Assembly: GCA_038064895.1 (NCBI GenBank) | Contig: JBBTSA010000014.1 | Location: 9,962-61,969, forward strand | Source: Patescibacteria group bacterium | GTDB taxonomy: Bacteria > Patescibacteriota > Microgenomatia > Daviesbacterales > UBA10151 | DNA length: 52,008 nucleotides | Direction of reading: 5' to 3' | Shown here: piece after piece, positions 1 through 52,008 of the stretch | Numbering within the stretch: position 1 is the first letter of the stretch | How the letters are laid out: each line of letters opens with the position of its first letter | Made by a program: the position numbers and the translations under genes | Notes under the pieces: model-generated | What the model saw: only the letters and a program-made list of their open reading frames with translations | What the model was told of the DNA's origin: nothing | Databases searched by the model: none

Positions 1-151
1 TCCACCTTTAGATTCCTACCATAGTTTTTTCTTCTTTTATTAGAAGTTTTTAAGGATACTTCTCGCTAATCGCTCGAAGAATAATTAGTAATCTTACTAT
101 TCTCCACCCTTAAAATTCTGGCTGAATTTTTTTGTTATAATCAAAGCTAAA

Positions 152-463
152 GTGAAATACAAATCTGTTTTAGGTAAAATGGTTGAGCTTACATCCGAAA
201 GAAGAAAGCATATCATTTCCAAGCATCCAGAAGTTAAAAGCCATATCAAGAGAATCTCTCAAGTGCTGGCTTCACCAAATGATATCAGAATAAGTAAAAT
301 TGATGAAAAAGCATTGTTATTTTACAAATATTTTGCTACAATCAAAGGTGGAAAATATATAAATGTTACAGTTAAAATAAATCAGAGGAATTTTATCTTA
401 ACTGCCTATATTACTGATAGAATAAGAGCAGGAGAAAAATATGAAAGCACAAAAGAAACTTAA
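152..463 (+). CDS. hypothetical protein, toxin-like member of a two-gene pair (possibly DUF4258/BrnT-like fold)
   Basis: 103-aa ORF with GTG start that overlaps the next ORF by 23 nt. Small basic protein ending ..FILTAYITDR. Family call is from memory and weak. Confidence 0.4.
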   Translation: MKYKSVLGKMVELTSERRKHIISKHPEVKSHIKRISQVLASPNDIRISKIDEKALLFYKYFATIKGGKYINVTVKINQRNFILTAYITDRIRAGEKYESTKET

Positions 464-671
464 TATTTATTACGACAAAGGGGCGGATGTTTTATATGTT
501 TCTCATGGTAAACCATCTGCTAGAGATGAAACATTCGAAACAGAAGATGAAATTGTAGTGAGAAAGAATCCAAAAACAGGGGAGATTAGAGGTTTTACTA
601 TTTTACATTTCTTAAAGCGAGGAGTTAAAGACCCATCTATTGCACTTCCTTTTCAGTTCTCTTTCCAATAA
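441..671 (+). CDS. DUF2283-family protein (putative antitoxin-like partner)
   Basis: 76 aa. LNIYYDKGADVLYV near the N-terminus and GEIRGFTILHF near the C-terminus fit the DUF2283 pattern as I remember it. Overlaps the upstream ORF. Confidence 0.55.
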   Translation: MKAQKKLNIYYDKGADVLYVSHGKPSARDETFETEDEIVVRKNPKTGEIRGFTILHFLKRGVKDPSIALPFQFSFQ

Positions 672-1261
672 TGAAACAGGCAGGCCAGACAGGAATTTTA
701 ATCTTGGTAGGGATTTTAATTATTGCTGGATTAGTTGGTGGAGTATATTATCTGGGAACAAGAAAACCAATAACTGTTGTTCCATCCCCTTCTCCTACCC
801 CATCTAACACTAGCCCTATACCGAATGATACTGGAGAAACTGATAATTGGAAAACATATACAAATAATTATTACAGCATTATTTTTAAATATCCTCCAGA
901 ATGGAAAATTGGAACTCAGATTGGTACTGATAACAGTTCTTTTTTCATTACACTCTCAGCACCTGTACAACGAAGTCAATTGGGTGACAATATTAATATT
1001 GACATACATGATAACAAGGCAAATCTGTCGATGGAACAATATATTTTCAAAATAGCTGGTAATGGTCCTTATCATTATAAAGAAGTTGAAATTAATGGGA
1101 TACAAGCCAGAGAATATTCAGATCTTCCTGAAGCCTCATATGTAAGACGTCTCTATATCAAACATGGATCATACATTCATGAAATATCTATACAGAGTGA
1201 TAGCGAGGACCACCTTGAACCATTTGAAAAATTACTTTCCACCTTTAAATTTACTAAATAG
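671..1261 (+). CDS. membrane-anchored secreted hypothetical protein
   Basis: 196 aa. N-terminal TM helix (GILILVGILIIAGLVGGVYYLG) followed by a Pro/Ser/Thr-rich linker. Its ATG overlaps the upstream stop by 1 nt. Confidence 0.7.
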   Translation: MKQAGQTGILILVGILIIAGLVGGVYYLGTRKPITVVPSPSPTPSNTSPIPNDTGETDNWKTYTNNYYSIIFKYPPEWKIGTQIGTDNSSFFITLSAPVQRSQLGDNINIDIHDNKANLSMEQYIFKIAGNGPYHYKEVEINGIQAREYSDLPEASYVRRLYIKHGSYIHEISIQSDSEDHLEPFEKLLSTFKFTK

Positions 1262-1327
1262 CTATCAGCTTTCAGTCTTCAGCTTTCAGAAAAAACAGTC
1301 TGACGACTGATGTCTGATGACTGATGA

Positions 1328-2380
1328 CTATTCTTTAATTTCTCCATCCTCTATTCTTAAAATCCTGGCTTGGGCCAAAAATTCTTTGGGGATGTTTTCC
1401 AGTTCTACTGTGGCAATGATAGTTTGCTGTTTAGAAACCACTTCTACAACATGAGCCCTATGATTTGTATCAAGCTCTGAAAATATATCATCCAATAAAA
1501 GTATTGGCCTTTTACCTAAAGTTTTGGCCATATATTCAAGCTGGGCTAATTTAAAAGCCAAAGTGGCAGTTCTTTGTTCACCTCTTGAGCCATAGTGGGA
1601 CAAGTGTCTTCCATCCAGCATCACCACAAAGTCATCTCTATGGGGTCCAATTAAAGTAGCTGCAGCAGCCACTTCTTTGTCATTGGCTTCACTTAACCTT
1701 TCCACTGTAACTTGGCTTTGTTTATACTCAAAATTAAATTCTCCCAGAGATTTCTCCAGCCCATTTATGAATTCAAAAAAACTCCCTCTCTTATCACTTA
1801 TCACTTTTCCCTTGTTCACTAGTTCGTCAGTCCAGTATGTGAGCTCATCCACCCTTCCTTTCCCTTCCCTAATCCTTTTTAAAATCCTGTTTCTTGCAGT
1901 TAAAAACTGTTCATATTGAGTCAAACTTCTTTTATAATCAACATCCACCTGAGCCAGAGCCAAATCAAGATGCCAACGTCTCAAAGCTGGTGGACCGGTT
2001 ACCATATTTATATCCGAAGGATAAAAAATTACTGCAGGAAGATTTCCTATAAAATCAACAACCCTTCTTGAAATACCATTCACCATAACTTTTTTCTTGA
2101 ATGGAACTTCATTTGTTGGCCTGTTAATCAAAACCATTAATTCTGTTTCCGGATCAGATAAAAAACCTTCAATTCTTGTAAATTCCTCTTTTTCCTTAAT
2201 AAGTTCATCTTCTCTCTCTACTCTTAAGGATTTGCTTGTGGACAGAAGATAAATTGCCTCCAGTAAATTAGATTTCCCTGCAGCATTATTACCCACTAAT
2301 ACTGTCGGGCGACCATCAAAGTTTAAATGGAGAATAGAGTAATTCCTAAAATTAGTTAAATTTAATTGCTTAAGAAACAT
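1328..2380 (-). CDS. recF: DNA replication and repair protein RecF
   Basis: 350 aa. N-terminus MFLKQLNLTNFRNY, Walker A GNNAAGKSN, C-terminal LLLDDIFSELD signature/Walker B region. Confidence 0.9.
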   Translation of the reverse strand: MFLKQLNLTNFRNYSILHLNFDGRPTVLVGNNAAGKSNLLEAIYLLSTSKSLRVEREDELIKEKEEFTRIEGFLSDPETELMVLINRPTNEVPFKKKVMVNGISRRVVDFIGNLPAVIFYPSDINMVTGPPALRRWHLDLALAQVDVDYKRSLTQYEQFLTARNRILKRIREGKGRVDELTYWTDELVNKGKVISDKRGSFFEFINGLEKSLGEFNFEYKQSQVTVERLSEANDKEVAAAATLIGPHRDDFVVMLDGRHLSHYGSRGEQRTATLAFKLAQLEYMAKTLGKRPILLLDDIFSELDTNHRAHVVEVVSKQQTIIATVELENIPKEFLAQARILRIEDGEIKE

Positions 2381-2480
2381 TTCTTCCGACAGTAAATTCC
2401 AAATAATAAATTACAAGTATTCCAAACAATAATCAATGATCAAATGTTTAAAATTTAAAAATTGAAATTTTGAATTTTGT

Positions 2481-2509
2481 TTGGTACTTGGATACTTGGT
2501 ACTTGGTAC
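2481..2509. repeat. short tandem repeat, about 4 units of TTGGTAC (one unit TTGGATAC)
   Basis: ttggtac ttggatac ttggtac ttggtac lies directly next to the MFS gene stop codon (2510-2512). Confidence 0.8.
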
Positions 2510-3811
2510 TTATCTCCTCCAATGACCCAATCCCAAGAATTCTCTAATATTATATGGCAGGGCACTTTCTTTAAAAAATAGGCTTGGATTCAATCCAAAT
2601 ATCCCTATAGCTGAAGTTACTATTCCAAAACCAATAAATATAGGAATTACCCCAAAAATATCTGCCAAGGCTCCTGCCAAAAGTACAGGGATTAAAGATA
2701 CTAAAGACATAGCAACTCCAAGTACCGCAAAAACCTTTCCCCTATCCTGATCCGGCGTATTCTCCTGAAGAACAGTTTGAGTTGGTACAAGTATTGCTAC
2801 CAAACACAAACCTAATAAAAATGCTCCTATAAATAAAACCCTTGAGAGGGGTATGATTCCCATTAAAATAAAAAGTAGTCCTGATAACAAGATTGCTTTT
2901 GAAACTAAAACCCGTCTTACAAATCTATAACCAATCTTACCTATTATAAGCCCTCCTATAACTATCCCAAGACCTAAAGGCATAATCAAAATAAAGGATG
3001 CATCTGTAGCTTTTGTATGAAGTACTCTTTCCAAAAATGCGGACATTAAAACTGCCAAAATCCCAACTACCATCTGTACTCCTGCCAAAATTAAGATTGC
3101 ACTTAAAACTGTAAGTTTCCCTTTTATAAGTCTTAAAGTTTTTAAAATCTCAAAAAATCCTATATTTTTTATAGCAAGATAGTCTTTTTTTAATATTGAC
3201 AAAATGAGTTCTTTACCCATCTTATCAGGCTTTACAACAATTTGTGGAAACATAAAAGATAAAAGGTATGCTAAAAAAAGTAATACACCCCCTGTTTTGA
3301 AGATAAAATCAACACCAAAGGAGGCAATAAGTAGTCCTGATAAACCAAAACCCAAAAGAAAGGTTGTATATAAAGTGGCAGAAAAAATAGAGTTTGCAGA
3401 AAGTAACTCCTTTCTTTTACTAATTAAAGGAATGGCAGATGCTTCAGTTGGAGCATAAAATTGGCCCAAGGAATTAACAAAAAATGCAACTAAAAGTACT
3501 GCTATGTAATAATCTTTTAAAAATATTAGGCTAAAAAATGATAAGGCTAAAAAAATATCTATTATCATAATTATTTTTTTCTTATCCATAAGATCTACTA
3601 ATATTCCTGTAAATAAGCCCAATATTACAGCCGGAAGATAGATTGAAAACATTAATGCTGAAACAGCAGTTATAGAGTTAGTTAATTTAAAAACCCAAAA
3701 AATAAGGGTAAAATTTAAGGCATTAAATGAAAGTTGAACTAAAATTTGGTTTATCCAAAGATTTAAAAATCCCCTATTTTTAAGAATTTGGCTGAAGGTC
3801 GCACTCTCCAT
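2510..3811 (-). CDS. MFS transporter
   Basis: 433 aa, about 12 predicted hydrophobic helices, MFS-like N-terminus (FLNLWINQILVQLSFNALNF). Confidence 0.75.
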   Translation of the reverse strand: MESATFSQILKNRGFLNLWINQILVQLSFNALNFTLIFWVFKLTNSITAVSALMFSIYLPAVILGLFTGILVDLMDKKKIIMIIDIFLALSFFSLIFLKDYYIAVLLVAFFVNSLGQFYAPTEASAIPLISKRKELLSANSIFSATLYTTFLLGFGLSGLLIASFGVDFIFKTGGVLLFLAYLLSFMFPQIVVKPDKMGKELILSILKKDYLAIKNIGFFEILKTLRLIKGKLTVLSAILILAGVQMVVGILAVLMSAFLERVLHTKATDASFILIMPLGLGIVIGGLIIGKIGYRFVRRVLVSKAILLSGLLFILMGIIPLSRVLFIGAFLLGLCLVAILVPTQTVLQENTPDQDRGKVFAVLGVAMSLVSLIPVLLAGALADIFGVIPIFIGFGIVTSAIGIFGLNPSLFFKESALPYNIREFLGLGHWRR

Positions 3812-3841
3812 ATTTTGAAGGTCGACCCTTATAATACAAGA

Positions 3842-5137
3842 TTAGAAGTCTTTTTTAAACTGTCTTTCTTCCCAAAATAGAAGTGGATGATTTTCCAGAT
3901 CACCTTTGAACTTAAATGAACTTCTAAGTTTTGCTCCAATAGGAATTAGAGCTAGTGCAGTCCAGGCTAAAGCTGGCAAGCCTGTTTTAGGCAATTCTTT
4001 AATCCCTAAAACCTGGCCGGTGGTTGATGTAGCCACCCCAACATTACCGGCAGCCCTGGCCATAAGTATTGTTATTGCGGGTGGTTGAGAAACAGTAACT
4101 GAACCACCTTGAGCTGTAACTGAACCTGTGGTTTGGGTTTGATTGCCCTGAGTATTAGTCTGATTACCGATACAAACTATAGCTCCATTTTGTCCAATGC
4201 TTTGGGTAGTACCCGGACCACAACTATTGGATACCTGTTGGGTTGGCTGTTGAAATCCACATTGACCCTGTATGCTTTGGCAGTTATATGGAGGACTTTG
4301 TGAAGAAGGAGCGCCACAAAGCATTACCACATCGATCGTACAAAGTTGTGTCCCTACACAAGTATTTTGTGTAGCAATTGTACGCGTACATTGTGGCTGC
4401 TGTGGAACTACAAGTGCTGCCGGAGCTGCAAATCCACACTCGCCCGGAACATTCTGGCAGGTGCCCGGTGCAATGCTTCGGCTGGTTGTACAATCAGCAT
4501 TGGTAGTGTTAATAGCAATACATCGCTGGTTGCCCTCGCAGACAGTCTGTTGGGTTTGGCTTGCAGTACACTGTTGGGCTGGTGCAGGAGGGTTAGGATT
4601 ACATGCTTGTGTACCGTTACAGACTAAATCTCCACAACTATCAAGGATTTTTTGAAAACTACATATCTGGGCCTGTCTGTTGGCATCACAGGTGCATTGG
4701 GCTACAGGAGCTGGAGCTGGAGGCTGGGGAGCTTCTTGTGGACACCATGATGCACAAGCACTATCTTCTTGATTAGGACCAGTGGAGAATGCTCCTGTAC
4801 AGCTACTCACATAAACAGGCCTTGAGGTATTACAAGCTACACACTCATTGTATCTGAAATCATTTGTACAAACAGGTGCTGGAGCTGGAGGCTGGGGAGC
4901 AGGAACAGGTTCAGCCGGCAAAGGTTCTTCTCCTATAACTTCAGCGGGATTAGGACAACCCAGTGAATCCGGATTAGTAGCACAATCATTTTCATCAGCG
5001 AAAACAGAGTCTGGTCCTCTTTGATAATCTCCCAAAATCATCTTCTGGCTTCCTGCCAAAAGCACCATTGCAGATAAACCTATTAAAAGGTATTTTGAGA
5101 ATCTATTTAAAAATGATCTATCTTGTAATATTTTCAT
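3842..5137 (-). CDS. cysteine-rich LPXTG-anchored surface protein
   Basis: 431 aa with an N-terminal signal/TM. C-terminus is LPKTG + hydrophobic stretch + basic tail (sortase sorting signal). Many Cys, two PQPPAPAPV linkers and two about 55-aa Cys modules ending G(E/Q)CGF. Visibly more GC-rich than its neighbours. Confidence 0.8.
   Translation of the reverse strand: MKILQDRSFLNRFSKYLLIGLSAMVLLAGSQKMILGDYQRGPDSVFADENDCATNPDSLGCPNPAEVIGEEPLPAEPVPAPQPPAPAPVCTNDFRYNECVACNTSRPVYVSSCTGAFSTGPNQEDSACASWCPQEAPQPPAPAPVAQCTCDANRQAQICSFQKILDSCGDLVCNGTQACNPNPPAPAQQCTASQTQQTVCEGNQRCIAINTTNADCTTSRSIAPGTCQNVPGECGFAAPAALVVPQQPQCTRTIATQNTCVGTQLCTIDVVMLCGAPSSQSPPYNCQSIQGQCGFQQPTQQVSNSCGPGTTQSIGQNGAIVCIGNQTNTQGNQTQTTGSVTAQGGSVTVSQPPAITILMARAAGNVGVATSTTGQVLGIKELPKTGLPALAWTALALIPIGAKLRSSFKFKGDLENHPLLFWEERQFKKDF
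4705..4732. repeat. intragenic 28-nt repeat (copy 1) encoding the APQPPAPAP linker
   Basis: caggAgctggagctggaggctggggagc matches 4873-4900 caggTgctggagctggaggctggggagc with 1 mismatch. Confidence 0.85.
4873..4900. repeat. intragenic 28-nt repeat (copy 2) encoding the APQPPAPAP linker
   Basis: See copy 1 at 4705-4732. Confidence 0.85.
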
Positions 5138-5140
5138 ATA

Positions 5141-6181
5141 TTAAATAATTCGTCTTCCTCTAACCGTAACATGTCTTGGTATATTCCTACCTCTTATAGC
5201 ATACGTACCTGCTGGTACAAACCTGCGATAAGCCAATAAACCAGCAGCTCCAGCGGCTAAAGGAAGAATAAATCCTGCATTTTCAGTCATTCCTTGCCTA
5301 GTTGCATTAGCTACACTACCTATATTACTGGCTCTCTCACCAAGAAAATCACCTACTCCATCAAGCAGACCTGGTATTCTTGGTCTATCTGGAACTGGAG
5401 CTGGAACGCTAGTAGGTGTAGCAGCAACTGTAAGGCTCGTTGCAGTAGGCTGGACTGTTTGTTTTTGAGCTTGAGCGATTAACTCTTTCTTTTTCTCATC
5501 TAAATCCTGAACCGAAGTACCAGAATCCACAATTTTTAAGAAATCTTCTGGCTTTTTAATTTCGCTGCCAAAGGCCACCACTGATCTTCTACCATCAGGT
5601 GTAACAACTTCAAACTGATCATTATCAGGATCTAGACTAGACACTACCTTAAATCTTAATGCTGGAGCTTTTTTACCTTCGCTTGTAACAGCTTCAGTGT
5701 TACAAGGAGTACTAAACTGTAACTGCCCTCTCCCAACATTTCCATCTCTTACAATATTGGCAGAAGCTAGAGGGCGATAATCAGGTTTACTTCTATCTCC
5801 CTTTTTATAAGTTATTGGAACTGCATCTACTGTAAATCCAGCAACAGCTCCTGCCCTTGGATCAATACCCATATCCAGTATATGTCGCCTGCCCCACTCC
5901 GGTACCACTTGAGCCATATCAAAAAAGGTATAGGACTCAATTCTGGCGCCTACTTGACAATTAGGATCTGCAGCTTCTGCTGTTGGGGTATTGCCGGAAA
6001 GTGCTTGGAAAACTTCCATAATTGAAGGTACTCCTGCTGAACCTACTAGAGTTGCAAGAAGTAGTCTAGAACTTAATGTGGATACTCTTACTTCGTGTGG
6101 AAGCAATTGCAATATTCCGCTCCTAGTAGCTTGAGCGGGTTTAACATCTGGTCTGATATCTGCTCTATCAGGTGTATTCAT
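5141..6181 (-). CDS. hypothetical membrane-associated protein
   Basis: 346 aa. Hydrophobic segments near the N-terminus (LLLATLVGSAGVPSIM) and C-terminus (FILPLAAGAAGLLAY), with an Arg-rich tail. Its stop is 3 nt before the start of the LPXTG gene. Confidence 0.65.
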   Translation of the reverse strand: MNTPDRADIRPDVKPAQATRSGILQLLPHEVRVSTLSSRLLLATLVGSAGVPSIMEVFQALSGNTPTAEAADPNCQVGARIESYTFFDMAQVVPEWGRRHILDMGIDPRAGAVAGFTVDAVPITYKKGDRSKPDYRPLASANIVRDGNVGRGQLQFSTPCNTEAVTSEGKKAPALRFKVVSSLDPDNDQFEVVTPDGRRSVVAFGSEIKKPEDFLKIVDSGTSVQDLDEKKKELIAQAQKQTVQPTATSLTVAATPTSVPAPVPDRPRIPGLLDGVGDFLGERASNIGSVANATRQGMTENAGFILPLAAGAAGLLAYRRFVPAGTYAIRGRNIPRHVTVRGRRII

Positions 6182-6202
6182 AATTAGTTTTGTAGTAGTA
6201 TA

Positions 6203-7381
6203 CTATGGGTTCGAGAATTTGTCAAGTTCCCTTTTAACAAGCTCCAAAATTTCTTTCTTAAATCTCATCTTTGAAAATTTTTCAGCCTGCTTCCTTAAGT
6301 CTTCCGCCTTAAATTTATCTGGATTAAAATCTTTGAGCACTTCTGCCAAACTGTCCACTGTAATCTGTCCCCTGTCCACTCCATACAATATTCCAGTTTT
6401 TTGGTCAACTGTTTCTAAAAATCCACCCTCTTTTGGAGCTATAACAGGAGTGCCACAAGCCTGTGATTCAACTGCAACAATTCCAAAATCCTCATCTTCT
6501 GAAGCTAAAACTGTAGCTTTTGCCCCTGCGTATAATCCAGGAAGTTCCTCGTCACTAACCTGGCCTAAAAATTGTACGTCATTGTGAGGACCCCGAGCCC
6601 CTCGGTCCTGAGGACCTCGGGATCGAAGGACTTGTAGAGGGGGACGAAGCAATCTTTTCAAATTTTCTAGTTCAGGTCCTGATCCAACAACTTTTAGTGG
6701 TAAACCCAGTTTGACACATGCTTCAACAACTGTATCCATTCCCTTACCTCTTACCAATCTTCCAACAGAAAGAAAATATTCTTTTTCCCCTTTACGCTTT
6801 ACCCTTTTCCCTAGTTCCACTGGTGGATATATCACTACACTGTCTCTTCTGTAAAACTTTTTAATCCTATCAGCTACATTTTTTGAATTGGCTACCAAAA
6901 TATCCGGCCGCTGCGAAGTCTCAAAATCATAAATTCTAAGAAAATGATTTGCTATCTCTCCCAAAATTTTAGTTACTGGATTTTTTTTATAATTAAAAGA
7001 GGTTGTATAACCATATAAATACCTTGGAGGAGTATGTATATAGCTTATGTGTAAGCTTCCAGGCTTTGTAATAACAGCCTTCGAAAAATATATTGCACAA
7101 GAAGAGATAACCAAATCATATTCACTCATATCGAAACTTTCAAATATCATTGGTGCAAAAATCCTGAATGGAGAAATTAATCTATTGGCAAATGGAACTC
7201 TTTGTAGCCATGAAGTTCTGATATCCCAATCAGAAAACCGTTTTGCATGGGGTCCTAAACCAGATGGAGTAAAATATGCAATATATACAGGAGCTTTAGG
7301 AAAAATCTCATGCAAAGCTTCTAAAACGCGTTCTGCTCCACCATACTCCTTCAAGTAGTCATGTACCAGGGCGACTTTCAT
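6203..7381 (-). CDS. glycosyltransferase family 4 (GT-B fold)
   Basis: 392 aa. N-terminus MKVALVHDYL..YGGAERV and C-terminal EDFGIVAVESQACGTPVIA (E-x7-E-type motif). Carries a 26-codon repeat-element insertion. Confidence 0.85.
   Translation of the reverse strand: MKVALVHDYLKEYGGAERVLEALHEIFPKAPVYIAYFTPSGLGPHAKRFSDWDIRTSWLQRVPFANRLISPFRIFAPMIFESFDMSEYDLVISSCAIYFSKAVITKPGSLHISYIHTPPRYLYGYTTSFNYKKNPVTKILGEIANHFLRIYDFETSQRPDILVANSKNVADRIKKFYRRDSVVIYPPVELGKRVKRKGEKEYFLSVGRLVRGKGMDTVVEACVKLGLPLKVVGSGPELENLKRLLRPPLQVLRSRGPQDRGARGPHNDVQFLGQVSDEELPGLYAGAKATVLASEDEDFGIVAVESQACGTPVIAPKEGGFLETVDQKTGILYGVDRGQITVDSLAEVLKDFNPDKFKAEDLRKQAEKFSKMRFKKEILELVKRELDKFSNP
6578..6655. repeat. GC-rich mini-element, family A (termini AGATTGCTTCG ... 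CCTCACAATGAC), in frame in the GT4 gene
   Basis: 78 nt = 26 codons, translated RLLRPPLQVLRSRGPQDRGARGPHND. Termini match the copies in polA. Confidence 0.8.
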
Positions 7382-7417
7382 GGTAGCCTAATTTTAGCAG
7401 AAAGTAAGAAGAATTTA

Positions 7418-7609
7418 TTAGGTTTGTTCTCCCAGCTGTCTTTTTAGCATTTCTAAAACTTCTTTTTTGGCTTGTTCTACTGTTTGTCCAGATGCTTTAG
7501 CAGCCTCTTCAAAGGTTTTATTAGTGATATTTTTTTCATCACCCATATTATCATCAGGCATCCCACACCCACAGTTATAACACATAAAATACTTTATACA
7601 AGAATCCAT
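7418..7609 (-). CDS. small Cys-rich hypothetical protein
   Basis: 63 aa. CxxCxC cluster (MCYNCGCGMPDD) followed by a helical acidic/basic tail. Overlaps the 3' end of the upstream hydrolase gene by 35 nt, so the real start may be an internal Met. Confidence 0.45.
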   Translation of the reverse strand: MDSCIKYFMCYNCGCGMPDDNMGDEKNITNKTFEEAAKASGQTVEQAKKEVLEMLKRQLGEQT

Positions 7610-8552
7610 AAAGTTTTACAAGCTCCATTATATTTATTGGCCTGTTTGGCTGAACATGCTCAAAAAGATCAGAAATATGGTAAGCAGCCACTTGATCTTT
7701 AGGCATAGCCTCATAAAGTTTAATAGACTGCGTATATGGAACATATGTATCTGATTTATCATGAAGAATAAATATTTTTGCCTTAAAATCCGAAACAAAT
7801 TCTTTTGGAGAATACCCTTTAAGCCTATTGGCATCTTTAGAATCACTGGTCACAGCAGAATCTGTTGCTACTCCTTTTGCTGCAAGAAGTGTCATAGCAT
7901 GATTTATAGCATCTTGGTGCGGCTTCCATGAAGTTTGGTTACCACGAAGTGGCAAGCTTTGCTTATACAATGCTAAAATATAATCAAAAATATCATAATA
8001 TCCTCCGAAAAAGACTAAAGAGTGTACCTTATCTGCAATTTGAGGATTAGATGAGACAACAAAAGCTGTAGATGAACCAACTGAAAAACCCACAAACGAG
8101 ATTCTTTCAGGATCCGTTTGTGGCAAGCCTTCAAGATATTTAAAGCCTTCAATAAAAGTTCCCGGCTCCTCTGGTAAACTTTCTCCCTTATCCAAAACCT
8201 CAAGCCTTGGCCAAAAAGTTATATACCCAAGTCTTGCCATAGTTTGAGCAAAATGCAAAAGGATGAGTTTATCTTTTTCCGAAGTCTTAACACCCATAGC
8301 TAAAATTACTCCGGAGTCGGGTCCTGGGGATACTGGTATAAATAAATCTGCAACAACTTTTCCGTTTTTAGTTTCAAACCCCTTCTTATCATGAAAAGGA
8401 GCCAAAGTTACAAGGTTTAGTGGTTTTATAGGTATTTGGGGGAATTCCTCTGTAATAAAAAGGATAATTTTTAGATGGGTTATAAGTTGTTTTTGAAGGA
8501 TAATTCCCAGCAAAAGTGCTGTAACTATTAAAACAATTATTAGTCTTTTCAT
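7575..8552 (-). CDS. alpha/beta hydrolase (dienelactone-hydrolase-like), secreted
   Basis: 325 aa. N-terminal signal/TM, nucleophile elbow GFSVGSS, C-terminal His region (LFEHV). Confidence 0.6.
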   Translation of the reverse strand: MKRLIIVLIVTALLLGIILQKQLITHLKIILFITEEFPQIPIKPLNLVTLAPFHDKKGFETKNGKVVADLFIPVSPGPDSGVILAMGVKTSEKDKLILLHFAQTMARLGYITFWPRLEVLDKGESLPEEPGTFIEGFKYLEGLPQTDPERISFVGFSVGSSTAFVVSSNPQIADKVHSLVFFGGYYDIFDYILALYKQSLPLRGNQTSWKPHQDAINHAMTLLAAKGVATDSAVTSDSKDANRLKGYSPKEFVSDFKAKIFILHDKSDTYVPYTQSIKLYEAMPKDQVAAYHISDLFEHVQPNRPINIMELVKLYGFLYKVFYVL

Positions 8553-9139
8553 TTCTTACGTTTTACAAAAGTAATATATATCAATCCATATAAAAGTGTA
8601 CCTAAAACTCCTACTAATAGATCGTTTACAACATCAAAGGTGCCTCTTACATTATGAGTTCCTAAAAATACATCTGTATAATATTCTTGAGCTTCAAGCA
8701 GCATGTGTACAATATTTGCAAACCCTACCCCACTCCAAAATGAAAATCCGAAAGCTCCTAAAAGTACTGCTGATAGGGCTGCAGTGGAATGGAAATGAGG
8801 GATTAGATCAAAATAAAAATAAGTGTCATACAAATTAAATGAGTTTCCTGCCATATCAAGCCAAAAAATAGAAAGATAAAGGTTATCCCACCAAAAAGGG
8901 TACTTGTGGTGAGCGGACTTGTACTGAGCATAGTCGAAGTAGTCGAACCACTTTTTCCACTTCTTTTTCCAAAAGTAAAGTATTGGGAAAAGTAAGCTTA
9001 AAGAGATAACAATAATTAAATTCCTAATAGGAATAGCTTTCCCAGCAAATCTAGGATCATCCGGATTAAACAAAACTTCTCCTAGAAAATAAAAGATGGA
9101 AAGCCTGATAAGTATATTTACTACAAGACCCAGCCGCAT
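8549..9139 (-). CDS. integral membrane hypothetical protein
   Basis: 196 aa with several hydrophobic helices. 4-nt overlap with the downstream gene. Confidence 0.6.
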   Translation of the reverse strand: MRLGLVVNILIRLSIFYFLGEVLFNPDDPRFAGKAIPIRNLIIVISLSLLFPILYFWKKKWKKWFDYFDYAQYKSAHHKYPFWWDNLYLSIFWLDMAGNSFNLYDTYFYFDLIPHFHSTAALSAVLLGAFGFSFWSGVGFANIVHMLLEAQEYYTDVFLGTHNVRGTFDVVNDLLVGVLGTLLYGLIYITFVKRKK

Positions 9140-9176
9140 AAATTTAGTATATCACCATTAAAAACACCGAGGTGAT

Positions 9177-9977
9177 TTAGATACTCTTAGCTACCTCTAT
9201 CAGCTCATCCAATGAAAGTTTGGTTTTTTTAGCATCAGGTGCCGCACCCGAGCCGCAAATTACCATATGGTGGGACTGGTGCAGAAACCAGGAAGCATCT
9301 GAGTCTAAACTTTTAACCTTTTCATAGATTTCAGAGATATCTTTTTGGGGAGCAAAATACTGGACTGAAGAATGCTTTGGATCGACCATTAAATACAAAT
9401 CTCCGTCCTGCTCCCTACAAAATTCCCTATTTATAGTTTCTGAAGAAACTGCATATCCTTTGCCAAATTTAGATTCAAATTCAACTGCCTTTTCCCAGTC
9501 CAAAATAGATTGCTCTTTTCTTTTTAAAACTTCCAAAACCCTGTCCAGGATTTCTGCTCCTAACTCAACAGCTTTTTTAGAACTTTCATCTTTCCCATCC
9601 AAAGGCCTGATAAAAGACTGTATAGAAAACTCATCAAATTCGGCACTGGGTGCTTTCCCTGTATCCACAAGCTGATTCCATTCAACAAGTTTTTCCAGGG
9701 CTTTAACAGTTATTTCATCAGATGGAATTTTCCTATTTACTTTTAGCTCTTGATAAACTAAAGTTCCGGCACAAGTTTCCAGCCCTTCTTTATGCTCATC
9801 AAATTTGCCTCCCCCAGTACCTATATAAATCCTATCCTCAGTCTCATCAGCCACATTATGGGAAGCTGAGATAAATGCTAAAGAAGCATCAAAAAAATCA
9901 TGATTAAATTTTTTCAAAAGCCAGATTCCAAAAATATCATCCAAATGTGGGTTAATATGAGTTACCAGGGTTTTCAT
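9177..9977 (-). CDS. hypothetical protein (possibly MYG1/UPF0160-like metal-dependent hydrolase)
   Basis: 266 aa. THINPHLDD near the N-terminus and GTGGGKFDEHKE resemble the His/Asp motifs of that family. Weak, from memory. Confidence 0.35.
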   Translation of the reverse strand: MKTLVTHINPHLDDIFGIWLLKKFNHDFFDASLAFISASHNVADETEDRIYIGTGGGKFDEHKEGLETCAGTLVYQELKVNRKIPSDEITVKALEKLVEWNQLVDTGKAPSAEFDEFSIQSFIRPLDGKDESSKKAVELGAEILDRVLEVLKRKEQSILDWEKAVEFESKFGKGYAVSSETINREFCREQDGDLYLMVDPKHSSVQYFAPQKDISEIYEKVKSLDSDASWFLHQSHHMVICGSGAAPDAKKTKLSLDELIEVAKSI

Positions 9978-9994
9978 GATAAGATGAGTATATC

Positions 9995-10930
9995 ATGGCT
10001 ACCTTTAAAAAACTTCTATTTGGGCCTTTATTTCTACTTACCTTTACCTTCTTAATTTACCAGCTTAAGACTAACTTGGGTTCATATGAGGTAATTTTTT
10101 CTTTTTCCGCCGCCATTTTAGTCCGACTCCTTGTTTTATCGGGGCTAGTCTGTCTTTCCTCATTTTTATTTGTGCTTTTTGTAAGCTTTTCTTCTGATTG
10201 GAAAATAGTTTTGCCAGTTGCTGCTTTAGCCTCAATTTTACCCATAATTTTTATGAAAGATGCTTCCGGGCTTATTCTTGGAATAGGTCTTTTATTAATC
10301 TTACTTTTAACTTTCTTAACTTTGGAAAATACACTAAAAACTTACCTTAACTTTGAACCAGCTTCTATTTTTGGGCCATCAATTAGACATACGACAACGC
10401 TACTGCTGCTGGTTTTCTCCTTTACTTACTTTTTATCTATGAATAAAATCATTCAAACTCAAGGGTTTGCAATTCCTGATTCTTTAATTGATACTGCTTT
10501 GAAATTTACCCCGACTCAGTCGGGGTTTACAGACACTCCACAAATTGGGCAGGAAGAACAAACACAGACTACTCTTCCACAGATTAGCCAGGAACAGATT
10601 GATCTTTTGAAGCAAAATCCGGATCTTCTAAAACAATCCTGCCTGGATCCTGCTATTTTAGATACCTTAAATAAACCAACAACTAAAACAAATTCTCAAG
10701 ACTTAGTTAAAGAAGCTGTTAAAAGCCAATTGCAAAATTTTATTAAACCATATTTAGGTTTTATCCCAGCAATTATGGCCATACTTTTATTTATTACTCT
10801 TCAATCTTTAACGTCTTTTATAAATTTACTAATCTATCCTTTTCTTTGGATTATATTTTATATTCTGGAGAAATCTAAATTTGTTACTTTTACTACTGAA
10901 ATGAGGCCAGTTAAGAAAATGGTAATTTAA
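9995..10930 (+). CDS. integral membrane hypothetical protein
   Basis: 311 aa. Multiple TM helices separated by a polar Q/T-rich segment. Confidence 0.6.
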   Translation: MATFKKLLFGPLFLLTFTFLIYQLKTNLGSYEVIFSFSAAILVRLLVLSGLVCLSSFLFVLFVSFSSDWKIVLPVAALASILPIIFMKDASGLILGIGLLLILLLTFLTLENTLKTYLNFEPASIFGPSIRHTTTLLLLVFSFTYFLSMNKIIQTQGFAIPDSLIDTALKFTPTQSGFTDTPQIGQEEQTQTTLPQISQEQIDLLKQNPDLLKQSCLDPAILDTLNKPTTKTNSQDLVKEAVKSQLQNFIKPYLGFIPAIMAILLFITLQSLTSFINLLIYPFLWIIFYILEKSKFVTFTTEMRPVKKMVI

Positions 10931-13149
10931 ACTTTTAAAGGTTTCATTTCTCCCCAGTTTGGACCGATTTTAAGATCTACCACCACAGGCACAGAAAGTT
11001 TTAGTGCATTTTCCATTTTATCTTTAACCATCTTAGCTACTTCGCGAACGCTTCGTGGGGTGCATTCAAAGAGTAGTTCATCATGCACTTGAAGAATCAT
11101 GGAACAAGATTGCTTCGTCGCTGACGCTCCTCGCAATGACGAATCGATATCAACCATTGCCCGCTTTATCATGTCAGCAGCTGTTCCCTGCACCGGATGA
11201 TTTATAGCTGCTCTTTCTCCTGCAGCTTTTATCATCCTATTATCAGCTTTAAACTCCGGAATATATCTTCTTCTGCCCCACAAAGTTTCAACATACCCAT
11301 TTTCATATCCAAACTCCAAAGTTTTCTCCACCCATTCCCTGACTTTGGGAAATCCTTCAAAATATTCTGCAATATATTGGCGGGCTATCTCATATTCCAC
11401 ACCTAGCTGACGAGACAGCGCATGTGGACCTTGACCATAAAGTGTTGCAAAATTCATGGTTTTAGCTACATTTCTTTGTTCCTTTGTAACCTTATCTAAG
11501 GGAACTTTAAAAATCTTGGATGCAGTTGCAGCGTGAATATCTAAACCCTCTTCAAAAGCTTTTTGCAGATTCCTGTCCTTACAAAGATGAGCCATCACGC
11601 GAAGCTCAATTTGAGAATAATCTGCTGCCAAAAGCACTTTACCTTTTGGAGCCACAAAAGCTTTGCGAATTTCACCACCCATTTCCCCTTTAATGGGAAT
11701 ATTTTGCAAATTAGGGTTTTGGGAAGAGATTCTACCCGTGGCTGACCCTTCCACATTAAAAGTGGAGTGAATTCTGCCGTCCTCTCCCACAGATTTAGGC
11801 AAAGCATCAATGTAGGTAGAAACAAGCTTAAAAAGAGTCCTGTATTCCAAAAGTAAAGCAATCACAGGATGGGCAGAAGATAGCTCATGTAAAGTTTCCT
11901 CATCAGTTGATCTTCCTGTTTTGGTTTTTTTAAAAACAGGGAGTCTAAGCTCATCAAAAAGAACAACTTGTAGTTGTTTTGGGCTATTCAGATTAAACTG
12001 ATGGCCCACTTTTGAGTAAATTTCTTTTTCAAGTTTTTTTAGTCTACCTTTCAAATCTTTCCCAAGTTTGTTTAAAAATTTAAGATCTATAAGGACTCCT
12101 GTGGCGGACATTTTCTCAAGGATTGGCTGGACACTTTCGTCTAAACTAGCAGTTACGTCATTGCGAGGAGCCGAAGGCGACGTGGCAATCTCTTTTTTAG
12201 ATTGCTTCGCGGAGTTTACACTGAGCGAAGTCGAAGTGCTCGCAATGACATGGGAAGGAGTAACTCCTGGAACCCTAGGAATCAGACTCTTAAACTCCAG
12301 CTCCTCAAACAGTTTCCTCACCTTACCAATATCGAAATCATGAACCACACATTTTTTAAGATCTAATTTAATTGGAGCTTTTAAATCTAAAGTAGCCAAT
12401 TTTTTACTCATCACAGCATCCTCAGCTCCCTCAGCCAGAAGTTTTTGCATCCGCTCAGGCAAAGTTTTTAAATTTTTAGGCAAATAAATTTTTTCAATTG
12501 TGCCAAATTGATGAATTAATTTGGTGGCTGAAACATCTCCTATTCCGGCTACCCCCGGAATATTATCTGAAGCATCCCCTGCCAGGGCTTTATAATCCAC
12601 CAGCAAAACTGGAGAAAATCCATATTTGGCTGCAAATTCCTCTTCTCCATAAAGACCAACATCGGATAAAGTTTTCTTAGGCATTAAAACTTTCACTTTG
12701 CCATTGATAAGCTGCATAATATCTCTATCCCCTGTTACTGCAATAACCTCCAAATCCTTTTGTTCTTGAGCTTGATGAGCCAAAGTTGCTATCAGATCAT
12801 CTGCTTCATATCCTGCAACACTAAATTCAGGGATATTAAATGCTTTTGCTACCTCATGTACCCTTTTGTATTGCTGGCCCAGAGCCTGATCCATCTCTGC
12901 TCTTGTTGCTTTATACTGGGTGTAAGCTTGATGCCTAAAAGTGGGGCCTTTCTCATCCCAACAAACAGCCCAAAACATAGGCTTAAGCTCATTTAAAACC
13001 TTTAAGATCATTGAGGAAAAGCCGTAAACAGCATTCACAAGTTCACCTTTTGAGGTTGTAAAAGGAGGAGTGGCATGATAAGCCCTGTGCAAAAGTGCAT
13101 TTCCATCAACCAAAACCAGTCTTCTTGTCCTTGGCGGCGAAGGATTCAT
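10927..13149 (-). CDS. polA: DNA polymerase I (5'-nuclease + polymerase domains, no 3'-5' exonuclease domain)
   Basis: N-terminal 5'-nuclease motifs (LVDGNALLHRAYHA, GDASDNIPGV). Polymerase motifs (DYSQIELR, RNVAKTMNFATLYG, QVHDE). I prefer the ATG at 13149 over the TTG at 13155. Contains three repeat-element units. Confidence 0.9.
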   Translation of the reverse strand: MNPSPPRTRRLVLVDGNALLHRAYHATPPFTTSKGELVNAVYGFSSMILKVLNELKPMFWAVCWDEKGPTFRHQAYTQYKATRAEMDQALGQQYKRVHEVAKAFNIPEFSVAGYEADDLIATLAHQAQEQKDLEVIAVTGDRDIMQLINGKVKVLMPKKTLSDVGLYGEEEFAAKYGFSPVLLVDYKALAGDASDNIPGVAGIGDVSATKLIHQFGTIEKIYLPKNLKTLPERMQKLLAEGAEDAVMSKKLATLDLKAPIKLDLKKCVVHDFDIGKVRKLFEELEFKSLIPRVPGVTPSHVIASTSTSLSVNSAKQSKKEIATSPSAPRNDVTASLDESVQPILEKMSATGVLIDLKFLNKLGKDLKGRLKKLEKEIYSKVGHQFNLNSPKQLQVVLFDELRLPVFKKTKTGRSTDEETLHELSSAHPVIALLLEYRTLFKLVSTYIDALPKSVGEDGRIHSTFNVEGSATGRISSQNPNLQNIPIKGEMGGEIRKAFVAPKGKVLLAADYSQIELRVMAHLCKDRNLQKAFEEGLDIHAATASKIFKVPLDKVTKEQRNVAKTMNFATLYGQGPHALSRQLGVEYEIARQYIAEYFEGFPKVREWVEKTLEFGYENGYVETLWGRRRYIPEFKADNRMIKAAGERAAINHPVQGTAADMIKRAMVDIDSSLRGASATKQSCSMILQVHDELLFECTPRSVREVAKMVKDKMENALKLSVPVVVDLKIGPNWGEMKPLKV
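11107..11140. repeat. GC-rich mini-element, family A, in frame in polA (palm region)
   Basis: agattgcttcgtcgctgacgctcctcgcaatgac, read on the coding strand as SLRGASATKQS just upstream of QVHDE. Confidence 0.75.
12157..12249. repeat. two family-A mini-elements in inverted orientation, in frame in polA (inter-domain linker)
   Basis: gtcattgcgaggagccgaaggcgacgtggcaatct ... agattgcttcgcgg..gtgctcgcaatgac. 93 nt = 31 codons (VIASTSTSLSVNSAKQSKKEIATSPSAPRND). Confidence 0.85.
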
Positions 13150-13164
13150 GGGCAAATTGTAGCA

Positions 13165-14166
13165 TTAAAATAGGGTTTTAGCATATTCTAAATACTCTGG
13201 GTGGCCATTTTGGGCCATAAAATACCACCACTCTACCCCCCAAAGATAAACTTCATCAAAACCTGTTTTTTTAGCATAATTTATATAACCTTTTAATTTA
13301 CTGACAGGGAAATGCTTTTCCTGCTTCTTTGGATTTTTATCCAAATCAGAAGTTCCTATCCAAGGTTCTGCCTGAAGTTCAACTATAATTGTTCTTTGAT
13401 TTTTTGGGGCAAAAATATTTTTTATAACCTGAGACTTTACATTATAAAGATATGGCAAAATTGGATAGGTTAAATAACCCATTATGGAATTGTAAACATC
13501 TCTGTATATAGTTGTCCCAAATACATCTGAAAACTGCATTGGTATAATCCAATTCCCAAGCTCTCCTGAATCTGAAATTATAATATATTTATCAGATAAG
13601 CCTCTTACTAAATCTACTTCCTGCTTTAAAGATTCTTCATCTCCCTTATCACAATCCTCTCCAAAAAATGGCAGGAATAGCTCATTCTCAACCTGATATG
13701 CCCAAATGGAATCCCTATTTTCATACCTTTCAATTGTAGCTTTGATAAAATTTAGAATTTTTGCCCTTTTTTCTTCCAAACTTAACCCCCTGGTCCAAGA
13801 AGGAAGATAACACTCCGGCCACCTGGGCTGCCTAAAACCAACCACCAAAATTACCTTACCTTGTCTCTTTTCTATTTCATCAAGCATAAAATCAACATCA
13901 TCAAAATTAAACTCGCCTTCTTCCTTTTCCAACTCACTCCAATAAGTAGGTATCCTAAAATTTCTAACCTTGAGCTCATTCAGACTCTTTATAAATGTCT
14001 GTCTCCAATCTAAATCAAGATACTTAGCATATTGAGGAGAAAAGGTAACTCCATAGTTCAAATTCTTAGGAAACTGATAAACAGTATCAAAAATAACCTG
14101 ACCAAAAAAAACCAAAACAATTACCGCTATAAAAGTTAAGCCTATTTTTATTACAAGCCTTACCAT
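13165..14166 (-). CDS. membrane-anchored putative glycoside hydrolase (TIM-barrel, GH5/GH42-like)
   Basis: N-terminal TM. WAYQVENELF (NE acid/base-type motif). I prefer the start at Met15 (14166), because the longer ORF overlaps the divergent GT4 gene. Confidence 0.45.
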   Translation of the reverse strand: MVRLVIKIGLTFIAVIVLVFFGQVIFDTVYQFPKNLNYGVTFSPQYAKYLDLDWRQTFIKSLNELKVRNFRIPTYWSELEKEEGEFNFDDVDFMLDEIEKRQGKVILVVGFRQPRWPECYLPSWTRGLSLEEKRAKILNFIKATIERYENRDSIWAYQVENELFLPFFGEDCDKGDEESLKQEVDLVRGLSDKYIIISDSGELGNWIIPMQFSDVFGTTIYRDVYNSIMGYLTYPILPYLYNVKSQVIKNIFAPKNQRTIIVELQAEPWIGTSDLDKNPKKQEKHFPVSKLKGYINYAKKTGFDEVYLWGVEWWYFMAQNGHPEYLEYAKTLF

Positions 14167-14195
14167 ATAATCAATGTACCATATATAATACCCGT

Positions 14196-15401
14196 ATGAG
14201 GATCGCATATTTTACAGACACTTTCCTGCCACAGGTTAATGGAATTGCCACTTCCCTTGCAAATCAGGCCAAATATTTGGGAGATCATGGTCATAAAGTT
14301 TTAATTTTTACCCCTAAGCTTGACGATATACCAAGGAAAAAATTTCAAGCCAAAAATGTTAAAGTTGTAAACTTACCTGCAGTTCCTTCTTTAATTTATA
14401 CAGAATTTAAATTTGGGGTGTTTGGCTTGCCTCAAGTTATAAAACACTTAACCGAATTTAAACCTGATATTATTCATCTTCACTCAAATTTTACTGTAGC
14501 CATGGATGCTTTAATGGCAAAAAAAATCTTTAAAAAACCCCTGGTTGGAACCATACATGTTTATTTTGCTGAAAATGATTATCTTAAATTTATAAAATTC
14601 AGGCTGGCAGTTAAGATTTTGGGTAAATTTGCAAAGCGCTATCTGGACTTTTTATACAACCAGTGCGATCTCCTTTTAACCCCTTCCAAAATACTGATTG
14701 AGGAGCTAAGAAATAAAGGGTATAAAAAAGAAGTTTATTATCAGCCTAATGGGATAGATTTAAACCATCCAAAATTCTTATCTGCAAAACAAAAAGATGA
14801 TCTTAAGAAAAGGTATGGACTTAAAGAAAAAGTCATTTTGCATTTTGGCAGACTCTCTTATGAAAAAAGTATTGATGTTTTAATAAAAGCTTTTGATCCT
14901 TTAATTCACCATCAAAATGTCAGCCTTCTGATAATTGGCCATGGGCCTGCTACTAAAAGTCTTATCAGGCTTACAAAAAAATTAGGTCTTGAGAAATCTG
15001 TGGTGTTTACAGGATTTATTGATCATCAGGCACTTATCTCTTCAGGGCTTTTATCGATAGGTGACTTGTTTGCAACAGCCTCACCAATGGAGGTTAGCCC
15101 CATGGTTGTACTTGAGGCAATGGCTTTTGGACTGCCAATTGTGGGAGTTGAGGCAGCAGGAATGGTTGAGCTTGTATCTGATAATGGCTACCTTGTTAAA
15201 AAAGGCAGTATTCGGGAGTTAACAGAAAAAATGGAGAAGATTTTATTTGATAAAGCAATTGCCTCACAAATGAGCAAAAATTCCCTTAATGCTGTGAAGG
15301 AATATTCTATTGCCAAAACTACTTCCCATCTGCTTAAGTTATATCAAAGTCTTTTAAAACACTCTTCGGCCCTTTCGGATAATATAACTCTTTCCGTCTG
15401 A
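14196..15401 (+). CDS. glycosyltransferase family 4
   Basis: 401 aa. MRIAYFTDTFLPQVNGIATS N-terminus and EVSPMVVLEAMAFGLPIVG C-terminal motif. Confidence 0.85.
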   Translation: MRIAYFTDTFLPQVNGIATSLANQAKYLGDHGHKVLIFTPKLDDIPRKKFQAKNVKVVNLPAVPSLIYTEFKFGVFGLPQVIKHLTEFKPDIIHLHSNFTVAMDALMAKKIFKKPLVGTIHVYFAENDYLKFIKFRLAVKILGKFAKRYLDFLYNQCDLLLTPSKILIEELRNKGYKKEVYYQPNGIDLNHPKFLSAKQKDDLKKRYGLKEKVILHFGRLSYEKSIDVLIKAFDPLIHHQNVSLLIIGHGPATKSLIRLTKKLGLEKSVVFTGFIDHQALISSGLLSIGDLFATASPMEVSPMVVLEAMAFGLPIVGVEAAGMVELVSDNGYLVKKGSIRELTEKMEKILFDKAIASQMSKNSLNAVKEYSIAKTTSHLLKLYQSLLKHSSALSDNITLSV

Positions 15402-15943
15402 TTTAAATCTGAAGATGAAGTAGCTTCTTTGGCTAAGAAATCACACCCTTTTAGTCTCGGAGCTTCTATTATATCAGAGTACTTTAAAATTCTATGCACA
15501 GTCGTTCTAACTGACATTTTTGCACGTTTTTCATTCATCCTTCCATATATATTTTCCAAAACATTAAGGTGTGTAGAAATTGTATAGTTTAAAAGTAGTG
15601 TTAACCACTCTTCTCTTGGTCTGTACTTTAAAACAGTATTCATATGGAACCAGTACCTCTCCATTGTAGGTTCTACTAAATCCCAATCTTTTATTTGAAG
15701 TAAAGTTTTCACTTCTCGCAGCCTTCTTGTTGCAAATTCTAATTGTCGCACCATCTTAACTCTTGGTGTTTGGGCAAAATGCATTTCCAAATTTTCCCTA
15801 ACAGTCTTTAAAAAGTATAAGGGGTGTGAAGGATGTATTTGAGACTGACCAATATCAGAAGTTTGAGCTAAAGCTATATTACATGCACTAAAAAAAATTC
15901 CAGCATAAACAGCTGAAATAGCTAAGATAATTGTAATTCGCAT
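15344..15943 (-). CDS. DUF5667-like secreted protein
   Basis: 199 aa. Signal peptide, then HPSHPLYFLKTVRENLEM..FA..RL.E helical pattern typical of DUF5667 as I remember it. Confidence 0.5.
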   Translation of the reverse strand: MRITIILAISAVYAGIFFSACNIALAQTSDIGQSQIHPSHPLYFLKTVRENLEMHFAQTPRVKMVRQLEFATRRLREVKTLLQIKDWDLVEPTMERYWFHMNTVLKYRPREEWLTLLLNYTISTHLNVLENIYGRMNEKRAKMSVRTTVHRILKYSDIIEAPRLKGCDFLAKEATSSSDLNQTERVILSERAEECFKRL

Positions 15944-16026
15944 AGGTATTAGTTTGATCTTATAATGGCCGTATATAGTTTGGCAAGATCTAAGGATCTC
16001 TGAACTTGTTGAAGAAATAATTTCAA

Positions 16027-16057
16027 CTTTTCTTTTTCCCTACAATTTTTCAAACTC
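16027..16057. repeat. direct repeat, distal copy of the ftsH 3' end
   Basis: cttttctttttccctacaatttttcaaactc. 15-nt exact core ttccctacaattttt (16036-16050) is identical to 18105-18119. Coding sense is EFEKL*GKRK versus the ftsH tail [10 protein letters not shown]. Confidence 0.6.
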
Positions 16058-16426
16058 TCTATTTAACTTAGCATCAAAGGTTTTAAATTCTTTTATTCCT
16101 CTTATTTTGGCAAATACCAGATTATAACAATCTTCAAAACTTAAAGCGGTCTTTTGAAAAATATTTAAACTTTCTATAAGCAGCTTGCGCTCTGCTAATT
16201 CAAAATCCAATTTCAATATCTTGTATAAAGAATCAGCTAAGGCCTGTCTGTCTTTTCCATAGCTTGAACGCAAAACCCACACAATTTCAAAAAATACCAC
16301 TAGTGATGTTGTTAATCTAATTTTTTTCTGAGCGGCTTCCTCAAAAAGTTTTTTGGCAATAAGATATTGTTGATCGTTATCTTTCAGTAGGAATCGTACA
16401 AAAAAATTGGTGTCTACAAAAATCAT
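16040..16426 (-). CDS. vapC: PIN-domain toxin (VapC-like)
   Basis: 128 aa. MIFVDTNFFVRFL N-terminus with the acidic PIN residue. 4-nt overlap with the upstream antitoxin gene. Confidence 0.8.
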   Translation of the reverse strand: MIFVDTNFFVRFLLKDNDQQYLIAKKLFEEAAQKKIRLTTSLVVFFEIVWVLRSSYGKDRQALADSLYKILKLDFELAERKLLIESLNIFQKTALSFEDCYNLVFAKIRGIKEFKTFDAKLNREFEKL

Positions 16427-16683
16427 TTTGACTGATATTTTTTGGAGAAATACTCATTCCTGGCCTCTTCAATAATCTCATCTATGTCTTTCCCTCTCCA
16501 CTTTTTAGGCATGGGGACAGAACCGGCCAATTCTTCCACTAATCTTTCAGCCGAGGTAATCTTCAAAGACCCATTTTCCTCGGAAACTATCACCCTCTCT
16601 CCTATTCTAAAGCCTGCTTTTCTAAAAAGCTCGGCAGGTAAAGTCAGCTGTTTCTTACTGGTAATTGTTGCCATTTGTGACAT
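16423..16683 (-). CDS. vapB: AbrB/SpoVT-type antitoxin (VapB-like)
   Basis: MSQMATITSKKQLTLPAELFRKAGFRIGERVIV is an AbrB-like looped-hinge-helix motif. I chose the start at internal Met16; the track ORF extends to 16728. Confidence 0.75.
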   Translation of the reverse strand: MSQMATITSKKQLTLPAELFRKAGFRIGERVIVSEENGSLKITSAERLVEELAGSVPMPKKWRGKDIDEIIEEARNEYFSKKYQSK

Positions 16684-16749
16684 AGTAAGGATACTATACC
16701 ATTTGCAAGGATAATTTGTCAAATACAAGGAATTTCACCGCAAAATCCG

Positions 16750-18093
16750 CTAAACAGTGAGTTTTGGAAAGAACGTTTTTAGGTTTCCTGTTGATTGTAA
16801 AACTAACAAACCTTTCATTTGGAGCTCACGAGTAACTTTACTAATTGATGTATTGCTCAAACGTCGCCCATAATTTTGTTCCAGCCATATTCTTATTTCC
16901 TTATTTGTAATACCTTGAGGGTGGGAAGTAATAATTGAGAGGATCTGATCATCAGCTTCTGATCTGGATAATTTGTTCGCGCCGCTTGAAGCTTCTTCCG
17001 CTCTTGCCATAAGCTGTGAAACAGCATTAGGATCTGAAAGTATTTGGTACAGATACCTTCTCCCCTGCTCAAGTATCTCTGGATCCTGATTTTGAAATCT
17101 ATCTATTATTTCAACCAGTTCAGCCAGTATTACCCACTGCTCATCAGAAAGATTAATTTCCGATTGTGAATCCCACTTAAATTGCTTAACATCCGCATAA
17201 CCTGTTTTGACAAGGTGAGAAAGGATGTTCGAAATATTGCTTAAGAAACCCACTCCAGCTACTCTTTCTTTCTGCTCATCGGGTAGAAATTTAAAAACAT
17301 CCTCTCTTGTCAAATATTCATTTGGGTATTCTCTTAGAATAGAAAAAACGGCTCGAGTTAGACCTGGGTAGTATTGATATTTTGGAGGCTCTTCTTCCGG
17401 GGGCTTATTAGAAAGCTTATGGTAAACGAAGGGTTGATTTACCTCTCGAGCTTGATATTGGATCATACCATGTCTGGAAAGCATGCTAAGGTGCGGCTCT
17501 AGCAAACTACCACCCTGTGTAAGTGCTTCTGCAAGATCTCCCAATCTCATGGGAAGTTTTGGAGCTGTTACAAGTTCATAAAATATTTTAAGCCTGGTCA
17601 TAGGGGATCGTTTCTTAAATACTGCTTCCTCGCCTTCTACTGTTCGTATTACTTGTCCTTGAGAGTAAGAAGAAACTGTGTGGCCAAAATACTCCACCAG
17701 AGCTGAAGCATGGCTTTGGGAGAAATTAAGAAGAAGACCTACCAGAGACAGTACCCTCCTGCCATAATTGGAAATTTGATAGCCGTAAACTGATAAATCA
17801 GGATTGACTATCTCCCTTGTGACCAAGCCAATGGTTGAAAGTGACTGTTCGCAATACGTAAACGGACCATTCCTATTTATCCTCCAGCTTGGTTTTTCTC
17901 CTTGGGCGCCAATGACACTTCTATGAAGATCACCTCTGGTATAGATTCTGCCGTCTCCCATTAGACCAAGAGTTATGGCTTTGGCCTCGCTATTACCAAA
18001 AGCGGACAAAAGATTTCCCATTTCCTCATCTGATAATCTTTCCGATCTAGGTTGAGGCTCTTTGTGGTTTTGAATTTCAACTACTTCCGGCAT
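16750..18093 (-). CDS. hypothetical protein with several winged-helix-like segments
   Basis: 447 aa. Its start overlaps the ftsH 3' end by 17 nt. C-terminal ITNKEIRIWLEQNYGRRLSNTSISKVTRELQMKGLLV looks like a MarR/ArsR-type wHTH, and 2-3 similar segments lie upstream. No catalytic motif recognised. Confidence 0.6.
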   Translation of the reverse strand: MPEVVEIQNHKEPQPRSERLSDEEMGNLLSAFGNSEAKAITLGLMGDGRIYTRGDLHRSVIGAQGEKPSWRINRNGPFTYCEQSLSTIGLVTREIVNPDLSVYGYQISNYGRRVLSLVGLLLNFSQSHASALVEYFGHTVSSYSQGQVIRTVEGEEAVFKKRSPMTRLKIFYELVTAPKLPMRLGDLAEALTQGGSLLEPHLSMLSRHGMIQYQAREVNQPFVYHKLSNKPPEEEPPKYQYYPGLTRAVFSILREYPNEYLTREDVFKFLPDEQKERVAGVGFLSNISNILSHLVKTGYADVKQFKWDSQSEINLSDEQWVILAELVEIIDRFQNQDPEILEQGRRYLYQILSDPNAVSQLMARAEEASSGANKLSRSEADDQILSIITSHPQGITNKEIRIWLEQNYGRRLSNTSISKVTRELQMKGLLVLQSTGNLKTFFPKLTV

Positions 18094-19936
18094 TTATTTC
18101 TTTCTTCCCTACAATTTTTTCAAATTCTTCAGTATCCAAAGTCTCTTTTTCCAAAAGTGCTTTGGCCACTTTATCAAGCTTTAATTTTTGTTCTTTAAGA
18201 ATTTTTTGTGCTTTTGCATAACAGGAATCTATTGTCTTTTTGATTTCTTTATCAATCTTTGATTGTAAAGACTGCGAAACCTGTCCGCCTTCTTCAGGCA
18301 TTCTTGACCAAAGTCCAAACATAGGATGGGGCTTAATATTAAGAGGACCAAGATCAGACATACCATATTCAGTTACCATGTCTCTTGCAATAGATGTTGC
18401 AATTTCGAAATCATTTGCAGCTCCTGTTGAAATATCCTTAAGCACCATTTCTTCCGCTGCTCTTCCTCCTAAAGCCGTAATTATTTGTTCCAAAAGACGA
18501 GATTTAGTCTCATTAGACCTATCTTCTGTCGGTGGAAACATTGTGTGTCCTCCGGACATCCCCCGTGCAACAATTGAAATTCTGTGAACCGGATCAACAT
18601 TTGGCAGGCTGTGTCCGACAACTGCATGTCCTGCTTCATGGTAAGCTGCAATTTTTCTATCTTTTTCAGTTTGCATTCTTTTTCGCTGAGGCCCGAGTTT
18701 AACTTTGGTTGCTGCTTCTTCCAAAGCTTGAGGGTCTATGGCGGTTTTGGCTTCTCTTGCTGCCAAAATAGCTGCCTCATTTAACATATTTGCCAAATCC
18801 GCACCGGAAAATCCTACAGTCCTCCTTGCAAACCTTTCCACATTAACCTCCTTTGTAAAAGGTTTACCCTTCATATGAAGCTCAATAATTGCTTTTCTCT
18901 CTTCCAAGTCAGGCATGCTCATCACAACCCTTCTGTCAAATCTGCCGGGACGCACCAGGGCCGGATCCAAAAGATCCGGCCGATTCGAAGCCCCAAGCAC
19001 TACTACTTGCTCATTAGGGTTAAAACCATCCATCTCAACCAGTATTTGATTTAGGGTCTGCTCTCTTTCATCATGGCCTCCTGTAAAACCAAATCCTCTC
19101 ATCCTGCCAATTGATTCAATCTCATCAATAAATATTATTGATGGAGCAGACTTCTTTGCTTGGGCAAACATATCTCTCACGCGACTAGCACCCACACCTA
19201 CGAGCATTTCCATGAATTCAGAACCTGCTATAGAGTAAAATGGTACTTTGGCTTCTCCTGCTATGGCTCTTGAAATAAGCGTTTTTCCACACCCGGGTGG
19301 ACCCACAAGTAGAACTCCTTTTGGTGTTCTTGCTCCAATTTCTTTATATTTTTGTGGGCTTTTTAGAAAATCTACAATTTCCTCAAGTTCCTTTTTAGCC
19401 TCATCAGCTCCTGCTACATCTGAAAATTTAATTTGTGGCTGATCTTTAGTAAAAAGTCTAGCTTTAGACTGGGCAAAAGAAAAAATTCCCTGCCCTGCTT
19501 CCCTTGCATTTCTAAAAAGTAGGAACATTAAACCCACCAAAAGAAGAATTGGTAGAATAGCTGATAAAACTCCCAGCCAAGCTTGTTGCAGGGAGAGATC
19601 TTTAACCTCAATTGTGACATTTTTTGGATCTACGCCTGAGGATTCTAAAATCTTATATATTGATTCGCCTGATTCTTTCCTTGACGCAAGTTTTTCATCA
19701 GAATCTTTTATTTCTGCCACTAACTTATCACCCTCCAAGGTAATCTTGCCTACCCTCCCATCCTTAATCCCGCTTATAACTTGAGATATGGGAACCTCAT
19801 TACCTGAAGTTGGAGAACCGGATACTTGATAGAAAAATATGAGGGCTGTGAAAGCAATCAAAGCATATATCAAAAGCCCTTTTAAAAAGCCAAAAACAGG
19901 TTTGCTTAATTTAAATCTTTTCCTTCCGTTTGCCAT
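18077..19936 (-). CDS. ftsH: ATP-dependent zinc metalloprotease FtsH
   Basis: 619 aa. Two N-terminal TM segments, Walker A GPPGCGKT, Walker [12 protein letters not shown] region, zinc motif HEAGHA. Confidence 0.95.
18095..18128. repeat. direct repeat, proximal copy (authentic ftsH 3' coding end)
   Basis: tatttctttcttccctacaattttttcaaattc pairs with 16027-16057. Confidence 0.6.
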
Positions 19937-19959
19937 ACATTCGACTCCTTTCTAGTTTA

Positions 19960-20034
19960 CCCTGAGCCAGTCGTACTTCGATTCCACTCAGTACGATCCT
20001 GAGTGTTAATCGAATGGGTCGAAGGGCTCAGTAC
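19960..20034. repeat. nested GC-rich palindromic elements (family B outer, second palindrome inside) in the ftsH leader
   Basis: ccctgagccagtcg[tacTTCGATTCCACTCAGtacgatCCTGAGTGTTAATCGAAtg]ggtcgaagggctcagtac, located 24 nt upstream of the ftsH ATG. Confidence 0.75.
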
Positions 20035-20114
20035 TAGTTGGAGGAATTTTAACACATTTAGCGGATCTTTGTCCCGGGAGGAACTTTGGAGGAAGGTTTT
20101 ATGGGATAAGGTTT

Positions 20115-20387
20115 TTAAGTATCTGTTGCAAGAAGCATTCCGTTTGACTCAAATCCCATCATCATCCTGGGTTCAAGATTGGTCACATAAACAAACTGTT
20201 TACCCACAAGCTGGGATGGCTTATACCATTTTCTGATTCCGGATAAGATTTGTCTCCTCCCTAATTCCCCAAAATCAACAATCTGTTTTATCAGCTTTTC
20301 TGATCCAGGAACCTCTTCTGCCTCTAAAACAGTTCCTACAACCAACTCAACCTTGGAGAATTCGTCAAAATTAATCATAGTAATCAA
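20115..20387 (-). CDS. tRNA-binding domain protein (Trbp111/CsaA-like), ends at an in-frame TAA
   Basis: 90 aa. FSKVELVVGTVLEAEEVPGSEKLIKQIVDFG...GMLLATDT. The frame continues after the TAA for 18 codons (KPYPIKPSSKVPPGTKIR), which look like the missing C-terminus. Confidence 0.75.
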   Translation of the reverse strand: MITMINFDEFSKVELVVGTVLEAEEVPGSEKLIKQIVDFGELGRRQILSGIRKWYKPSQLVGKQFVYVTNLEPRMMMGFESNGMLLATDT

Positions 20388-21435
20388 TCTTCATTGCTTT
20401 TTTAACAGCATCCAGGGTTTTTTGAGCTTCTTTTCTGGCTTTTTCAGTACCTTCCTTCAAAATCCTATCCACAAGTTCTGGCTGTTTTTCAAATTCTGCC
20501 CTTCTTTTCCTGATGGGATCCAAAAAATTATTTAAAACTTTAACCAGGTACTTTTTTACCTCAATATCACCTACTTGACCTTTCCTATATCGCTCTTTCA
20601 GACTTTGCACTTCACCCTTATCACTTTGCACTGAAAATGCATCCAAATAGATAAACACCGGATTACCTTCTACAGTTCCAGGATCAGTTGGATGAATCCT
20701 TTTGGGGTCTGTATACATACTCATGACCTTTTTCTCTACAACTTCTGCAGAATCTGTTAGGAAAATTGCATTATTTAAGGATTTTCCCATTTTAGCCTGC
20801 CCATCAGTCCCAGAAAGAGTTGGCACATCTCCTATTAAAGGCTCCGGCAAAGGAAAGACTTCGCCATACAGTTTATTAAATTTTTCAGCCAAATCTCTGG
20901 CCAGTTCTACATGAGCCTTCTGGTCTTTACCAACAGGTACTAAATTGGCTTTAGGAAGCAGAATATCTGCTGCCATCAAAACCGGATATTCATATAGCGC
21001 AAGGGTGTCCTGCTCACCCTGATCAAGTTTCTCTTTAAGAGCTGGTTGTCGCTCCAGTACTGGTCTGAAGGTTAGAGTGGCCAGGATATATGCCAGCTCC
21101 ATTTTTTCCAGCTCTTTTGATTGTAAAATAAAAGTTACCTTATTAGGATCAAGTCCTACAGACAAATATCCCAGCATAAGGCCTCTTATATTCTTTTCCA
21201 AATCCGCAGTCTTCTCATAATGGGTAGTTAAGGCATGCAAATCAGCCACCAAAATATATGTTTCATATTCATCCTGCAATTTGACACGATTGGCCAAAGA
21301 ACCCACATAGTTCCCTAAATGAAAACTATCATATGTCGGCCTGTCCCCTGTGAGAATGCGTTTTTTAGCATTCTCACCCTGAGCTTGCTTGCGGTGAGCC
21401 TGTCGAATCCGTTGAAGGGTTAATATGCTTTTCAT
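20371..21435 (-). CDS. trpS: tryptophan--tRNA ligase
   Basis: 354 aa. HLGNY (HIGH-type) and KMGKS (KMSKS) motifs. The first about 20 codons are repeat-element sequence. Confidence 0.9.
   Translation of the reverse strand: MKSILTLQRIRQAHRKQAQGENAKKRILTGDRPTYDSFHLGNYVGSLANRVKLQDEYETYILVADLHALTTHYEKTADLEKNIRGLMLGYLSVGLDPNKVTFILQSKELEKMELAYILATLTFRPVLERQPALKEKLDQGEQDTLALYEYPVLMAADILLPKANLVPVGKDQKAHVELARDLAEKFNKLYGEVFPLPEPLIGDVPTLSGTDGQAKMGKSLNNAIFLTDSAEVVEKKVMSMYTDPKRIHPTDPGTVEGNPVFIYLDAFSVQSDKGEVQSLKERYRKGQVGDIEVKKYLVKVLNNFLDPIRKRRAEFEKQPELVDRILKEGTEKARKEAQKTLDAVKKAMKIDYYD
21375..21420. repeat. GC-rich element (family-B-like) inside the 5' end of trpS
   Basis: caccctgagcttgcttgcggtgagcctgtcgaatccgttgaagggt, translated LTLQRIRQAHRKQAQGE. 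Confidence 0.7.
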
Positions 21436-21512
21436 AGTTTTAATTATACCCTAAACTTCAGCTCCAGAATAATAAAAAGGGTGCGAAACCAGTTTTACAT
21501 TTAAAAAAGATT

Positions 21513-21854
21513 TTAGTGAGGGAACATCCAGGCATTTGGAGGCATAGACCGTCCTGTTGGCAAATTTCTGTCTGGTCTGTACCTCATTTCTGCTTCCTCC
21601 TGCATACCTAGAAAATGTAATCCTTTATCTACTCCTCCCCTTAAAAGAACACTCCATCTTACTATATAATGTTCTCCTCTAGGAAATCTTCTAATAATTG
21701 ATACTGGCTCCCTATTTTTTGCCAGTGCCATTGGTTCCTCTATGACCACCACAAATATTTCTTCCGGCTTATCTACAGGAGCAACAGCTAAAGTAGTTCC
21801 GCGAAAATCTTCTGGATCTATCTCTGCTCGTGCTATTGTTAATGCTTCATGCAT
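21513..21854 (-). CDS. hypothetical protein
   Basis: 113-aa ORF with no motif recognised. Confidence 0.5.
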   Translation of the reverse strand: MHEALTIARAEIDPEDFRGTTLAVAPVDKPEEIFVVVIEEPMALAKNREPVSIIRRFPRGEHYIVRWSVLLRGGVDKGLHFLGMQEEAEMRYRPDRNLPTGRSMPPNAWMFPH

Positions 21855-21932
21855 ATTTCCCTTTTAAAAAATCAAAAACAACCCTTTTCGGGCTGCTCAT
21901 ACTTAAAATATTCTAATAGACAATAGTTTTTG

Positions 21933-22685
21933 TCAAGAGGGCAGTTTTCGAGGTTGGGTACCATCATATTCTATTTCCTCCTCAGCAATTCTTCTGAATG
22001 GTTTTTCCCTGACCCATTCTTCAAAAATATGAGCAACCAATCCTGCTACCCTACCTATTAAAAAGAATCCTTTTCCTAACCTGTAATCAAATCCCATATC
22101 AGACACAACAGCTGCTATTGCCCCGTCAACATTAATCACTATTTTTTTACCTTTTAATTCTTCTAACTTAGCTTCCACAGCTTTTGCCAGATCACAAGCC
22201 TCCCCATAAAAACCAAGTTCCTTTGCTTTATTAAAAATTTGGGTTGCTCTGGGATCTTCCGTCTTATAAACTTTGTGACCAAAACCCGGGATTCTGTCCC
22301 CTGAAGAAATAACTTTATCAACCAATTTTTCTGCAGAAAGACCCATCTGAAGAAGCCTGGCACATTCCTCAATGGCCCCACCATGAGCTTCCCCTACTCC
22401 TAAAACTCCTGCAGCCACAGCAGCCTGCATAGGATTGCCGGCTGATGCTGAATTTCTGGCATTTGTCACAGATGGAGGACCTAAACCATTATCTATAGTG
22501 GAAATTAAAATCCCATCCAGCATGGCTCTTTCTTTTTCCGTAGGTAATTCACCCTTTAACTCAAGCCATATAGCTTCTGTGAAGCCCTTTTTATCAATTA
22601 AATCCGTGATTTTATACCCATGTATCACAGTTTCCCCATCAACAATGCCTGCAATAGCTGTCTTCCACTTTTTATCCATGCTCAT
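21933..22685 (-). CDS. citrate-synthase-family short protein, citryl-CoA lyase-like
   Basis: 250 aa. Citrate synthase catalytic motifs PGFGHKVYKTEDPR and RVAGLVAHIFEE, but the N-terminal about 120 aa of true citrate synthases are missing. Size matches Ccl of Hydrogenobacter. Confidence 0.7.
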   Translation of the reverse strand: MSMDKKWKTAIAGIVDGETVIHGYKITDLIDKKGFTEAIWLELKGELPTEKERAMLDGILISTIDNGLGPPSVTNARNSASAGNPMQAAVAAGVLGVGEAHGGAIEECARLLQMGLSAEKLVDKVISSGDRIPGFGHKVYKTEDPRATQIFNKAKELGFYGEACDLAKAVEAKLEELKGKKIVINVDGAIAAVVSDMGFDYRLGKGFFLIGRVAGLVAHIFEEWVREKPFRRIAEEEIEYDGTQPRKLPS

Positions 22686-22737
22686 ATTCTAATATGTATC
22701 CCTTGAATTAGCAAAACCTAAAAGTTAAACTGATGAC

Positions 22738-23385
22738 ATGGAAACTCTAACTCAACCAGAAGATCCACAAGTATCTTGGGAGACACAAAAAGATCATTTA
22801 ATTAAACTTAAATTCCATGAATATCTTAATATGACAGAGGAGGAATACCGAGCCTCACTCCCAGATTACCAACCGCAACCAGAACAATTTAAAGGAAGAT
22901 TCAATAAACCTATCCTAGTAGATCCTCGCTTGCGTTTACTAATTCAGTTCATCAGATACCAAGTTGGGGGATATGCTACAGCAATTCGAAAAGATACGGC
23001 TAAGACAAAACGCCTTGAGGAGCTTAATCCAATCCAGCATCAGCCATATCAAATTTGGGTAGATGAAGGCCTAAAATTACAAGGTTTGAGTGAAGATGAT
23101 GCCATTAAAAATTTCGCAGATGATGAGCGAGGGTTAAATATAATCGAGGGATTGGCACTAATAAGAGAAGATCACTCTCTCCTAAATGAACATACAGTTG
23201 ATCTATCGGGCTCTCGTGAAGTTATTAGACTTCCAAGCGGTGGGACTATAGAGAATGCTCCCCGTTTTCATAAGAAACCCACCTTGCACCACTCGAATTA
23301 TCAGCTAACTCTACATATGGTTAGCCCCCGTTTTGCTGCGGCAAAATCTATCTTCCCTACTTGTGGGGTTCCAAAAGTTACTTAA
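22738..23385 (+). CDS. hypothetical protein
   Basis: 215-aa ORF on the opposite strand between the lyase-like and CoA-ligase-like genes. No motif recognised. Confidence 0.5.
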   Translation: METLTQPEDPQVSWETQKDHLIKLKFHEYLNMTEEEYRASLPDYQPQPEQFKGRFNKPILVDPRLRLLIQFIRYQVGGYATAIRKDTAKTKRLEELNPIQHQPYQIWVDEGLKLQGLSEDDAIKNFADDERGLNIIEGLALIREDHSLLNEHTVDLSGSREVIRLPSGGTIENAPRFHKKPTLHHSNYQLTLHMVSPRFAAAKSIFPTCGVPKVT

Positions 23386-24350
23386 CTAAGTAGATTAGGG
23401 ATCTCATCAGGAGTTTTGGCAATAGTTACTCCGGCAGACTTCAAAGACTCTATTTTTGATTTATATGAGCCTTTGTCACCATAAACTATGGCTCCTGCGT
23501 GGCCCAACTTAGTTCCTTGTGGTAAGGACTCTGCAAATAAACCAGATATAAAAGCCACAACCTTCTTGGTAAACTTTAGTCCTGAGCGATCCGGCGATAG
23601 CCGGAGAGTCGAAGGATTTCCATTCCTAATCATCTCTGCTGCTTCTTCCTCATATGTCCCTCCTATTTCTCCAAAGATTACCACAGCAGTAGTCTGAGGA
23701 TCTTTTTCAAAGTCCTCCAGTAAATCTGCAAAGGTTGTTCCTTCCAGAATATCTCCACCTATCCCAATCACAGTAGACTGCCCTATTCCATTTTTAGTTA
23801 AAATCCAGGAAACTTCAGATGCCATTCCTCCTGATTTGGAAATTACCCCAACAGATCCTTTGGAAAATACTCCTCTTGGATCATCTCCTCCTATTTGTCC
23901 TACCTTCCCAATTCCCGGAGAAATAATACCCATTGAAGATGGTCCTACAACCCTGATCCTCACCTCGGAGGTGTGATTAGTTGCTCCTTGTTTCACCTCC
24001 GAGGTGTGACGAGCTAAAGCTATAGCCTTAGCAGTATCTGCAATTGGTACATGTTCAGTAAAAACATTTATAAGGGGAATTTGAGCCTTTATAGTCTCTT
24101 CCATGGCACCAAAAACTGCAAAGTTAGGAACAGAAATTAAAGAAGTATTAATTCCTGGATGATTCTCCAAAGCCTCAGCAATGGTGTTATAAACAGGAAC
24201 CCCATGAACCTCTTGTCCACCTTTTCCGGGAGTTACTCCAGCCAAGACTTTAGTGCCATAATTTTTCATCTGCAAAGTAACCTTCTGGCCTTCTTTACCA
24301 GTTATTCCCTGAACTAGTACTTTGGTGGTGTTGGTAACCAATATAGCCAC
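23382..24350 (-). CDS. succinyl/citryl-CoA synthetase alpha-type subunit (CoA-binding, phosphohistidine)
   Basis: 322 aa, GTG start with AGGAG 7 nt upstream. QGITGKEG, GVTPGKGG, GIGGD and GHAGAIV (catalytic His) motifs. Two in-frame repeat insertions. Confidence 0.85.
   Translation of the reverse strand: MAILVTNTTKVLVQGITGKEGQKVTLQMKNYGTKVLAGVTPGKGGQEVHGVPVYNTIAEALENHPGINTSLISVPNFAVFGAMEETIKAQIPLINVFTEHVPIADTAKAIALARHTSEVKQGATNHTSEVRIRVVGPSSMGIISPGIGKVGQIGGDDPRGVFSKGSVGVISKSGGMASEVSWILTKNGIGQSTVIGIGGDILEGTTFADLLEDFEKDPQTTAVVIFGEIGGTYEEEAAEMIRNGNPSTLRLSPDRSGLKFTKKVVAFISGLFAESLPQGTKLGHAGAIVYGDKGSYKSKIESLKSAGVTIAKTPDEIPNLLS
23581..23616. repeat. GC-rich mini-element family B (CCTGAGC...GTCGAAGG), in frame
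   Basis: cctgagcgatccggcgatagccggagagtcgaagga. 36 nt = 12 codons (PSTLRLSPDRSG). 33/36 identical to 25144-25179. Confidence 0.85.
23960..24009. repeat. inverted pair of 13-nt GC-rich palindromes, in frame
   Basis: tCACCTCGGAGGTGtga ... tCACCTCCGAGGTGtga, translated HTSEVKQGATNHTSEV. Confidence 0.8.
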
Positions 24351-24499
24351 TATATTTCTCCTTTCAAAGCAGCGAAGTCATGAGCATAAAAGCAATTAGA
24401 AAATTTTTGTGCAGATCTAATACAAAAATTTTCCCATAATGAGGCTAGAGAATTACTAAATGATTCAATATTTACTAGCCGAGTGGTGCTTTTTGCCAT
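24350..24499 (-). CDS. possible 49-aa ORF carried inside the intergenic MITE-like element
   Basis: ATG at 24499. Its stop TAG overlaps the GTG start of the downstream subunit gene (TAGTG). No homology recognised, so it may be fortuitous. Confidence 0.2.
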   Translation of the reverse strand: MAKSTTRLVNIESFSNSLASLWENFCIRSAQKFSNCFYAHDFAALKGEI

Positions 24500-24512
24500 G
24501 ACGAGCTGCTTT
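24366..24512. mobile_element. MITE-like element with about 27-nt imperfect terminal inverted repeats
   Basis: Left arm aaagcagcgaagtcatgagcataaaagca, right arm tgctttttgccatgacgagctgcttt (24 matching positions). Fills the gap between the two synthetase subunit genes. Confidence 0.6.
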
Positions 24513-24515
24513 CTA

Positions 24516-25721
24516 TTATTTTCCATATGCTAAATCTACCATGACCTTAGCTGTAGAGGTCATTGGTGTCTCCCTTCCAAAAATATGAAAATCAAATCCT
24601 TCTTTTTTTCCTATTACTTTTAACTCCTCAAAAGCTTTTTTATCATTTGGCCCACCCCTTCTTATCACAATTGGGTATTTTGGTTTAATTTCTCTTAAGG
24701 CCTCTACAAATCCCATTAAAGTTTCATAAATATCAGTAAAATTAGCTGTCCCCCCCACAAACCAACATCCTTTTAAACCGGGTTTACTTAAAACAATCTT
24801 GGTTAACTTTTCTAGTTTTTCCCTTGGAGGGTTACCAGAATGTTCTGTATAATTTGCAGGTTTTCCTCCATAAGCTATCAGAGCATCCATATTAACAATA
24901 GATCCCCCGCCTCCAGCAGCAATTACAGCTATATCTCCATCTAGATCCCAATAAACTGATCCAGCAGTTCCCCTGTGATCTCCTTGATCTATTTTTCTTG
25001 CCTCAATTTCAGCTTCAGTTGGAGGCCTGCCAAAAAGATTTCTTTCAGGAAACTCTACCCCGATTAAATCGGGGTTCTCTCTTCTTCTAAAAGTGGCATC
25101 ATCATCCAAAATTATCTTAGCGTCTAACGCAAGATAATTTTGCCCTGAGCGATCCGGCGAAAGCTGGAGAGTCGAAGGGCTACCTTTGCCCACAGCTAAG
25201 GGATTAATCTCAGCCAATTCACAATCATATTTTATAAATACTTCCCATAATTTTTTGACTGTTTCTACTAAATAACCTGGGAGGTTAATTAGGTTTGCAC
25301 CTAGGGGGTCCAACATATCAACAGGTTCAGTTTTTGTTTCCTTTTCCTCAGTTCCAGTTCCTCCCTCCCCAAAAGTCATTACTGGTCCTCTTGTTTCTGT
25401 AGAGTATGAGAATGAAAGATAGTATTCTTTATCTATATCAACAACTTCCTCAACAAGGATTTTTTCTACTTTTTCTCCATTTACAGTTTGCTTAAAAAGT
25501 TTTTCTACTTCCCCCTTAACGCTTCCCCCTTTACCCTTAACAACCACAATTCCCCCCCCTTCTGCTCTATTCCCAGATAAAACCTGAGCTTTTAGGACTA
25601 AAGGTGGCTTAATTATTACCCTTTGACTCTTTTGACTTTGTGACTCTAATAGCTGACTCTTGGGAACTAATATTCCACAGCTTTTAAAAAGCTTTTTCCC
25701 CTCAAATTCATAAAGAAGCAT
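24516..25721 (-). CDS. succinyl/citryl-CoA synthetase beta-type subunit (ATP-grasp)
   Basis: 401 aa. MLLYEFEGKKLF N-terminus (SucC-like), ATP-grasp region, C-terminal IAAGGGGSIVNMDAL..GGKPANY ligase-CoA motif. One in-frame repeat insertion. Confidence 0.8.
   Translation of the reverse strand: MLLYEFEGKKLFKSCGILVPKSQLLESQSQKSQRVIIKPPLVLKAQVLSGNRAEGGGIVVVKGKGGSVKGEVEKLFKQTVNGEKVEKILVEEVVDIDKEYYLSFSYSTETRGPVMTFGEGGTGTEEKETKTEPVDMLDPLGANLINLPGYLVETVKKLWEVFIKYDCELAEINPLAVGKGSPSTLQLSPDRSGQNYLALDAKIILDDDATFRRRENPDLIGVEFPERNLFGRPPTEAEIEARKIDQGDHRGTAGSVYWDLDGDIAVIAAGGGGSIVNMDALIAYGGKPANYTEHSGNPPREKLEKLTKIVLSKPGLKGCWFVGGTANFTDIYETLMGFVEALREIKPKYPIVIRRGGPNDKKAFEELKVIGKKEGFDFHIFGRETPMTSTAKVMVDLAYGK
25144..25179. 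repeat. GC-rich mini-element family B, in frame
   Basis: cctgagcgatccggcgaaagctggagagtcgaaggg. 36 nt (PSTLQLSPDRSG). The internal ccggc-gaaa-gctgg can form a GAAA-capped stem. Confidence 0.85.
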
Positions 25722-25746
25722 AATTCTATGTTATTATACTCTCCTA

Positions 25747-26754
25747 ATGCTTGCAGTTGTAAAAGAAAAAGCTGCTCCTGGCATCTCAATTAAACAAATA
25801 TCTATCCCTAAACCTAAAAAGGATGAGGTCCTGGTAAAAGTAATTTACGCCTCAATTTGCGGAACAGACATTGGAATTTATGACTGGATTCCCTGGGCAG
25901 CTTCACATATTAAACCGCCAAAAATTATTGGCCATGAAATGGTAGGCGAAGTATTGGAGGTTAATACTAAGCAAAAAACTAATATTAGAATTGGTGATCT
26001 GGTTTCTTCAGAAACTCATATCTTTTGTTTAAACTGTTTCCAATGCCAAATTAAAAACTATCATATTTGTGAGAATATGCAACTTTTCGGGATAGGCAGG
26101 GATGGCGCATTTGCCCAAGTTACCACCAGCCCGCTTAGAACTACCTGGAAAAATGACCCTGCCATTCCAGTTGAGTCAATGAGCGTTCAAGAACCTTTGG
26201 GCAATGCTGTCAATGCAGTAGGTAAGGCCAAAGTCAAAGGTAAAAAGGTGTTAATTATGGGGCTTGGCCCAACCGGACTTTGCGCTGGAGCTGTAGCTAA
26301 AGCTTATGGAGCAAAAGAAATTGTAGGGGTCAATGATGAACCCTACAGAAGAAACCTGGCTATGAAAAGCGGCTGGTTTAACCGAAGTCTTGATATTGTA
26401 AATATCAAAGAATATAACAGTTTTGATGTTGTTTTAGAGATGAGTGGCAATAGACTGGGTATTAAAGTAGCCTTTGACGCAGTCAGAATTGCAGGGACCA
26501 TTATTGCCTTTGGTATTCCTAAAGAAAACATCTCCATAGATTGGGGTAAGTACCTGATCAATAAAGAGCTGACTATTCTTTCGGTATTTGGCCGCCAACT
26601 TTGGAGAACCTGGCATCAAACCACAGATTTATTAAAATCAGGCAGGATTGATTTATCCAAAATAATTACCCATAAATTTAAGCTTAAAGACTTTGAAAAA
26701 GCCATGAAACTTATGAAAAGCAGAAAATGCGGCAAAATCCTTTTAGAACCATGA
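25747..26754 (+). CDS. tdh: L-threonine 3-dehydrogenase
   Basis: 335 aa. Zn-ADH motifs (ICGTDIGIYDW, GHEMVGEV). The C-terminal half is collinear with E. coli Tdh as I remember it (IDW..., ITHKF..DFEKA). Confidence 0.85.
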   Translation: MLAVVKEKAAPGISIKQISIPKPKKDEVLVKVIYASICGTDIGIYDWIPWAASHIKPPKIIGHEMVGEVLEVNTKQKTNIRIGDLVSSETHIFCLNCFQCQIKNYHICENMQLFGIGRDGAFAQVTTSPLRTTWKNDPAIPVESMSVQEPLGNAVNAVGKAKVKGKKVLIMGLGPTGLCAGAVAKAYGAKEIVGVNDEPYRRNLAMKSGWFNRSLDIVNIKEYNSFDVVLEMSGNRLGIKVAFDAVRIAGTIIAFGIPKENISIDWGKYLINKELTILSVFGRQLWRTWHQTTDLLKSGRIDLSKIITHKFKLKDFEKAMKLMKSRKCGKILLEP

Positions 26755-27917
26755 TTACAGATTTCTATAATAATCTTGCAGAATCTGCAAAGGGCGGCAA
26801 AACGCCTTATGTGATTACCTCTGGACAAGGTGCGTATCTAACAATTGATGGTAAAAAGAAGCTTAATTTTTGCTCAAGCCACTATTTAGGTCTTGCTGTA
26901 AATGAAAGAATTAGAAAGGCTGCAAAAAGGGCCATTGATCAGTATGGCATAGGTACTGGCTATAGAACCTTGGCTGGAACTCACAGCTTGCATGTACAGC
27001 TAGAAGAAGCAATAGCACGTTTTAAACACGCGGAAGCAGCAATAGTTTTGACAGGTGGTTATATGACCAACTGCGCTGCAATTCAAACTATCATCGGCAA
27101 AGAGGATATTGTTATTTCAGATGAGTTAAACCATGCCTCCATTATTGATGCAATACGACTGTCTCAGGTTAAAAATAAGTTTATTTATAAACATAAGGAT
27201 GTAAGAGAGCTGGAAGACAGACTTAAAGAAGCTGTTAAGTTACAAAAAACTATTTTAATTGTTACTGATGGTGTTTTTTCTATGGATGGAGATTTAGCTC
27301 CCCTGCCCCAAATTGTGACACTGGCTAAAAAATATCATGCTTTAACCATGGTAGATGATGCGCATGGAGAAGGAGTTTTAGGTAAAGGTGGCAGAGGTAT
27401 TGTTGATCACTTTAATTTACATGGCCAAATTGATATTGAGGTAGGTACTTTGTCCAAAGCCTTTGGTGTCATGGGAGGATTTATCACTGGGAAAAAAGTG
27501 TTAATTGATTTCTATAAACAAAAGAGTAGGCAGTTTCTATTTTCCAATGCCTTAACAATTCCTGACACAGCAGCAGCTTTAGAAGGTGTAAAGATTCTTG
27601 AAGAATCGGACGAACTAGTCAAAACTTTGTGGAATAATACCAACTATCTTAAAAAAGAGTTTAAGAAACTTGGGTTTGATACAGGCCAATCCCAAACCCC
27701 GATCACCCCCATAATGATGCCTGATGAAGGTTTAGCAAGGCTTTTCAGCGCTAAACTGTTTGCACTGGATGTTTTTGCAACGCCAATTGTTTTCCCCATG
27801 GTTGCCAAGGATAAAGCCCGTATCAGAGTTATCCCTTCTGCCTCTCATAAGAAAAAAGATTTGAATTTTGGAATTCAGATGTTTGAAAGAATTGGGAAAG
27901 AGCTTAAGGTAATTTAA
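26751..27917 (+). CDS. kbl: 2-amino-3-ketobutyrate CoA ligase (glycine C-acetyltransferase)
   Basis: ATGA overlap with the tdh stop. PLP-dependent alpha-oxoamine synthase motifs (DDAHGEGVLG, GTLSKAFG). Confidence 0.85.
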   Translation: MITDFYNNLAESAKGGKTPYVITSGQGAYLTIDGKKKLNFCSSHYLGLAVNERIRKAAKRAIDQYGIGTGYRTLAGTHSLHVQLEEAIARFKHAEAAIVLTGGYMTNCAAIQTIIGKEDIVISDELNHASIIDAIRLSQVKNKFIYKHKDVRELEDRLKEAVKLQKTILIVTDGVFSMDGDLAPLPQIVTLAKKYHALTMVDDAHGEGVLGKGGRGIVDHFNLHGQIDIEVGTLSKAFGVMGGFITGKKVLIDFYKQKSRQFLFSNALTIPDTAAALEGVKILEESDELVKTLWNNTNYLKKEFKKLGFDTGQSQTPITPIMMPDEGLARLFSAKLFALDVFATPIVFPMVAKDKARIRVIPSASHKKKDLNFGIQMFERIGKELKVI

Positions 27918-29203
27918 AGTTTTTCCCTAAATTGTTCATAGCTTGTTAAGCTTGGGGTGTGATCAGTTATTTCATATTCCTGTTTAACCAGGATTTTCTT
28001 ATTATCAGGAACATCATCATATAAAGTTACTCCTGGTCCAACCAATGAGTTTGAACCTACTTTTACCCCAGGCATTGTAGAAGCATTTACCCCCACTCTA
28101 GATCCCTTTCCTGCAATTAAACCTAGTTTATGTCTTCCAGAGTCCACAAGTTCCCCTTGCACTTTAACCCTAATTGTATGGTCATCAAGCCTTAAATTTG
28201 CCAAAACTGCCCCGGATCCCATCCCAAGATCCCCTTCAATTACACTATCTCCAACATAATTTGTATGAAACCAGGAATTTGCTCCAATATAAGAGCGGGT
28301 TATATCCGAATTAAAACCTGTTACACAACCCTCCTCCAAATCTGATTCCCTAACCATAGTATTGTTCCCCACAATTACATTTTTTCCAATATAAACTGGC
28401 CCTTTTATAACTGCTCCTTCAAACACTTTTACCCCATCACTTATCACCACTGGACCAGTTATTATTGCCTTTTCAGATACCTTAGCTTCTGAGGAAATAT
28501 TTTGTTCAATAGTAGATAGAAAGTAAGCTAGGATATCCAAAATCTGCCAGGGATATTTAAGAGGAATCCAAACTCCATCATGTTTAATAAATTTTACATC
28601 CATCCCATCAGAAATCATCTGATTTAAGACTTTTTCATAAACATCATCAGACTCTGAAGTAGTTTTTTCCAAATAAGAAATGACCCTTTTCCCATCTCTA
28701 AAGTAATCACAAACCAATTTAACCAAATCCGAAGGCTCATTCCCCTCTTCTGGCTTTTCAACTATTGCCTGTACACTGTTGCCTGTTGCCTTTATATACC
28801 CTCCTGGAAAGTATTTATCCACTTTATAGCCTGCACAAACAACCTCTGCTCCACCCTTTGAAATCTGTGTATAAATTTCTTCCTCAAGAATATCTTGAGC
28901 ATTAATAACTAAAATTTCACCCTCTATAAGTTCTTTTGCAGAAAGTATGGCATCTGCCATACCTTTAGGCTCATTTTGAAGGGAAATTGTGCCTGGAATT
29001 TTAAGCTCATTTAAGATTTTTTGGATTTCTTCTTTACTTTGTGAATTAGAAACTATTATTACCTCTTCAGGATTTATAGCTTCTTTAATTTTTTTAAGAT
29101 TATGATACAAAAGGGGCTTTCCTAAAAAAGGAATTAAACACTTATCTGTTGCAATTGGCCACATTCTTTTACCTATGCCTGCTGCTAAGATTATTACTTT
29201 CAT
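27914..29203 (-). CDS. sugar-phosphate nucleotidyltransferase with C-terminal left-handed beta-helix (GlmU-like architecture)
   Basis: MKVIILAAGIGKRM (NTP-transferase G-loop) and hexapeptide-like repeats in the C-terminal half. I moved the start to Met11, because the longer ORF runs into the tRNA gene. Confidence 0.75.
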   Translation of the reverse strand: MKVIILAAGIGKRMWPIATDKCLIPFLGKPLLYHNLKKIKEAINPEEVIIVSNSQSKEEIQKILNELKIPGTISLQNEPKGMADAILSAKELIEGEILVINAQDILEEEIYTQISKGGAEVVCAGYKVDKYFPGGYIKATGNSVQAIVEKPEEGNEPSDLVKLVCDYFRDGKRVISYLEKTTSESDDVYEKVLNQMISDGMDVKFIKHDGVWIPLKYPWQILDILAYFLSTIEQNISSEAKVSEKAIITGPVVISDGVKVFEGAVIKGPVYIGKNVIVGNNTMVRESDLEEGCVTGFNSDITRSYIGANSWFHTNYVGDSVIEGDLGMGSGAVLANLRLDDHTIRVKVQGELVDSGRHKLGLIAGKGSRVGVNASTMPGVKVGSNSLVGPGVTLYDDVPDNKKILVKQEYEITDHTPSLTSYEQFREKL

Positions 29204-29206
29204 AAG

Positions 29207-29278
29207 TACCAGGGGTGGGGATCGAACCCACAACCGCCACGTTATGAATGTGGTGCTCCGCCATTGAGCTACCCTGGC
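29207..29278 (-). tRNA. tRNA with anticodon CAU (Met or Ile2)
   Basis: 72-nt cloverleaf drawn by hand: GCCAGGG/CCCTGGT acceptor stem (G1-U72), D stem GCTC/GAGC, anticodon loop TTCATAA, T arm GTGGG-TTCGATC-CCCAC, discriminator A. No encoded CCA. Confidence 0.85.
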
Positions 29279-29317
29279 GCATAAAGTATTTTACCATTTT
29301 ATGGTATTATTTTGTTC

Positions 29318-29719
29318 ATGGACTGTATTTTTTGTAAAATCATTAAAGGAGACATTCCCTCTTATAAAATTCATGAAAATGATAAATTTTATTCCTTCCT
29401 ATCTATTGGCCCACACCACGAGGGCCACACCCTAGTTATTCCAAAAACCCATGTTGATGATTTTTTTGATATGGATGAGGCCCTTCTGAAGGAAATCCTC
29501 CTCTATTCTAAACCACTGGCAGATGCCCTTGAAAGGGCATTTAAACCTAAAACAGGAAGGGTTGGAGTAGTTGTGGCAGGACTTGAGATCCCCCATGCGC
29601 ATCTACACCTAATTCCAATGGACCAAGTATCTGATTTATACTTTTCATCTGCAAAATCAGCTTCTCCAGAAGAGCTCCAGCAAACTCTTGATAAAATCAA
29701 AACAGCTTTAAAATCCTGA
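29318..29719 (+). CDS. HIT-family nucleotide hydrolase
   Basis: MDCIFCKIIKGDIP N-terminus and histidine triad HAHLHLIP. Confidence 0.85.
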   Translation: MDCIFCKIIKGDIPSYKIHENDKFYSFLSIGPHHEGHTLVIPKTHVDDFFDMDEALLKEILLYSKPLADALERAFKPKTGRVGVVVAGLEIPHAHLHLIPMDQVSDLYFSSAKSASPEELQQTLDKIKTALKS

Positions 29720-29939
29720 TTTTCCTTGCTCTTTCCCAGCTTTTTATTTCTGCTTCTCTTCTTAGAGCTTCAGATTTTGTAGGTAACTTCTCAGAGTAGA
29801 CTATTTTAAGTACTTTATGAGATCTGGTATATCTTCCACCTTTACCTTCTTTATGATCCAAAAGCCTTTTTTTAAGATTATTTGATGATCCTGTATATAA
29901 ACTTCCATCAATACATTTAATAACATACACATGCCACAT
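29697..29939 (-). CDS. GIY-YIG nuclease family protein (small, catalytic domain only)
   Basis: 80 aa. YVYVIKC..GSLYTGSSNNLKKRLLDH..., conserved Arg and Glu (ALRREAEIK). Confidence 0.8.
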   Translation of the reverse strand: MWHVYVIKCIDGSLYTGSSNNLKKRLLDHKEGKGGRYTRSHKVLKIVYSEKLPTKSEALRREAEIKSWERARKIRILKLF

Positions 29940-29941
29940 AG

Positions 29942-30619
29942 CTATTTACTAGCAAGACCACTAATCCATCCCCTAGTTTTATTAAGTAGTTCACTACTCT
30001 TACGTACTCTGATTCTCAATACCCCGTAATACTTATCTCTGTTAGAGTAATTTCTTAGCCAGGTTGATCTATGGTAAAAAGGCTTTTCAAATTGATTTAG
30101 TGGTATATTTGTTATCCTAGACCAAAAATTTTTGATTTCTCCAGTCCTATCCCTATGAGATTCATTAAACTCGGTTCGTAAAATGAAATCTTCTGATTTA
30201 ATCCTAATAGCCTTTTTAAACCATTTAATCATAAATTTGATCATTTTTGGATCTGTGTTACAAAAACCCAAACGTTTCTCTTTCAAGCTCTTAAACCCCT
30301 CCGCCCAGTAAAGAGAAAGACCTACCAAGAAAAATTCTTTATCTGTTAGATTGCTAATCTCTGCCTTTGACTTCTTCATAATCTCTGCAACTTTTATGAG
30401 TGACTTTTGATGTTTAATCTTTGCAAGTCGACGCAAATGAGAAATTCTAGCCCTACTTTTTAAAAGATTTTCGATCTGTTTTGGAGATAATTTTATCGGT
30501 TTACACCACGAGCTGGCCGTGGCTGGACTTATGCTTAGAAGTTTTGCTATTGCACGGATACTTTTACCTTTTCTCCTTAAATCTAACGCTTTGTTATATT
30601 CTTCAATCTTTCGTATCAT
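29942..30619 (-). CDS. HTH-domain protein with a LAGLIDADG-like motif (possible free-standing homing-endonuclease-like protein)
   Basis: Resolvase-type HTH (GKSIRAIAKLLSISPATASSW), then FLVGLSLYWAEGFK, which resembles a single LAGLIDADG motif. I chose the start at Met26. The nuclease call is tentative. Confidence 0.4.
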   Translation of the reverse strand: MIRKIEEYNKALDLRRKGKSIRAIAKLLSISPATASSWCKPIKLSPKQIENLLKSRARISHLRRLAKIKHQKSLIKVAEIMKKSKAEISNLTDKEFFLVGLSLYWAEGFKSLKEKRLGFCNTDPKMIKFMIKWFKKAIRIKSEDFILRTEFNESHRDRTGEIKNFWSRITNIPLNQFEKPFYHRSTWLRNYSNRDKYYGVLRIRVRKSSELLNKTRGWISGLASK

Positions 30620-30711
30620 GGAATGATAGGATGTATTTCTATTATCCAATAGTTCCAATAATATTGTCAATAGGCATTGACATATAGTCCGCATGAGGCT
30701 AAAATAGACAA

Positions 30712-30976
30712 TGCGGGGAAGTGTAACGGTTGCACGGGAGGCTCAATTTGGGCCCATTTAAGAGTAATCTTTTATGAGAACTTGGCTATATCGGTGAAAC
30801 CCTGAGCAAGTCGAAGGGTAATACCGAGGGAAGGATGTACTATACAGTACGTCCCCTGTAGAGACTACACGCCGAGCCCCTGAGTTTATCGAAGGGTGAT
30901 GATATAGTCCTACCCTTGCAGGAATGCAAGAAGGTGCATAATCTCCAGGCAGTAGGCTCAATTCCTACCCCCGCAA
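30712..30976 (+). tRNA. tRNA(CAU) interrupted by a group I intron (exons 30712-30743 and 30937-30976)
   Basis: The spliced 72-nt product folds as follows: acceptor TGCGGGG/CCCCGCA (same as the E. coli initiator stem except U1-A72), D stem GTGT/GCAC with GG loop, anticodon stem GGAGG/TCTCC, loop CT|CATAA, T arm GTAGG-CTCAATT-CCTAC, discriminator A. Confidence 0.8.
30744..30936 (+). ncRNA. group I intron (compact, IC3-like), 193 nt, no internal ORF
   Basis: 5' splice site after U33, which forms a U-G pair in P1 (30740-43 with 30751-54). P2 30759-64/30769-74. P3 30781-85/30872-76. P4 30792-95/30823-26. P5 30800-03/30815-18. P6 30827-30/30854-57. Conserved GTAGAGACTACACG at 30858-71. P7 30862-67/30905-11 with one bulge. 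P8 30878-81/30893-96. P9 CTTGCA-GGAA-TGCAAG at 30915-30. Terminal G at 30936. Confidence 0.8.
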
Positions 30977-31111
30977 CAGCGCACCATACGGTGCACTGCT
31001 GTCGCCACTCTAAAAGAGATACTTTGGAATATGATGAAGGTCCGATAACAGTAGTGCGCGTTGAGATGCGCCGAATGGCGCGTCTCCACCCCTTCTTGGT
31101 AGAATTAAATA

Positions 31112-31375
31112 ATGAGCTTTTACTATGTCTACGTTCTTCAAAGCCTTAAGTTCGATTGGATTTATGTAGGATCTTCAGCTGATTTGAGAACAAGATTTAA
31201 AAATCATAATGATGGAGAAAATCTGTCAACAAAAGGATACAAACCCTTTAATTTAATTTTCTATGAAGCCTATCTTAGTAAAAAGGATGCTTTAAGAAGA
31301 GAGGAATATTTTAAAACTACTAAAGGTAAAACTACATTAAGGACCATGTTAAAAGAATATTTCAAAAACAAGTAA
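31112..31375 (+). CDS. GIY-YIG nuclease family protein (small)
   Basis: 87 aa. YYVYVLQS...WIYVGSSADLRTRFKNH..., ALRREEYFK. Confidence 0.8.
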   Translation: MSFYYVYVLQSLKFDWIYVGSSADLRTRFKNHNDGENLSTKGYKPFNLIFYEAYLSKKDALRREEYFKTTKGKTTLRTMLKEYFKNK

Positions 31376-31415
31376 TCCTGTACCGAATGGTACGGGAAAG
31401 TGTTAAACTAAAATT

Positions 31416-32666
31416 GTGAACCAAAAAGGATTTGCACCAATTTTTGTTTTGATTGGAATTTTAGTTTTAGCTCTTATAGCAGGAGGGGTATTTTATTTAG
31501 GAAAAATAAATAATACTTCACCAGGTACTCCTTCAAAAACAGAATGGAAGGGTGTAATTTGGAATGGTAAAGGGTTTATAACTGTAAATTCCAAGGGTGA
31601 GATAGTAAAGGACCAAAATAGAAACGTTAATTCAGTTTTACCTCCAGGAATGAAGTCAAATTATATAGTTAAAAATTTCACTAGTATAAGTAACAATGGT
31701 GAGGATATATTTAAAAATGCTGTTCAGCTTCTTGATGATGGAAGACTTATATTTATTGGTTCTTCTGATATAGGTACAGCAATAAGAGAAGATACACTTT
31801 ATAGCTGGAAGTTTAATGCTCAAGAGCTACCCAAGCCATTAATGAAGTTACCTCAAGAAAAGAAGATTCGAAGATTCACCTTTTCACCTGATAAGAAAAA
31901 AGTGGCAATAATTTCAATAAGTGCAGATGAAAAAGAATTGGATAAGGAATTAGACATAATCCATATATTTAATGTTGATACTCAACAACTAATTACAAAT
32001 TTAAAAATAGATAGAGAGAATGAAGATACGGGGTTAGATAATAGATTAGCTTGGAGGGGTAATTATCTTTATGTATTTACTACTTTTCAATTTAGAGTGT
32101 TTGATATGAATAATAATCAATTATTCTATACTTCTGATAAAAGTGAGTCAGGTCCAATGGGCGATAATGTAATAATTTCTCCAGATGGATCTAAATTTAT
32201 ATATATGCCTAAACAGAAAGTGGAAGTACTTCAAGCGCTCATAAATCCAATTGAGTTAAAAATGCCTGCGCTTATAAATTATAATGCTTTTTCATTTGAT
32301 TCCAAAAAAATGTTGATTCAAAAATCTAAAAAAACTGATGGTCCCCTAATAGGAGATGAAATTGGTGAATTAAATTTAGAAAATGGGGAAGTTGATATTA
32401 TTGGATCCATAGAATCATTGGCATCTGAACTACAGTTAGATTATTCTACAAAAGAACGTTATTTTTTACTACCATTTATTGTTTACAATCCCGCAGCAGA
32501 TTATATTATTTTTCCTATTGTAGCTGATGGCAATGCTCTAAGATTTGTAGATCTTTATAGCCTAAAGTTAGATGAACAACATGCTAAAACTAATTTACTT
32601 GAAGATGTAGAGATGATTACTACTCTAAGAGACTTTGCTTTTCTCGGTTGGTATAAAACAGACTAG
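31416..32666 (+). CDS. membrane-anchored protein with PD40/TolB-like beta-propeller repeats
   Basis: 416 aa, GTG start. N-terminal anchor FAPIFVLIGILVLALIAGGVFYLG. Repeated FSPDKKKVAI / ISPDGSKFIY / FSFDSKKMLI motifs. Confidence 0.6.
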   Translation: MNQKGFAPIFVLIGILVLALIAGGVFYLGKINNTSPGTPSKTEWKGVIWNGKGFITVNSKGEIVKDQNRNVNSVLPPGMKSNYIVKNFTSISNNGEDIFKNAVQLLDDGRLIFIGSSDIGTAIREDTLYSWKFNAQELPKPLMKLPQEKKIRRFTFSPDKKKVAIISISADEKELDKELDIIHIFNVDTQQLITNLKIDRENEDTGLDNRLAWRGNYLYVFTTFQFRVFDMNNNQLFYTSDKSESGPMGDNVIISPDGSKFIYMPKQKVEVLQALINPIELKMPALINYNAFSFDSKKMLIQKSKKTDGPLIGDEIGELNLENGEVDIIGSIESLASELQLDYSTKERYFLLPFIVYNPAADYIIFPIVADGNALRFVDLYSLKLDEQHAKTNLLEDVEMITTLRDFAFLGWYKTD

Positions 32667-32684
32667 GAGGTAATGTGGTTATAT

Positions 32685-32720
32685 ATAAAAAGTTCTAACA
32701 GCATCCTCCCCCCGCAACAC
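32685..32720. repeat. 36-nt direct repeat ending in a copy of the tRNA(CAU) 3' end
   Basis: ATAAAAAGTTCTAACAgcatcctccCCCCGCAACAC. Positions 32704-32719 match tRNA 30963-30978 at 15/16 nt. Confidence 0.75.
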
Positions 32721-32769
32721 AGTGGTTAATTAGGCTATGGTAATAACCTAATCATTTAATAAGATTGTT

Positions 32770-33495
32770 TCATGAACGAGCTATAACAAGCTCTCGTTCA
32801 GGTAAAATTGGTATTGTTGGTTCCTCGTAATCCCCATCAAAGAACTGATGAAATGTTAGCTCAATACCACGGAATTTCTTAGCATCCGCAGCCAACCAAA
32901 CAAACGTTATTCGGCCAAAATCGGCATTGCCTTCCGCATCACTTTCAATCTCTACCTCACCAATATCTTTTAGATTAAAAAGGTTCTTTTCTCTGACTAT
33001 AACTGGATTACCTTCTTCAAGTGATTGCATTCTTCTGGCAACTGCTGGAGCGCTTAAATTCCAGGCAGCCATATATTTTTCCTTATTAAGTTTTACATCC
33101 ACATAAGTATTTAAAAGTCTGGCATATTCAGAAGGGCTGCGAAGTGGGAATCCAAAGCGCAATATATACGGTATCTCATCATATTCCATATCCTGAAAAG
33201 TATTTCCTTCACGGAAGACTCCCTTGAATATGACATCACCAAATGGCTTTTCTACCTGGAAACGCCCATTATTTACAAGCATTTGAGCCATTGCCTCTGG
33301 ATTTTCACTAATAATATCAACGCGCCCCTCAATGCTATGAAGTGATATTCTTCTCCTGAGTAAAAGTGTATGACTATATCTTTCTGGGATATCCATAACA
33401 TTCTCTCCCTTTTTAGGCCAATATGCCCTGCGCATCCTTGCAAAAGGCTTAATCGGTACATCCATTGGGACTACTAGAAGATTTTCTGCTGACAT
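32770..33495 (-). CDS. hypothetical protein (single-gene cassette between two direct repeats)
   Basis: 241-aa ORF with no motif recognised. Confidence 0.55.
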   Translation of the reverse strand: MSAENLLVVPMDVPIKPFARMRRAYWPKKGENVMDIPERYSHTLLLRRRISLHSIEGRVDIISENPEAMAQMLVNNGRFQVEKPFGDVIFKGVFREGNTFQDMEYDEIPYILRFGFPLRSPSEYARLLNTYVDVKLNKEKYMAAWNLSAPAVARRMQSLEEGNPVIVREKNLFNLKDIGEVEIESDAEGNADFGRITFVWLAADAKKFRGIELTFHQFFDGDYEEPTIPILPERELVIARS

Positions 33496-33546
33496 AGCCT
33501 GATATTAAAACACATTCAGTTCGTTGAATCAAATAAACTAAGCTAA

Positions 33547-33582
33547 ATAAAAAGTTCTAACATCGTTCCATCCCCGCAACAC
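33547..33582. repeat. 36-nt direct repeat, second copy
   Basis: ATAAAAAGTTCTAACAtcgttccatCCCCGCAACAC. Shares both flanks (16 nt + 11 nt) with 32685-32720. Confidence 0.75.
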
Positions 33583-33637
33583 TTCGACTCACTCCGTTCG
33601 CTCAGTGCAGGCACAGATTCGCTCCGCTCAATGCAAG
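33583..33637. repeat. GC-rich element (TTCGACTCACTCCGTTCGCTCAGTGCAGG type)
   Basis: A GC-rich block immediately after the direct repeat. It overlaps the ftsB-like stop codon and seems to supply part of that ORF's odd C-terminal tail. Confidence 0.55.
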
Positions 33638-33978
33638 AATACCCTCAACCACCCTAACCAATTAGGTAATCTGGGCTCCGAGCTTGAGGTTACTCCTAAA
33701 ATCTCCTTTATCTTCTTATCAGGAATAATTACAAGCGTCTCCCCCTCCTTTCCTAAACCAAGCTTATTTCTGGCTATTTCCTCTACAAATTCAGGCGATT
33801 TTATTTCAGATAATCTTTTTTTAAGCTCTTTATTTTTAACCTCTGATATAAAAACCCTATCAGCTGCCTGGTTTAATCTTTCAGAAACATTTAAAGTATC
33901 CGTTATTTGTTTAATAAGATTAAAGCTGATAAAGCCTACAACTAAAATTATTAAACCTATTGTAAATTTTTTAATCAT
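33628..33978 (-). CDS. septum formation initiator family protein (FtsB/DivIC-like)
   Basis: 116 aa. N-terminal TM, coiled-coil, EFVEEIARNKLGLGKEGETLVI signature. The last about 20 aa look like read-through into repeat DNA. Confidence 0.75.
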   Translation of the reverse strand: MIKKFTIGLIILVVGFISFNLIKQITDTLNVSERLNQAADRVFISEVKNKELKKRLSEIKSPEFVEEIARNKLGLGKEGETLVIIPDKKIKEILGVTSSSEPRLPNWLGWLRVFLH

Positions 33979-33997
33979 ACTGTTTGTAAATATAGCC

Positions 33998-34026
33998 TTG
34001 ACAAATCTATCCTATAAATATATAAT
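33998..34026 (+). promoter_or_regulatory. consensus sigma70-type promoter (TTGACA-N17-TATAAT) for the recombinase gene
   Basis: ttgaca at 33998-34003, 17-nt spacer, tataat at 34021-34026. The ATG is at 34036, only 9 nt after the -10 box, which implies a leaderless or near-leaderless mRNA. Confidence 0.5.
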
Positions 34027-34035
34027 ATACGTCTA

Positions 34036-34899
34036 ATGACCGCTCTTAAAGATGCCCACAAACAATTTATTGACTATCTTAAGGGCAAAAATCGTGCCTC
34101 TGCTACTATCTTAGCCTATGGGAAAGACATTGATCAACTGGTAGTCTATTTGGAGAACTTAGGCAAAACCGATCCAGACACAGTTAACACTGAAGATCTC
34201 CAAGCTTTCATGGAAAAATTATCAAAAGAAGCTTATACCCCAAAATCAATCTCAAGAAAAACAAATTCAACTAAAACATTCTTTAAATTCCTAAAAACCC
34301 AAGGATTTGCTAATGAAGATGCGGCAGCAGGACTTTTACATCCCAAATTTGAGAATAAGCCTCCAAGAATATTAACAAAGCTTGAATATAGAGCCTTAAG
34401 GGATGCTGCCAGAACAGATGTTAGAATGCTTGGTGTTATTGAACTCTTACTCCAAACTGGTGTTAGGATTGGTGAACTTGCAAAACTTAGAGTTGAAGAT
34501 ATAGATTTACAAAATGGGACAATCCATGTTCCCCTATTTGAAGATACAAGAGAAAGAACTATCCCATTAAATACTCCTGCTGCAGAGGCAGTTAGAAAAT
34601 ATTTGGAAATAAGACCCAAAACTCAAAACCATGCACTTTTTATTACTAAAACAGGAAGACCCCTTTTAATTAGAAATATTAGGGCTGCAATTGATAGATA
34701 TTTTAGAATTGCAGGAATAAAGATGGCTAAAGTTAATGACTTAAGACACACCTGGGTTGCACATCAGCTTCAATCAGGAGTATCTTTGGTAACTGTTTCC
34801 AAGCTTGCAGGGCATAAAAGATTATCAACAACTGAAAGATATCTTCAATTCATCCAAAACCATAATGGAGATAGTAAGGTAAAACTGGAGGAATTATAA
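34036..34899 (+). CDS. tyrosine recombinase, XerC/XerD family
   Basis: 287 aa. N-terminal SAM-like core-binding domain. Catalytic region RIGEL.., LRHTWVAH, GHKRLSTTERY (R..HxxR..Y). Confidence 0.85.
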   Translation: MTALKDAHKQFIDYLKGKNRASATILAYGKDIDQLVVYLENLGKTDPDTVNTEDLQAFMEKLSKEAYTPKSISRKTNSTKTFFKFLKTQGFANEDAAAGLLHPKFENKPPRILTKLEYRALRDAARTDVRMLGVIELLLQTGVRIGELAKLRVEDIDLQNGTIHVPLFEDTRERTIPLNTPAAEAVRKYLEIRPKTQNHALFITKTGRPLLIRNIRAAIDRYFRIAGIKMAKVNDLRHTWVAHQLQSGVSLVTVSKLAGHKRLSTTERYLQFIQNHNGDSKVKLEEL

Positions 34900-35273
34900 T
34901 GTCTGAACAGCAAGAATTAAGACCTTCACTCAATGAAATCGTTGATCAAGCTAAAGCTAACTTTTGGTCAAAAGACCGTGTAGAACGAGAAGATAATCTT
35001 TTTGAATCTTATAACTATCTTATGGCAGCAGACGATGCTGTGGTTCAGTCTAATATAGACGCAGTAGCACAACTACCATTTGTAATACGACAAACTAAAA
35101 TAAGAGCTAATGATATTGAGTGGAGTGATTTTTGTGACAGTTTAGAAAACGATCTAAACTGGGAGAGTTTTTGTCGCCATATTATTGAAGAAATCACAGC
35201 ACAGGAGTTATTATCAGATCCCATGGTTGCAGTTGAGGAGCAACGAAGATATGATACAGAAAATGAAATATAA
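34899..35273 (+). CDS. acidic hypothetical protein
   Basis: 124 aa, rich in Asp/Glu. Its ATG overlaps the recombinase stop (TAATG). Confidence 0.55.
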   Translation: MSEQQELRPSLNEIVDQAKANFWSKDRVEREDNLFESYNYLMAADDAVVQSNIDAVAQLPFVIRQTKIRANDIEWSDFCDSLENDLNWESFCRHIIEEITAQELLSDPMVAVEEQRRYDTENEI

Positions 35274-35322
35274 ACTTCTTAATAAACTTATTCAAACCTC
35301 CTGAAGTTACAAAAATTTATGA

Positions 35323-35339
35323 TGTGGGCGGACCTGGAT
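35323..35339. repeat. 17-nt direct repeat (copy 1), part of a tRNA 3'-end-like fragment
   Basis: tgtgggcggacctggat. With the next 6 nt, the reverse complement reads CGAATCCAGGTCCGCCCA (T-loop/acceptor-like). Confidence 0.7.
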
Positions 35340-35355
35340 TCGGCAAAACGCGCTC

Positions 35356-35384
35356 TTGACAAATTCTTTTCTTTTTAGTATTCT
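35356..35384 (+). promoter_or_regulatory. putative promoter plus palindromic operator for the AbrB-PIN module
   Basis: ttgaca (35356-61), N17, tattct, followed by the near-palindrome ttctaaaatttagaattttagaa. Confidence 0.35.
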
Positions 35385-35416
35385 AAAATTTAGAATTTTA
35401 GAAAGTAGGAAAAATT

Positions 35417-35674
35417 ATGCAGCAAGTAGTTATTAAACCGCTAGCCAAAGGCCAAATCACCATTCCGATATCTTTCAGGAAAACCCTGGGAATAGATAAA
35501 TCTACCCTTTTTAAAGCACAGTTAAAAAAAGACGGAATACTTCTTACTCCTCTGCAATTTGACTGGCAGGAAAAATACATCAGGGAATTTACGGATGATG
35601 AAATCAAAGAGTGGCTTAGGGAAGACAGGCTTGATAAAAAAGAGCTCAAAAAAATCAAGCAATACCTTAAATGA
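35417..35674 (+). CDS. AbrB/MazE-type antitoxin
   Basis: 85 aa. KGQITIPISFRKTLGI SpoVT/AbrB motif. 4-nt overlap with the PIN gene. Confidence 0.75.
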   Translation: MQQVVIKPLAKGQITIPISFRKTLGIDKSTLFKAQLKKDGILLTPLQFDWQEKYIREFTDDEIKEWLREDRLDKKELKKIKQYLK

Positions 35675-36105
35675 AGGTTTTTCTGGATGCCTCTGTAATT
35701 ATTACCGGAATAAATTCCAAAAACTCTGCCTCTAATATTATTCTGAAGCTTTCTCAAAAAGGAAAAATTAAAACCTTTGTTTCCTCTATTACTCTGAATG
35801 AGGTAATAAGAAACTTAAATAAAAAGTTTCCAAAAGAGGTACTGCAGGATTTTCTAACCTATCTTTCTAAAAGCAATTTTAAAAAAATAGAATTTAAGGA
35901 TGAATCGGAAGTTTTAAAATTTCAAGGAGTAACTACTCAAAAAGATATTCATGTTATAGCAGCGGCAAGTAAAGCCAAGGTAGATTTTATAATTACTTTT
36001 GATAGAAAACACTTATTATCCATTAAAGAAGGCACTTTACCGTTTATAATTCTTTCACCAGCTGATTTGATTAAGAAAATATTCTCAAAAAACCAATCTA
36101 AATAG
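35671..36105 (+). CDS. PIN-domain toxin
   Basis: 144 aa. MKVFLDASVII N-terminus and TFDRKH near the C-terminus (PIN acidic residues). Confidence 0.75.
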   Translation: MKVFLDASVIITGINSKNSASNIILKLSQKGKIKTFVSSITLNEVIRNLNKKFPKEVLQDFLTYLSKSNFKKIEFKDESEVLKFQGVTTQKDIHVIAAASKAKVDFIITFDRKHLLSIKEGTLPFIILSPADLIKKIFSKNQSK

Positions 36106-36110
36106 ATGAG

Positions 36111-36127
36111 TGTGGGCGGACCTGGAT
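36111..36127. repeat. 17-nt direct repeat (copy 2)
   Basis: tgtgggcggacctggat is identical to 35323-35339. It lies 42 nt from the 3' end of tRNA-Ile. Confidence 0.7.
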
Positions 36128-36169
36128 AAGTAACCTGTCCTTCGGACAGAACGAACCAGGAACCAGTTG

Positions 36170-36241
36170 TAGGCCCGGAAGGAGTCGAACCCTCGTCATC
36201 ACTGTATAAGAATGAGGTATTAACCGTTATACGACGGGCCT
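36170..36241 (-). tRNA. tRNA-Ile (anticodon UAU)
   Basis: Hand-folded 72-nt cloverleaf: AGGCCCG/CGGGCCT acceptor stem, U8, D stem GTAT/ATAC with GG loop, anticodon stem TCATT/AGTGA, loop CTTATAC, T arm GAGGG-TTCGACT-CCTTC, discriminator A. Confidence 0.85.
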
Positions 36242-36275
36242 GTTAGGAATTATACCAAAGCTCACCTTAAGTGTC

Positions 36276-36342
36276 ATGCCGAATCCTGAAAGTGTTATCC
36301 CGAATTTATTTCGGGATCTTCAGGACAAGCTTGTTTCGGCAT
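36276..36342. repeat. 67-nt imperfect palindromic element
   Basis: ATGCCGAAtCCTGAAagtgttATCCCGAAtttatTTCGGGATcTTCAGGacaagcttgtTTCGGCAT. It overlaps the 3' end of the GIY-YIG ORF and supplies its C-terminal tail. Confidence 0.75.
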
Positions 36343-36619
36343 CTACTGATAAATCCCTAAGAGTTGGATTAGTATTTTTAATCAAATTTAGCTTCCATTC
36401 TCTGTGCCAATTCTTTAATTGTTTTTCTCTTACTAATGCATCGTTTACCTGACTACACTCTTCAAAATAAATTAATTTCTTCAGTTTGTACTTTTTAGTA
36501 AAACCATCTATAAGTTCATTTTTGTGTTCATATATTCTTCTCTCTAGATTATTGGTAACCCCTATATAAAGGGTTGTATTGTTTTTATTAGTTAGAATAT
36601 ACACATAGTAAGAATTCAT
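36320..36619 (-). CDS. GIY-YIG nuclease family protein (small)
   Basis: 99 aa. YYVYILTNKNNTTLYIGVTNNLERRIYEHK, ALVREKQLK. The last about 15 aa are encoded by the palindromic element. Confidence 0.8.
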   Translation of the reverse strand: MNSYYVYILTNKNNTTLYIGVTNNLERRIYEHKNELIDGFTKKYKLKKLIYFEECSQVNDALVREKQLKNWHREWKLNLIKNTNPTLRDLSVDAETSLS

Positions 36620-36657
36620 GAAAGAGACCCTTAAACAAGTTCAGGGTGACAATAAAA

Positions 36658-39003
36658 TTACAGCTTTGCTCTTTGGACAATTGATGCTTCAACTTGGGTA
36701 ACATCACGGCCATATTTAATCCTGGACAACTCCCTTATCGCCTGTCCTATTTGAGAATTAAGCATAGATTTCCACTTATTCATATCTTTTGTCGTATCCA
36801 AAGAAAACGGCACAACAGGTTCCCCGGAAACTATTGTTTTAATATATGCATGCGGAGATTCAATATTTACAAGATCCGCCTCTTGGAAGATAGGTGTAAA
36901 TTCATGCTGAAGATAATTTGCATCAGTTACTCCAACCCTAAATCCAATAACAGTACCCACATTCCCAAAAACAGCATTTTTCAAATCCTCTCCAATTTGC
37001 CCAATAAACTGATTTGCAACAATTAAATTTAATCTATATTTTCTAGCCTCGGATAAAATATCAGCAAAAGTATCAGTTGCAAAGTTTTGAAACTCATCAA
37101 CATAAAGATAGAAGTCTTTACGTTTCTCCTCTTGAGTTTCAGCCCTTGACATGGCTGCTGCCAAAATTTTTGGAACAAGGATTAATCCTAAAAAGTTTGA
37201 ATTTTCCTCACCTATTTTTCCTTTAGATAAATTGATTATTAAAACCTTGCCCTCATCCATAATCTTCCTAAGATCAAAAGAAGAATGGGATTGCCCAATA
37301 ATGTTTCTCATCATTTTATTTGTGACAAATCTTCCGAATTTGGAAACCGTATAATCCAAAACTTCAGATTTATGAAAATCCGTGGTTTGGGCAATTTGAT
37401 CTGTCCAATATCTTCTTACCACAGGATCCGCTACTTTTGGCAAAAGCTCTCTAACAAAATTTGCATCAGTCATGATACGCATAACCTCAACAAAAGTTGC
37501 CCCCTCTTGGCTCATTGCAGTAAGCATTGCATTCCTTACTCCGTGCTCAAATCTGGGACCAATAATTCCTGTTTTATTTGGATCAAAAAGCTTATACATA
37601 AGTCCTATGATTGAAGCAACAACAAAGTGTTTTTGCTGTTCAGTGTATGCCTCAAGCATATTAAGCCCAAAAGGACGAGAAACATCCGAAGGATCAAAAT
37701 AAATTACATCTTCTGCTCTATTCGGAGGAATAAGTTGAAGCATTTCTTCTGCCGCGTCACCATGAGGATCAATAAAACATAAGCCTTTTCCAGCCAAAAT
37801 ATCTTGAAGCATTAAACTTTTAAGAAGCTCGGTTTTACCTGTTCCTGTTCTGCCAATGACATACATGTGTCTTCTTCTATCGTCTTCCGCAAGATATACA
37901 GGCCTTACTACCCCTCTAAAAACAGACCTTCCTAAATATAGACCTGATGTTGGTATTTTCTCCGGTGCAGGTGCCCTTTTGGAAGAAAGCCAAGAAATAT
38001 AAGGGGTTTCTATGGATTTATTTGGAAAATGAAAGGCCGAGGCAAGTTCATCCGGTGTTAAGATTGGCATTTTTGAATATTTTGGCAAATATCTATAAAT
38101 AAAATCAGTCATAAATCCCTTTTCAGAATATATCTTTTGGGAAGTAAGAGAGTTATATGGTCCTGAAAATTGTTCAAAAGCAGCCTTTATATTAGCCAGG
38201 TGTGTTTTAGCAAATTCAGATGTTGAGGATGAAACTACAACCCTGATAGAAGTGTAAAATCCGGGCCTTGCAATTTTTCCTTCAACAGCTTCAAGCTGTT
38301 TGGCATCGGGAGGAGGCTTTGGATTTTTCTCATCTCCCGGTTCTTTTTGTTTTTTAACCCATTCTTTGCCTTTATCTTTCCATTTATCATCTGATGGCGA
38401 AATAATCAACTGTACAGATGCTCCCTCCCCCGGTTGCATTTTGGCTAAAGCAGAAGTTAAGGCAGAGAGAGGGTCTGTTGGTAAATCACGGAAGGTTTTT
38501 AATGGGAACCAGTCAGTATTTTTTAGCTTTAAAGAAGCATAAGCAGTTTGTCCTGTTTCTGAAAAAATATTGTATTCTGGGACTTCTTTAATTTCTGCAT
38601 CCGGATATGCTCCATTTATTTGTTTTTCCAAAAGATCCTTATGATCTTTATGGCAGGAAACGAAAAATCTTATAGATTCATGAATCGCAACTATTTCAAA
38701 GGAAAGTTGCGGTTGAGGATTAAAAGTTGAAAGAAGTCCTCCTGATTTTCTTAAAGCCGCAAAGGTCGCAAAAAGCTGTTCTGCAGCATCAATTTTTATT
38801 TCATTTCCTCTTGGGACTTTAATTTGTAAAACAACAAACTGCAAAGAAGATTTTTCTCTTTGTCTGTATTTAATCCATCCTACAAAAAATTTTTTAACAT
38901 AAAACCCAAGTCCAACAAAGATTAAAATTACAGCTAAGGCTGCAACAACTGTAGCTATTAAACCAAAAATATCAAAATTACCTGTAGTTTGTACAACTTC
39001 CAT
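36658..39003 (-). CDS. VirD4/TraG-type (type IV coupling-protein-like) P-loop ATPase with N-terminal TM
   Basis: 781 aa. TM near the N-terminus, Walker A GRTGTGKT, Walker B LYVDEFQNF, overall FtsK/HerA/TraG-like layout. The exact family was not verified. Confidence 0.6.
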   Translation of the reverse strand: MEVVQTTGNFDIFGLIATVVAALAVILIFVGLGFYVKKFFVGWIKYRQREKSSLQFVVLQIKVPRGNEIKIDAAEQLFATFAALRKSGGLLSTFNPQPQLSFEIVAIHESIRFFVSCHKDHKDLLEKQINGAYPDAEIKEVPEYNIFSETGQTAYASLKLKNTDWFPLKTFRDLPTDPLSALTSALAKMQPGEGASVQLIISPSDDKWKDKGKEWVKKQKEPGDEKNPKPPPDAKQLEAVEGKIARPGFYTSIRVVVSSSTSEFAKTHLANIKAAFEQFSGPYNSLTSQKIYSEKGFMTDFIYRYLPKYSKMPILTPDELASAFHFPNKSIETPYISWLSSKRAPAPEKIPTSGLYLGRSVFRGVVRPVYLAEDDRRRHMYVIGRTGTGKTELLKSLMLQDILAGKGLCFIDPHGDAAEEMLQLIPPNRAEDVIYFDPSDVSRPFGLNMLEAYTEQQKHFVVASIIGLMYKLFDPNKTGIIGPRFEHGVRNAMLTAMSQEGATFVEVMRIMTDANFVRELLPKVADPVVRRYWTDQIAQTTDFHKSEVLDYTVSKFGRFVTNKMMRNIIGQSHSSFDLRKIMDEGKVLIINLSKGKIGEENSNFLGLILVPKILAAAMSRAETQEEKRKDFYLYVDEFQNFATDTFADILSEARKYRLNLIVANQFIGQIGEDLKNAVFGNVGTVIGFRVGVTDANYLQHEFTPIFQEADLVNIESPHAYIKTIVSGEPVVPFSLDTTKDMNKWKSMLNSQIGQAIRELSRIKYGRDVTQVEASIVQRAKL

Positions 39004-39010
39004 ATTAGAT

Positions 39011-39271
39011 TTATGCTGCCTTCTTGCGAGAAATTCTTCTCATGAGTCTTCTATACCAAGGCCCGGATTCCTTAAATCCAATGTGACTTGCCTCCCCTCT
39101 TACCAGTTGATCCAAAGGAGCCCCTACAATACGTACCATATCGCCTATGCCTTCAAGTGCAGAATGATCATCAGGATTTACACTAGCTGGAGTTTCATTA
39201 TGTCCTAGTTGATTCATATTACCAGCAACACCCTTATGTAAATCCTGTTCCTTTTGAGCAGCATCCTCCAT
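39011..39271 (-). CDS. hypothetical protein
   Basis: 86-aa ORF immediately upstream of the ATPase gene. Basic C-terminus. Confidence 0.45.
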   Translation of the reverse strand: MEDAAQKEQDLHKGVAGNMNQLGHNETPASVNPDDHSALEGIGDMVRIVGAPLDQLVRGEASHIGFKESGPWYRRLMRRISRKKAA

Positions 39272-39316
39272 AAACCTATTATCTCACGTTTTTTATTATG
39301 TTAGTATACATCCTGT

Positions 39317-40036
39317 ATGCAACTTAAGGCTAAAAAAATCAAAAAAGAAACTAAAGGCATCTTTAGTTTAATTTTGGAAAAACCAGAAAATTTTATGTTT
39401 TATCCTGGACAATTTTTAGATATTGAACTACCAGTGAATGATCCAAAAGGTAACACCAGAATTTTATCTATTTCATCATCCCCCTCTGAAGATTTTATAA
39501 TGCTTACCTTTAAGCTAACTTCAAGTCCTTTTAATAAGAAGTTGCAGGATTTAAAGGTAGGTGATTTAATTTCTTCCTCTTATCCTGCTGGAACTGTAGT
39601 TATAGATGATTCATCTCCTATTATCTTTATGGCAGGAGGAATTGGAATTGCTCCACACAGATCTATGATTAAATGGGCAGTGGATCAATCCCGATTAAAT
39701 CGGGATCAAAAGCTTAATTTACCAATAACCTTAATTTATTCCAATTCAGATTCAGATTTTATATTCAAAAAAGAGCTGGATCAGTGGGTAAAAACTTATC
39801 CCAAACTTACTATCCACTACATAGTTACATCAAAAGATGGCCGTTTGGATTCAGAGAAATTAAAACTATACCCTATACCCTACCTCCGCGGAGCGGAGGC
39901 AAGCTCTGCTTATACCCTATATCCTATCTTCTACCTGGCTGGACCTCCAAGTATGGTTGATGATTTTGAAAATATTCTTTTAAATTTAGGAATTGATGAA
40001 ACTTCAATAAGAACTGATAGATTTGATGGGCTTTAG
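39317..40036 (+). CDS. FNR-type FAD/NAD(P)-binding oxidoreductase
   Basis: 239 aa. RILSISS (RxYS-type FAD motif), MAGGIGIAP (NAD-binding), C-terminal YLAGPPSMV. Contains an in-frame GC-rich insertion. Confidence 0.75.
   Translation: MQLKAKKIKKETKGIFSLILEKPENFMFYPGQFLDIELPVNDPKGNTRILSISSSPSEDFIMLTFKLTSSPFNKKLQDLKVGDLISSSYPAGTVVIDDSSPIIFMAGGIGIAPHRSMIKWAVDQSRLNRDQKLNLPITLIYSNSDSDFIFKKELDQWVKTYPKLTIHYIVTSKDGRLDSEKLKLYPIPYLRGAEASSAYTLYPIFYLAGPPSMVDDFENILLNLGIDETSIRTDRFDGL
39868..39925. repeat. GC-rich palindrome (CCTCCGCGGAGCGGAGG) flanked by TACCCTAT-type short repeats, in frame
   Basis: Translated YPIPYLRGAEASSAYTLYP, directly before the conserved YLAGPP motif. Confidence 0.7.
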
Positions 40037-40381
40037 GGTTCTCCCTTTCCTACCATAAATCCCTTGATAAATCACTTTACCCACAATTTGATCCATATTT
40101 ATTGGTCCAAAATCTCTACTATCAATACTTTCTTGTTTGTTGTCACCCTCAAGCCAAACCTGATCACCATCAATTTTCTGTATTCTTTTTATAATTTCCC
40201 TGTTCACTGTACCTCTTCGAGCCTGAGCCTCAGAGCCGAAGGCCTGTTTACTGTTAATTACTACAATATCTCCAACTTTTGGATTTACAAACCAATTAAC
40301 AGACAAAACATCCTGACCAGGATAAAGGGTTGGAGTCATGGAATTACCTGAAACTGTAAATCTTGAAATTGGACTTTTCAA
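40004..40381 (-). CDS. sodX: S26-family peptidase, Ni-SOD maturation protease-like
   Basis: 125 aa. VSGNSMTPTL catalytic Ser motif. Immediately downstream of sodN, overlapping it by 4 nt. Confidence 0.7.
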   Translation of the reverse strand: MKSPISRFTVSGNSMTPTLYPGQDVLSVNWFVNPKVGDIVVINSKQAFGSEAQARRGTVNREIIKRIQKIDGDQVWLEGDNKQESIDSRDFGPINMDQIVGKVIYQGIYGRKGRTLKPIKSISSY

Positions 40382-40821
40382 TGTGTGTGAGTTTTTTCAA
40401 AAATAACTGCTATTTTATCAACAGCTTCAATTAACTCCTTGGCTTTTACTTCATCCACTGCCCTTTTATTATCAGAACATAGTTTGGCTGTTTTCCAAAT
40501 TAGATCATGAAGATCCGGAAATTTTTCTAAATGTTCACTCTTAAAATAATCTGTCCAAAGAATAAGAATTTCTTTTTTACAAATTTCTGCATGTTCTTCT
40601 TTAACCTGAACCATCCTAACAAAACTATTTCTATCTTCCACAGAAGCATTTTCCTTCGGGAGTTCATTAATTTTTTGAACCATGGTTAAGACAGTCTTAG
40701 CAGCAAGCTGGGCACTTTTAGGATCATAAATTCCGCAAGGAATATCACAATGAGCATATACTGACCTTGTAGGAAGAAGTTTAATTAAAAAATCCAGAAT
40801 TCTCACAATTTTATTATACAC
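40378..40821 (-). CDS. sodN: nickel superoxide dismutase precursor
   Basis: 147 aa (GTG start). Ni-hook HCDIPCGIYDP preceded by a cleavable leader. Confidence 0.85.
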   Translation of the reverse strand: MYNKIVRILDFLIKLLPTRSVYAHCDIPCGIYDPKSAQLAAKTVLTMVQKINELPKENASVEDRNSFVRMVQVKEEHAEICKKEILILWTDYFKSEHLEKFPDLHDLIWKTAKLCSDNKRAVDEVKAKELIEAVDKIAVIFEKTHTH

Positions 40822-40823
40822 CT

Positions 40824-40910
40824 ATTTTAAATTTTCTAAATCCCGATCTAATCGGGATAAATATTCTTCTGCTTGCCCCGCGAAGCCTTGGCGAAGTGGG
40901 GCATCAAAGG
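40824..40910. repeat. direct repeat DR1: copy of the trxB 3' coding end, itself interrupted by a 30-nt GC-rich element (40873-40902)
   Basis: 40824-40869 is 46/46 identical to 43024-43069. It still reads EEYLSRLDRDLENLK-stop, and the sodN GTG start follows that pseudo-stop directly. Confidence 0.85.
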
Positions 40911-40915
40911 CTACT

Positions 40916-41185
40916 TTAATCATATAATTCTGGGTGTGTTCCTATTGCAACAAAATAGGCAACCGGTTCTCCTAATTCATTCATTTCTTCATAAATAGCT
41001 CTGTAGTCAGCGGTTACATCAATACTTCTATATCCTACATATTCATCTTTTAATGGATGATTATTAAGCTGAGGGTCAAATGGATTTTCTTGAAAAATTG
41101 CTATTTTTTCTTTAAGGCTTTTACGTATTCTAACATCGAGCTTTTTAAATCTCTCAATAAAGAGAGTGTCATATTTTACTATCAT
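40916..41185 (-). CDS. relE: RelE/ParE-family toxin
   Basis: 89 aa. Typical RelE/YafQ-like pattern (..LNNHPLKDEYVGYRSIDV..DYRAIY). 4-nt overlap with the antitoxin gene. Confidence 0.75.
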   Translation of the reverse strand: MIVKYDTLFIERFKKLDVRIRKSLKEKIAIFQENPFDPQLNNHPLKDEYVGYRSIDVTADYRAIYEEMNELGEPVAYFVAIGTHPELYD

Positions 41186-41463
41186 ATCTCATGATCTTCG
41201 AGATATTTTATTGCATCCTTAGCACTTTTGAAAGCCGGAGAGGTGTTTCCTTTTCTATAGTTTTCTTTTGCTTGCTTCATAATAGACCTAAGGTATGCAT
41301 TTGGTCTTTCTTCCAGACTAAAATGAACTTCTTTTGTCCTGATTAGATGTCTTAAATAGCCATCAATTAAACTACTTAAAGAAAATCCTAGATTTTTAGC
41401 TACTTTTTGAGCTTTTTTCTTAGTTTCAGGTTCAGTTTTAATATTAATTACGGCTGTTTGCAT
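41182..41463 (-). CDS. relB: RelB/DinJ-family antitoxin
   Basis: 93 aa. N-terminal RHH-like INIKTEPETKKKAQKVAKNLGFSLSSLI. Confidence 0.7.
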   Translation of the reverse strand: MQTAVINIKTEPETKKKAQKVAKNLGFSLSSLIDGYLRHLIRTKEVHFSLEERPNAYLRSIMKQAKENYRKGNTSPAFKSAKDAIKYLEDHEI

Positions 41464-41530
41464 AGTTTAACTCCAACTTACTATATATACTAAGTATATA
41501 CTTTATATATACCTAATGTCAAGTCTTAAT

Positions 41531-41583
41531 ATTTTCTAAATCCCGATCAAATCGGGATAAATATTCTTCTGCATCAAATGCTG
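41531..41583. repeat. direct repeat DR2: diverged copy of the trxB 3' coding end
   Basis: attttctaaatcccgatcAaatcgggataaatattcttcTGcatcaaatgcTgc. Still an open frame reading AAFDAEEYLSRFDRDLENIKT-stop. Confidence 0.8.
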
Positions 41584-41594
41584 CTTAATTTTTC

Positions 41595-41744
41595 CTAATC
41601 TTTTATTTTGTATTCTTTTGTACTAATAAGAATCACTAGCGGCTTACCTGACCTTGTAACTGTAATCTTCTTTCTACCAAAGTGGACTTCATTTAAAATC
41701 TCGGCAAAATTCTGCCTGGCATATTTAGCAGTAACAGTCTTCAT
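41595..41744 (-). CDS. Phd/YefM-type antitoxin, orphan (no toxin gene follows)
   Basis: 49-aa ORF not in the supplied track: MKTVTAKYARQNFAEILNEVHFGRKKITVTRSGKPLVILISTKEYKIKD. Classic Phd/YefM N-terminal domain. Confidence 0.65.
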   Translation of the reverse strand: MKTVTAKYARQNFAEILNEVHFGRKKITVTRSGKPLVILISTKEYKIKD

Positions 41745-42096
41745 TAAACTTATTTTATAAATTCAATCTGGAAAATGCAAATTGTGTACATTTGATACAC
41801 TTTGTATATATTGACAAAATTCAGCAATAGCTTTATTCTGTCAATATATGTTGAAAGTTAAGGTCAGTTGCGGGAATAGTCAATCTAGTGAAATGAATTT
41901 TATATCTGTTTGTTTCCTCAGATAAATTTCCCACTAAATTGTTGTGGGTGTCTCTTATCAGCTGAAGGAGATTAAATCCAGCAATGGTAAGCGTCGGTAA
42001 CACGAGGTTGCGTAAAACATTATGGTATGTACCGAGAAACACAGACCATATAACAACCAGCCCACACAGAAATTATAATATGGATGTAGGTTATTT

Positions 42097-42357
42097 ATGG
42101 GAATGTTTAATTCAATTATTTTAAAAGATCCAATTAAATGCCCTAAATGTGGGATGGAACTTAAAGATTGGCAATCAAAAGACGTATGGTACCTTAAGTA
42201 CCCAGTGGCTAACGTGCTAATGGACATCACTCTTAGTTCAAGGGTAGATTGTGAAGCTCATACATTTTGTGATAACTGTGGAGAGTGGGTAGATTTGGAG
42301 ATTAAAAAGGGCAAAATTGTTAAGCAGGAGCATCATCCCACACCACATTCGGAATGA
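42097..42357 (+). CDS. zinc-ribbon hypothetical protein
   Basis: 86 aa. CPKCG ... CDNCG pair. Confidence 0.5.
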   Translation: MGMFNSIILKDPIKCPKCGMELKDWQSKDVWYLKYPVANVLMDITLSSRVDCEAHTFCDNCGEWVDLEIKKGKIVKQEHHPTPHSE

Positions 42358-42361
42358 ATAA

Positions 42362-42405
42362 AAATCCCTAGGTGGCGTATCTGATCCACCTCCCAGGTGG
42401 GATTT
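42362..42405. terminator. hairpin between convergent genes (possible bidirectional terminator)
   Basis: aaatccc-t-AGGTGG-cgtatctgat-CCACCT-ccc-AGGTGG-gattt, with alternative stems. Confidence 0.35.
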
Positions 42406-42413
42406 AGAACTGG

Positions 42414-43025
42414 CTAAACTACTTCAGCTACTACCCTTGCTGGAGCACCATCAAGTTGAAGTTTTAAAGGAAGAGCATAAATCTTAAATTCCTTGCCTTC
42501 AAGCTGCTCTACATTTGTTAGATTTTCAATTATTAGAATACTATTTTTAAGCAGAATTTTATGGATGGGAAATGTTGTATCACCCTTATCTACACTGCAG
42601 TTATCCAAACCCACCATTTTTACTCTTTTAGCTACAAGATAATTTGCAACCTCCTCATCCATAACCGGGTAATTATCATAATATTCCTGCTTTCCCCACA
42701 AATTGGCCATTCCTGTATTAAATACAACAATATCCCCCTCCCTAATATCAGCCCTTTCAATTTCAGTAAAATCAAAATCTTTAGTATTTATATAAACTCC
42801 TCTTCCTATCAGTCTATCCAACAGGAATTCATCCAAGTTTTTTCCCCCGGATATCATATGTCTTGGGGCATCAACGTGGGTGCTAACATGGGTACAAAAG
42901 GAAACATAATGTTGTTCAAAACCATCTTTTTCCAAATCTCCGGCATTTTCAATTTTATTTGCTGGATCACCGGGGAAAATAGGCATTCTTTCGGTTATTG
43001 GATGTGATAAATCAATAAATTTCAT
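42414..43025 (-). CDS. cyclase-family protein / kynurenine formamidase-like
   Basis: 203 aa. IDLSHPI..PIFPGDP, HVSTHVDAPRH, GLDNCSVD, IENL..PLKL..GAPARV. Full putative-cyclase motif set. Its ATG overlaps the trxB stop (ATGA). Confidence 0.8.
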   Translation of the reverse strand: MKFIDLSHPITERMPIFPGDPANKIENAGDLEKDGFEQHYVSFCTHVSTHVDAPRHMISGGKNLDEFLLDRLIGRGVYINTKDFDFTEIERADIREGDIVVFNTGMANLWGKQEYYDNYPVMDEEVANYLVAKRVKMVGLDNCSVDKGDTTFPIHKILLKNSILIIENLTNVEQLEGKEFKIYALPLKLQLDGAPARVVAEVV

Positions 43026-43996
43026 TTTAAATTTTCTAAATCCCGATCTAATCGGGATAAATATTCTTCAACATCAAATGCAGCTTTGCATCCCATGCCT
43101 GCTGCTGTGACTGCTTGTCTGTAATGATAATCAGCAACATCACCTGCTACAAATACCCCTTTCACTTCCGTATGGGTTTCATTTAAAACCTTCACATATC
43201 CTTTTTCATCTAAAGGCAGTTGTCCTTTTAAAAATCCTGTATTTGGCTTGTGACCTATGGCAATAAATACTCCATCTATTCCTAATTGGCTAATCTTCCC
43301 ATTTTGAGTATTTTTTAATCTCACTCCTGTTACTTTATCCTGTCCTGAGCTTGTCGAAGGATCTTGTCCTAATATCTCCTCAACAACAGTATTCCAGATA
43401 AAATCTACATTTTTCTTGGATTTTACTAACTCTTGTAATGCTAATTGTGCTCTAAGTTTATCACGACGATGAACCACAATTACTTTTTTACAAAGTTTGG
43501 AAAGATAGGCTGCCTCCCTCATGGCAGTATCCCCTCCTCCAACAACAATTACATTTTTATCTTTAAAGAAAAATCCATCACAAACAGCACAGGATGAAAC
43601 ACCTTTGCCGATTAACCTTTGTTCAGAGGGAATTCCCAACCACATTGCAGAGGCACCAGTGGCTATAATCAAGGTTTCAGTTTTCAGGTTACAGGTTTCA
43701 GTTTTAATAACAAATGGTCTAGCTTGCAAATCAACTGATACAACATCCTCATCAACGAATCTGGTATCAAATCTCTCTGCCTGCTTTCTCATTTTTTCCA
43801 TCAGCTCCGGCCCTTGGATGCCAGTATCAAAGCCTGGGAAATCATCAACATCAGTTGTAAGCATAAGCTGTCCCCCAGCTTCCCTGCCAGACACCACCAC
43901 AGGAGCTAAGCTCCCACGAGCAGCATAAATTGCAGCTGTTAAACCAGCAGGGCCTGAACCAATGATGATCAGTTTCTCAATCGTGGATTTGTCCAT
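43022..43996 (-). CDS. trxB: thioredoxin-disulfide reductase
   Basis: 324 aa. GSGPAGLTAAIYAAR, redox CAVCDG, GGGDTAMREA, GVFVAGDV. Confidence 0.92.
   Translation of the reverse strand: MDKSTIEKLIIIGSGPAGLTAAIYAARGSLAPVVVSGREAGGQLMLTTDVDDFPGFDTGIQGPELMEKMRKQAERFDTRFVDEDVVSVDLQARPFVIKTETCNLKTETLIIATGASAMWLGIPSEQRLIGKGVSSCAVCDGFFFKDKNVIVVGGGDTAMREAAYLSKLCKKVIVVHRRDKLRAQLALQELVKSKKNVDFIWNTVVEEILGQDPSTSSGQDKVTGVRLKNTQNGKISQLGIDGVFIAIGHKPNTGFLKGQLPLDEKGYVKVLNETHTEVKGVFVAGDVADYHYRQAVTAAGMGCKAAFDVEEYLSRLDRDLENLK
43024..43084. repeat. direct repeat DR3 = authentic 3' end of trxB
   Basis: Template of DR1 and DR2. Contains the 8-bp inverted repeat atcccgat-cta-atcgggat. Confidence 0.85.
43338..43370. 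repeat. short family-B GC-rich element in frame in trxB
   Basis: The core cctgagcttgtcgaagga reads PSTSSG on the coding strand. These are the same termini and frame as the 36-nt copies in the synthetase genes. Confidence 0.7.
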
Positions 43997-44039
43997 GAAC
44001 GCAGACTATATCCTAACATGTATATAAGCACTCTAACAA

Positions 44040-44288
44040 TTACCTTGCAGTACCACCTGGTGTAGATGTTTTCTGTTTCACCGATCCTGTTGCCTCCTTT
44101 GCTCCCGGGGTAGCAAAAGGCGTGGCTGAAGGGCTAGGTGTAACCTCTGGGCTGGGACTTACAACTACCTCTTCTTCTGTAATTTGTGGTGAAACCGGCG
44201 GCTGAACTTTGCTTCGAAGCCATATCAGATATCCTGCGATTACAACAACCACTAAAATAATTATAACTATAGCTACATTCCTATTCAT
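44040..44288 (-). CDS. small membrane-anchored hypothetical protein
   Basis: 82 aa. N-terminal TM followed by a Pro/Ser/Thr-rich tail. Confidence 0.5.
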   Translation of the reverse strand: MNRNVAIVIIILVVVVIAGYLIWLRSKVQPPVSPQITEEEVVVSPSPEVTPSPSATPFATPGAKEATGSVKQKTSTPGGTAR

Positions 44289-44315
44289 TTAAACAAATCA
44301 CCTCCCCCGGGCATC

Positions 44316-44969
44316 TTAAGGAATATTAGTCTTTTTATTTTTAAAAATCAACCCTGAGGCAAAAAATCCCATCCCGGCTCCTAAAAAGCTTCCTCCTATT
44401 ACATCAGATGACCAGTGTTCTCCTAAATATACTCTAGTTATTCCCATAGCAAAGGTAAGTCCAATAAGCATAGCTAATGAAATAAATTTAATAAGTATAT
44501 TTCTTTGAGAGACAAATACCCAAATAATAAGGATGGTAATAATAAAAATTGTTCTTGTCATATGTCCAGATGGATAAGAAAAATCAGTATGAACATAAAA
44601 GGAGGGTAACCCTGTAGGTAAAAGTGTCCTATGTAAAAAAACAGGTGGTGCAGGATGGAATAAAACCAACTTTCCAAACAGTTCTCCTAAAGTTGCAGGA
44701 ATAATCATAAGCCACCCTAAAAATCCTAATAACTTGCCTCGGATTAAAAATATGATAGCAAGCAGAACACAAAAAGTAGCTGTTGCCTCCACACTTCCCA
44801 GAAGAGAAAAATATGAAAAAAATTCATCGAATGTTCTGGGAATACGGTCTTGCAATTTGACAGTTGTATCAAAATCAAACTTAGAATAAGTCTCTTTTGC
44901 AACTGTATAAGAAAAACTCGTAAAGATAAAAAGGGATAAAAAAGAAAGTAGAAATAATTTAAGTCTCAC
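44316..44969 (-). CDS. PAP2-family phosphatase (membrane)
   Basis: 217 aa. PSGH and TRVYLGEHWSSDV motifs. Confidence 0.8.
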   Translation of the reverse strand: MRLKLFLLSFLSLFIFTSFSYTVAKETYSKFDFDTTVKLQDRIPRTFDEFFSYFSLLGSVEATATFCVLLAIIFLIRGKLLGFLGWLMIIPATLGELFGKLVLFHPAPPVFLHRTLLPTGLPSFYVHTDFSYPSGHMTRTIFIITILIIWVFVSQRNILIKFISLAMLIGLTFAMGITRVYLGEHWSSDVIGGSFLGAGMGFFASGLIFKNKKTNIP

Positions 44970-44975
44970 AACCTA

Positions 44976-45413
44976 TCACTCTACAGTAACTGAGCCAGTA
45001 AGTGAAGGGTTAAGATGATCGTGGTATTTATAAGTACCTGCATCTGGAAAGCTTAAAGATTTTTTCTCACCTGATTTTAAAAGCCCTACTGTATTTAGAG
45101 GCGGATAAAGTTGGTGAGTTGGATGAACTGCAGATTGCACTTGATGGCTTTCAGAATCTTCATTCATCCAGCTAATTGTATCCCCTGCCTTTATAGTGAT
45201 ATTTTGTGGCATAAAACCGGATGATGATATGGTTACAACATTTTTCTCCATCTGGGCAGTTTCAGTTGCCTCGGAAGTTGATGGGCTTGCTTCTTCTGTA
45301 GTAACTTGGGGAGCAGGAGATGGAGCTTGTGCTTTTTGAGACTGAAGAAAATACCAACCAGCCAAAATTACCAAAACTACAATAACCCCTATTGTTAGAT
45401 TCCTGGATGACAT
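44976..45413 (-). CDS. membrane-anchored cupredoxin-fold protein (no Cys ligand)
   Basis: 145 aa. N-terminal TM. ITIKAGDTISWMNEDSESHQV ... GTYKYHDHLNP resembles plastocyanin-like domains, but the mature part has no cysteine. Confidence 0.55.
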   Translation of the reverse strand: MSSRNLTIGVIVVLVILAGWYFLQSQKAQAPSPAPQVTTEEASPSTSEATETAQMEKNVVTISSSGFMPQNITIKAGDTISWMNEDSESHQVQSAVHPTHQLYPPLNTVGLLKSGEKKSLSFPDAGTYKYHDHLNPSLTGSVTVE

Positions 45414-45414
45414 A

Positions 45415-46143
45415 TTAAATATTACTATATCTTGAAATTATCCTCTGTGTCAAGTTAGAGATCAGTAAGGATAAGATAAGTGGATCAAATTGGGAAAATC
45501 TACCCAGTATGAGATAGCCTGCTGCAACAACAGCTCCGTATACTAAACCCAGCTTAACAGTTGCAGGAGATGTCTTGGGTTCAATTAACATAACTGAAGT
45601 GAAAAAAAGTGAGGAGGAAGAAGTTAAAATACTGGGGCCACTAAACAGGACAACAGGTGCTAAAAATCCAACCATAGGTGTCCATCTCTTTAATTTATAT
45701 AAAAGGATCGGAATCCAGATTAGGTAGATCCAAAAATTTTCCCCTCCAACCCACCAGGAAGGATATGAGCCTAAAAACATACCTACAAATAGCCCCGCCC
45801 CGGCGGGGTTGAATATATGTCGTCCATCCCACTTAACCAAAAACTTAATAACCATGGCAACCAAACCAATAATTGCCAAAATAATGGAGCTTGCTCCAAA
45901 TTGGGCTACAAGACCAATAATAAGTCCTGTGATAAGAGGTGTAAGGGGCTTTGACCATCTTTTTAGTTCCAGATAATCAAAAAATAAACCTGCAGCAGTT
46001 GTTGTAAAAACTGCAGGAAGAGCCTGCATTAAAACTTTTTGCAGCCCAAAAGTAAAAGTTCCTAAAAAATATAAAGATAAAAGAAAAATAATAACCAGAT
46101 AATAAATACTGATTCTATCTAAAATTGGCATAACTATACGCAA
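45415..46143 (-). CDS. RnfD/NqrB-like integral membrane protein
   Basis: 242 aa, polytopic. GRHIFNPAGAGLF motif as in RnfD/NqrB. Confidence 0.5.
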   Translation of the reverse strand: MRIVMPILDRISIYYLVIIFLLSLYFLGTFTFGLQKVLMQALPAVFTTTAAGLFFDYLELKRWSKPLTPLITGLIIGLVAQFGASSIILAIIGLVAMVIKFLVKWDGRHIFNPAGAGLFVGMFLGSYPSWWVGGENFWIYLIWIPILLYKLKRWTPMVGFLAPVVLFSGPSILTSSSSLFFTSVMLIEPKTSPATVKLGLVYGAVVAAGYLILGRFSQFDPLILSLLISNLTQRIISRYSNI

Positions 46144-47327
46144 CTTTCAAGAATCCTTAAACCTTCTCCTGCTGTTTTTTTATCAATTGTGAGAGCAGGA
46201 AAAAATGTCAGAATATGTGATGCCTCATCTGTAATAAGCAAGCCTTTTTCTCTGCAGCGTTCAATTATCTGCCTCGTATAGCTTAAGTCTTTTTCTTCAA
46301 ACTCAACTGCTACTGCTAATCCTTTTATGCGTACCCATGCTTTATACCGGAACTGAATTTTCTTTAAATTATCTTCAAAAAATTTACCAAGTTCCTCTAT
46401 ATGTTTAAATAGTTTTTCTTCATTATTTAGCATATATTTGATGGTAGCAAGAGCTGCCTCAACACTTGTTGGATGCCAGCCATATGTTGAATAAAAACTA
46501 AATTCCCAATCCATACTCTTTGCAACTTCTTCTGTTGTAATAGTTGCCCCTAGCGCAGCATATCCTCCGGTTATTCCTTTTGCAAAAGTCATAATATCTG
46601 GCTTAAGATCAAAAAGTTCAGCGGCAAACATTTTGCCACATCTTCCAAAACCAGTTGCAACCTCATCAATAATAAAAACCGTACCATATCTTTTACATGC
46701 ATTAGTTATGATCTCAAAGAACTCCTGATTAGGAATTAGAACGCCTAAATTACAGACAATTGGTTCCATAATGAATCCGGCAATATCACCCTTTTGTAAA
46801 AGCTCCTCCGCCTCTCTTGCAGCTTTTGCATTAAGCGGTGGTTTAATCTTGTAACATCCAGGTAGAAGATTGACGTAATGTTTCCTAAATCCGGACGATC
46901 CAACACTCATAGCACCAATTGAATGGCCATGATAACTCCCTTCAATGGAGATAAATTTAGATCTCTTTGTATAGGACATTGCTGCTTGCAGGGCAATTTC
47001 AACAGCCTCTGTGCCACCTGTTGCAGGATAGCTTTTTGTAAGTTTCCCTGGAGTTATTTTAGCAAGAAGTTGGGCAAGTTCTACCCATGGTTTGTAAAGA
47101 TAAAATGGCCTTATGTATTCTGGTCCATCAAAGTTTTTTATGGCATTCCTTATTTCCTTAACACCCCAGCCAATGTTCCCAACACACCAACCCATTAGAA
47201 AATCAATGTATTTTTTGCCCTTTGTATCATATAAGAAGCTATCTTTTGCCTTAACAATCTCAATAGGAACTAGTGGGAAACCTCTTCCAAAATACCTTGA
47301 ATCTTTTTGCTGAAGAGCTTGATCCAT
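46134..47327 (-). CDS. class III (omega) aminotransferase
   Basis: 397 aa. GGTEAVE, IIDEVATGFGRCGKMFA, PLP-Lys context TFAKGITGG. Confidence 0.85.
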   Translation of the reverse strand: MDQALQQKDSRYFGRGFPLVPIEIVKAKDSFLYDTKGKKYIDFLMGWCVGNIGWGVKEIRNAIKNFDGPEYIRPFYLYKPWVELAQLLAKITPGKLTKSYPATGGTEAVEIALQAAMSYTKRSKFISIEGSYHGHSIGAMSVGSSGFRKHYVNLLPGCYKIKPPLNAKAAREAEELLQKGDIAGFIMEPIVCNLGVLIPNQEFFEIITNACKRYGTVFIIDEVATGFGRCGKMFAAELFDLKPDIMTFAKGITGGYAALGATITTEEVAKSMDWEFSFYSTYGWHPTSVEAALATIKYMLNNEEKLFKHIEELGKFFEDNLKKIQFRYKAWVRIKGLAVAVEFEEKDLSYTRQIIERCREKGLLITDEASHILTFFPALTIDKKTAGEGLRILESCV

Positions 47328-47331
47328 AAGT

Positions 47332-47556
47332 TTGATATACTATACTACATTTTACAGTATGGATCCTTACTGGTTTGTTATTATCTCAAACCTTTTTATT
47401 AATTTATCTGCTGGTTGGTTTGCAGCGGCACTCATTATTCCTGCAACCTCAAAAAGAACAGTTAAATTAAATTTCTGGTTATTTACTGTAGATATTTTGT
47501 TTGGTATACTGTGTTTAGTTGTTGCATTTTACTTGGGTAAGTTAGGAGGATTATGA
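47332..47556 (+). CDS. small membrane hypothetical protein
   Basis: 74 aa (TTG start; an ATG lies at 47359). Two hydrophobic helices. Confidence 0.45.
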   Translation: MIYYTTFYSMDPYWFVIISNLFINLSAGWFAAALIIPATSKRTVKLNFWLFTVDILFGILCLVVAFYLGKLGGL

Positions 47557-47663
47557 AAATAAGAAACAAAACTGATCTTTATGATATAAATGTCCGTGTT
47601 GCTCTTGCTTTTGGGCTGGCAGTTATTGCACTCCTGTTAGCATTCAGTATCCTTGGAAAGTAA
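47553..47663 (+). CDS. possible 36-aa membrane peptide
   Basis: ATGA overlap with the upstream ORF. MKIRNKTDLYDINVRVALAFGLAVIALLLAFSILGK. Not in the supplied track. Confidence 0.3.
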   Translation: MKIRNKTDLYDINVRVALAFGLAVIALLLAFSILGK

Positions 47664-48089
47664 TTACCTACTTAAAATCCTTGAAGTTGAGTGATTCCCT
47701 ATAATTTTGGTTACATATTTTATTTTAGCACCAACTTTTTTGGCTGATCTTTCATGATGGTGTGAATTCTCATATCCTTTAGCAGTTGCAATAATATCAG
47801 GTTTAATTTTTTTTATAATCTCATCATATTCTCTTTCAGTTTCTATAAATGGGAGCTTTATAACCTCATCAACAGATTTTAAAGCAAGCAGTACTTGAAC
47901 CCTCTCGTCTTGATTGTGAACGGGTCTTTTTACACCCTTTAATTTCTTAACTTTCTCATCAGATTCCAAAAGTACAACCAGTTTATCTCCTGCTTTTTTA
48001 GCTTTTTCCAAAAAAATCACATGTCCGGGATGCAGCACATCAAAACATCCCCCAACCAAAACAACTTTTTTACTTTTAGTAAAGTTCAT
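47664..48089 (-). CDS. cytidylyltransferase-like nucleotidyltransferase (RibL/FAD-synthase- or RfaE-II-like)
   Basis: GGCFDVLHPGHV (GxFDxxHxGH) motif. I prefer the ATG at 48089 over the TTG at 48092. Confidence 0.75.
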   Translation of the reverse strand: MNFTKSKKVVLVGGCFDVLHPGHVIFLEKAKKAGDKLVVLLESDEKVKKLKGVKRPVHNQDERVQVLLALKSVDEVIKLPFIETEREYDEIIKKIKPDIIATAKGYENSHHHERSAKKVGAKIKYVTKIIGNHSTSRILSR

Positions 48090-48111
48090 CAAAAAATTAT
48101 ATCATCTCTAA

Positions 48112-48180
48112 TTAAGTTCCTTTTAACACATAGTAAGTTGCTCTGCCTTTACCTTTTCTCTCAATTAAACCAAGATCAAT
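48112..48180 (-). pseudogene. remnant of the C-terminal wHTH of a larger regulator/ATPase gene
   Basis: The frame reads ..IDLGLIERKGKGRATYYVLKGT-stop with a stop codon just upstream. This resembles the C-terminal HTH of AlbA_2/ATP-binding 'putative transcriptional regulator' proteins (from memory). Confidence 0.35.
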
Positions 48181-48181
48181 T

Positions 48182-48214
48182 TTAGACGATTATTAGACGA
48201 TTATTAGACGATTG
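48182..48214. repeat. 3 x 11-bp tandem repeat (TTAGACGATTA)
   Basis: ttagacgatta ttagacgatta ttagacgattg, between the glutaredoxin-like stop and the nucleotidyltransferase start. Confidence 0.85.
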
Positions 48215-48234
48215 TCAACACGAAGCGGAAGGTT

Positions 48235-48483
48235 TCATGCAATCCCCAGGGCTTGATTAATTTTATCCTTATCAAATCCCAAAACAGTAACCTGGGATCC
48301 GTCATCTTTACTAATTACTGTAAACGGCACTCCCATTTGTCCTGAAATTTTTACCATGTCCTCTGCTGCTTTTGGATCCTGATCAACATAAATTTCTTCA
48401 AATTTTATACCTTTGGAATTTAAATATTCCCCCTCCATCTTGCAATAAGGACAGGTTGTAGTTTTATACATTTTTACATTCAT
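48235..48483 (-). CDS. glutaredoxin/NrdH-like thioredoxin-fold protein
   Basis: 82 aa. CPYC active site and GVPFTV motif. Confidence 0.8.
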   Translation of the reverse strand: MNVKMYKTTTCPYCKMEGEYLNSKGIKFEEIYVDQDPKAAEDMVKISGQMGVPFTVISKDDGSQVTVLGFDKDKINQALGIA

Positions 48484-48513
48484 TTAAAACACCTCCTTCT
48501 TAAAACAATGCTC

Positions 48514-48900
48514 TCATATAACAATTAGGTAAGCAAGTAGAGTATTTATTCCTATTGCAATCAGGCACCAAGAGCAAAATTTACGAAGAATTACAATTTG
48601 AACAAATAAAAGATAAAATGAAAATATTAAAGCCACAGAAACTCCAATTGTTATAAATATATTAGGATTTTGCCCAAAGAATTGGGAAAAGGCAAGCAAA
48701 AAATAATAAACCATACCTGTAATCTCATTTTTTATTCCAAATGTCCTGCCATATTTTGAGCCTACAACTGCACCACAATCCCCTCCTATTAAACAAAACA
48801 TCTTTCTCCCTGTTGCAACTTCTCTTTTGTATTGAAAGTATAGGTAAAAAGCATTCAAAAAACCTAAAATACAAAGAAGCAGTATAATCATAGTATCCAT
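48514..48900 (-). CDS. vitamin K epoxide reductase (VKOR) family protein
   Basis: 128 aa, 4 TM helices. Loop Cys pair (C..GGDC) and CSWC active-site motif. Confidence 0.75.
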   Translation of the reverse strand: MDTMIILLLCILGFLNAFYLYFQYKREVATGRKMFCLIGGDCGAVVGSKYGRTFGIKNEITGMVYYFLLAFSQFFGQNPNIFITIGVSVALIFSFYLLFVQIVILRKFCSWCLIAIGINTLLAYLIVI

Positions 48901-50350
48901 GTTTACTGGTGATTATTATATTACCAGATTAGTTTTTCAAAAAGCTTTAGCTTTTACATATCTTATTGGATTTTTGGTGGCCCTGCATCAATTCAGGCCT
49001 CTTTTGGGTGAAAAAGGTCTTCTTCCTGTTCCTCAATTTATAAAACTTGTTAAATTTAGTGATTTCCCCTCTTTATTTTTCCTTTTTCCAAAAGATTCGG
49101 CTTTCCTAATTTTTTCAATTTTAGGAATTGTTCTTTCTCTTTTTGCCTTATCTGGTTTTTCAGAAAAATTCGGTCTGCCTCTTTCAATGCTTACATGGTT
49201 TGGAATGTGGCTTATATACCTCTCTTTTGTTAATGTTGGACAAACTTTTTATTCGTTTGGATGGGAATCCATGCTTCTTGAGGCAGGATTTTTAGCCATA
49301 TTTTTAGGTGATGCTAAAACTGCGGTTCCTATTGCAATAATATTTTTACTTAAATTTGAACTTTTTAAAACAATGTTTGGGGCAGGCTTAATAAAGCTTA
49401 GAGGTGATCCTTGCTGGAGGGATTTAACTTGTCTTACATATCACTATGAAACTCAACCAATCCCTAATCCTTTAAGCTGGTTTTTCCATCAACAACCTCA
49501 TTGGTTCCATAAGCTTGGGGTCTTATATAACCATTTTGTGGAGCTAATTGTGCCTTTTGGATATTTTGCATTCCAGCCTATTGCGGCTATTGCAGGAGCC
49601 TTTACTTTATTTTTCCATGGAATACTTGCACTTTCAGGCAATTTTGCATTCCTTTCTTTTTTAACAGCAGTTTTAGCCATAACAACTTTTCCGGATTCAA
49701 TCCTTGCACGGTTTATCCCAATTACAGTACCCGCCACCTTATCTGCCAATCCAATTTTTTCAAATACAACAGTTGTTATTGCAACTATTTTGGCTCTTTT
49801 AAATATTAGGCCTGTTTTAAATTTAATCTCTCCAAATCAGATTATGAATACAAGTTATGATCCTTTTCATCTTGTGGGATCATACGGAGCATTTGGATCA
49901 ATCACCAGGCCAAGGTATGAAGTAATAATTGAAGGTACAGATGATACTACTTTAACTGATGCCACAAAATGGCAAGAATATGAATTTATTGGAAAACCAG
50001 GCAGGCTTGATAGAGTGCCGGCTCAAATTGCCCCATATCATTTAAGATTGGATTGGCTTATGTGGTTTGCAGCATTTTCCCCAACAGCTTCTGATCCCTG
50101 GTTTATTCATTTTATTCAAAAGCTTTTGCAAAATGATAAACTTATCCTGTCACTTCTTAAAACAAATCCTTTCCCCTCTTCCCCTCCCAAATATATAAGG
50201 GCAGAGAGGTATATTTACCATTTCACTAAACCGGAGGAAAAGAAAAAAACAGGAAACTGGTGGAAAAGAGAGCTGGAAGGCACTTATCTTCCCCCAGTAT
50301 CTTTAAAAGATCCCAACTTCCAAAATATATTAAAACAATTTGGCTGGTAG
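48899..50350 (+). CDS. lipase maturation factor (LMF)-family membrane protein
   Basis: 483 aa. YYITRLVFQKALAFTYLIGF..LLGEKGLLP and WESMLLEAGFLAIF motifs typical of LMF-like proteins. Confidence 0.7.
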   Translation: MFTGDYYITRLVFQKALAFTYLIGFLVALHQFRPLLGEKGLLPVPQFIKLVKFSDFPSLFFLFPKDSAFLIFSILGIVLSLFALSGFSEKFGLPLSMLTWFGMWLIYLSFVNVGQTFYSFGWESMLLEAGFLAIFLGDAKTAVPIAIIFLLKFELFKTMFGAGLIKLRGDPCWRDLTCLTYHYETQPIPNPLSWFFHQQPHWFHKLGVLYNHFVELIVPFGYFAFQPIAAIAGAFTLFFHGILALSGNFAFLSFLTAVLAITTFPDSILARFIPITVPATLSANPIFSNTTVVIATILALLNIRPVLNLISPNQIMNTSYDPFHLVGSYGAFGSITRPRYEVIIEGTDDTTLTDATKWQEYEFIGKPGRLDRVPAQIAPYHLRLDWLMWFAAFSPTASDPWFIHFIQKLLQNDKLILSLLKTNPFPSSPPKYIRAERYIYHFTKPEEKKKTGNWWKRELEGTYLPPVSLKDPNFQNILKQFGW

Positions 50351-50367
50351 AGTATAATCAGAGGGGT

Positions 50368-50520
50368 CTATTCTTGCTCTGATTTAAATTTATTGTGTGA
50401 TTTTGCCTCAAGCATTGCATCCGCAAACATTAAAATAAGCATTAATGATAAAACTATTGGTATACTTCCCTGTAAAAATTCAATACCACTACTGTTTTGA
50501 GTAATAAGTTCCGGAATCAT
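50368..50520 (-). CDS. possible 50-aa membrane peptide
   Basis: MIPELITQNSSGIEFLQGSIPIVLSLMLILMFADAMLEAKSHNKFKSEQE. Not in the supplied track; no homology recognised. Confidence 0.2.
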   Translation of the reverse strand: MIPELITQNSSGIEFLQGSIPIVLSLMLILMFADAMLEAKSHNKFKSEQE

Positions 50521-50586
50521 AAGTATAAAATTTTACATCTTATACTTAAGCTAATTGTAAGAATTATGCAGTAATTTGGATAACAA

Positions 50587-50817
50587 TTATTTTGTAATAT
50601 AGATTACTTTTTCTCTTTCCAGCTTAGCTTCCAATTTCTTTTGAGCCAGAAGATCGTTTTTTTCTTTCCTTTTGGCAATTGCCTGATCAACCAGTTTTTG
50701 ACAGGCAGGATCCGGACAAATAGTTTGGGTATATATGAGAACAGAGGTTCCAATTTTAGATTTCCAAGTTTTACCATCAATTCTTTGTTTACCGCATTCA
50801 ATACAAGGATTGCTCAT
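50587..50817 (-). CDS. small zinc-ribbon protein with coiled-coil tail
   Basis: 76 aa. CIECG ... CPDPAC. Confidence 0.5.
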   Translation of the reverse strand: MSNPCIECGKQRIDGKTWKSKIGTSVLIYTQTICPDPACQKLVDQAIAKRKEKNDLLAQKKLEAKLEREKVIYITK

Positions 50818-51028
50818 GAAGTTTCAAGTATACCAAGATCTGCTGTTTTAATCAACCGCTCAATTATATTAGTAGAATTAGCTGGCTTGGATATATAGAT
50901 CAATAAGTTGTAAAGCCTAAAGATTTAAGTTCTTCCTCTTTGAAGAAAAAGAGTGTGTTGCAAAGATTATAGAAGTGTTATTTAAAAATGTGAGAATAGA
51001 AAGTGGTAGAGCAAAGAGTTTTAATAAT

Positions 51029-51889
51029 CTAATAGAGGGCATTGATACCGGTGATATCACCTGTGTTTAAATCTCTCTTTTTGGTCTCAGCTGTAGCAGA
51101 GAAGCCATACATTGTCTCATCAACACAAGCATTATAAAGATCTCCCATACCCATACTATGTCCTAATTCGTGCGTGGCGATGTTGTCAAAATCCATTTTA
51201 CCAGTAACTCCCAGACTTTCTGCCGACCAATCAAAGCTTACATCATCATACACCTGATCCCACTCCACCAGCTCTCTTGCAAAGATTGGTCCACTAAAAA
51301 CTCCCCAGATTATGGTAACAGCAATAACACCAGGGTCAGAAATGTCAGCAAAGTAAACCTCGTTTTGACTGTCAGGTGATGAGGTATCAGCAACTAAAGT
51401 GGCTGATGTTGTTGCTCCCGATCCTATGACATTAACCCCCGTGCCATTTGACACATTACCATCAGTTGCGTCCTCCCATTTGGAAACCCCATTACCTAAG
51501 ATATTTAAAACGATGTTGGGAGAAGATGTGCCAATGCCCACATTATTGACAGGATTGACTACCCATGGTTCCACACTCTTCCACTTGGCACCCTTGGCCA
51601 AATAAGTATAGCAGGTAGTAGTACCTGGTTTGCCACTACCTGGCTTGGCCGCATTTTCTTTCCGGTGAATGATGGCCAGACCCTCAACCACCTTATTTGT
51701 GTCGGGGTCAACGGCGCTACCTAAAGATATAACTGGCGAATTGTCAGCTGCTGGTGGTAAAGTGAGAGTTCCTGTTGTACCAGGAGTATCAAGAGTGGCA
51801 ATCTGAAGAGGGGGCGCTGCCAAAACTAAACTTGCCAGGATGAATAATAAGGCTGCAAAAGCTCCTGCAGGAACAATCTTCTTAATCAT
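51029..51889 (-). CDS. secreted matrixin-like zinc metalloprotease
   Basis: 286 aa. Signal peptide and HELGHSMGMGDLY (HExxHxxGxxH/D-type) zinc motif. Confidence 0.75.
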   Translation of the reverse strand: MIKKIVPAGAFAALLFILASLVLAAPPLQIATLDTPGTTGTLTLPPAADNSPVISLGSAVDPDTNKVVEGLAIIHRKENAAKPGSGKPGTTTCYTYLAKGAKWKSVEPWVVNPVNNVGIGTSSPNIVLNILGNGVSKWEDATDGNVSNGTGVNVIGSGATTSATLVADTSSPDSQNEVYFADISDPGVIAVTIIWGVFSGPIFARELVEWDQVYDDVSFDWSAESLGVTGKMDFDNIATHELGHSMGMGDLYNACVDETMYGFSATAETKKRDLNTGDITGINALY

Positions 51890-52008
51890 AGAATAATAAT
51901 TTTATTATAAATGTCTAAAGTCCTCTTGTCAAGGACCAAGCAAGTAACATCTGGCTCGGCCGACAGGACGATTTCAGAACTGCTTATTAAATGGGATGGG
52001 TTTAGAAA

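Follow-up and report, generated by a model that had tools for sequence, protein, structure and literature searches.

GC-rich blocks in frame in housekeeping genes of a Candidatus Daviesbacteria genome are probably tagged-hairpin repeats spread by a GIY-YIG nuclease

How do short GC-rich blocks come to lie in frame in many housekeeping genes of an AT-rich genome? The question arises from a stretch of 52,008 nucleotides (the window) of a groundwater Candidatus Daviesbacteria (CPR/Patescibacteria) genome, from an ultra-small bacterium. The original prediction described two motif families, A and B, as palindromic elements that interrupt none of their host genes and resemble the RPEs of Rickettsia. 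The sequences at the listed positions read as described, every listed host open reading frame (ORF) was uninterrupted, and the encoded peptides were those given earlier (..AKQS.. / ..PRND and PST..SG). The Family A sequence GTCATTGNGAGG has three matches in the window versus 0.01 expected, besides the variant GTCATTGCGAGC at 12238-12249. The Family B pattern CCTGAGC..(0-30)..GTCGAAGG has four versus 0.00 expected, besides longer or variant copies at 19961-20025 and 21378-21418. A chance origin of the recurrence is thus excluded. A pattern-like copy at 30801-30817 and further copies at 45787-45812 and 10509-10526 had not been listed.

The GC content and hairpin potential of the elements contrast sharply with those of their host genes. 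Folded as single strands, only about 9 of 16 elements were significantly more stable than shuffled sequences (z from -2 to -7); the copies in the GT4, trpS, trxB and S26-peptidase genes and the single copy in polA folded no better than shuffles. For a palindrome reported at "33583-37", the coordinate was garbled, although a GC-rich, mostly intergenic stretch is present there.

Family A elements lie in the GT4 and polA genes. In the GT4 glycosyltransferase gene (6203-7381, minus strand), an element of the type GTCATTGTGAGG....GCAATCT (6578-6655, plus strand) is read as RLLRPPLQVLRSRGPQDRGARGPHND; comparison with homologues gave no clean separation from native sequence, and its boundaries could not be fixed. 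In polA, a single unit with the tag CGTCATTGCGAGG on the minus strand (11107-11140) lies in the palm/fingers region and is read as SSLRGASATKQS; Taq polymerase has a 5-residue gap at this position. A tail-to-tail dimer of 31 codons (12157-12249; 12157-12191 on the plus strand and 12199-12249 on the minus strand; fold z = -4.9 versus shuffles) occupies the linker that joins the 5′-3′ exonuclease and polymerase domains. An identical copy of its 35-nt unit 12157-12191 is present in the alpha-subunit gene of another genome (L007). Among 209 fetched loci, 15 contained the Family A 11-mer, which was often arranged in inverted pairs.

Family B and related hairpins occupy other genes. The CoA-ligase alpha-subunit gene carries two inserts. 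At site 2, a Family B core, CCTGAGC..GTCGAAGG with the apical hairpin CCGGC-GATA-GCCGG (23581-23615, plus strand; z = -2.7), is in frame and read as NPSTLRLSPDRSGL. At site 1, an inverted pair of CGTCAC-tagged units, CACACCTCGGAGGTG / CACACCTCCGAGGTG (23957-24011; z = -5.65), is read as HTSEVKQGATNHTSEV. Solved homologues have gaps of 14 and 9 residues at the insert positions, the 14-residue gap at site 2 being that of PDB 2yv2. A second core with an apical hairpin (25144-25178, plus strand) lies in frame in the beta (ATP-grasp/citrate-binding) subunit, where it is read as SPSTLQLSPDRSG; it is 84% identical to the alpha copy over 50 nt and has the same apical variant. In trxB, a minimal unit, CCTGAGCTTGTCGAAGG (43344-43360, plus strand), is read in frame as PSTSSG, and PDB 6bwt and 7e52 have a 7-residue gap there. 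The gaps in TrxB and the CoA-ligase alpha subunit agree with the earlier suggestion that the extra peptides fall where E. coli SucD and TrxB have no residues.

The copy reported at the 5′ end of trpS is present (21378-21418, plus strand, a Family B variant), and its context can now be specified. It lies in a 22-residue N-terminal extension of TrpRS (20371-21435, minus strand), which orthologues lack, since they start at MKRILTGD. In the relative L006, the start region is present twice, and the element lies between the two copies, within the 5′ UTR. Inverted copies of neighbouring host sequence adjoin the trpS element. A Family B unit with a nested B-like hairpin (19961-20025, plus strand; z = -5.15) is non-coding and precedes the start codon of ftsH by about 25 nt; no such unit was found upstream of ftsH in the relatives L004 to L008.

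Three more elements lie between 39877 and 40902. An S26-type signal peptidase gene (40004-40381, minus strand) carries, in frame, a Family B variant missing from the earlier list, CCTGAGCCTCAGAGCCGAAGG (40222-40242, plus strand), which has an 11-nt flanking direct repeat (p ~ 0.02). The FNR-like oxidoreductase gene contains, in frame, the GC-rich hairpin CCTCCGC-GGA-GCGGAGG (39877-39904, plus strand; z = -2.9), with no recognised tag and with a flanking 16-nt direct repeat, TATACCCTATAyCCTA (p < 0.004). The hairpin TGCCCCGC....GTGGGGCA (40869-40902, plus strand; z = -1.1) is intergenic, upstream of a Ni-superoxide dismutase gene.

Orthologues indicate whether such segments were gained. For the alpha subunit, we aligned 35 and then 120 Daviesbacteria CoA-ligase orthologues, about 100 of them classifiable per site. 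Site 1 was empty in 70 of 100 and site 2 in 90 of 106, while in the non-empty orthologues these same loops held repeats of no fewer than five different families. Empty and filled sites were resolved at the codon level. The beta subunit and TrpRS gave a like pattern; for example, the beta site is empty in L004 and L008, and L007 has a different, NTS-like insert there. The original reading of the segments as insertions was thus upheld, with close orthologues lacking them or carrying other elements at the same codons. Judged from these alignments, the in-gene copies are derived insertions that are polymorphic among Daviesbacteria orthologues. The positions used are few and permissive: loops, an interdomain linker, an N-terminus and 5′ leaders. 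New units frequently lie within or beside older ones, as dimers or in three-deep nesting. No target-site duplication of constant length was found around the window elements, where direct repeats were 7-16 nt or absent. The expected recurrence of the motifs elsewhere was also seen: identical or nearly identical units were found in unrelated genes and genomes.

Both motif sets are real, but their separation hides a common plan, and Families A and B are best regarded as one tagged-hairpin superfamily linked to GIY-YIG genes, not as separate inventions. A unit would consist of an unpaired tag (C/T)GTC, a stem starting with A(T/C), an apex that is either short or variable, and the tail (A)TCT. In these terms, Family A is GTC-ATTGC-GAG..variable..-GCAAT-CT, and Family B (GTC-AY)-CCT-GA-G-CTTGT-C-GA-AGG-(RT), with a tandem G.A mismatch in the stem. 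At least 120 loci, which represent more than 15 phyla, contain the Family B core, with a conserved upstream flank (GTTCGC, TGTCAC or TGTCAT). Its closing pair covaries, being Watson-Crick in 124 of 138 cases versus 76 expected (G.T 11, A.C 0). Units at the orthologous site in L008 are textbook examples, TGTC-ATTCCGGC-GGAA-GCCGGAAT-CT, and one fits the published expression for Ssn-related motifs (SRMs). Of 68 distant tagged hairpins on CPR-rich contigs, 35 were located within ORFs at least 120 aa long, and literal NTS-like units were among these 35. Against this assignment, the published SRM search expression had no matches among the window's own copies, a generic tag-plus-hairpin finder showed no enrichment in the window (8 versus 6.6 in shuffles), and most window Family B copies lack the AY after GTC or the whole tag.

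Repeats with a (C/T)GTC-tagged hairpin partner with small GIY-YIG single-strand nucleases. The window has three GIY-YIG ORFs. One of them (36320-36619, minus strand; 99 aa; Pfam GIY-YIG E = 1.4e-18) is a small single-domain nuclease gene for a putative Ssn-like partner enzyme. It has more than 5000 homologues across CPR; PDB and NCBIfam searches gave only weak, generic GIY-YIG matches. The hairpin TGTC-ACCCTGAA-CTTG-TTTAAGGGT-CTC (36627-36650, minus strand) lies 12 nt upstream of its ATG. What had been taken for a decayed Family B copy at 36628-36646 is actually this intact 5′-flanking unit. Around the stop codon is an inverted unit, GTCATGCCGAA...TTTCGGCATC (36276-36342, plus strand; z = -6.99), with two hairpins nested inside to give three nested stems. 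As had been proposed, it forms the tail of the ORF, supplying the last codons and spanning the stop region.

We surveyed the flanks of homologues at 80 metagenome loci, of which 72-76 were scored per question. A forward unit was present upstream in 58 of 76, in the same position and orientation as in the window, and an inverted unit downstream in 61 of 76; both flanks were occupied in 44 of 72. The 80 loci contained 248 tagged hairpins versus 25 in shuffles, with compensatory stem variants. Small GIY-YIG genes of this kind are bracketed by a forward and an inverted unit. A GIY-YIG gene of Eremiobacterota is flanked by three forward and three inverted Family B units. On the other side, when 120 Family B loci were checked for a GIY-YIG gene no more than 8 kb away, just one had it.

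The blocks are probably copies of (C/T)GTC-tagged hairpin repeats of the CGTC-REP superfamily, spread with the help of such nucleases. The GIY-YIG protein would be a nuclease of the Ssn type, with the tagged hairpin on single-stranded DNA as its recognition site, and would drive or permit the copying of the unit, with extruded hairpins or loops of resident units as preferred targets. As the genome is roughly 90% coding, most landings would be in genes, and only in-frame, stop-free copies at tolerant surface positions would survive, with extra loop residues predicted on translation. The in-gene copies are probably mostly degenerate and inert.

It is possible, if doubtful, that the repeats are genuine but spread by another route. 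Either a different enzyme would copy them, such as the RAYT/IS200-type tyrosine transposases that serve GTAG REPs, or copies would arise at hairpins by replication slippage, template switching or gene conversion. For the nuclease, the repeats would then be no more than recognition sites, used, for instance, in the restriction of incoming single-stranded DNA that has been proposed for Neisseria. For Ssn proteins, single-stranded DNA cleavage and an effect on transformation were demonstrated, not mobility (Chenal et al. 2025), and it was concluded that CGTC REPs have no dedicated transposase (Di Nocera et al. 2013, PMC3733652). The variable or absent direct repeats are easier to reconcile with repair or slippage than with a fixed staggered cut, and the inverted host-sequence copies beside the trpS element and the duplicated start region in L006 point the same way. 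However, no tyrosine transposase was found among the window ORFs scanned (about half of them), and the nuclease gene very regularly has a forward unit on one side and an inverted unit on the other, an arrangement that is typical of autonomous elements.

Retention of the in-gene copies for a function in place is unlikely. They might tune expression, recombination or DNA uptake through RNA or DNA structure or provide useful surface peptides, and Family B might be an RNA module, a tandem-G.A, tetraloop-receptor-like hairpin. In the window, P5 and P8 of a group I intron are hairpins that resemble Family B (30800-30818 and 30879-30897, plus strand); the resemblance may not reflect kinship, or B units may have moved into the intron. 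The core loop conserved in more than 15 phyla, the strand asymmetry at the closing pair (G.T versus A.C) and the repeated occupation of two alpha-subunit loops would also suit a function. Yet most orthologues lack an insert at these loops, the occupants are of different families and lengths and encode different peptides, several copies are degenerate and lack a stable fold, and all in-gene Family B copies in the window are antisense to the mRNA, so that B-sense RNA would not be produced from the host transcript. Ordinary lineage-specific variable loops or low-complexity linkers, made by normal indels and not by repeat copies, are very improbable. Distant homologues do differ in the length of the insert loops (Brucella TrxB, 4jnq, for example, is longer at the same loop) and the GT4 case is not cleanly separable, but the same DNA strings, up to 35 identical nt, occur in unrelated genes, intergenic DNA and other genomes, which contradicts such an origin; the contrast of the elements with their host genes also speaks against it. 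If the elements were removed ahead of translation or in its course, by excision like that of introns or by the ribosomal bypass known from byp elements of a yeast mitochondrion, the proteins would be free of the extra peptides. In favour of this, the elements share with mitochondrial GC clusters and byp elements the form of GC-rich hairpins in AT-rich surroundings. Such removal is hardly to be expected, since all in-gene copies keep the frame without host-frame stop codons in at least 10 independent cases, a constraint not expected under removal. Their lengths and sequences are too varied for a common excision signal, and no Rfam intron or ribozyme match was found at element sites.

The reading that we prefer, repeats spread by a GIY-YIG nuclease, places the window among known systems. 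Our literature searches found no report of in-frame hairpin repeats in CPR/Patescibacteria, in agreement with the original prediction. In-frame REPs have, however, been published for Rickettsia, Opitutus and Thauera among others, including in polA and tRNA-synthetase genes (PMC3733652), so that the novelty is narrower than that prediction implied. The Neisseria dRS3/NTS repeats are the "Ssn-related motifs" of Chenal et al. 2025, with which the CGTC-REP superfamily would overlap. CGTC REPs include RPE-4 and RPE-6 of Rickettsia (Di Nocera et al. 2013), whose tagged architecture is that of the window elements; the RPE-like behaviour proposed for these mobile-looking, in-frame palindromic mini-elements is thus a literal likeness. 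Since the window repeats are of the same widespread bacterial kind as some RPEs and Neisseria NTS, GC-rich hairpin repeats in frame in CPR housekeeping genes extend a known phenomenon to a new host; the phenomenon itself is not new.

The window is AT-rich (GC about 36%) and its genes lie mostly on the minus strand. An exact match to the protein of its CoA-ligase alpha subunit was present in Hainich groundwater assemblies of the 0.1 µm filter fraction, and the nearest named relatives of this subunit were from Candidatus Daviesbacteria and the Microgenomates (CPR/Patescibacteria). Pfam agreed with the host genes named in the original prediction: a GT4 glycosyltransferase, PolA, TrxB, TrpRS, FtsH, an FNR-like reductase, and a CoA-ligase alpha subunit with an ATP-grasp/citrate-binding beta subunit. 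The gene set of the CoA-ligase pair, first called a CoA synthetase (21933-25721), was syntenic across every Daviesbacteria locus fetched. The pair looks like a citryl-CoA synthetase or ATP-citrate-lyase type, not a plain succinyl-CoA synthetase. The beta subunit has a Pfam Citrate_bind domain, and a citrate-synthase-like ORF of 250 aa lies next to the pair. The alpha subunit matched PDB 6hxq (citryl-CoA synthetase small subunit, 1.9e-57), and succinyl-CoA synthetase alpha chains matched better (for example 2yv2, 2.4e-73).

The GC-rich palindromes predicted in these genes were all found when the window was read directly. For the Family B hairpin, CCTGAGC(N0-30)GTCGAAGG occurred 4 times in the window, where 100 dinucleotide-preserving shuffles gave an expectation of 0.00. 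Six copies, every one on the plus strand, were counted once longer gaps or a single substitution were permitted; one of the six, at 30801-30817, had been overlooked. The sequence GTCATTGNGAGG occurred 3 times against 0.01 expected, with an additional variant GTCATTGCGAGC. About 17 elements were counted in the 52 kb, two of them dimers, and about 12 of the 17 were within ORFs. Each host ORF reads in frame through its element and encodes the predicted peptide. When folded as single-stranded DNA (ssDNA), 9 of 16 elements were more stable than their shuffles (z from -2.0 to -7.0). The copies in the GT4 gene, trpS and the S26-type peptidase gene, the single polA copy and the minimal trxB copy folded no better than shuffles under this ssDNA energy model, which gives no credit to tandem G.A pairs. 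Because an Rfam scan of the entire window at the gathering threshold gave two tRNAs only, the elements are not a curated RNA family. The S26-type peptidase gene, which contains a Family B variant, follows a nickel superoxide dismutase gene (Sod_Ni, E = 1e-44), the two genes spanning 40004-40821 (-), and its product is presumably the Sod_Ni maturation protease.

The original prediction had placed the extra peptides where E. coli SucD and TrxB have no residues, and alignment to solved structures found such gaps. The TrxB peptide PSTSSGQ corresponded to a 7-residue gap, the alpha-subunit peptides NPSTLRLSPDRSGL and HTSEV..HTSEV to gaps of 14 and 9 residues, and the PolA unit at residues 672-683 to a 5-residue gap. 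The 31-codon polA dimer was placed in the linker joining two matched PolA domains. For GT4, alignment to solved structures did not fix the edges of the insert. Insert mapping was based on these alignments, because the quality of an AlphaFold model of the alpha subunit was too low (mean pLDDT 59).

The alpha subunit gave the most detailed comparison. Daviesbacteria alpha subunits have 293-346 residues, with a base form of 294. Among the best 120 matches, 100 could be classified at site 1 (window 23957-24011) and 106 at site 2 (23581-23615). Site 1 had a minimal linker of 3-4 residues in 70 of the 100 and 5-38 extra residues in the other 30. Site 2 was minimal in 90 of the 106, and in 8 it held a PST..SG insert that added 6-22 residues. 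By peptide, at least five families occupy site 1: VIAS..AKQS / ..PRND; VILR.. / ..AQND; VIPA..AGI. / ..GMT; xTSEV..xTSEV; and LPAGRQ. At the codon level, the Daviesbacteria locus L004 had no insert at either site, and the window, L006, L007 and L008 each had a different tail-to-tail dimer at site 1. The inserts were thus absent from most alpha-subunit relatives. Since the empty sites are in the majority and agree with distant homologues, the inserts represent the derived state.

Other host genes gave a similar picture. The beta subunit had a B-type insert in the window, none in L004 and L008, and another insert, one that contains DSRLRGND, at the same position in L007. A second window-specific insertion of about 7 residues is at beta-subunit residues ~213-220 (window 25040-25100), reading ENPDLIGVEFPE against E-------KFPE in three orthologues. 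TrpRS orthologues begin MKRILTGD, and the window gene has 22 further N-terminal residues that include the element. An in-frame palindrome that orthologues lack, as in RPEs, was therefore present at two sites each in the alpha subunit and PolA, and also in the beta subunit, TrxB and TrpRS. As judged by these alignments, the segments are insertions.

Several observations concern the relation of the inserts to one another. The polA unit GTCATTGCGAGGAGCCGAAGGCGACGTGGCAATCT (12157-12191) is identical to an inverted unit in the alpha-subunit gene of another genome (L007). The same uncommon apical hairpin is present in the Family B copies of the alpha and beta subunits, which have 84% identity over 50 nt. 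The Family A 11-mer was found in 15 of 209 loci that had been fetched for other purposes, frequently as inverted pairs 60-80 nt apart, and these loci include two Bacteroidota genomes. Newer units also lay next to or within older ones: there were dimers, a B unit within a B unit upstream of ftsH, the apical hairpin within the B units of the alpha and beta subunits, and nesting three deep at 36273-36345. By their sequence the elements are copies of a dispersed repeat.

Unpaired tags of the CGTC type (CGTC, TGTC or CCTC at one end of the unit) are present among the elements. All four Family A copies start (a)CGTCATTG(C/T)GAG; the family starts aCGTCATTG(C/T)GAG and closes GCAATCT. The alpha-subunit palindrome starts CGTCAC, and the units flanking the GIY-YIG gene start TGTCAC and GTCATG. 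For Family B in the window, GTC immediately preceded CCTGAGC in just 2 of 6 copies. Units at the orthologous alpha-subunit site of L008, TGTC-ATTCCGGC-GGAA-GCCGGAAT-CT and TGTC-ATCCCGGA-CTTG-ATCCGGGAT-CC, are textbook CGTC-type. The canonical stem, loop and tail (8-9 bp with an A-T start, a 4-5 nt loop) were seen at 36627-36650, in L008, in two further fetched loci (L138 and L191) and in the GIY-YIG flanks. The in-gene copies of the window deviate: in Family A a long, imperfect apex sits on a base of 5 bp (ATTGC/GCAAT), and in Family B the stem of CCT, G.A/A.G and G-C is capped by a loop of 5 nt or by an additional apical hairpin.

The published SRM expression, HGTCWYN(0-2)YYVSBRHN(0-5)WNVSBRGN(0-2)RNCYNB, had no match in the window (0.12 expected). 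It matched the second L008 unit (that with the CTTG loop), in frame at the orthologous alpha-subunit site of L008/L009. In CPR-rich and Family B loci, its matches in real against shuffled sequence were 2 against 0, 6 against about 2, and 18 against about 6. A generic tag-plus-hairpin finder, effective only for the cleaner units near GIY-YIG genes, showed no enrichment in the window (8 against 6.6 in shuffles). Because of the zero SRM matches and the imperfect stems, we did not file the window copies as literal SRMs and treat them as degenerate or variant forms of the tagged architecture.

The window has three ORFs for small single-domain GIY-YIG proteins of 80, 87 and 99 aa (Pfam, E 1e-15 to 1e-21). 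The 99-aa ORF also had a weaker overlapping match to the related T5orf172 domain. As a sequence test of Ssn membership, comparison with PDB and NCBIfam gave no more than weak, generic GIY-YIG matches. The 99-aa gene (36320-36619, minus strand; Pfam GIY-YIG) has the unit TGTC-ACCCTGAA-CTTG-TTTAAGGGT-CTC 12 nt upstream of its ATG. This is what had been taken for a decayed Family B copy; it is the forward 5′-flanking unit of the gene. A second palindrome, described as the tail of the GIY-YIG ORF, does cover the last codons and the stop, and is in fact an inverted unit with two nested hairpins. Directly downstream of the gene and this nested 3′ repeat is a tRNA-Ile gene (anticodon TAT; 36169-36241, minus strand).

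Homologues of the 99-aa protein numbered more than 5000 (E <= 1e-5), with 66-100% identity for the best 120. Those with a source name were mostly from the CPR (Saccharimonadales, Levybacteria, Roizmanbacteria, Curtissbacteria, Patescibacteria group); one was from candidate division KSB1. In many of the homologues the C-terminus is D(A/P)ETSS(A/G), which is the inverted unit translated up to the TGA in CATGAC. We surveyed the flanks of 80 metagenomic loci with such homologues, a CPR-rich set. In 58 of 76 loci a forward tagged hairpin was present no more than 150 nt upstream; 61 of 76 had an inverted hairpin downstream, and 44 of 72 had both. In total, the 80 loci had 248 tagged hairpins, against 25 in shuffled sequence. 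The flanking stems vary by compensatory change (ATGCTGAA, ATCCTGAA, ATGCCGAA, ATCCCGAA, ATTCCGAA and ACCCTGAA, each paired with its complement). Tagged hairpins at distances above 500 nt from the nuclease gene numbered 68, and 35 of them were within ORFs of at least 120 aa, some of these being chance AT-rich matches. The canonical GC-rich units among the 35 encode VIPAKAGI, DSRLRGND, IPNQVRDD and GSRNEFGMT. Domain content, size and the layout of gene and repeats suggest, by analogy, a link of the GIY-YIG protein to SsnA.

Family B was found far outside the CPR. At least 120 stretches, spread over more than 15 phyla, contained its minimal core CCTGAGCTTGTCGAAGG. The matches listed include Pseudomonadota, Bacteroidota, Chloroflexota, Actinomycetota, Cyanobacteriota, Acidobacteriota, Planctomycetota, Verrucomicrobiota, Nitrospirota, NC10 and several CPR groups. 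Among these matches the six upstream bases were conserved (GTTCGC, TGTCAC, TGTCAT, CGTCAC and similar); the tag was GTC[AG][CT] in 24, GTTC[AG][CT] in 34 and GCTC, CCTC or GGTC in 16 of the 138 copies listed. The stem-closing pair was Watson-Crick in 124 of these 138 against 76 expected, with G.T in 11 and A.C in none. The conserved upstream bases and the excess of Watson-Crick closing pairs argue that the core matches are not due to chance. The asymmetry between G.T and A.C, a feature of the aligned copies, is an indirect hint that ssDNA beside the repeat may be cut in a strand-specific way. As a hairpin the core reads CCT, tandem G.A-A.G and G-C around a CTTGT loop. This is the layout of the units flanking the GIY-YIG genes (ACCCTGAA-CTTG-TTTCAGGGT), and an intermediate, GTCACCCTGAGCTTGTCTCAGGGT, was found among flanking units. 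In the Eremiobacterota locus L099, a GIY-YIG ORF lies between three forward and three inverted Family B units with their CGTCAC/TGTCAT tags outward.

A group I intron (30744-30936) was detected within 30713-30978 (+) (Rfam RF00028, 68.7 bits against a gathering threshold of 50, E = 2.3e-17). The whole-window Rfam scan and ARAGORN had both missed it. By our own reading of the splice boundaries, the intron interrupts a tRNA(CAU)-like gene in its apparent anticodon loop (CU|CAUAA). ARAGORN made no call on the hand-spliced tRNA. The tRNA(CAU) assignment was made because the intron-less homologue at L007 2801-2872 scores as a tRNA (46.4 bits). The P5 (30800-30818) and P8 (30879-30897) stems of the intron are Family-B-like (CCCTGAGCAAGTCGAAGGG and CCCTGAGTTTATCGAAGGG). 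In introns of the Azoarcus type, these two stems serve as tetraloop receptors. The core of Family B could accordingly be a module of RNA type; alternatively, B units could have entered the intron. Two more small GIY-YIG genes surround the tRNA(CAU) gene, at 29697-29939 (-) and 31112-31375 (+) in the window and at 2339-2677 (-) and 2931-3206 (+) in L007; this arrangement is common to the two Daviesbacteria genomes and the surrounding genes are unlike. Between one of these GIY-YIG genes and the intron-bearing tRNA, the window has an HTH-containing ORF of 250 aa (29942-30694), and the GIY-YIG gene at 31112 has an upstream hairpin of its own (GAGAYGCRCC..GGYGCRTCTC).

Two longer repeats were also noted in the window. 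A 61-nt repeat with the hairpin ATCCCGAT-yAr-ATCGGGAT is present at 40826-40886, 41526-41586 and 43026-43086 (77-100% identical; also 39687-39709). One copy encodes a native-looking TrxB C-terminus (EEYLSRLDRDLENLK) that aligned to the end of PDB 6bwt, and the other two are downstream of toxin-antitoxin ORFs. The repeat ends no more than about 5 nt from the next gene start for the copies at 40826 and 43026, against about 60 nt for that at 41526. A 39-nt direct repeat (32682-32720 and 33544-33582, 82% identical) ends ..CCCCGCAACA(C/G), and the same string, CCCCGCAAC, is the 3′ acceptor end of the tRNA(CAU) gene (30967-30980; L007 3185-3200). The 39-nt copies may be fragments of tRNA ends or remnants of attachment sites. 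At 34036-34899 there is a gene for a tyrosine recombinase.

How the units reach their sites can be approached from their flanks. No constant target-site duplication was found, and flanking repeats were clearly significant, with unequal lengths, at 2 of the 14 sites tested. These were the FNR-like insert (39860-39920; direct repeat TATACCCTATAyCCTA, 16 nt, p < 0.004) and the S26 peptidase insert (40200-40260; CTGTTyACTGT, 11 nt, p ~ 0.02). The trxB insert (43330-43375; ATCyTGTCCT, p ~ 0.07) and the beta subunit were marginal, and the remaining sites had none. In trpS (21330-21440), the element has a diverged copy of the start region of trpS on either side (ATGAAAAGCATATTAAC ... AAAAAACGCATTCTCAC), and inserted sequence forms a perfect hairpin of 10 bp (GTGAGAATGC/GCATTCTCAC) with the host codons R-I-L-T. 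In L006 (~15090-15255) the trpS start region is duplicated, the downstream copy retains the ATG and the element is in the 5′ UTR. The duplicated start in L006 and the inverted copies of neighbouring host sequence leave room for a repair- or slippage-based route. We ruled out inteins and self-splicing introns at the in-gene sites, as the inserts are too short and had no Rfam match. An assembly artefact was also ruled out: the identical alpha-subunit protein was on 5 contigs (the three shown are from three samples), and analogous inserts occur across many independent assemblies.

Sequence comparison establishes the elements as derived, polymorphic, dispersed copies of tagged hairpins, concentrated at a few tolerant positions. 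In the mechanism we consider most probable for them, the GIY-YIG protein, a putative Ssn-type nuclease, would recognize the tagged strand as ssDNA and promote its copying. Extruded hairpins of resident units would be the preferred landing sites. The survivors would be in-frame, stop-free copies in surface loops, linkers and termini, and would be translated. The fraction within ORFs, about 12 of 17, approximates what untargeted landing followed by selection would give, given a coding share of about 90% for the window (judged roughly from the list of ORFs, not a computed value). A stronger reading is that, in the CPR, nuclease-associated hairpin units are a major and ongoing source of new surface loops in core proteins, that they arrive non-randomly by homing into the ssDNA hairpin loops of resident units, and that Family B is an RNA-type tandem-G.A (tetraloop-receptor-like) module common to P5 and P8 of the tRNA group I intron. 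We consider this whole reading improbable. Homing into resident hairpin loops, if true, would produce different families at one codon position across lineages and nesting up to three deep. A module common to Family B and the intron P5/P8, if true, would suggest that intron hairpins and genomic repeats have undergone exchange.

CPR/Patescibacteria proteins are noted for odd length variation. In at least one lineage, part of this variation would be copies of a repeat superfamily inserted in ORFs and predicted to be translated, not lineage-specific functional domains. Such in-gene repeats bear on annotation, alignment-based phylogeny and structure prediction for the CPR. The CPR nuclease, with more than 5000 homologues and a common repeat-gene-repeat arrangement (44 of 72 sampled), offers an unusually good set for asking whether nucleases of the Ssn type mobilize their repeats at all. 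Repeats of the REP, RPE or Ssn type in CPR/Patescibacteria were the subject of no paper in our literature search, in line with the original prediction that the phenomenon was undescribed for this kind of genome, and a literature string search with the motif sequences returned unrelated primers only.

CGTC-tagged REPs have an unpaired CGTC/TGTC/CCTC tag, an 8-9 bp stem with an A-T start, a 4-5 nt loop and a short tail, and frequently form dimers (Di Nocera, De Gregorio & Rocco 2013, BMC Genomics 14:522; PMC3733652). They are known from five phyla (Proteobacteria, Chlorobi, Bacteroidetes, Spirochaetes and Thermotogae), and no dedicated enzyme was found for them (PMC3733652). In Rickettsia conorii the copies within genes correspond to RPE-4 and RPE-6; Opitutus, Thauera and other bacteria also have in-frame copies, particularly in polA, uvr genes, dnaE and tRNA synthetase genes, and many in-gene copies are dimers encoding 20-30 residues (PMC3733652). 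The window units are likewise GC-rich tagged stem-loops with dimers, several families per genome and in-frame genic copies, and the L008 alpha-subunit units and the GIY-YIG-flanking units fit the description exactly. In contrast to the published REPs, the host here is a member of the CPR, outside the published phyla; Family A has a 5-bp base and variable apex and Family B has tandem G.A, often with an apical hairpin, in place of the canonical stem; and the window dimers are tail-to-tail, an arrangement that is rare according to PMC3733652.

NTS (CGTCATTCCCGCGMAVGCGGGAATCYRG) and Ssn-related motifs flank genes for single-domain GIY-YIG proteins of ~94 aa, whose Ssn products cut ssDNA beside the motif (Chenal et al. 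2025, Nat Commun 16:2388; PMC11893778). Neither the CPR nor RPEs are mentioned in the text of that paper, in which repeats were on both sides in 42% of the GIY-YIG homologues surveyed and NTS were within genes in just 2% of cases in N. meningitidis (PMC11893778). Like NTS, the units start (C)GTCAT, fold as a hairpin and end AATCY, and literal NTS-like units (TGTCATTCCCGCGAAGGCGGGAATCTA) occur in CPR-rich contigs, some within ORFs. As at SsnA loci, repeat-gene-repeat was found at window 36320-36619 and in 61% (44/72) of our loci, against 42% in PMC11893778, and the small single-domain GIY-YIG gene is present (80, 87 and 99 aa against ~94 aa). The differences are that about 12 of 17 window elements are in ORFs, against the 2% of N. 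meningitidis NTS, and that the published degenerate expression for SRMs misses every window copy.

RPE-1 is a longer element, of about 100-150 bp. As summarized in PMC3733652, RPEs broadly (RPE-1 and others; Ogata et al. 2000, 2002) are similar in that palindromes lie in frame within conserved protein-coding genes of a genome that is small and AT-rich, and RPE-decorated proteins, like those here, apparently still function. It is this behaviour to which the original prediction referred. The likeness is by analogy, in behaviour and through the statement that RPE-4 and RPE-6 are CGTC REPs. GTAG REPs with RAYT (REPtrons) and IS200/IS605 elements also combine hairpins recognized as ssDNA with a small enzyme gene between its own inverted repeats, and GTAG REPs are partly genic, for example in Opitutus terrae (PMC3733652). 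REPtrons differ in having a GTAG tag and an HUH tyrosine transposase rather than a GIY-YIG enzyme; no gene for such a transposase was found among the scanned window ORFs. Coxiella burnetii QMITEs and other bacterial MITEs in ORFs (PMC5896051, PMC2759123) are small non-autonomous repeats that can give host proteins coding sequence, as here; MITEs are 70-300 bp with IS-derived terminal inverted repeats, unlike the single hairpins of 17-50 nt in this window.

Tagged hairpin repeats in frame in conserved genes are thus already published for several phyla (PMC3733652), and no new element class is revealed. What is new is the CPR host, the variable apex of Family A, the tandem G.A stem and very wide distribution of Family B, the high in-gene share, and the repeated occupation of the same loops by different families. 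These observations join the work on CGTC REPs and RPEs to that on Ssn nucleases and NTS, and extend both to a phylum-level group that is new to either paper.

Follow-up and report, generated by a model that had tools for sequence, protein, structure and literature searches.

The ftsH tail as a probable recurrent target of small addiction-type cassettes in Candidatus Daviesbacteria

How did the last codons of ftsH come to be present twice at one locus, once at the end of the gene and once beyond the three genes that follow it? In the window, the whole 52,008-nt stretch of DNA analyzed here, this arrangement was originally predicted to be a site-specific insertion into the ftsH 3′ end with regeneration of the target, carrying a protein rich in winged-helix (wHTH) domains and VapBC as cargo. 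The layout agreed with that account: only three genes (the 447-aa ORF, vapB, and vapC) lay between the repeats, and the ORF coordinates matched, as did the 17-nt overlap with ftsH (Table 1).

Table 1. Features of the ftsH locus, in window coordinates.
Feature	Position	Strand	Remarks
ftsH (619 aa)	18077-19936	-	target gene; Pfam Peptidase_M41, AAA, FtsH_ext
Proximal repeat copy	18097-18128	-	functional ftsH tail
447-aa ORF	16750-18093	-	ftsH-proximal slot; start overlaps ftsH by 17 nt
vapBC promoter-like site	16693-16722	-	TTGACA-18-TATAGT + TG extension
vapB antitoxin (86 aa)	16423-16683	-	AbrB/MazE fold; Pfam MazE_antitoxin 2e-08
Recombination/assembly break point inside vapB	16555-16587	.	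contig ends and alignment
vapC toxin (128 aa)	16040-16426	-	PIN domain, Pfam PIN 1.6e-13
Distal repeat copy (ftsH 3′-end relic)	16023-16057	-	far border of insertion
DUF5667 gene	15344-15943	-	Pfam DUF5667

The repeat contained a 15-nt exact core, TTCCCTACAATTTTT (+ strand), at 16036-16050 and 18105-18119. An exact 15-mer alone was rejected as evidence, as 19 direct pairs of at least 15 nt occurred in the window, and gapped scores, window-wide tiles, and comparative data were therefore used. The two copies were identical at 20/23 positions without gaps and at 29/32 with two 1-nt gaps, close to the 27/31 or so that had been claimed. The gapped match scored 21.5, a value reached by 0/500 dinucleotide shuffles of the 5 kb downstream (mean 11.4, sd 1.3, maximum 18.5), and 2928 tiles over the real window yielded just four distinct repeat loci at that score, this one included. 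The similarity was thus beyond the expectation for AT-rich DNA. A chance match of two A-rich, low-complexity stretches, with the three genes as plain residents downstream of ftsH, would gain something from the shortness and A-richness of the repeat and from the recurrence of exact 15-mers, but we regard it as extremely improbable, as the distal copy encodes the exact FtsH C-terminus with its stop, and the same architecture was found in relatives with repeats of up to 95 nt against a background of at most 14. Judged by the compared sequences, this explanation is already refuted.

The distal copy reads GAG TTT GAA AAA TT- GTA GGG AAA AAG AAA AGT TGA, and once a single lost base is restored it encodes EFEK(I/L)VGKKKS-stop, the C-terminus that FtsH normally has in related Candidatus Daviesbacteria. 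As read from the aligned loci, this correspondence to the true C-terminus of relatives is the decisive evidence that the repeat exceeds chance, and on the same comparison the distal copy is a true relic of the ftsH tail in which the former stop codon is still present. The relic, down to its AGT-TGA end, resembled genuine ftsH tails from other species more closely than it did its own proximal copy. Matching each copy to the tails of 70 relatives left host- and donor-derived copies indistinguishable, because so short and conserved a segment does not discriminate between them. The claim that the distal copy supplies the end of vapC was confirmed directly in the sequence by the REFEKL codons and the TAG, and comparison with the C-termini of homologues indicated that the last 5 codons and the stop of vapC originated in the relic. 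At least 11 database VapC homologues ended in an in-frame FtsH tail, and in several relatives 10-31 FtsH residues were fused in frame to VapC. Since the ftsH tail is present twice, ftsH itself was left intact. The FtsH C-terminus in the window exceeded that of relatives by ca. 5 residues, the original stop having been replaced where ftsH meets the 447-aa gene; in 24 relatives the protein ended in GKKK, followed by 1-3 residues and the stop.

The comparison covered 80 related ftsH loci, with approximately 8 kb per side in the relatives and 52 kb of the window genome. An empty site, at which ftsH directly adjoined the DUF5667 gene at a distance of 12-110 nt, was found in approximately 25 relatives, as the original prediction would have it. 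These included the closest relatives of the window (L013, L012, L016, and L020). Both window copies aligned to the single ftsH tail of relatives, and the right flank of the insertion aligned to the empty-site relatives. In approximately 65 unoccupied relatives the second-copy score was at most 14, save for one unrelated match of 19.5. Ten further occupied architectures carried a copy of the ftsH tail, 21-95 nt long, at the far end of the inserted DNA. The sister lineage L097 had the same three genes as the window, not without a repeat but within one (relic 28/28). Cargo consisted of vapBC alone in L037 (relic 30 nt), L077 (43 nt), and L044 (56/63), of a 237-aa ORF with vapBC in L075 (about 95 nt), and of a 109-aa ORF with vapBC in L134 (56 nt). 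Elsewhere, non-vapBC modules of two genes ended in a tail copy: a DUF2283 gene and its partner in L057 (32 nt), a Gp49/HTH_3 pair in L069 (21/21), and a DUF5678/retropepsin-like pair. In L130-L132, two cassettes stood one behind the other, and a separate relic followed each (29/30 and 38/44). Three vapBC-positive loci (L073, L085, and L028) lacked a relic. No flanking duplication was found around a vapBC homologue of L025, which lies at another site, so the vapBC cassette is not invariably marked by a duplication.

Within a genome, the two copies shared lineage-specific codons: ATA GTT GG in L130, CTG GTT in L069, TTG GTA in L097, and TCC GCC TAA TA in L075. This sharing would fit derivation of the second copy from the resident tail, by in-situ duplication or ongoing conversion. 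The start of the relic was nearly constant, GA(T/A)GAATTTGAAAAA, for four unrelated cassettes, and the right boundary lay near GAATTTGAAAAA in six cases (the window, L037, L130 twice, L057, and L069). A sequence-specific enzyme acting in trans could produce so constant a start. Duplications of 43, 56, 63, and 95 nt had different right junctions.

The predicted pairing of the 447-aa protein with VapBC as one cargo unit did not hold, as the recurring unit beside the relic was vapBC, alone between the repeats in three relatives. The slot of the 447-aa gene was filled by unrelated ORFs in L075, L134, and L130. In the window, the AbrB/MazE-type antitoxin precedes the PIN toxin in one operon with a 4-nt overlap, and by gene content the pair is a type II toxin-antitoxin (TA) system with predicted toxicity and neutralization. 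The promoter-like TTGACA-18-TATAGT was the best promoter match in the region (11/12); three TCCTTG repeats, putative operators, flank it, and a left border motif, CGGATTTTGYGG, stands just upstream. The upstream intergenic region of vapBC was kept in L097, L037, L075, L077, and L085, and the window VapB was 70-86% identical to the VapB downstream of ftsH in relatives.

The 447-aa protein was indeed rich in wHTH domains, the AlphaFold2 model showing four winged-helix domains in tandem plus a helical linker (pLDDT 88.4, pTM 0.78; four H-H-H-strand-strand units). Foldseek matched single wHTH domains of BlaI, ArsR, PadR, and Fur with probability 1.0, and found no full-length structural match in the PDB. 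Sequence matches were weak (HlyU 0.004, ArsR/SmtB 7e-4), and no family beyond generic wHTH was obtained from Pfam, NCBIfam, PADLOC, a PDB sequence profile, or Foldseek against the PDB. One of 48 homologues was named (“winged helix-turn-helix transcriptional regulator”), the rest were without names, and no relatives were found in viral contigs. The protein belongs to a single-copy Microgenomates family that elsewhere occupies scattered chromosomal contexts; its gene sits in the ftsH-proximal slot in the window and two sister lineages only, and is therefore an added passenger rather than the core of the element. We infer a lineage-specific passenger, either a later addition or part of a lineage-specific composite unit. 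Because of the 17-nt overlap, it is probably co-transcribed with ftsH. Two ORFs considered as distant homologues were rejected: the 418-aa Sigma70_r4 ORF after ftsH in L046 showed no homology, and the 237-aa ORF of L075 gave only a weak 59-column match (23% probability).

The distribution of vapBC indicated movement. Genomes positive for vapBC were scattered over the FtsH tree, and VapC identity was almost unrelated to FtsH identity (r=0.11); L044 and L077 shared 78% of VapC and 71% of FtsH, whereas L037 and L077 shared 58% of VapC and 84% of FtsH. As VapC relatedness is at odds with FtsH relatedness, the cassette moves horizontally. Strain data, consisting of assembled contigs, pointed to further exchange at the locus. 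A co-occurring strain, L092, was 100% identical to the window from the vapB break point toward DUF5667 and much more divergent toward the 447-aa gene. Three contigs of independent assemblies ended at 16555-16558, and two others started at 16579 and 16587. The sharp switch of identity inside vapB between co-occurring strains is read here as active homologous recombination.

No recombinase domain was found inside the insertion, in line with the original account; the three window proteins were negative in Pfam, NCBIfam, and PADLOC. No recombinase domain was found by Pfam in 20 cargo ORFs of relatives, nor in the L130 loci (precomputed Pfam), nor in the larger cargo ORFs of relatives, and no integrase, transposase, or other mobile element was present in or beside the insert at the loci inspected. 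A dif/Xer-type module was rejected, as the repeat is part of a coding tail found in 80/80 genomes and has no two-armed dif-like structure.

Taken at the level of the lineage, small addiction-type cassettes have landed repeatedly at the ftsH 3′ end in Candidatus Daviesbacteria. This end is a general hot spot, with three other two-gene modules that have a tail copy and one locus with two cassettes in series. The insertion point lies a few bases past the ftsH stop codon, and the last 21-95 nt of ftsH are duplicated, one tail copy ending ftsH and the other forming the relic beyond the cargo. Of the predicted site-specific insertion with target regeneration, the insertion at the ftsH 3′ end stood, with its duplicated tail, intact ftsH, and empty sites in the closest relatives; the term “site-specific” suited the recurrent target, but not the absence of a recombinase or the span of 21-95 nt. 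The mechanism was probably a recombinase-less insertion with long target duplication, which the variable duplicated length fits better than it fits a fixed att core. Insertion would need no element-encoded recombinase. Recombination between the two flanking tail copies would loop the cassette out, and the highly conserved ftsH tail would serve as portable homology for re-insertion into the same or a related genome. Loop-out and re-insertion would account for the constant position at ftsH, the horizontal movement, and the likeness of the copies within a genome. Homology of 21-32 nt is close to or at the minimum commonly given for RecA-dependent recombination, and this length counts against insertion by that route. 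Also on the opposing side, the assembled contigs of the window strain showed neither an excised circle nor an empty site.

The same loci could be integrase-less, att-flanked elements, whether cis-mobilizable, decayed islands, or integron-like, with the recombinase elsewhere or on a helper and the ca. 30-nt ftsH tail acting as attB. Integrases typically integrate at the 3′ end of a conserved gene and regenerate it, as was observed here. The left junction was constant, directly past the ftsH stop, the right boundary was near-constant at GAATTTGAAAAA for unrelated cassettes, and the serial cassettes of L130, each followed by a tail copy, resembled tandem accretion at an att site. This explanation is nevertheless unlikely, since the inserts and inspected flanks yielded no recombinase, duplications of 43, 56, 63, and 95 nt with differing right junctions are unexpected from a fixed crossover core, and the copies shared host-lineage codons rather than a common att sequence borne by the element. 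Similarly doubtful is a bolder reading, in which the last ca. 30 nt of ftsH are the dedicated attachment site of a serial cassette-acquisition system of the candidate phyla radiation, served by a so far unrecognised trans-acting enzyme or by a RecA-only route. TA modules and other small genes would then be taken up one after another beside the ftsH stop codon, with a new tail duplication at every capture, as in the regeneration of a CRISPR repeat or an integron site, and proximal cassettes would be expressed via read-through from ftsH.

Less probable still is a single ancient vapBC insertion with a duplication of ca. 95 nt in an early Daviesbacteria ancestor, inherited vertically, immobile today, and altered by many losses through repeat deletion, by relic shortening, and by gene conversion. 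It would explain why vapBC is always the relic-adjacent cassette and why the left border motif and promoter are homologous across lineages; short junctions such as KLxKEFEK are derivable from the long form by internal deletion, and precise loss is easy with direct repeats. However, VapC divergence was incongruent with FtsH divergence, more than 10 independent losses over the FtsH tree would be needed, unrelated cassettes (the DUF2283 pair, Gp49/HTH, and DUF5678/retropepsin-like) have tail copies of their own, and L130 has two serial relics.

Insertion with long target duplication, the reading we prefer, has been described for restriction-modification gene complexes (Nobusato et al. 2000; Furuta, Abe & Kobayashi 2010, PMC2853133). 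A life cycle was proposed for those insertions in which the repeats serve amplification and release (PMC2853133), and some of their repeats overlap the 3′ end of a gene (PMC2853133; PMC3874152). The cassettes at ftsH are likewise small addiction-type units without integrase or transposase, bounded by direct repeats of variable length, tens of bp to ca. 100 bp, whose sequence occurs once in the empty genome. Unlike restriction-modification insertions, they carry TA modules, in the window vapBC with the wHTH protein; they reuse one target, the ftsH tail, over many species and by several unrelated cassettes; they can be stacked in series; and their host is a lineage of the candidate phyla radiation. 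As its cargo is not restriction-modification, the window insertion falls outside the long-target-duplication set as originally described. Several of the ftsH repeats, at 21-32 nt, only just reach or fall short of the 30-bp threshold that Furuta et al. 2010 set for target duplication (PMC2853133). The window duplication, 32-35 nt with two 1-nt indels, is borderline against >30 bp; relatives had 43, 44, 56, 63, and 95 nt, and also 21, 28+, and 30 nt. The literature searched yielded no precedent for TA cassettes with long target duplication, only restriction-modification systems and IS-flanked or island-borne vapBC.

Cis-mobilizable elements and decayed islands of the ICESt1/CIME type lack an integrase, are bracketed by direct repeats of a conserved-gene 3′ end, regenerate their target, and undergo tandem accretion. 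The ftsH cassettes resemble them in that ftsH-end repeats bracket the cargo, ftsH is regenerated, no recombinase lies inside, and accretion is serial; they differ in that no cognate integrase or helper was found at the loci, repeat length and right junction vary, and the insertions measure only 0.5-2.2 kb. Chromosomal integron arrays often carry TA cassettes, the newest of which is proximal. Here too, a fixed point is followed by a series of small cassettes, mostly promoter-less or of TA type, the ftsH-proximal position is variable and, from the comparison of loci, would hold the newest cassette, and proximal cassettes can gain expression by read-through. In contrast to integrons, the loci contained no intI or integrase domain, the repeats are copies of a coding tail rather than the imperfect palindromes of attC, and the series are short, with 1-2 relics. 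As a type II TA system, vapBC has the usual order of AbrB/MazE antitoxin and PIN toxin, with a 4-nt overlap, a strong promoter, and operator-like motifs, but the C-terminus of its toxin derives in part from a captured tail of a different gene.

TA modules are known to travel between genomes, usually aboard plasmids, phages, integrons, or insertion sequences. At ftsH, a number of unrelated cassettes of TA type seem to reach a single defined chromosomal position unaided, and the long target duplication that they leave is of the kind hitherto recorded for restriction-modification systems. These cassettes speak for the view that a recombinase-independent mode of genome invasion is common to different types of addiction module. 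The locus also offers a concrete, checkable case of gene flow and of a hypervariable islet in bacteria of the candidate phyla radiation, whose genomes are very small, and it illustrates how a toxin can gain a new C-terminus from the gene beside its landing site. A tail copy of a conserved gene downstream of that gene is a searchable signature for such cassettes in metagenomes.

The 15-mer TTCCCTACAATTTTT was found on the plus strand at 16036 and 18105, in agreement with the original prediction of a repeat with a 15-nt exact core, and the repeat around it matched at 20/23 positions without gaps or at 29/32 with two single-base gaps. The 15-mer on its own was of little weight, because the window contained 19 direct pairs of at least 15 nt. 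In none of 500 dinucleotide-shuffled copies of the 5-kb stretch downstream of ftsH did the gapped score reach 21.5 (shuffled mean 11.4, sd 1.3, maximum 18.5), and it was attained by only four distinct repeat loci when 2928 window tiles were each compared with their own 5-kb neighbourhood. The similarity was above expectation for AT-rich DNA, and together with the comparative evidence below this excluded a chance match. The genes around the repeat and the occupied sites of relatives are listed in the table; all protein functions are predictions.

Genes and ftsH-tail copies of the window, and cargo with tail relics downstream of ftsH in relatives (L-numbers, loci of relatives)
Feature or locus	Position	Strand	Description
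trpS-like gene	20371-21435	minus	
tRNA-binding domain gene	20115-20387	minus	
ftsH	18077-19936	minus	FtsH by Pfam
proximal tail copy	18097-18128		ftsH 3' tail in place
447-aa ORF	16750-18093	minus	start overlaps ftsH by 17 nt
vapB	16423-16683	minus	MazE/AbrB-type by Pfam
vapC	16040-16426	minus	PIN domain by Pfam
distal tail copy	16023-16057		relic at far border of insert
DUF5667 gene	15344-15943	minus	Pfam DUF5667
L044			vapBC; relic 56/63, ends exactly at stop
L075			237-aa ORF + vapBC; relic ~95 nt
L077			vapBC; relic 43 nt
L037			vapBC; relic 30 nt
L057			DUF2283 gene + 96-aa partner, opposite strand; relic 32 nt
L069			Gp49 (HigB-like) + HTH_3 pair; relic 21/21
L134			109-aa ORF + vapBC; relic 56 nt
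L130-L132			ftsH, 112-aa ORF, DUF5678/retropepsin-like pair, tail copy 29/30, 57-aa ORF, vapBC, tail copy 38/44

Other repeats were present in the window. Direct repeats at 32682-32720 and 33544-33582 (39 nt) and at 35313-35339 and 36100-36127 (28 nt) scored well over the window background and could be further duplicated junctions. A 61-nt direct-repeat family (40826-40886, 41526-41586 and 43026-43086; 77-90% identity, spacings of 700 and 1500 nt) lay at gene boundaries and included the hairpin AAATCCCGATCTAATCGGGAT. A 41-nt GC-rich segment (23575-23615 and 25138-25178, 37/41 identical) was in frame in two adjacent minus-strand genes, a 322-aa ORF (23382-24350) and a 401-aa ORF (24516-25721) that look like succinyl-CoA-synthetase-type subunits. 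It encoded ..PSTL(R/Q)LSPDRSG.. in both and resembles a short repetitive element that has entered coding sequence, as the Rickettsia palindromic elements do.

The FtsH C-terminus in 24 relatives read ...(D/E)EFEK(I/L)VGKKK, with 1-3 further residues before the stop. The distal copy, GAG TTT GAA AAA TT- GTA GGG AAA AAG AAA AGT TGA, encoded EFEK(I/L)VGKKKS-stop once one base was restored, and the former ftsH stop codon was therefore in place. It matched the tails of L018 and L013 at 29 and 28 of 38 positions, against 24 for the window's own proximal copy; judged from this ending and these matches, the distal copy represents a genuine tail of ftsH. The working ftsH of the window was without the EFEK(I/L)VGKKKS ending, its coding sequence running on past the point where the 447-aa gene begins, and the relic supplied the last codons (REFEKL) and stop of vapC, as had been claimed. 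Matching tail segments to other species' tails failed to assign donor and recipient among the two copies because the segments were short. In each genome, lineage-specific synonymous choices were common to both tail copies, which therefore either derive from the resident tail or are kept similar to it.

Searching proteins with VapC as the query revealed at least 11 further homologues with an in-frame FtsH tail as C-terminus. The junctions fell into two classes, ...FDxKLDK followed by an FtsH-tail stretch of 25 residues, and ...FDxKLxKEF joined to EKIVGKKKS; the native ending in more distant homologues was ...KLAKAFKTQ. Three database homologues of 158 aa (P0091-P0093) carried a different 30-residue C-terminal extension, ...SSEQETQWEEFEMSRSKKKTKKEK..., which may represent the captured tail of a gene from another lineage. 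By predicted function, the window vapBC pair is a type II toxin-antitoxin module of the ordinary kind, and the region's best sigma-70-like site (TTGACA-18-TATAGT, 11/12) lay just upstream of vapB. Around the -35/-10 elements of this promoter, three evenly spaced TCCTTG(C/T) motifs (16684-16749), conserved in L037, L077, L085, L075 and L097, probably form the VapB operator.

Scanning a single genome of each species yielded 80 ftsH loci (52-84% protein identity), nearly all from Candidatus Daviesbacteria (Microgenomates); the data were assembled contigs, covering 52 kb of the window genome and about 8 kb per side in relatives. The conserved backbone comprised trpS, a tRNA-binding gene, ftsH, DUF5667, a glycosyltransferase, a hydrolase and polA, and beyond DUF5667 the window had a glycosyltransferase, a glycoside-hydrolase-like gene and polA. 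An empty site, for which the original prediction had proposed a search, was found in about 25 loci, where DUF5667 followed ftsH after 12-110 nt; these included the window's nearest neighbours in the FtsH tree (L013, L012, L016 and L020). vapB-vapC homologues lay directly downstream of ftsH in 7 of the 80 loci (70-83% identity to window VapB, 47-59% to VapC), and the 447-aa gene had no homologue closer than 8 kb to ftsH in any of the 80. When the ftsH tail of each locus was aligned to its own downstream DNA, about 65 loci gave a background score of at most 14, save one unrelated match of 19.5. By the same alignment no relic was detectable in three vapBC-positive loci (L073, L085 and L028). The arrangement in L130-L132 reads as two cassettes in series. 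Taken together, the loci showed that insertion just after the ftsH stop, with 21-95 nt of the tail duplicated, has recurred with unrelated cassettes. Daviesbacteria lineages that branch more deeply encoded a protein of 390-420 aa, bearing Sigma70_r4 and HTH domains, directly after ftsH (L046, 9895-11151; L058, 9854-11107) or about 2 kb downstream (L050, 6023-7201). This is a different multi-HTH protein, placed much as the 447-aa gene is and of no detectable homology to the 447-aa protein.

The nearest homologue of the 447-aa protein (64% identity) was carried by L097, a 2.1-kb contig that shares the architecture of the window: an ftsH tail reading EFEKLVGKKKINA-stop, the 447-aa homologue, vapB (86% identity) and vapC (70% identity), the last running in frame into EFEKLVGKK... 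The two tail copies of L097 were identical (28/28). The predicted set of three genes between the repeats thus recurred there, but not in L044, L077 and L037, with vapBC alone, or in L075 and L134, with another ORF beside vapBC. The motif CGGATTTTGYGG, which forms the left border of the promoter region of vapBC, came directly after the stop codon of the 447-aa gene in the window and L097, directly after that of the 237-aa ORF in L075, and 14 nt past the ftsH stop in L037; the slot from the ftsH stop to the motif is therefore filled differently by lineage. We read the 447-aa gene as a putative passenger in this slot, and its overlap with ftsH suggests that it probably rides on ftsH transcription.

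Other members of the 447-aa family (48 database proteins, 32 metagenome loci) were stand-alone genes in scattered contexts, including dnaA/yidC-region polysaccharide genes, radA, thyA/folA and comEC, and never adjoined vapBC; in L008 the homologue stood between trpS and ftsH. A search of viral contigs did not find the family. The description of the protein as wHTH-rich was borne out by an AlphaFold2 model with four winged-helix units and a helical linker (pLDDT 88.4, pTM 0.78). Foldseek matched single wHTH domains only (BlaI, ArsR, PadR, Fur and Rpc34), with no significant full-length match, and sequence libraries gave nothing specific. Two tandem paralogues were present in L112 (1337-2710 and 3504-4868). 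In L107 a homologue (959-2302) and a 505-aa ORF (4212-5729), by eye a putative large serine recombinase, were separated by about 2 kb that included an excisionase-like HTH gene.

The vapBC-positive genomes were dispersed across the FtsH tree, every one of them having sisters that lack vapBC, and VapC similarity did not track FtsH similarity (r=0.11): L044 and L077 shared 78% in VapC and 71% in FtsH, L037 and L077 58% and 84%. This distribution shows horizontal spread of the cassette. A single ancient insertion followed by losses would fit the vapBC data in part, but it fits neither the other cassette types nor the incongruent VapC and FtsH identities. The source metagenomes are those of Hainich well H51 (runs ERR3858113, ERR3858114 and ERR3858115; assembly ERZ1292643). 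Among the contigs of this community, three that represent the window's strain independently ended at 16555-16558, and two others started at 16579 and 16587. The contig of a co-occurring strain, L092, was identical to the window from mid-vapB towards DUF5667 and far more divergent towards a 447-like gene, whose divergent 3' end lay upstream of vapB; the identity switch in vapB marks a homologous-recombination break point within the cassette. Positions 1-299 of L092, GC-rich and unrelated to the window, directly abutted the last ~65 codons of the 447-like gene and represent either a chimeric assembly end or foreign DNA truncating that gene.

As predicted, no recombinase gene was found in the window insert or in the relatives' inserts examined. 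Of the site-specific insertion originally proposed, entry at the ftsH 3' end with duplication of the tail was upheld. Site specificity was upheld only as repeated use of one target; the variable duplication length (21-95 nt) suits a fixed att core less well than insertion with long target duplication. The main rival explanation is a trans-acting recombinase that uses a site of about 30 nt. It is favoured by the near-constant relic start at GAATTTGAAAAA and by the cassettes arrayed in series in L130; duplications of 43-95 nt whose junctions differ, and codons specific to the host in each of the tail copies, argue against it. By analogy, we infer a recombinase-independent "insertion with long target duplication", known for restriction-modification systems. 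The direct repeats of those insertions vary in length from tens to hundreds of bp and come without other mobility genes, some overlap a gene's 3' end, and in the proposed cycle the repeats serve amplification and release (PMC2853133; PMC3874152). The ftsH-site insertion was like this precedent in every tested feature except the cargo type and the borderline length of the window repeat. Integrase-less att-flanked elements and integron arrays are similar in layout, but the defining parts of both were not found at the loci examined.

Our search of open-access text found no report of toxin-antitoxin cassettes recurrently landing at the tail of one conserved gene with long target duplication. Under the proposed mechanism, a first insertion event would leave two ftsH-tail copies flanking the cassette, and these could allow it to loop out. 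The excised chromosome would have ftsH ...GAATTTGAAAAA joined directly to ...GGGAAAAAGAAAAGTTGAAATTATTTC, and in the circular form the vapC 3' end would adjoin the sequence that lies upstream of either the 447-aa gene or vapB. The strongly conserved ftsH tail would then provide portable homology for re-entry of the cassette.

Follow-up and report, generated by a model that had tools for sequence, protein, structure and literature searches.

Which tRNA is encoded by a gene that is interrupted within its anticodon loop, how might its two parts be joined, and does the interrupting element move? These questions are raised by a split tRNA(CAU) gene at positions 30712–30976 (+) of a 52,008-nt stretch of DNA, here called the window, from an ultra-small groundwater member of the Patescibacteria (CPR), the nearest named relatives of which are Daviesbacteria / Microgenomates. 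In our reading, the locus is very probably a CPR initiator tRNA(CAU) gene in which U33 and C34 are separated by a compact, self-splicing group I intron that contains no ORF.

Layout of the split tRNA gene

Exon 1 (30712–30743, +) comprises the 5′ strand of the acceptor stem, the D arm, the 5′ strand of the anticodon stem, and the loop residues C32 and U33, and its 3′ end reads ...GGAGGCU. It is followed by a group I intron of 193 nt (30744–30936, +), which contains no ORF and is identified by the Rfam model RF00028, by its structure, and by covariation. Exon 2 (30937–30976, +) starts with CAUAAUCUCC and supplies the CAU anticodon, A37 and A38, the 3′ strand of the anticodon stem, the variable loop, the T arm with the loop CUCAAUU, and the 3′ strand of the acceptor stem; its last base is the discriminator A73, and CCA is not encoded. 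Three insertion points are equivalent with respect to sequence, and among these, U33|C34 alone yields a 5′ exon that ends in U together with an intron that ends in G. Splicing at this point would restore a 72-nt cloverleaf with the anticodon loop CUCAUAA. The coordinates, the sequence, the intron length, and the terminal G that were given in a preliminary description of the locus agree with our own reading, and the cloverleaf obtained by joining the exons was reproduced. Homologous exons were found at 24 genome loci and 119 metagenome loci.

A candidate σ70-type promoter, TTGACA-17-TAAAAT (30677–30705, +), matches the consensus at 11 of 12 positions, and its 3′ edge is located 6 nt upstream of the tRNA 5′ end. 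As judged from this consensus match, the tRNA gene is probably transcribed from the site.

Architecture and conservation of the intron

The RF00028 (Intron_gpI) match covers positions 30734–30931 and the full model (1–253), and scores 68.7 bits relative to a gathering score of 50 (E = 2.7e-17 in a 701-nt region); related introns score 64–86 bits. The group I identity proposed in the preliminary description is hence backed by a covariance-model score above the curated threshold. When the whole window was searched with RF00028 at the gathering threshold and default filters, the intron was missed, which is a filter effect.

The elements that can be drawn are the U•G wobble of P1, helices P2–P9, P9.0, and the terminal G (30936), with the P3/P7 pseudoknot and the core helices P3–P8 in canonical order and supported by covariation in 24 homologues. 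That P2–P9 could be drawn in this order had been proposed beforehand, as had the bulged P7, the GGAA-capped P9, and the final G, and all of these are found in the structure, now with covariation across the 24 homologous loci. In the alignment of these homologues, 83.1% of cells are paired vs 72.5% in shuffles (none of 500 shuffles is as high), and the covariation score is 0.335 vs at most 0.143 for slid partners. RNAalifold, run independently, returned the same helices, with 37 of 59 pairs compensatory, and the anticodon stem formed between the two exons covaries across the intron in the same analysis.

P1 (30740–30754, +; 99% paired) is formed by exon GGCU and intron CA against the guide UGGGCC. 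The wobble partner of the intron G is U33 at the 5′ splice site, and this U•G pair, which had been noted earlier, is invariant in 24/24 homologues. The P2 hairpin (30755–30776, +) has 9/9 pairs covarying and is closed by a GUAA tetraloop, which almost all relatives share at L2. The 5′ strand of P3 (30781–30786, +) pairs with the 3′ strand at 30871–30876 (+), placed by covariation, with 100% pairing and 5/6 compensatory pairs. In the P4–P5 domain (30791–30827, +), P4 is essentially invariant and P5, which ends in the tip CCCUGAG-CAAGU-CGAAGGG, covaries, while the P6/P6a hairpin (30828–30857, +) has a conserved helix base and a variable tip. The P8 hairpin CCCUGAG-UUUAU-CGAAGGG (30878–30896, +) covaries in the 24 homologues, as does P6. 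P9.0, P9 with its GGAA loop, and the terminal G occupy 30912–30936 (+); P9 is 88% paired with 5/6 compensatory pairs, and the P9.0 pairing is confined to the sub-clade of the window. As drawn, the structure has GNRA loops on P2 and P9, and C-rich stem starts on P5 and P8.

The 5′ strand of P7 (30861–30867, +), with its bulged A, pairs with UAGUCC at 30905–30910 (+), which was located in the covariation alignment. All six pairs are invariant in 24/24 homologues, but this conservation is partly a product of selection, because the P7 sequence was included in the search pattern. By analogy with other group I introns, P7 would constitute the guanosine-binding site. The core string recurs in no fewer than 120 further introns from bacteria.

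A splicing reaction can be proposed on this architecture. The tRNA gene would be transcribed from its own promoter, and the intron RNA would fold into P1–P9. An external guanosine bound in P7 would then attack after the U of the U33•G wobble in P1, exon 2 (CA...) would replace the first two bases of the intron (CA) opposite the guide, thereby forming P10, and the 3′ OH of U33 would attack after the terminal G, which would join the exons into the 72-nt tRNA. End-trimming and addition of CCA would follow.

The preliminary description also remarked that the hairpins at P5 and P8 share their ends with repeats of a family (family B) scattered through the genome. This applies to a looser motif, and not to the exact string. 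CTGAG-N(3-9)-CGAAG occurs 8 times in the window vs 0.24 expected, a number that 0/100 shuffles reach, and longer elements with the same ends are located at 19960–20026 and 25143–25179; the exact CCCTGAG-N-TCGAAGGG has two copies in the window, both inside the intron. The matching tips were considered as conserved tetraloop receptors, and the idea was dropped because the motif is present in just 4 of 55 related introns. The P5 and P8 tips are variable modules.

Identity of the tRNA

The evidence favours an initiator-type tRNA(CAU) as the spliced 72-nt RNA. G2:C71, C3:G70, G4:C69, and A73 are present in the window copy and invariant in 24/24 homologues. The C1×A72 mismatch of bacterial initiators is found in 20/24 homologues; it is absent in the window copy, which together with 4/24 homologues has a Watson-Crick U1–A72 pair. 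A weak U–A pair at 1:72 is perhaps tolerated in initiators. The run of three G:C pairs at 29–41, 30–40, and 31–39 is likewise absent, the window having A29–U41, G30–C40, and G31•U39 with a single G–C pair among them, while the Omnitrophota copies have GGG/CCC. These properties of the anticodon stem, and the acceptor stem UGCGGGG/CCCCGCA-A with its U1–A72 pair, are as the preliminary description had them.

The Watson-Crick pair at 1:72 and the replaced anticodon-stem pairs speak for an elongator tRNA-Met or a tRNA-Ile2 with lysidine-modified CAU, as does position 11:24, which is U–A in the window and A–U in bacterial initiators. Such an identity is nevertheless improbable, given the invariant acceptor-stem positions, the prevalence of C1×A72, and the fact that the anticodon-stem pattern of the window is common to all CPR homologues, including those with C1×A72. 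Furthermore, the same 52-kb window encodes a separate tRNA-Met(CAU) (anticodon cat, 29206–29278) and a tRNA-Ile(UAU) (anticodon tat, 36169–36241), and since the elongator tRNA-Met and tRNA-Ile(UAU) are accounted for, the initiator role of the split gene follows by elimination. The caution of the preliminary description, which left the choice between Met-i, Met-e, and Ile2 open, was reasonable, but with evidence that favours the initiator, the identity is less open than it had appeared.

A decaying pseudogene is a very improbable explanation of the locus. In such a case, either splicing would have been lost or the tRNA would have no function, and a different initiator copy would serve the cell. 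This explanation draws on the departures of the window copy from the canonical pattern (A8, U21, and C54), on the L9 loop, which is GGAA vs GUAA in relatives, and on the behaviour of the spliced RNA in ARAGORN, which makes no call at default settings. The default rejection is caused by the single base C54; a C54T variant, or a relaxed -ps threshold, gives tRNA-Met(cat). Against decay, no core pair of P1, P3, P4, or P7 is disrupted, the terminal G is retained, the covariance-model score is over threshold, and the promoter is near consensus. CPR genomes are small, and duplicate tRNA genes are unexpected in them. The unusual bases also have parallels, in that A8 is frequent among the intronless homologues of the clade, and so are unusual T-loops (CGCAACU, UCCGACU). 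These homologues are real tRNAs, which score 52–54 bits with RF00005 and are called as tRNA-Met by ARAGORN, and the closest of them differs from the spliced product at four positions. A scan of genome contigs with the 3′-exon pattern including the odd T-loop (GGCTCAATTCC) gave zero matches, and the exact T-loop of the window is private to it. A second, uninterrupted initiator gene may be located outside the visible 52 kb of the genome.

Distribution and polymorphism of the intron

A survey of the same tRNA in relatives, proposed in the preliminary description, shows that the intron is widespread and polymorphic. At least 24 species-representative genomes, the majority from Patescibacteria/CPR and Omnitrophota, have an initiator tRNA gene with this intron at this position; the hosts at the 24 genome loci include Levy-, Davies-, Gottesman-, and Parcubacteria, Omnitrophota, and others. 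CPR 23S rRNA loci with the same core string were also recovered in the genome scan. The intron belongs to a family that occupies this exact position in the initiator tRNA gene across many genomes of CPR and Omnitrophota. Of the alleles from metagenome relatives, 30 have the intron and 71 lack it, and the exons of some intron-bearing and intronless alleles are identical. The intron family is gained and lost over short evolutionary time scales.

The widespread occurrence, the polymorphism, and a linked ORF are three points that go beyond the preliminary description.

A linked open reading frame

The linked gene, ORF-X (29942–30619, −), encodes a protein of 225 aa with an N-terminal helix-turn-helix (HTH), the C-terminal domain of which is conserved and has an unknown fold. 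The gene is positioned about 90 nt upstream of the tRNA gene in divergent orientation; a promoter-like site, TTGACA-18-GATAAT (30641–30670, −), faces ORF-X and is a candidate by consensus match. Homologues of ORF-X are found upstream of 10/27 intron-bearing vs 0/62 intronless loci (Fisher p = 1.7e-6). In the genome scan, the gene is present at 10/24 initiator loci and at 0/95 other loci, the latter being tRNA-Arg, tRNA-Leu, or 23S introns, or unassignable. Conversely, all four loci that were retrieved starting from the ORF-X protein have a split initiator tRNA. ORF-X is statistically linked to intron-bearing alleles.

What ORF-X does is less apparent from its sequence and predicted structure. 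Pfam detects HTH domains only, and no nuclease, in 49 members of the ORF-X family, and the HTH similarity is partly transposase-like (Sleeping Beauty PAI subdomain, E 0.02). Foldseek searches against the PDB and BFVD with two models (full-length, pLDDT 88; C-domain, pLDDT 92) gave no match at E < 0.03, the best PDB matches having E = 0.036 and TM 0.39 (YfiB and IspF). A LAGLIDADG interpretation of the motif GLSLYWAEGFK...GFCNTDP was tried and rejected, as two AlphaFold models and three Foldseek searches gave no support; LAGLIDADG enzymes are not found among the top 50 Foldseek matches listed for ORF-X, and a profile search against PDB sequences gave no support for them either. The C-terminal domain alone is represented by 3,625 cluster representatives. 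Paralogues of ORF-X also adjoin uninterrupted tRNA-Met(CAU) and tRNA-Ile(UAU) genes, and in a neighbour-joining tree of ORF-X copies, the neighbours of tRNA-fMet are not separated from those of tRNA-Met or tRNA-Ile.

The tRNA is surrounded by three small GIY-YIG genes, which were considered as candidates for the endonucleases of the intron. A GIY-YIG gene is found within 1.5 kb of the tRNA at 34/71 intronless and 17/30 intron-bearing loci, and the idea was rejected because this frequency is not associated with the intron. A gene of the type at 29697 often precedes the tRNA by about 27 nt, whichever the intron state.

A mobile pair or an immobile relic

The link between ORF-X and the intron can be read in different ways. 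It is possible, if rather tentative, that ORF-X is a free-standing, intron-dependent mobile gene, in which case it would probably encode a site-specific endonuclease acting on the DNA of initiator tRNA genes that lack the intron, and the intron and ORF-X would spread together by "collaborative homing". As ORF-X has no detectable nuclease homology, we only infer this reading. A broader formulation, in which the Met-type tRNA genes of Patescibacteria would be the targets of a new family, founded by ORF-X, of free-standing homing endonucleases or of other selfish genes that depend on an intron, is somewhat doubtful. As founder of such a family, ORF-X would cut intronless initiator tRNA genes, the ORF-less intron would repair the damage at the RNA level and immunize its carrier, and both elements would spread jointly by gene conversion.

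There is close to an even chance that the intron, though real, does not move and is a relic of vertical inheritance with repeated losses, and that ORF-X is an unrelated DNA-binding protein whose gene happens to be close to tRNA genes of Met type; possible roles are those of a transcription factor, a transposase-like gene, or a splicing helper. The HTH-only similarity of ORF-X, in part to transposases and with no nuclease fold found, and the paralogues beside uninterrupted tRNA genes are in line with a relic, as are the 17 of 27 intron-bearing loci that have no ORF-X nearby. The last observation has another side, since trans- or collaborative homing is expected to produce many alleles with the intron alone, the intron being nearer than the ORF to the presumed cut site. 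The absence of ORF-X upstream of all 62 intronless alleles, and the presence of the intron at all four loci sampled from the ORF side, argue against an unrelated neighbour. Moreover, intron and ORF-X states are intermixed on a tree of the flanking gene, and identical exons occur across all three states of intron and ORF-X; vertical descent with loss alone would require many independent losses.

Comparison with known intron systems

Among bacterial tRNA introns, the small ones of subgroup IC3 in Azoarcus tRNA-Ile(CAU), Anabaena tRNA-Leu(UAA), and Agrobacterium tRNA-Arg are, like the window intron, compact (about 200 nt), ORF-less, and inserted in the anticodon loop, and their P2 and P9 are likewise capped by GNRA loops. 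The core string GUAGAGACUA-ACG is presumably common to the window intron and the IC3 tRNA introns, and we take the window core to resemble that of the Azoarcus tRNA-Ile intron. The Azoarcus intron follows U36 (CAU|A). It differs from the window intron in this respect and in its host tRNA, as the window intron follows U33 (CU|CAU).

The tRNA-fMet introns of cyanobacteria were described in 1994 (see also Paquin et al. 1997, as cited in PMC8450103 and PMC11622646). Because of this precedent, and because the intron is found in many genomes, the window intron is of a kind already known; the new lead is the linked ORF-X beside the split initiator tRNA. According to the literature descriptions, the cyanobacterial introns are sporadic among relatives, as is the window intron, and here too the split gene is missed by tRNA finders (PMC8450103). 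The host phylum differs, being Patescibacteria/CPR in our case and Cyanobacteria for the known tRNA-fMet introns. A further difference is that the Synechocystis intron holds its own endonuclease gene inside (I-Ssp6803I, a PD-(D/E)XK enzyme), whereas the window intron is ORF-less and its candidate partner gene is located outside the tRNA gene. For the same host group as that of the window intron, group I introns in CPR rRNA genes have been reported, and intron-split tRNAs in CPR genomes are mentioned in passing (PMC11270868; PMC8172020). These two reports do not describe the identity of the split tRNA, its insertion site, polymorphism, or a linked ORF.

With respect to the arrangement of intron and gene, the window resembles known collaborative homing systems, in which an ORF-less intron has a small separate gene at most a few hundred bases away, this gene is restricted to sites with the intron, and intron-only alleles are common. 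Those systems involve protein-coding genes of phages, and endonuclease activity has been demonstrated, whereas the window case concerns a tRNA gene on a bacterial chromosome and a partner with no recognisable nuclease domain. For bacterial group I introns in general, there is little evidence of horizontal movement, according to a review from 2014 (PMC3984707).

Implications

Because standard tRNA finders miss the split gene, CPR genomes can seem to lack an initiator tRNA, and the exon and intron patterns of this analysis recover it at well over a hundred loci. If the split gene is the sole initiator gene, which is likely in a small CPR genome, an essential tRNA depends on splicing by a ribozyme. 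The presence and absence of the intron between alleles with identical exons provides a natural system for the study of intron gain and loss in bacteria. If ORF-X proves to be a nuclease, it would represent a new family of homing endonucleases with an unrecognised fold, and collaborative homing, so far known from phages, would be extended to bacterial chromosomes and to an essential tRNA gene.

The split tRNA gene

Inspection of positions 30500–31200 bears out the cut proposed in the preliminary description, with a 32-nt exon 1 at 30712–30743 (TGCGGGGAAGTGTAACGGTTGCACGGGAGGCT), a 193-nt insert at 30744–30936 and a 40-nt exon 2 at 30937–30976 (CATAATCTCCAGGCAGTAGGCTCAATTCCTACCCCCGCAA), all on the plus strand, and CUCAUAA as the anticodon loop of the joined exons. 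Because the dinucleotide CA begins both the insert and exon 2, three cut sites yield an identical product. Group I chemistry requires U as the last base of the 5′ exon and G as that of the intron, and the cut between U33 and C34 is the only one of the three that provides both. When a 701-nt region is searched with laxer filters, the Rfam group I intron model RF00028 matches positions 30734–30931 over the full model (68.7 bits, E = 2.7e-17; gathering score, 50), which confirms the group I assignment. The preliminary description was right in both observation and interpretation: an initiator-type tRNA gene is interrupted here by a well-formed group I intron.

Applied to the whole window, ARAGORN and Rfam at the gathering threshold found only two other tRNAs and missed the split gene. 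The RF00028 miss is explained by a filter effect: cmscan at the gathering threshold on the full 52-kb window passed over an intron that scores 18.7 bits above that threshold in a short region. A later 'evalue' run, made on short loci, likewise missed the same intron type in another retrieved locus (L248). Such filter-dependent false negatives matter for intron surveys.

A putative promoter of near-consensus sequence (TTGACA-17-TAAAAT) ends 6 nt upstream of the gene, and CCA is not encoded. Directly 3′ of the tRNA, at 30977–31001 (plus strand), lies a hairpin, CAGCGCACC-AUAC-GGUGCaCUGCUG. Its core, GCACCAUACGGUGC, is similar to P8 tips found in related introns (GCACCGUAUGGUGC in the metagenome loci L173 and L231), making it another recurring hairpin module.

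Intron structure and covariation

In pre-tRNA coordinates (position 1 = 30712), P1 pairs 29–34 with 38–43 and contains the splice-site wobble pair U32·G40, and P2 (44–52/57–65) has a GUAA loop. These are followed by P3 (70–75/160–165), P4 (80–84/112–116), P5 (89–95/101–107), P6 (117–119/144–146), P6a (122–130/135–143), P7 (150, 152–156/194–199) with A151 bulged, P8 (167–173/179–185), P9.0 (201–203/222–224), P9 (204–209/214–219) with a GGAA loop, and the terminal G at 225. The splice-site U·G, P2 to P9 in order, the bulged P7, the GGAA-capped P9 and the terminal G, all noted from the sequence earlier, can thus be drawn, and covariation supports the helices. In an alignment of the window sequence with 23 homologous loci (A1), 83.1% of the cells are paired as compared with 72.5% in shuffles, none of 500 shuffles reaching the observed value, and the covariation score is 0.335 versus at most 0.143 with the partners slid. 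P3 is 100% paired, with five of six pairs compensatory, and the splice-site U·G pair is present in 24/24 sequences. P4 is nearly invariant and P7 invariant, the latter saying little because the P7 sequence belonged to the search pattern. Without a supplied structure, RNAalifold found the four tRNA stems (acceptor, D, anticodon, T) together with P1–P6, P8 and P9 (37 of 59 pairs compensatory), and also the exon–exon pairing across the intron. The guide pairs the first two intron bases (CA) exactly as the first two of exon 2 would pair; in the expected P1-to-P10 exchange, the CA of exon 2 would replace that of the intron opposite the guide.

The most similar introns share about 78% identity with that of the window and have a conserved core, and in related introns the tips of P2, P5, P6 and P8 are swapped among a few recurring hairpin types. 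In the window, the P5 and P8 tips share CCCUGAG-N5-CGAAGGG, which had been connected with repeats scattered through the genome. This stands for the looser ends, since CTGAG-N(3–9)-CGAAG occurs 8 times in the window versus 0.24 expected, but not for the exact string, which is found nowhere else in the window. Copies of the (CC)CTGAG...CGAAG(GG) repeat lie, mostly on the plus strand, at 8924, 12221, 19960–20026, 21377–21420, 25143–25179, 40215–40241 and 43345, several of them inside minus-strand genes, and the longer elements at 19960–20026 (z = −5.5) and 25143–25179 (z = −3.4) fold into strong hairpins. The ends recur in the window, the motif is rare in related introns (only 4 of 55, in different helices), and another genome (L246) has a similar element 3′ of its split tRNA. 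The P5 and P8 tips therefore seem to derive from a small hairpin repeat present genome-wide, copies of which have lodged in intron loops that tolerate them; something comparable has been reported for Thiomargarita (PMC4853749).

Identity of the tRNA

The spliced RNA has the acceptor stem UGCGGGG/CCCCGCA and A73, and G2:C71, C3:G70, G4:C69 and A73 are invariant in 24/24 homologues. Position 1:72 is a C×A mismatch, that of bacterial initiators, in 20 homologues and U-A in four, including the window. The window anticodon stem (A29-U41, G30-C40, G31·U39) lacks the three G-C pairs, as do all homologues from CPR, the Patescibacteria host group; the Omnitrophota copies have GGG/CCC. The acceptor stem, the U1-A72 pair and the anticodon stem of the window agree with the preliminary description, which left the identity open. 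Since an elongator-type tRNA-Met(CAU) (29206–29278) and a tRNA-Ile(UAU) (36169–36241, minus strand), both called by ARAGORN/Rfam, are encoded separately in the window, an initiator is the best assignment. C54 alone makes ARAGORN reject the spliced RNA; for a C54T variant, or with the -ps option, it calls tRNA-Met(cat). RF00005 gives intronless homologues 52–54 bits, and A8 and odd T-loops are common in the clade of the window.

Some bacteria have tRNA-Ile(UAU) in place of tRNA-Ile2(CAU), and the gene at 36169–36241 may indicate that this organism decodes AUA without lysidine/TilS. Among the metagenome loci (L124–L242), U39 (exon 2 CAUAAU, giving G31·U39) is found in all intron-bearing alleles but one, the doubtful call L187, and intronless alleles have either C39 or U39. 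P10 pairing, a target preference or phylogeny could account for the U39 of intron-bearing alleles.

Distribution and presence/absence polymorphism

Searching species-representative genomes for the core pattern GTAGAGACTANACG-N(15–45)-GATATAGTC retrieved at least 120 loci, which were sorted by a split-tRNA finder and a regular expression. At least 24 carry an intron of 187–351 nt after U33 of an initiator-type tRNA(CAU), in Levy-, Davies-, Gottesman- and Parcubacteria, Omnitrophota and several loosely labelled MAGs. In a second large class, an intron with the same core string follows U34 of tRNA-Arg(UCU) (CUU/CUAA), the hosts being Bacillus and relatives (for example L008, L054, L063), Arenicellales (L007, L042), Acidobacteriota (L015, L026), Bacteroidota and Chloroflexota. 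Among the matches listed, one locus (L110) has a tRNA-Leu(UAA) intron, and many CPR loci have a 23S rRNA intron with the same core pattern. ARAGORN mislabels several of the split tRNA-Arg and tRNA-Leu genes as Ser, SeC, Pro or Stop.

In metagenomes, a search with the 5′ exon of the window type (YGCGGGGAAGTGTAANGGNTGCAC) returned 119 loci, of which 71 are uninterrupted, 30 have a 170–255-nt intron in the same position and 18 are truncated at contig ends. Survey of this tRNA in relatives thus finds the split gene repeatedly, alongside intronless versions. Identical exon pairs occur in both states; an intron separates ...ATCAGGCT from CATAATCTGAAGGCAGGGAGTCCGACTC... in L173 and L231, for example, and is absent in L130, L166, L172, L176 and L229. 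The two states are intermixed on the tree of the flanking GIY-YIG gene.

A linked gene, ORF-X

The most interesting result is the linkage of the intron to ORF-X, a 225-aa gene at 29942–30619 (minus strand) that is divergent from the split tRNA, starts about 90 nt from its 5′ end and is preceded by a promoter-like site of its own. Homologues with 56–63% identity (tblastn) occupy the same place, divergently at −70 to −175, in 10 of 27 evaluable intron-bearing metagenome loci versus none of 62 intronless ones (Fisher p = 1.7e-6). Where the intron is absent, a conserved GIY-YIG gene has its start 27 nt away from the tRNA, and in alleles with intron and ORF the ORF-X homologue lies between the two. 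Among the 24 genome loci, ten have a divergent upstream homologue (35–42% identity) and two a downstream copy, one of these having both; the other 95 loci among the matches listed in the core-pattern scan have none. Reciprocally, four ORF-X homologues (40–52% identity) chosen without reference to tRNA all have an intron-split initiator tRNA 100–140 nt upstream, and three have tRNA-Met(cat) directly downstream. Paralogues with 31–38% identity are found immediately 5′ of intact tRNA-Met(cat) or tRNA-Ile(tat) genes. One paralogue precedes, on the same strand and at a distance of about 40 nt, a tRNA-Asn(GUU) that another group I intron interrupts after U35 (L226, 1–420, minus strand; RF00028, 81 bits). 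Homologues come from Daviesbacteria, Microgenomates and Patescibacteria MAGs.

ORF-X has an N-terminal helix-turn-helix and a C-terminal domain with the invariants GLxLYWAEGFK, GFxNxDP, N152, YGxLRI and S208. This domain is widespread, being present in 3,625 cluster representatives (E ≤ 1e-3), and in some proteins it occurs twice. AlphaFold models are confident both for the full-length protein (pLDDT 88.3) and for the C-domain (91.9); Foldseek searches of the models against PDB and BFVD gave nothing significant (best E 0.036), and LAGLIDADG enzymes are absent from the top 50 matches listed. Collaborative or trans homing predicts empty, intron-only and intron+ORF sites, with the ORF never at intronless sites (PMC3984707, section 12; PMC2790892). 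The pattern of these three states, with ORF-X never found upstream of an intronless initiator gene, fits that prediction, and spread of ORF-X and the intron by such homing is a tentative reading, a real possibility that falls somewhat short of an even chance. Nuclease activity of ORF-X is supported by no homology, and the main alternative is that ORF-X is a DNA-binding or otherwise selfish gene, unrelated to intron movement.

Genomic neighbourhood

Stand-alone GIY-YIG domain genes (80–99 aa) flank the split tRNA at 29697–29939 (minus) and 31112–31375 (plus), and a third (36320–36619, minus) lies directly upstream of tRNA-Ile(UAU), all three within 7 kb. About half of the relatives have a GIY-YIG gene within 1.5 kb of the initiator tRNA, intron present or absent, the 29697 type often at 27 nt. 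The cluster at 33605–39003 adjoining tRNA-Ile(UAU), with a XerC/D-like tyrosine recombinase (34036–34899), a MazE/PIN toxin–antitoxin pair (seen in locus L001) and a TraD/VirD4-like coupling protein (36658–39003), may be an integrated mobile element. The window also encodes bacterial PolA and FtsH, and one protein encoded near the tRNA also occurs on ENA contigs of Hainich groundwater origin (well H51, 0.1 µm filter fraction). Together with the origin of the ORF-X homologues, this points to a CPR bacterium, probably one close to Daviesbacteria.

Relation to known introns

According to PMC8450103 and PMC11622646, group I introns in cyanobacterial initiator tRNA genes were described in 1994, and fMet genes continue to be missed by prediction because of such introns. 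Bacterial tRNA introns were placed only in cyanobacteria and alpha- and beta-proteobacteria by a review on the diversity of tRNA genes from 2014 (PMC4033280). Intron-split tRNAs in CPR genomes have been mentioned briefly (PMC8172020). By term counts, tRNA is absent from a study of CPR rRNA insertions (PMC11270868), and our literature search found no description of this intron in CPR initiator tRNA genes, of its polymorphism or of a gene linked to it. Since initiator tRNA genes with group I introns were already described in 1994, the window intron belongs to a known kind; the CPR family, ordinary in that respect, is widespread and barely documented, and has a clear presence/absence polymorphism.

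Follow-up and report, generated by a model that had tools for sequence, protein, structure and literature searches.

In the SCC composite islands of staphylococci, SCCmec, ACME and psiSCC units lie in tandem at the 3' end of rlmH, where they are placed by CcrAB or CcrC (10.1101/336396, PMC3900703, PMC13739063). An array of two small units behind the initiator-like tRNA gene of a groundwater member of the Daviesbacterales, found in a 52,008-nucleotide stretch of DNA (the window), appears closest in logic to those islands that contain psiSCC units, a likeness of working and not of family. Both would owe their tandem units, marked off by short direct repeats, to a large serine recombinase (LSR) that acts on the 3' end of a single conserved housekeeping gene, and both include units without a recombinase (psiSCC in the islands), which stand beside recombinase-bearing units or replace them. 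The differences lie in the target (tRNA-fMet here, the protein-coding rlmH, or orfX, for SCC), in the size of the units (0.35-1.7 kb here, tens of kb for SCC), in the host, which here is a CPR bacterium with a 1-Mb genome, and in the LSR, which is no orthologue of Ccr and whose gene reads over the attachment site.

Cis-mobilizable elements (CIMEs) and their accretion at tRNA or fda att sites have reportedly been described by Pavlovic/Bellanger et al. for streptococcal ICEs. The integrases of those systems are of the tyrosine type, and the CIMEs derive from ICEs by deletion. Like CIMEs, which are flanked by att sites, lack recombination genes and stand in tandem with an autonomous element of the same att or replace it, the units in the window have att flanks and no recombination genes, and an autonomous element with the same att is found in relatives; unlike CIMEs, many of the small units at this site have conserved, non-coding, inverted-repeat ends of their own.

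Known serine integrases target mostly protein-coding genes or intergenic sites, whereas the attB considered here would be the T-arm and acceptor end of tRNA-fMet, and the attP and the 3' end of the integrase gene overlap. With A118/LI, Bxb1 and phiC31 the system shares an outer attP motif that lies 5 bp farther out than that of attB (PMC3783163). Islands of tyrosine integrases likewise take the 3' end of a tRNA gene as target and restore the gene, but no tyrosine integrase (Phage_integrase family) lies within the units described here. Integrons also hold arrays of small, promoter-less cassettes with conserved, imperfect inverted-repeat ends, which share one orientation, each with an attC at its end, and have an IntI-type integrase beside attI; the crossover here would fall in a tRNA-like core and not in the GTT of attC, the arrays follow a tRNA and not a recombinase gene, and the gene for a 241-aa protein is on the opposite strand.

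The reading that we favour, with a probability of roughly three in four, is that positions 30979-33582 hold an array of two recombinase-less units (segment 1 and cassette 2), both installed by an LSR that used the end of the initiator tRNA as attB. The features of the locus are as follows.

30712-30976, + strand: initiator-like tRNA(CAU), exons 30712-30743 and 30937-30976 read from the sequence
30744-30936, + strand: group I intron of 193 nt in the anticodon loop (Rfam RF00028 Intron_gpI, 68.7 bits)
30969-30978, + strand: site 1, core copy 1 CCCCGCAACA, comprising the acceptor 3' strand, the discriminator and CA
30979-30997, + strand: hairpin GCGCACC-ATAC-GGTGCAC ('trailer type 2'), immediately 3' of the tRNA
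31112-31375, + strand: GIY-YIG protein of 87 aa, first gene of segment 1 (Pfam PF01541, E 4.8e-15)
31416-32666, + strand: 416-aa protein with an N-terminal membrane anchor (MNQKGFAPIFVLIGILVL...), cargo of segment 1
32685-32745, + strand: site 2, an attP-type left half ATAAAAAGTTCTAACA GCATCCTCC CCCCGCAACAC (32685-32720) and then a right arm CACAGTGGTTAATTAGGCTATGG
32770-33495, - strand: 241-aa protein, the only gene of cassette 2 (32720-33571)
33544-33582, + strand: site 3, putative attR, with the attP-type left half TAAATAAAAAGTTCTAACA TCGTTCCAT CCCCGCAACAC
33582-33615, + strand: native tRNA trailer, type 1, CTTCGACTCACTCCGTTCGCTCAGTGCAGGCAC
33628-33978, - strand: ftsB/DivIC-like gene (Pfam PF04977), a conserved chromosomal neighbour outside the array
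34036-34899, + strand: Xer-like tyrosine recombinase of 287 aa, a conserved core gene

The tRNA gene is missed by ARAGORN because the group I intron splits its anticodon loop. The one other CAU tRNA in the genome is elongator-like, so that the initiator-like copy is single, and orthologous tRNA genes without the intron are present in relatives. Its T-arm and acceptor 3' strand make up the left half of the attB-type site.

The core CCCCGCAACA starts at 30969, 32710 and 33572, in all three cases on the + strand, and has no further copy in the 1,007,788-bp genome; its chance expectation in the window is 0, and 100 shuffles gave 0 matches. The recurrence of the tRNA 3' end downstream, on which the earlier note had based its case, is therefore real, and the core is unique to the locus within the genome and so not the generic terminator motif that the note had named as what would speak against mobility. 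The 16-mer TCCTACCCCCGCAACA (30963-30978) is found again at 32704-32719 (15/16 identical) and 33566-33581 (13/16). A longer direct repeat of 39 nt surrounds the two distal copies (32682-32720 and 33544-33582, 82% identity), and AAAAAGTTCTAACA occurs genome-wide in these two repeat copies only. The stretch truly shared by the tRNA end and the distal copies is about 10-11 nt long, and the distal repeats, taken in that note for plain copies of the tRNA end, are better described as element-borne attP half-sites that mimic the T-arm with five extra bases. A downstream copy of the last 14 nt (at most one mismatch, within 12 kb) is found for 2 of the 43 tRNAs of the genome, tRNA(CAU) and tRNA-Tyr.

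The gene content of the segments is as previously described, with the GIY-YIG gene and the 416-aa gene in segment 1 and the 241-aa gene on the - strand in cassette 2. The PD40 repeats ascribed to the 416-aa protein were not confirmed, the sole match being a sub-threshold Beta_propel hit (E 0.004); searches against Pfam, NCBIfam, PHROGs, PADLOC and PDB sequences returned no family, defence-system or PDB match. GIY-YIG orthologues of 83-86% identity always lie 3' of a core copy and a hairpin. Segment 1 closes on the right with a typical half-site of the attP type and opens on the left with a hairpin that resembles an attB flank and is similar to those bordering the tRNA or ftsB in other genomes. 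No element-type left arm was detected in segment 1, where the highest score in local alignments with eight P' arms was 19 (shuffle mean 20), and a candidate left arm picked by eye at 31396-31420 was rejected. In cassette 2 the left arm is element-type and the right arm attP-type. The outer right-arm motif of this cassette is degenerate. The 241-aa protein of cassette 2 has no match in Pfam, NCBIfam, PHROGs or PADLOC and belongs to a family of 13 clusters, none of them named, and its AlphaFold2 model (pLDDT 52) is too poor for a fold search. A homologue with 63% identity is encoded two genes away from an LSR that is integrated at tRNA-Gly, which supports an LSR origin. The GC contents of segment 1 (0.30) and cassette 2 (0.40), with a contig mean of 0.37, differ from one another, in support of insertion.

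Comparison among relatives, which had been proposed as a way of finding empty sites, yielded one (G011), in which the type-1 trailer, the flank found after the third core copy of the window, comes immediately after the tRNA, with ftsB next. When the two flanks of the window are joined, they align to this genome with 80% identity over 145 nt, unbroken through the junction; in the window, the trailer is now 2.6 kb from the tRNA, pushed away by the two segments. Elsewhere among the Daviesbacteria, the site is occupied by different cassettes whose ends are the same. The segments are thus insertions at the tRNA 3' end by site-specific recombination, as had been proposed. The motif TTCTAAYA-N10-CCCGCAAC is present in 15 of the 96 genomes of the family (13 of its 63 genera), in one or two copies each (a reversed motif, used as control, gave 1 match), and on about 35 further metagenome contigs, nearly always downstream of tRNA-fMet. 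Recurrent cargo, comprising toxin-antitoxin pairs, a methyltransferase-like gene and GIY-YIG genes, appears in different arrays at different positions. Many small cassettes (0.35-1.2 kb) from different genera share a left arm, CACAGTGGTAGTTTAGATTGTTAGAAC, which differs from the 3' coding end of the LSR and makes up, together with the right arm, an inverted repeat of 9 nt. An origin of the arm as an inverted copy of the tRNA 5' half was rejected, since the likeness runs on into the T-stem 3' strand and not into the D-arm. A conserved tail beside the same motif in other CPR lineages had no match in Rfam or Pfam.

The repeat of the window is an attP left half, (G)TTCTAACA-N9-CCCCGCAAC, which also serves as the attR of 5-7 kb elements that have integrated at this tRNA in at least four independent relatives. 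All of these elements encode an LSR (Resolvase, Recombinase and Zn ribbon domains), the gene of which reads over the junction and crossover core into the tRNA. Complete elements, with tRNA, core and P' on one side and the half-site on the other, are found in G103 (6.06 kb), L233/L294/L295 (5.1 kb) and L293 (6.8 kb), with attR half-sites GGTTCTAACAGCCTCCCGCC-CCCGCAAC, TTTCTAACATCATCCCACC-CCCGCAAC (L233) and GGTTCTAACAGATTCCCACC-CCCGCAAC, respectively; in G006 an LSR likewise abuts the tRNA. These fMet-type LSRs are 71-83% identical among themselves, and related LSRs matched only generic Resolvase/Recombinase models and the integrase family phrog_95. The three family genomes that encode an fMet-type LSR (identity of 70% or more; G103, G006 and G016) all contain the motif, as do 12 of the 93 others (hypergeometric p ~0.003 for the 96 family genomes). 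No LSR gene lies in 30979-33582 or near the array, and the cognate fMet-type LSR is absent from the genome of the window, whose two LSRs (contigs C10 and C5) read into tRNA-Lys and tRNA-Ser and are only 29-32% identical to the fMet type. For LSR elements at tRNA-Gly, tRNA-Ser and tRNA-Lys, no second copy of the tRNA end was present in the flanking DNA examined. A search for a free circular attP form found none, and the viral collection contained no relative of the LSR. On contig L261, from another lineage, an LSR of 37% identity reads through a P arm with no tRNA nearby, an ambiguous case.

In LSR attB sites, the motif bound by the zinc-ribbon domain lies 5 bp nearer the centre than in attP (PMC3783163). 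The left half-sites at this locus follow this rule: the distance between xTTC and the CCCGCAA core is 15 nt for 38 of the 41 distinct cassette ends and 10 nt for 31 of the 35 tRNA T-arms. Among right half-sites no clear 5-bp rule is seen. The symmetry of the inverted-repeat cassette ends suggests a crossover near A73-C74. On this basis the three sites of the window can be read as LSR sites, namely attB-like, attP-like and attR. Site 1 and the hairpin after it look like an unoccupied attB, its right flank having been compared with those of G007, G088 and L190; the same kind of type-2 hairpin also follows the tRNA or a core copy in these three, as well as in G081 and L234. Site 2 would be an attP-like junction between both cassettes, with an attP-type left half and an element-type right arm that begins like the P' arms of LSR elements (CACAGTGGTA...).

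The favoured mechanism is one in which an LSR takes the tRNA T-arm and acceptor end as attB, the half-site mimics the T-arm and acceptor strand, and the placement of xTTC 5 bp farther out would allow attP to be told from attB. The autonomous counterparts of the units would be the 5-7 kb elements that other Daviesbacteria carry at this tRNA, with the LSR gene abutting it. We infer that an fMet-type LSR made these particular insertions and that, with the cognate enzyme absent from the genome, the units have become stranded. As a canonical LSR joins attP to attB alone, unless it is helped by a directionality factor, tandem arrays need an extra assumption: tandem growth may reflect relaxed pairing, as in the Ccr recombinases, or a cassette left end that restores attB. 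A more tentative proposal, which we regard as possible but doubtful, is that the inverted-repeat units (GTTCTAACA ... core ... TGTTAGAAC, ~52 bp when circularised) are dedicated non-autonomous cassettes of serine recombinases, a counterpart of integron cassettes, the arrays of which grow via the attB-flank-like left hairpins of some cassettes; such a hairpin would return the tRNA-proximal site to attB after each insertion. On this view, segment 1 would be excisable by the integrase alone, its loss leaving a junction of the tRNA core and CACAGTGG, and the tRNA site would still be open to insertions.

The most serious alternative is that the segments are decayed remains, left by internal deletion of full-length LSR elements and never mobile as small units. 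The array has no recombinase and no sign of present mobility, and all four metagenome contigs from the same aquifer (exact-protein look-ups) are 100% identical to the window where they overlap it; the partly degenerate right arm of cassette 2 and the homologue of its protein beside the LSR of a full element also fit decay. We nonetheless consider it unlikely, as the common non-coding arm of small cassettes across genera is not what repeated independent deletions are expected to produce, and the same cargo is found at different array positions. Homing, in which the GIY-YIG gene and an upstream LAGLIDADG-like gene moved segment 1 by break repair and the repeats are co-converted flanks, draws on the three small GIY-YIG genes that adjoin tRNA genes in the window, on the module of hairpin and GIY-YIG gene directly 3' of the tRNA or of core copies in several genomes, and on the missing element-type left arm of segment 1. 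It is nevertheless very unlikely: homing does not give rise to directly repeated attP half-sites, nuclease genes are lacking from cassette 2 and many other cassettes, and the right end of segment 1 is of the attP type. At best, homing accounts for the left part of that segment. Chance, or a regulatory or terminator motif unrelated to mobility, could appeal to the shortness of the fully shared core, but is scarcely credible for a motif with no copies expected that is kept across genera at one locus only, with variable cargo and an empty site.

Insertion and excision by the Xer-like recombinase beside ftsB, in the manner of integrons, IMEX or the dif modules of Acinetobacter, is a further alternative; the earlier note had singled out this XerC/D-like protein for testing on the repeat. 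The gene lies 450 bp past the array, the tRNA-fMet stays beside ftsB-xer in all relatives, tandem arrays with repeated cores come easily to tyrosine recombinases, and of the two such enzymes of the genome the Xer-like one is the less canonical (160 vs 240 bits with XerC/D models). This explanation is quite unlikely all the same, since the gene has 62-79% identity among relatives and keeps its synteny with ftsB in every retrieved locus that covers it, the empty site included, and elements that carry an LSR end in these repeat arms. Arrays track the 3' end of the tRNA even in L195, L250, L187 and G058, where the tRNA is inverted and they run away from xer, and cassette genes lie on either strand, which argues against integron-like capture. 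The protein scored 76.5 bits against a cut-off of 265 with the integron-integrase model TIGR02249, and a genome-wide screen for 11-(6-8)-11 palindromes with TAA/TTA inner ends found no convincing dif-like site, and none at the repeats. The Xer-like protein is the product of a conserved core gene and probably not the cassette recombinase. IMEX units have dif-like sites of 28 bp (XerC-spacer-XerD) at their ends; by eye, the reverse complement of the arm (GATGTTAGAAC) bears a loose likeness to a XerD arm.

The more than 40 attP-type and 35 attB-type half-sites form a natural set for one LSR clade, and 'recombinase family protein' reading frames that run through an opposite-strand tRNA in these genomes mark element junctions, which is of use for annotation. 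The tRNA-fMet 3' end is nearly invariant across bacteria, and LSRs with so predictable a landing site would be of practical interest. For the tiny CPR genomes, in which few mobile elements are obvious, the locus would provide a single hotspot behind the initiator tRNA at which small accessory genes, including toxin-antitoxin pairs, nucleases and membrane proteins, are exchanged.

The tRNA(CAU) at the head of the array, missed by ARAGORN, carries in its anticodon loop a 193-nt group I intron (Rfam RF00028, 68.7 bits). Its acceptor stem (UGCGGGG/CCCCGCA-A) is of the bacterial initiator type, and the genome has one further CAU tRNA, which is elongator-like. The source genome (1.0 Mb in 41 contigs) is 97% complete, and contigs identical to the window wherever they cover it are present in Hainich H51 aquifer metagenomes. 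The features discussed here are:

30712-30976, initiator-like tRNA(CAU), here called tRNA-fMet
30744-30936, group I intron in tRNA-fMet
30979-32709, segment 1 (GIY-YIG gene and 416-aa gene), GC 0.30
32720-33571, cassette 2 (one 241-aa gene, minus strand), GC 0.40

The intron is polymorphic across the family, being present for example in genomes G001, G006, G009, G017, G056, G081, G086, G105 and G111 and absent from G003, G005, G007, G011, G015, G023 and G103. An HTH plus LAGLIDADG-like gene upstream of the tRNA (29942-30694) was detected only beside intron-bearing copies, some of which (e.g. G017, G081, G105) gave no match to it. The genome also encodes a tRNA-Ile(UAU) (36169-36241), which, together with just two CAU tRNAs genome-wide, is consistent with AUA decoding that needs no lysidine tRNA.

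The earlier note described segments delimited by copies of the tRNA 3' end and ascribed them to serial site-specific integration. The CCCCGCAACA repeats are exact at 30969, 32710 and 33572 (0 in 100 shuffles), and the longer repeat is confirmed, at 39 nt (32682-32720 and 33544-33582); neither motif has a further copy anywhere in the genome. Of the genome's 43 tRNAs, just two, this one and tRNA-Tyr, are followed by a copy of their 3' end.

Integration is borne out by an empty site and by variable cargo in relatives. Family-wide, the upstream order is nucleotidyltransferase, tRNA-Met, HIT, GIY-YIG, sometimes the LAGLIDADG-like gene, and tRNA-fMet, followed by a variable stretch and then ftsB, the Xer-like gene and a VirD4-like gene. 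In genome G011, an intron-less tRNA is followed directly by CACTTCGACTC... and ftsB. When the two flanks of the window were joined in script, they aligned to this empty site with 80% identity across 145 nt, unbroken at the junction, so the sequence past the third core copy is the native tRNA trailer, displaced by 2.6 kb. Of 96 family genomes, 15 (from 13 of 63 genera) carry one or two copies of the motif TTCTAAYA-N10-CCCGCAAC, as against a single match for the reversed-motif control. Some 35 Daviesbacteria-like metagenome contigs have it too, and its position is almost always downstream of tRNA-fMet. Cargo varies between genomes, even inside one genus, with the same toxin-antitoxin pairs, a methyltransferase-like gene and GIY-YIG genes recurring in different arrays and positions.

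The proposal that the XerC/D-like gene at 34036 serves the cassettes did not hold up: this gene (the genome has just two tyrosine recombinases) is conserved (62-79% identity among relatives), adjoins the empty site too, and its product fails the integron-integrase model. Where the tRNA is inverted, with its 5' end against ftsB (loci L195, L250/L211 and L187, genome G058), the array runs the opposite way, which ties it to the tRNA 3' end and not to the Xer gene.

Inversion of tRNA-fMet relative to ftsB-xer, with or without an array, was seen in G003, G016, G058, G086, L187, L195 and L250, and in G056 and G086 arm and core copies lie on the other strand, with the tRNA oriented away from them; these loci suggest that site-specific inversion has taken place between att sites. 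On either side of the GIY-YIG gene there are hairpins with GAAT/ATTC loops (31066-31087 and 31379-31397). The trailer sequence CTTCGACTCACTCCGTTCGCTCAGTGC (33582-33608) is a short repeat, dispersed close to other tRNA genes and also found in relatives; its copies on other contigs of this genome are:

C18:1852-1878
C39:3584-3606

A candidate enzyme class is found in relatives. G103 (744-kb contig) has a 6.06-kb element bounded on one side by the tRNA and on the other by ...ATAGGTTCTAACAGCCTCCCGCC-CCCGCAAC-ACACTTCGAC, after which come ftsB and xer; the element's first gene, on the opposite strand, encodes a 590-aa large serine recombinase (LSR) whose ORF reads on across the core and into the tRNA (...NTTVLRG). 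Elements of G103-like layout, and the two LSR genes of the window's own genome, are:

L233/L294/L295, 5.1-kb element
L293, 6.8-kb element on a unitig that starts and stops exactly at its two att sites
G006, element with a Toprim protein beside the LSR
C10:410-2063, LSR gene, 509 aa, outside the window
C5:46633-48288, LSR gene, 549 aa, outside the window

The LSRs at tRNA-fMet share 71-83% identity, and the motif is present in 3/3 family genomes with such an LSR versus 12/93 others (p ~0.003, our calculation); LSR homologues as a whole occur in 54/96. Since the element ends match the half-site, the distal repeats, although real, are not copies of the tRNA end as first described but the attP-derived half of attR. 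The C10 and C5 genes, at contig ends, share this element architecture, their ORFs running through tRNA-Lys(ctt) and tRNA-Ser(tga), respectively, on the opposite strand, but have just 29-32% identity to the fMet type; a cognate fMet-type LSR is absent from the 97%-complete genome. No free attP form was found: a viral collection yielded no relative of the LSR, and contig L261, where an LSR of 37% identity reads through a P arm away from any tRNA, belongs to another lineage and is ambiguous.

Logan assemblies of two Hainich H51 runs break at window positions 30948, 30 nt before the tRNA core end, and 33490-33518. Such breaks, like the ends of L293, which comes from another sample, are what would be expected if occupied and unoccupied alleles co-existed.

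Cassette ends (41 distinct) have the consensus atAAaA.gTTCTAAcAtCaT.CcAcCCCCGCAACac, and the tRNA consensus is GGTTCgAcTCCcaCCCCCGCAAC; the distance from xTTC to CCCGCAA is 15 nt in 38/41 cassette ends and 10 nt in 31/35 tRNA T-arms. In serine-integrase attB, the zinc-ribbon-domain motif lies 5 bp nearer the centre than in attP (Rutherford et al., PMC3783163). The cassette arm mimics the T-arm with five bases added. Among the small cassettes, many have in common a non-coding left arm, CACAGTGGTAGTTTAGATTGTTAGAAC; its end is reverse-complementary to GTTCTAACA, so that a circularised cassette would carry a ~52-bp inverted-repeat site, with its centre inferred near A73-C74.

In the window, cassette 2 has a typical right arm and a left arm (CACAGTGGTTAATTAGGCTAT) that begins like element arms, with 17/21 matches to a known arm. 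Its sole gene belongs to a family of 13 clusters, none named, one of whose members (63% identity) is found two genes away from an LSR that is integrated at tRNA-Gly. Segment 1 ends in a typical right arm, opens with a hairpin, GCGCACC-ATAC-GGTGCAC, like those that flank the tRNA or ftsB in G007, G088 and others, and showed no element-type left arm on comparison with element arms. Metagenome contig L190 has the same order behind its tRNA (hairpin, GIY-YIG gene at 85% identity, membrane-anchored protein, right arm), and segment 1 thus behaves like a separate type of cassette. In LSR terms, the three sites of the window can be read as attB-like, attP-like and attR.

Downstream of tRNA-Tyr (C38, 3845-3928, minus strand), a 1.86-kb islet with MazE/MazF-like and Fic-like genes terminates in ~40 nt that imperfectly repeat the tRNA's variable arm, T-arm and acceptor end; this duplication is longer than the one at tRNA-fMet and differs from it in type. 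In other CPR lineages, AACAGGTTCTAACATCGTCCAAGCCCCGCAAC is followed by ~100 conserved nt, with no tRNA nearby:

L232, 8123-8340 and 9965-10141, two copies bracketing the gene for a 340-aa membrane-anchored protein
L244, L240, L243, L260, L194 and L204, further loci

On the other strand the tail reads ...LPLQxAxRTxDWxxxREELxxLAPLVAGLGRC-stop, and Rfam and Pfam searches with it gave no match; these copies could be what is left of recombinase 3' ends and att sites.

Of the mechanisms considered, LSR integration has the best support; the units in the window lack a recombinase. Simple serial insertion needs site pairs that canonical LSRs do not recombine, and relaxed site pairing has been reported for Ccr recombinases. 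The arrays therefore imply either relaxed, Ccr-like pairing or cassettes that rebuild attB, which is the weakest step of the argument. The closest known logic to the array of the window is that of the SCC composite island with psiSCC units and, likewise, CIME-type accretion.
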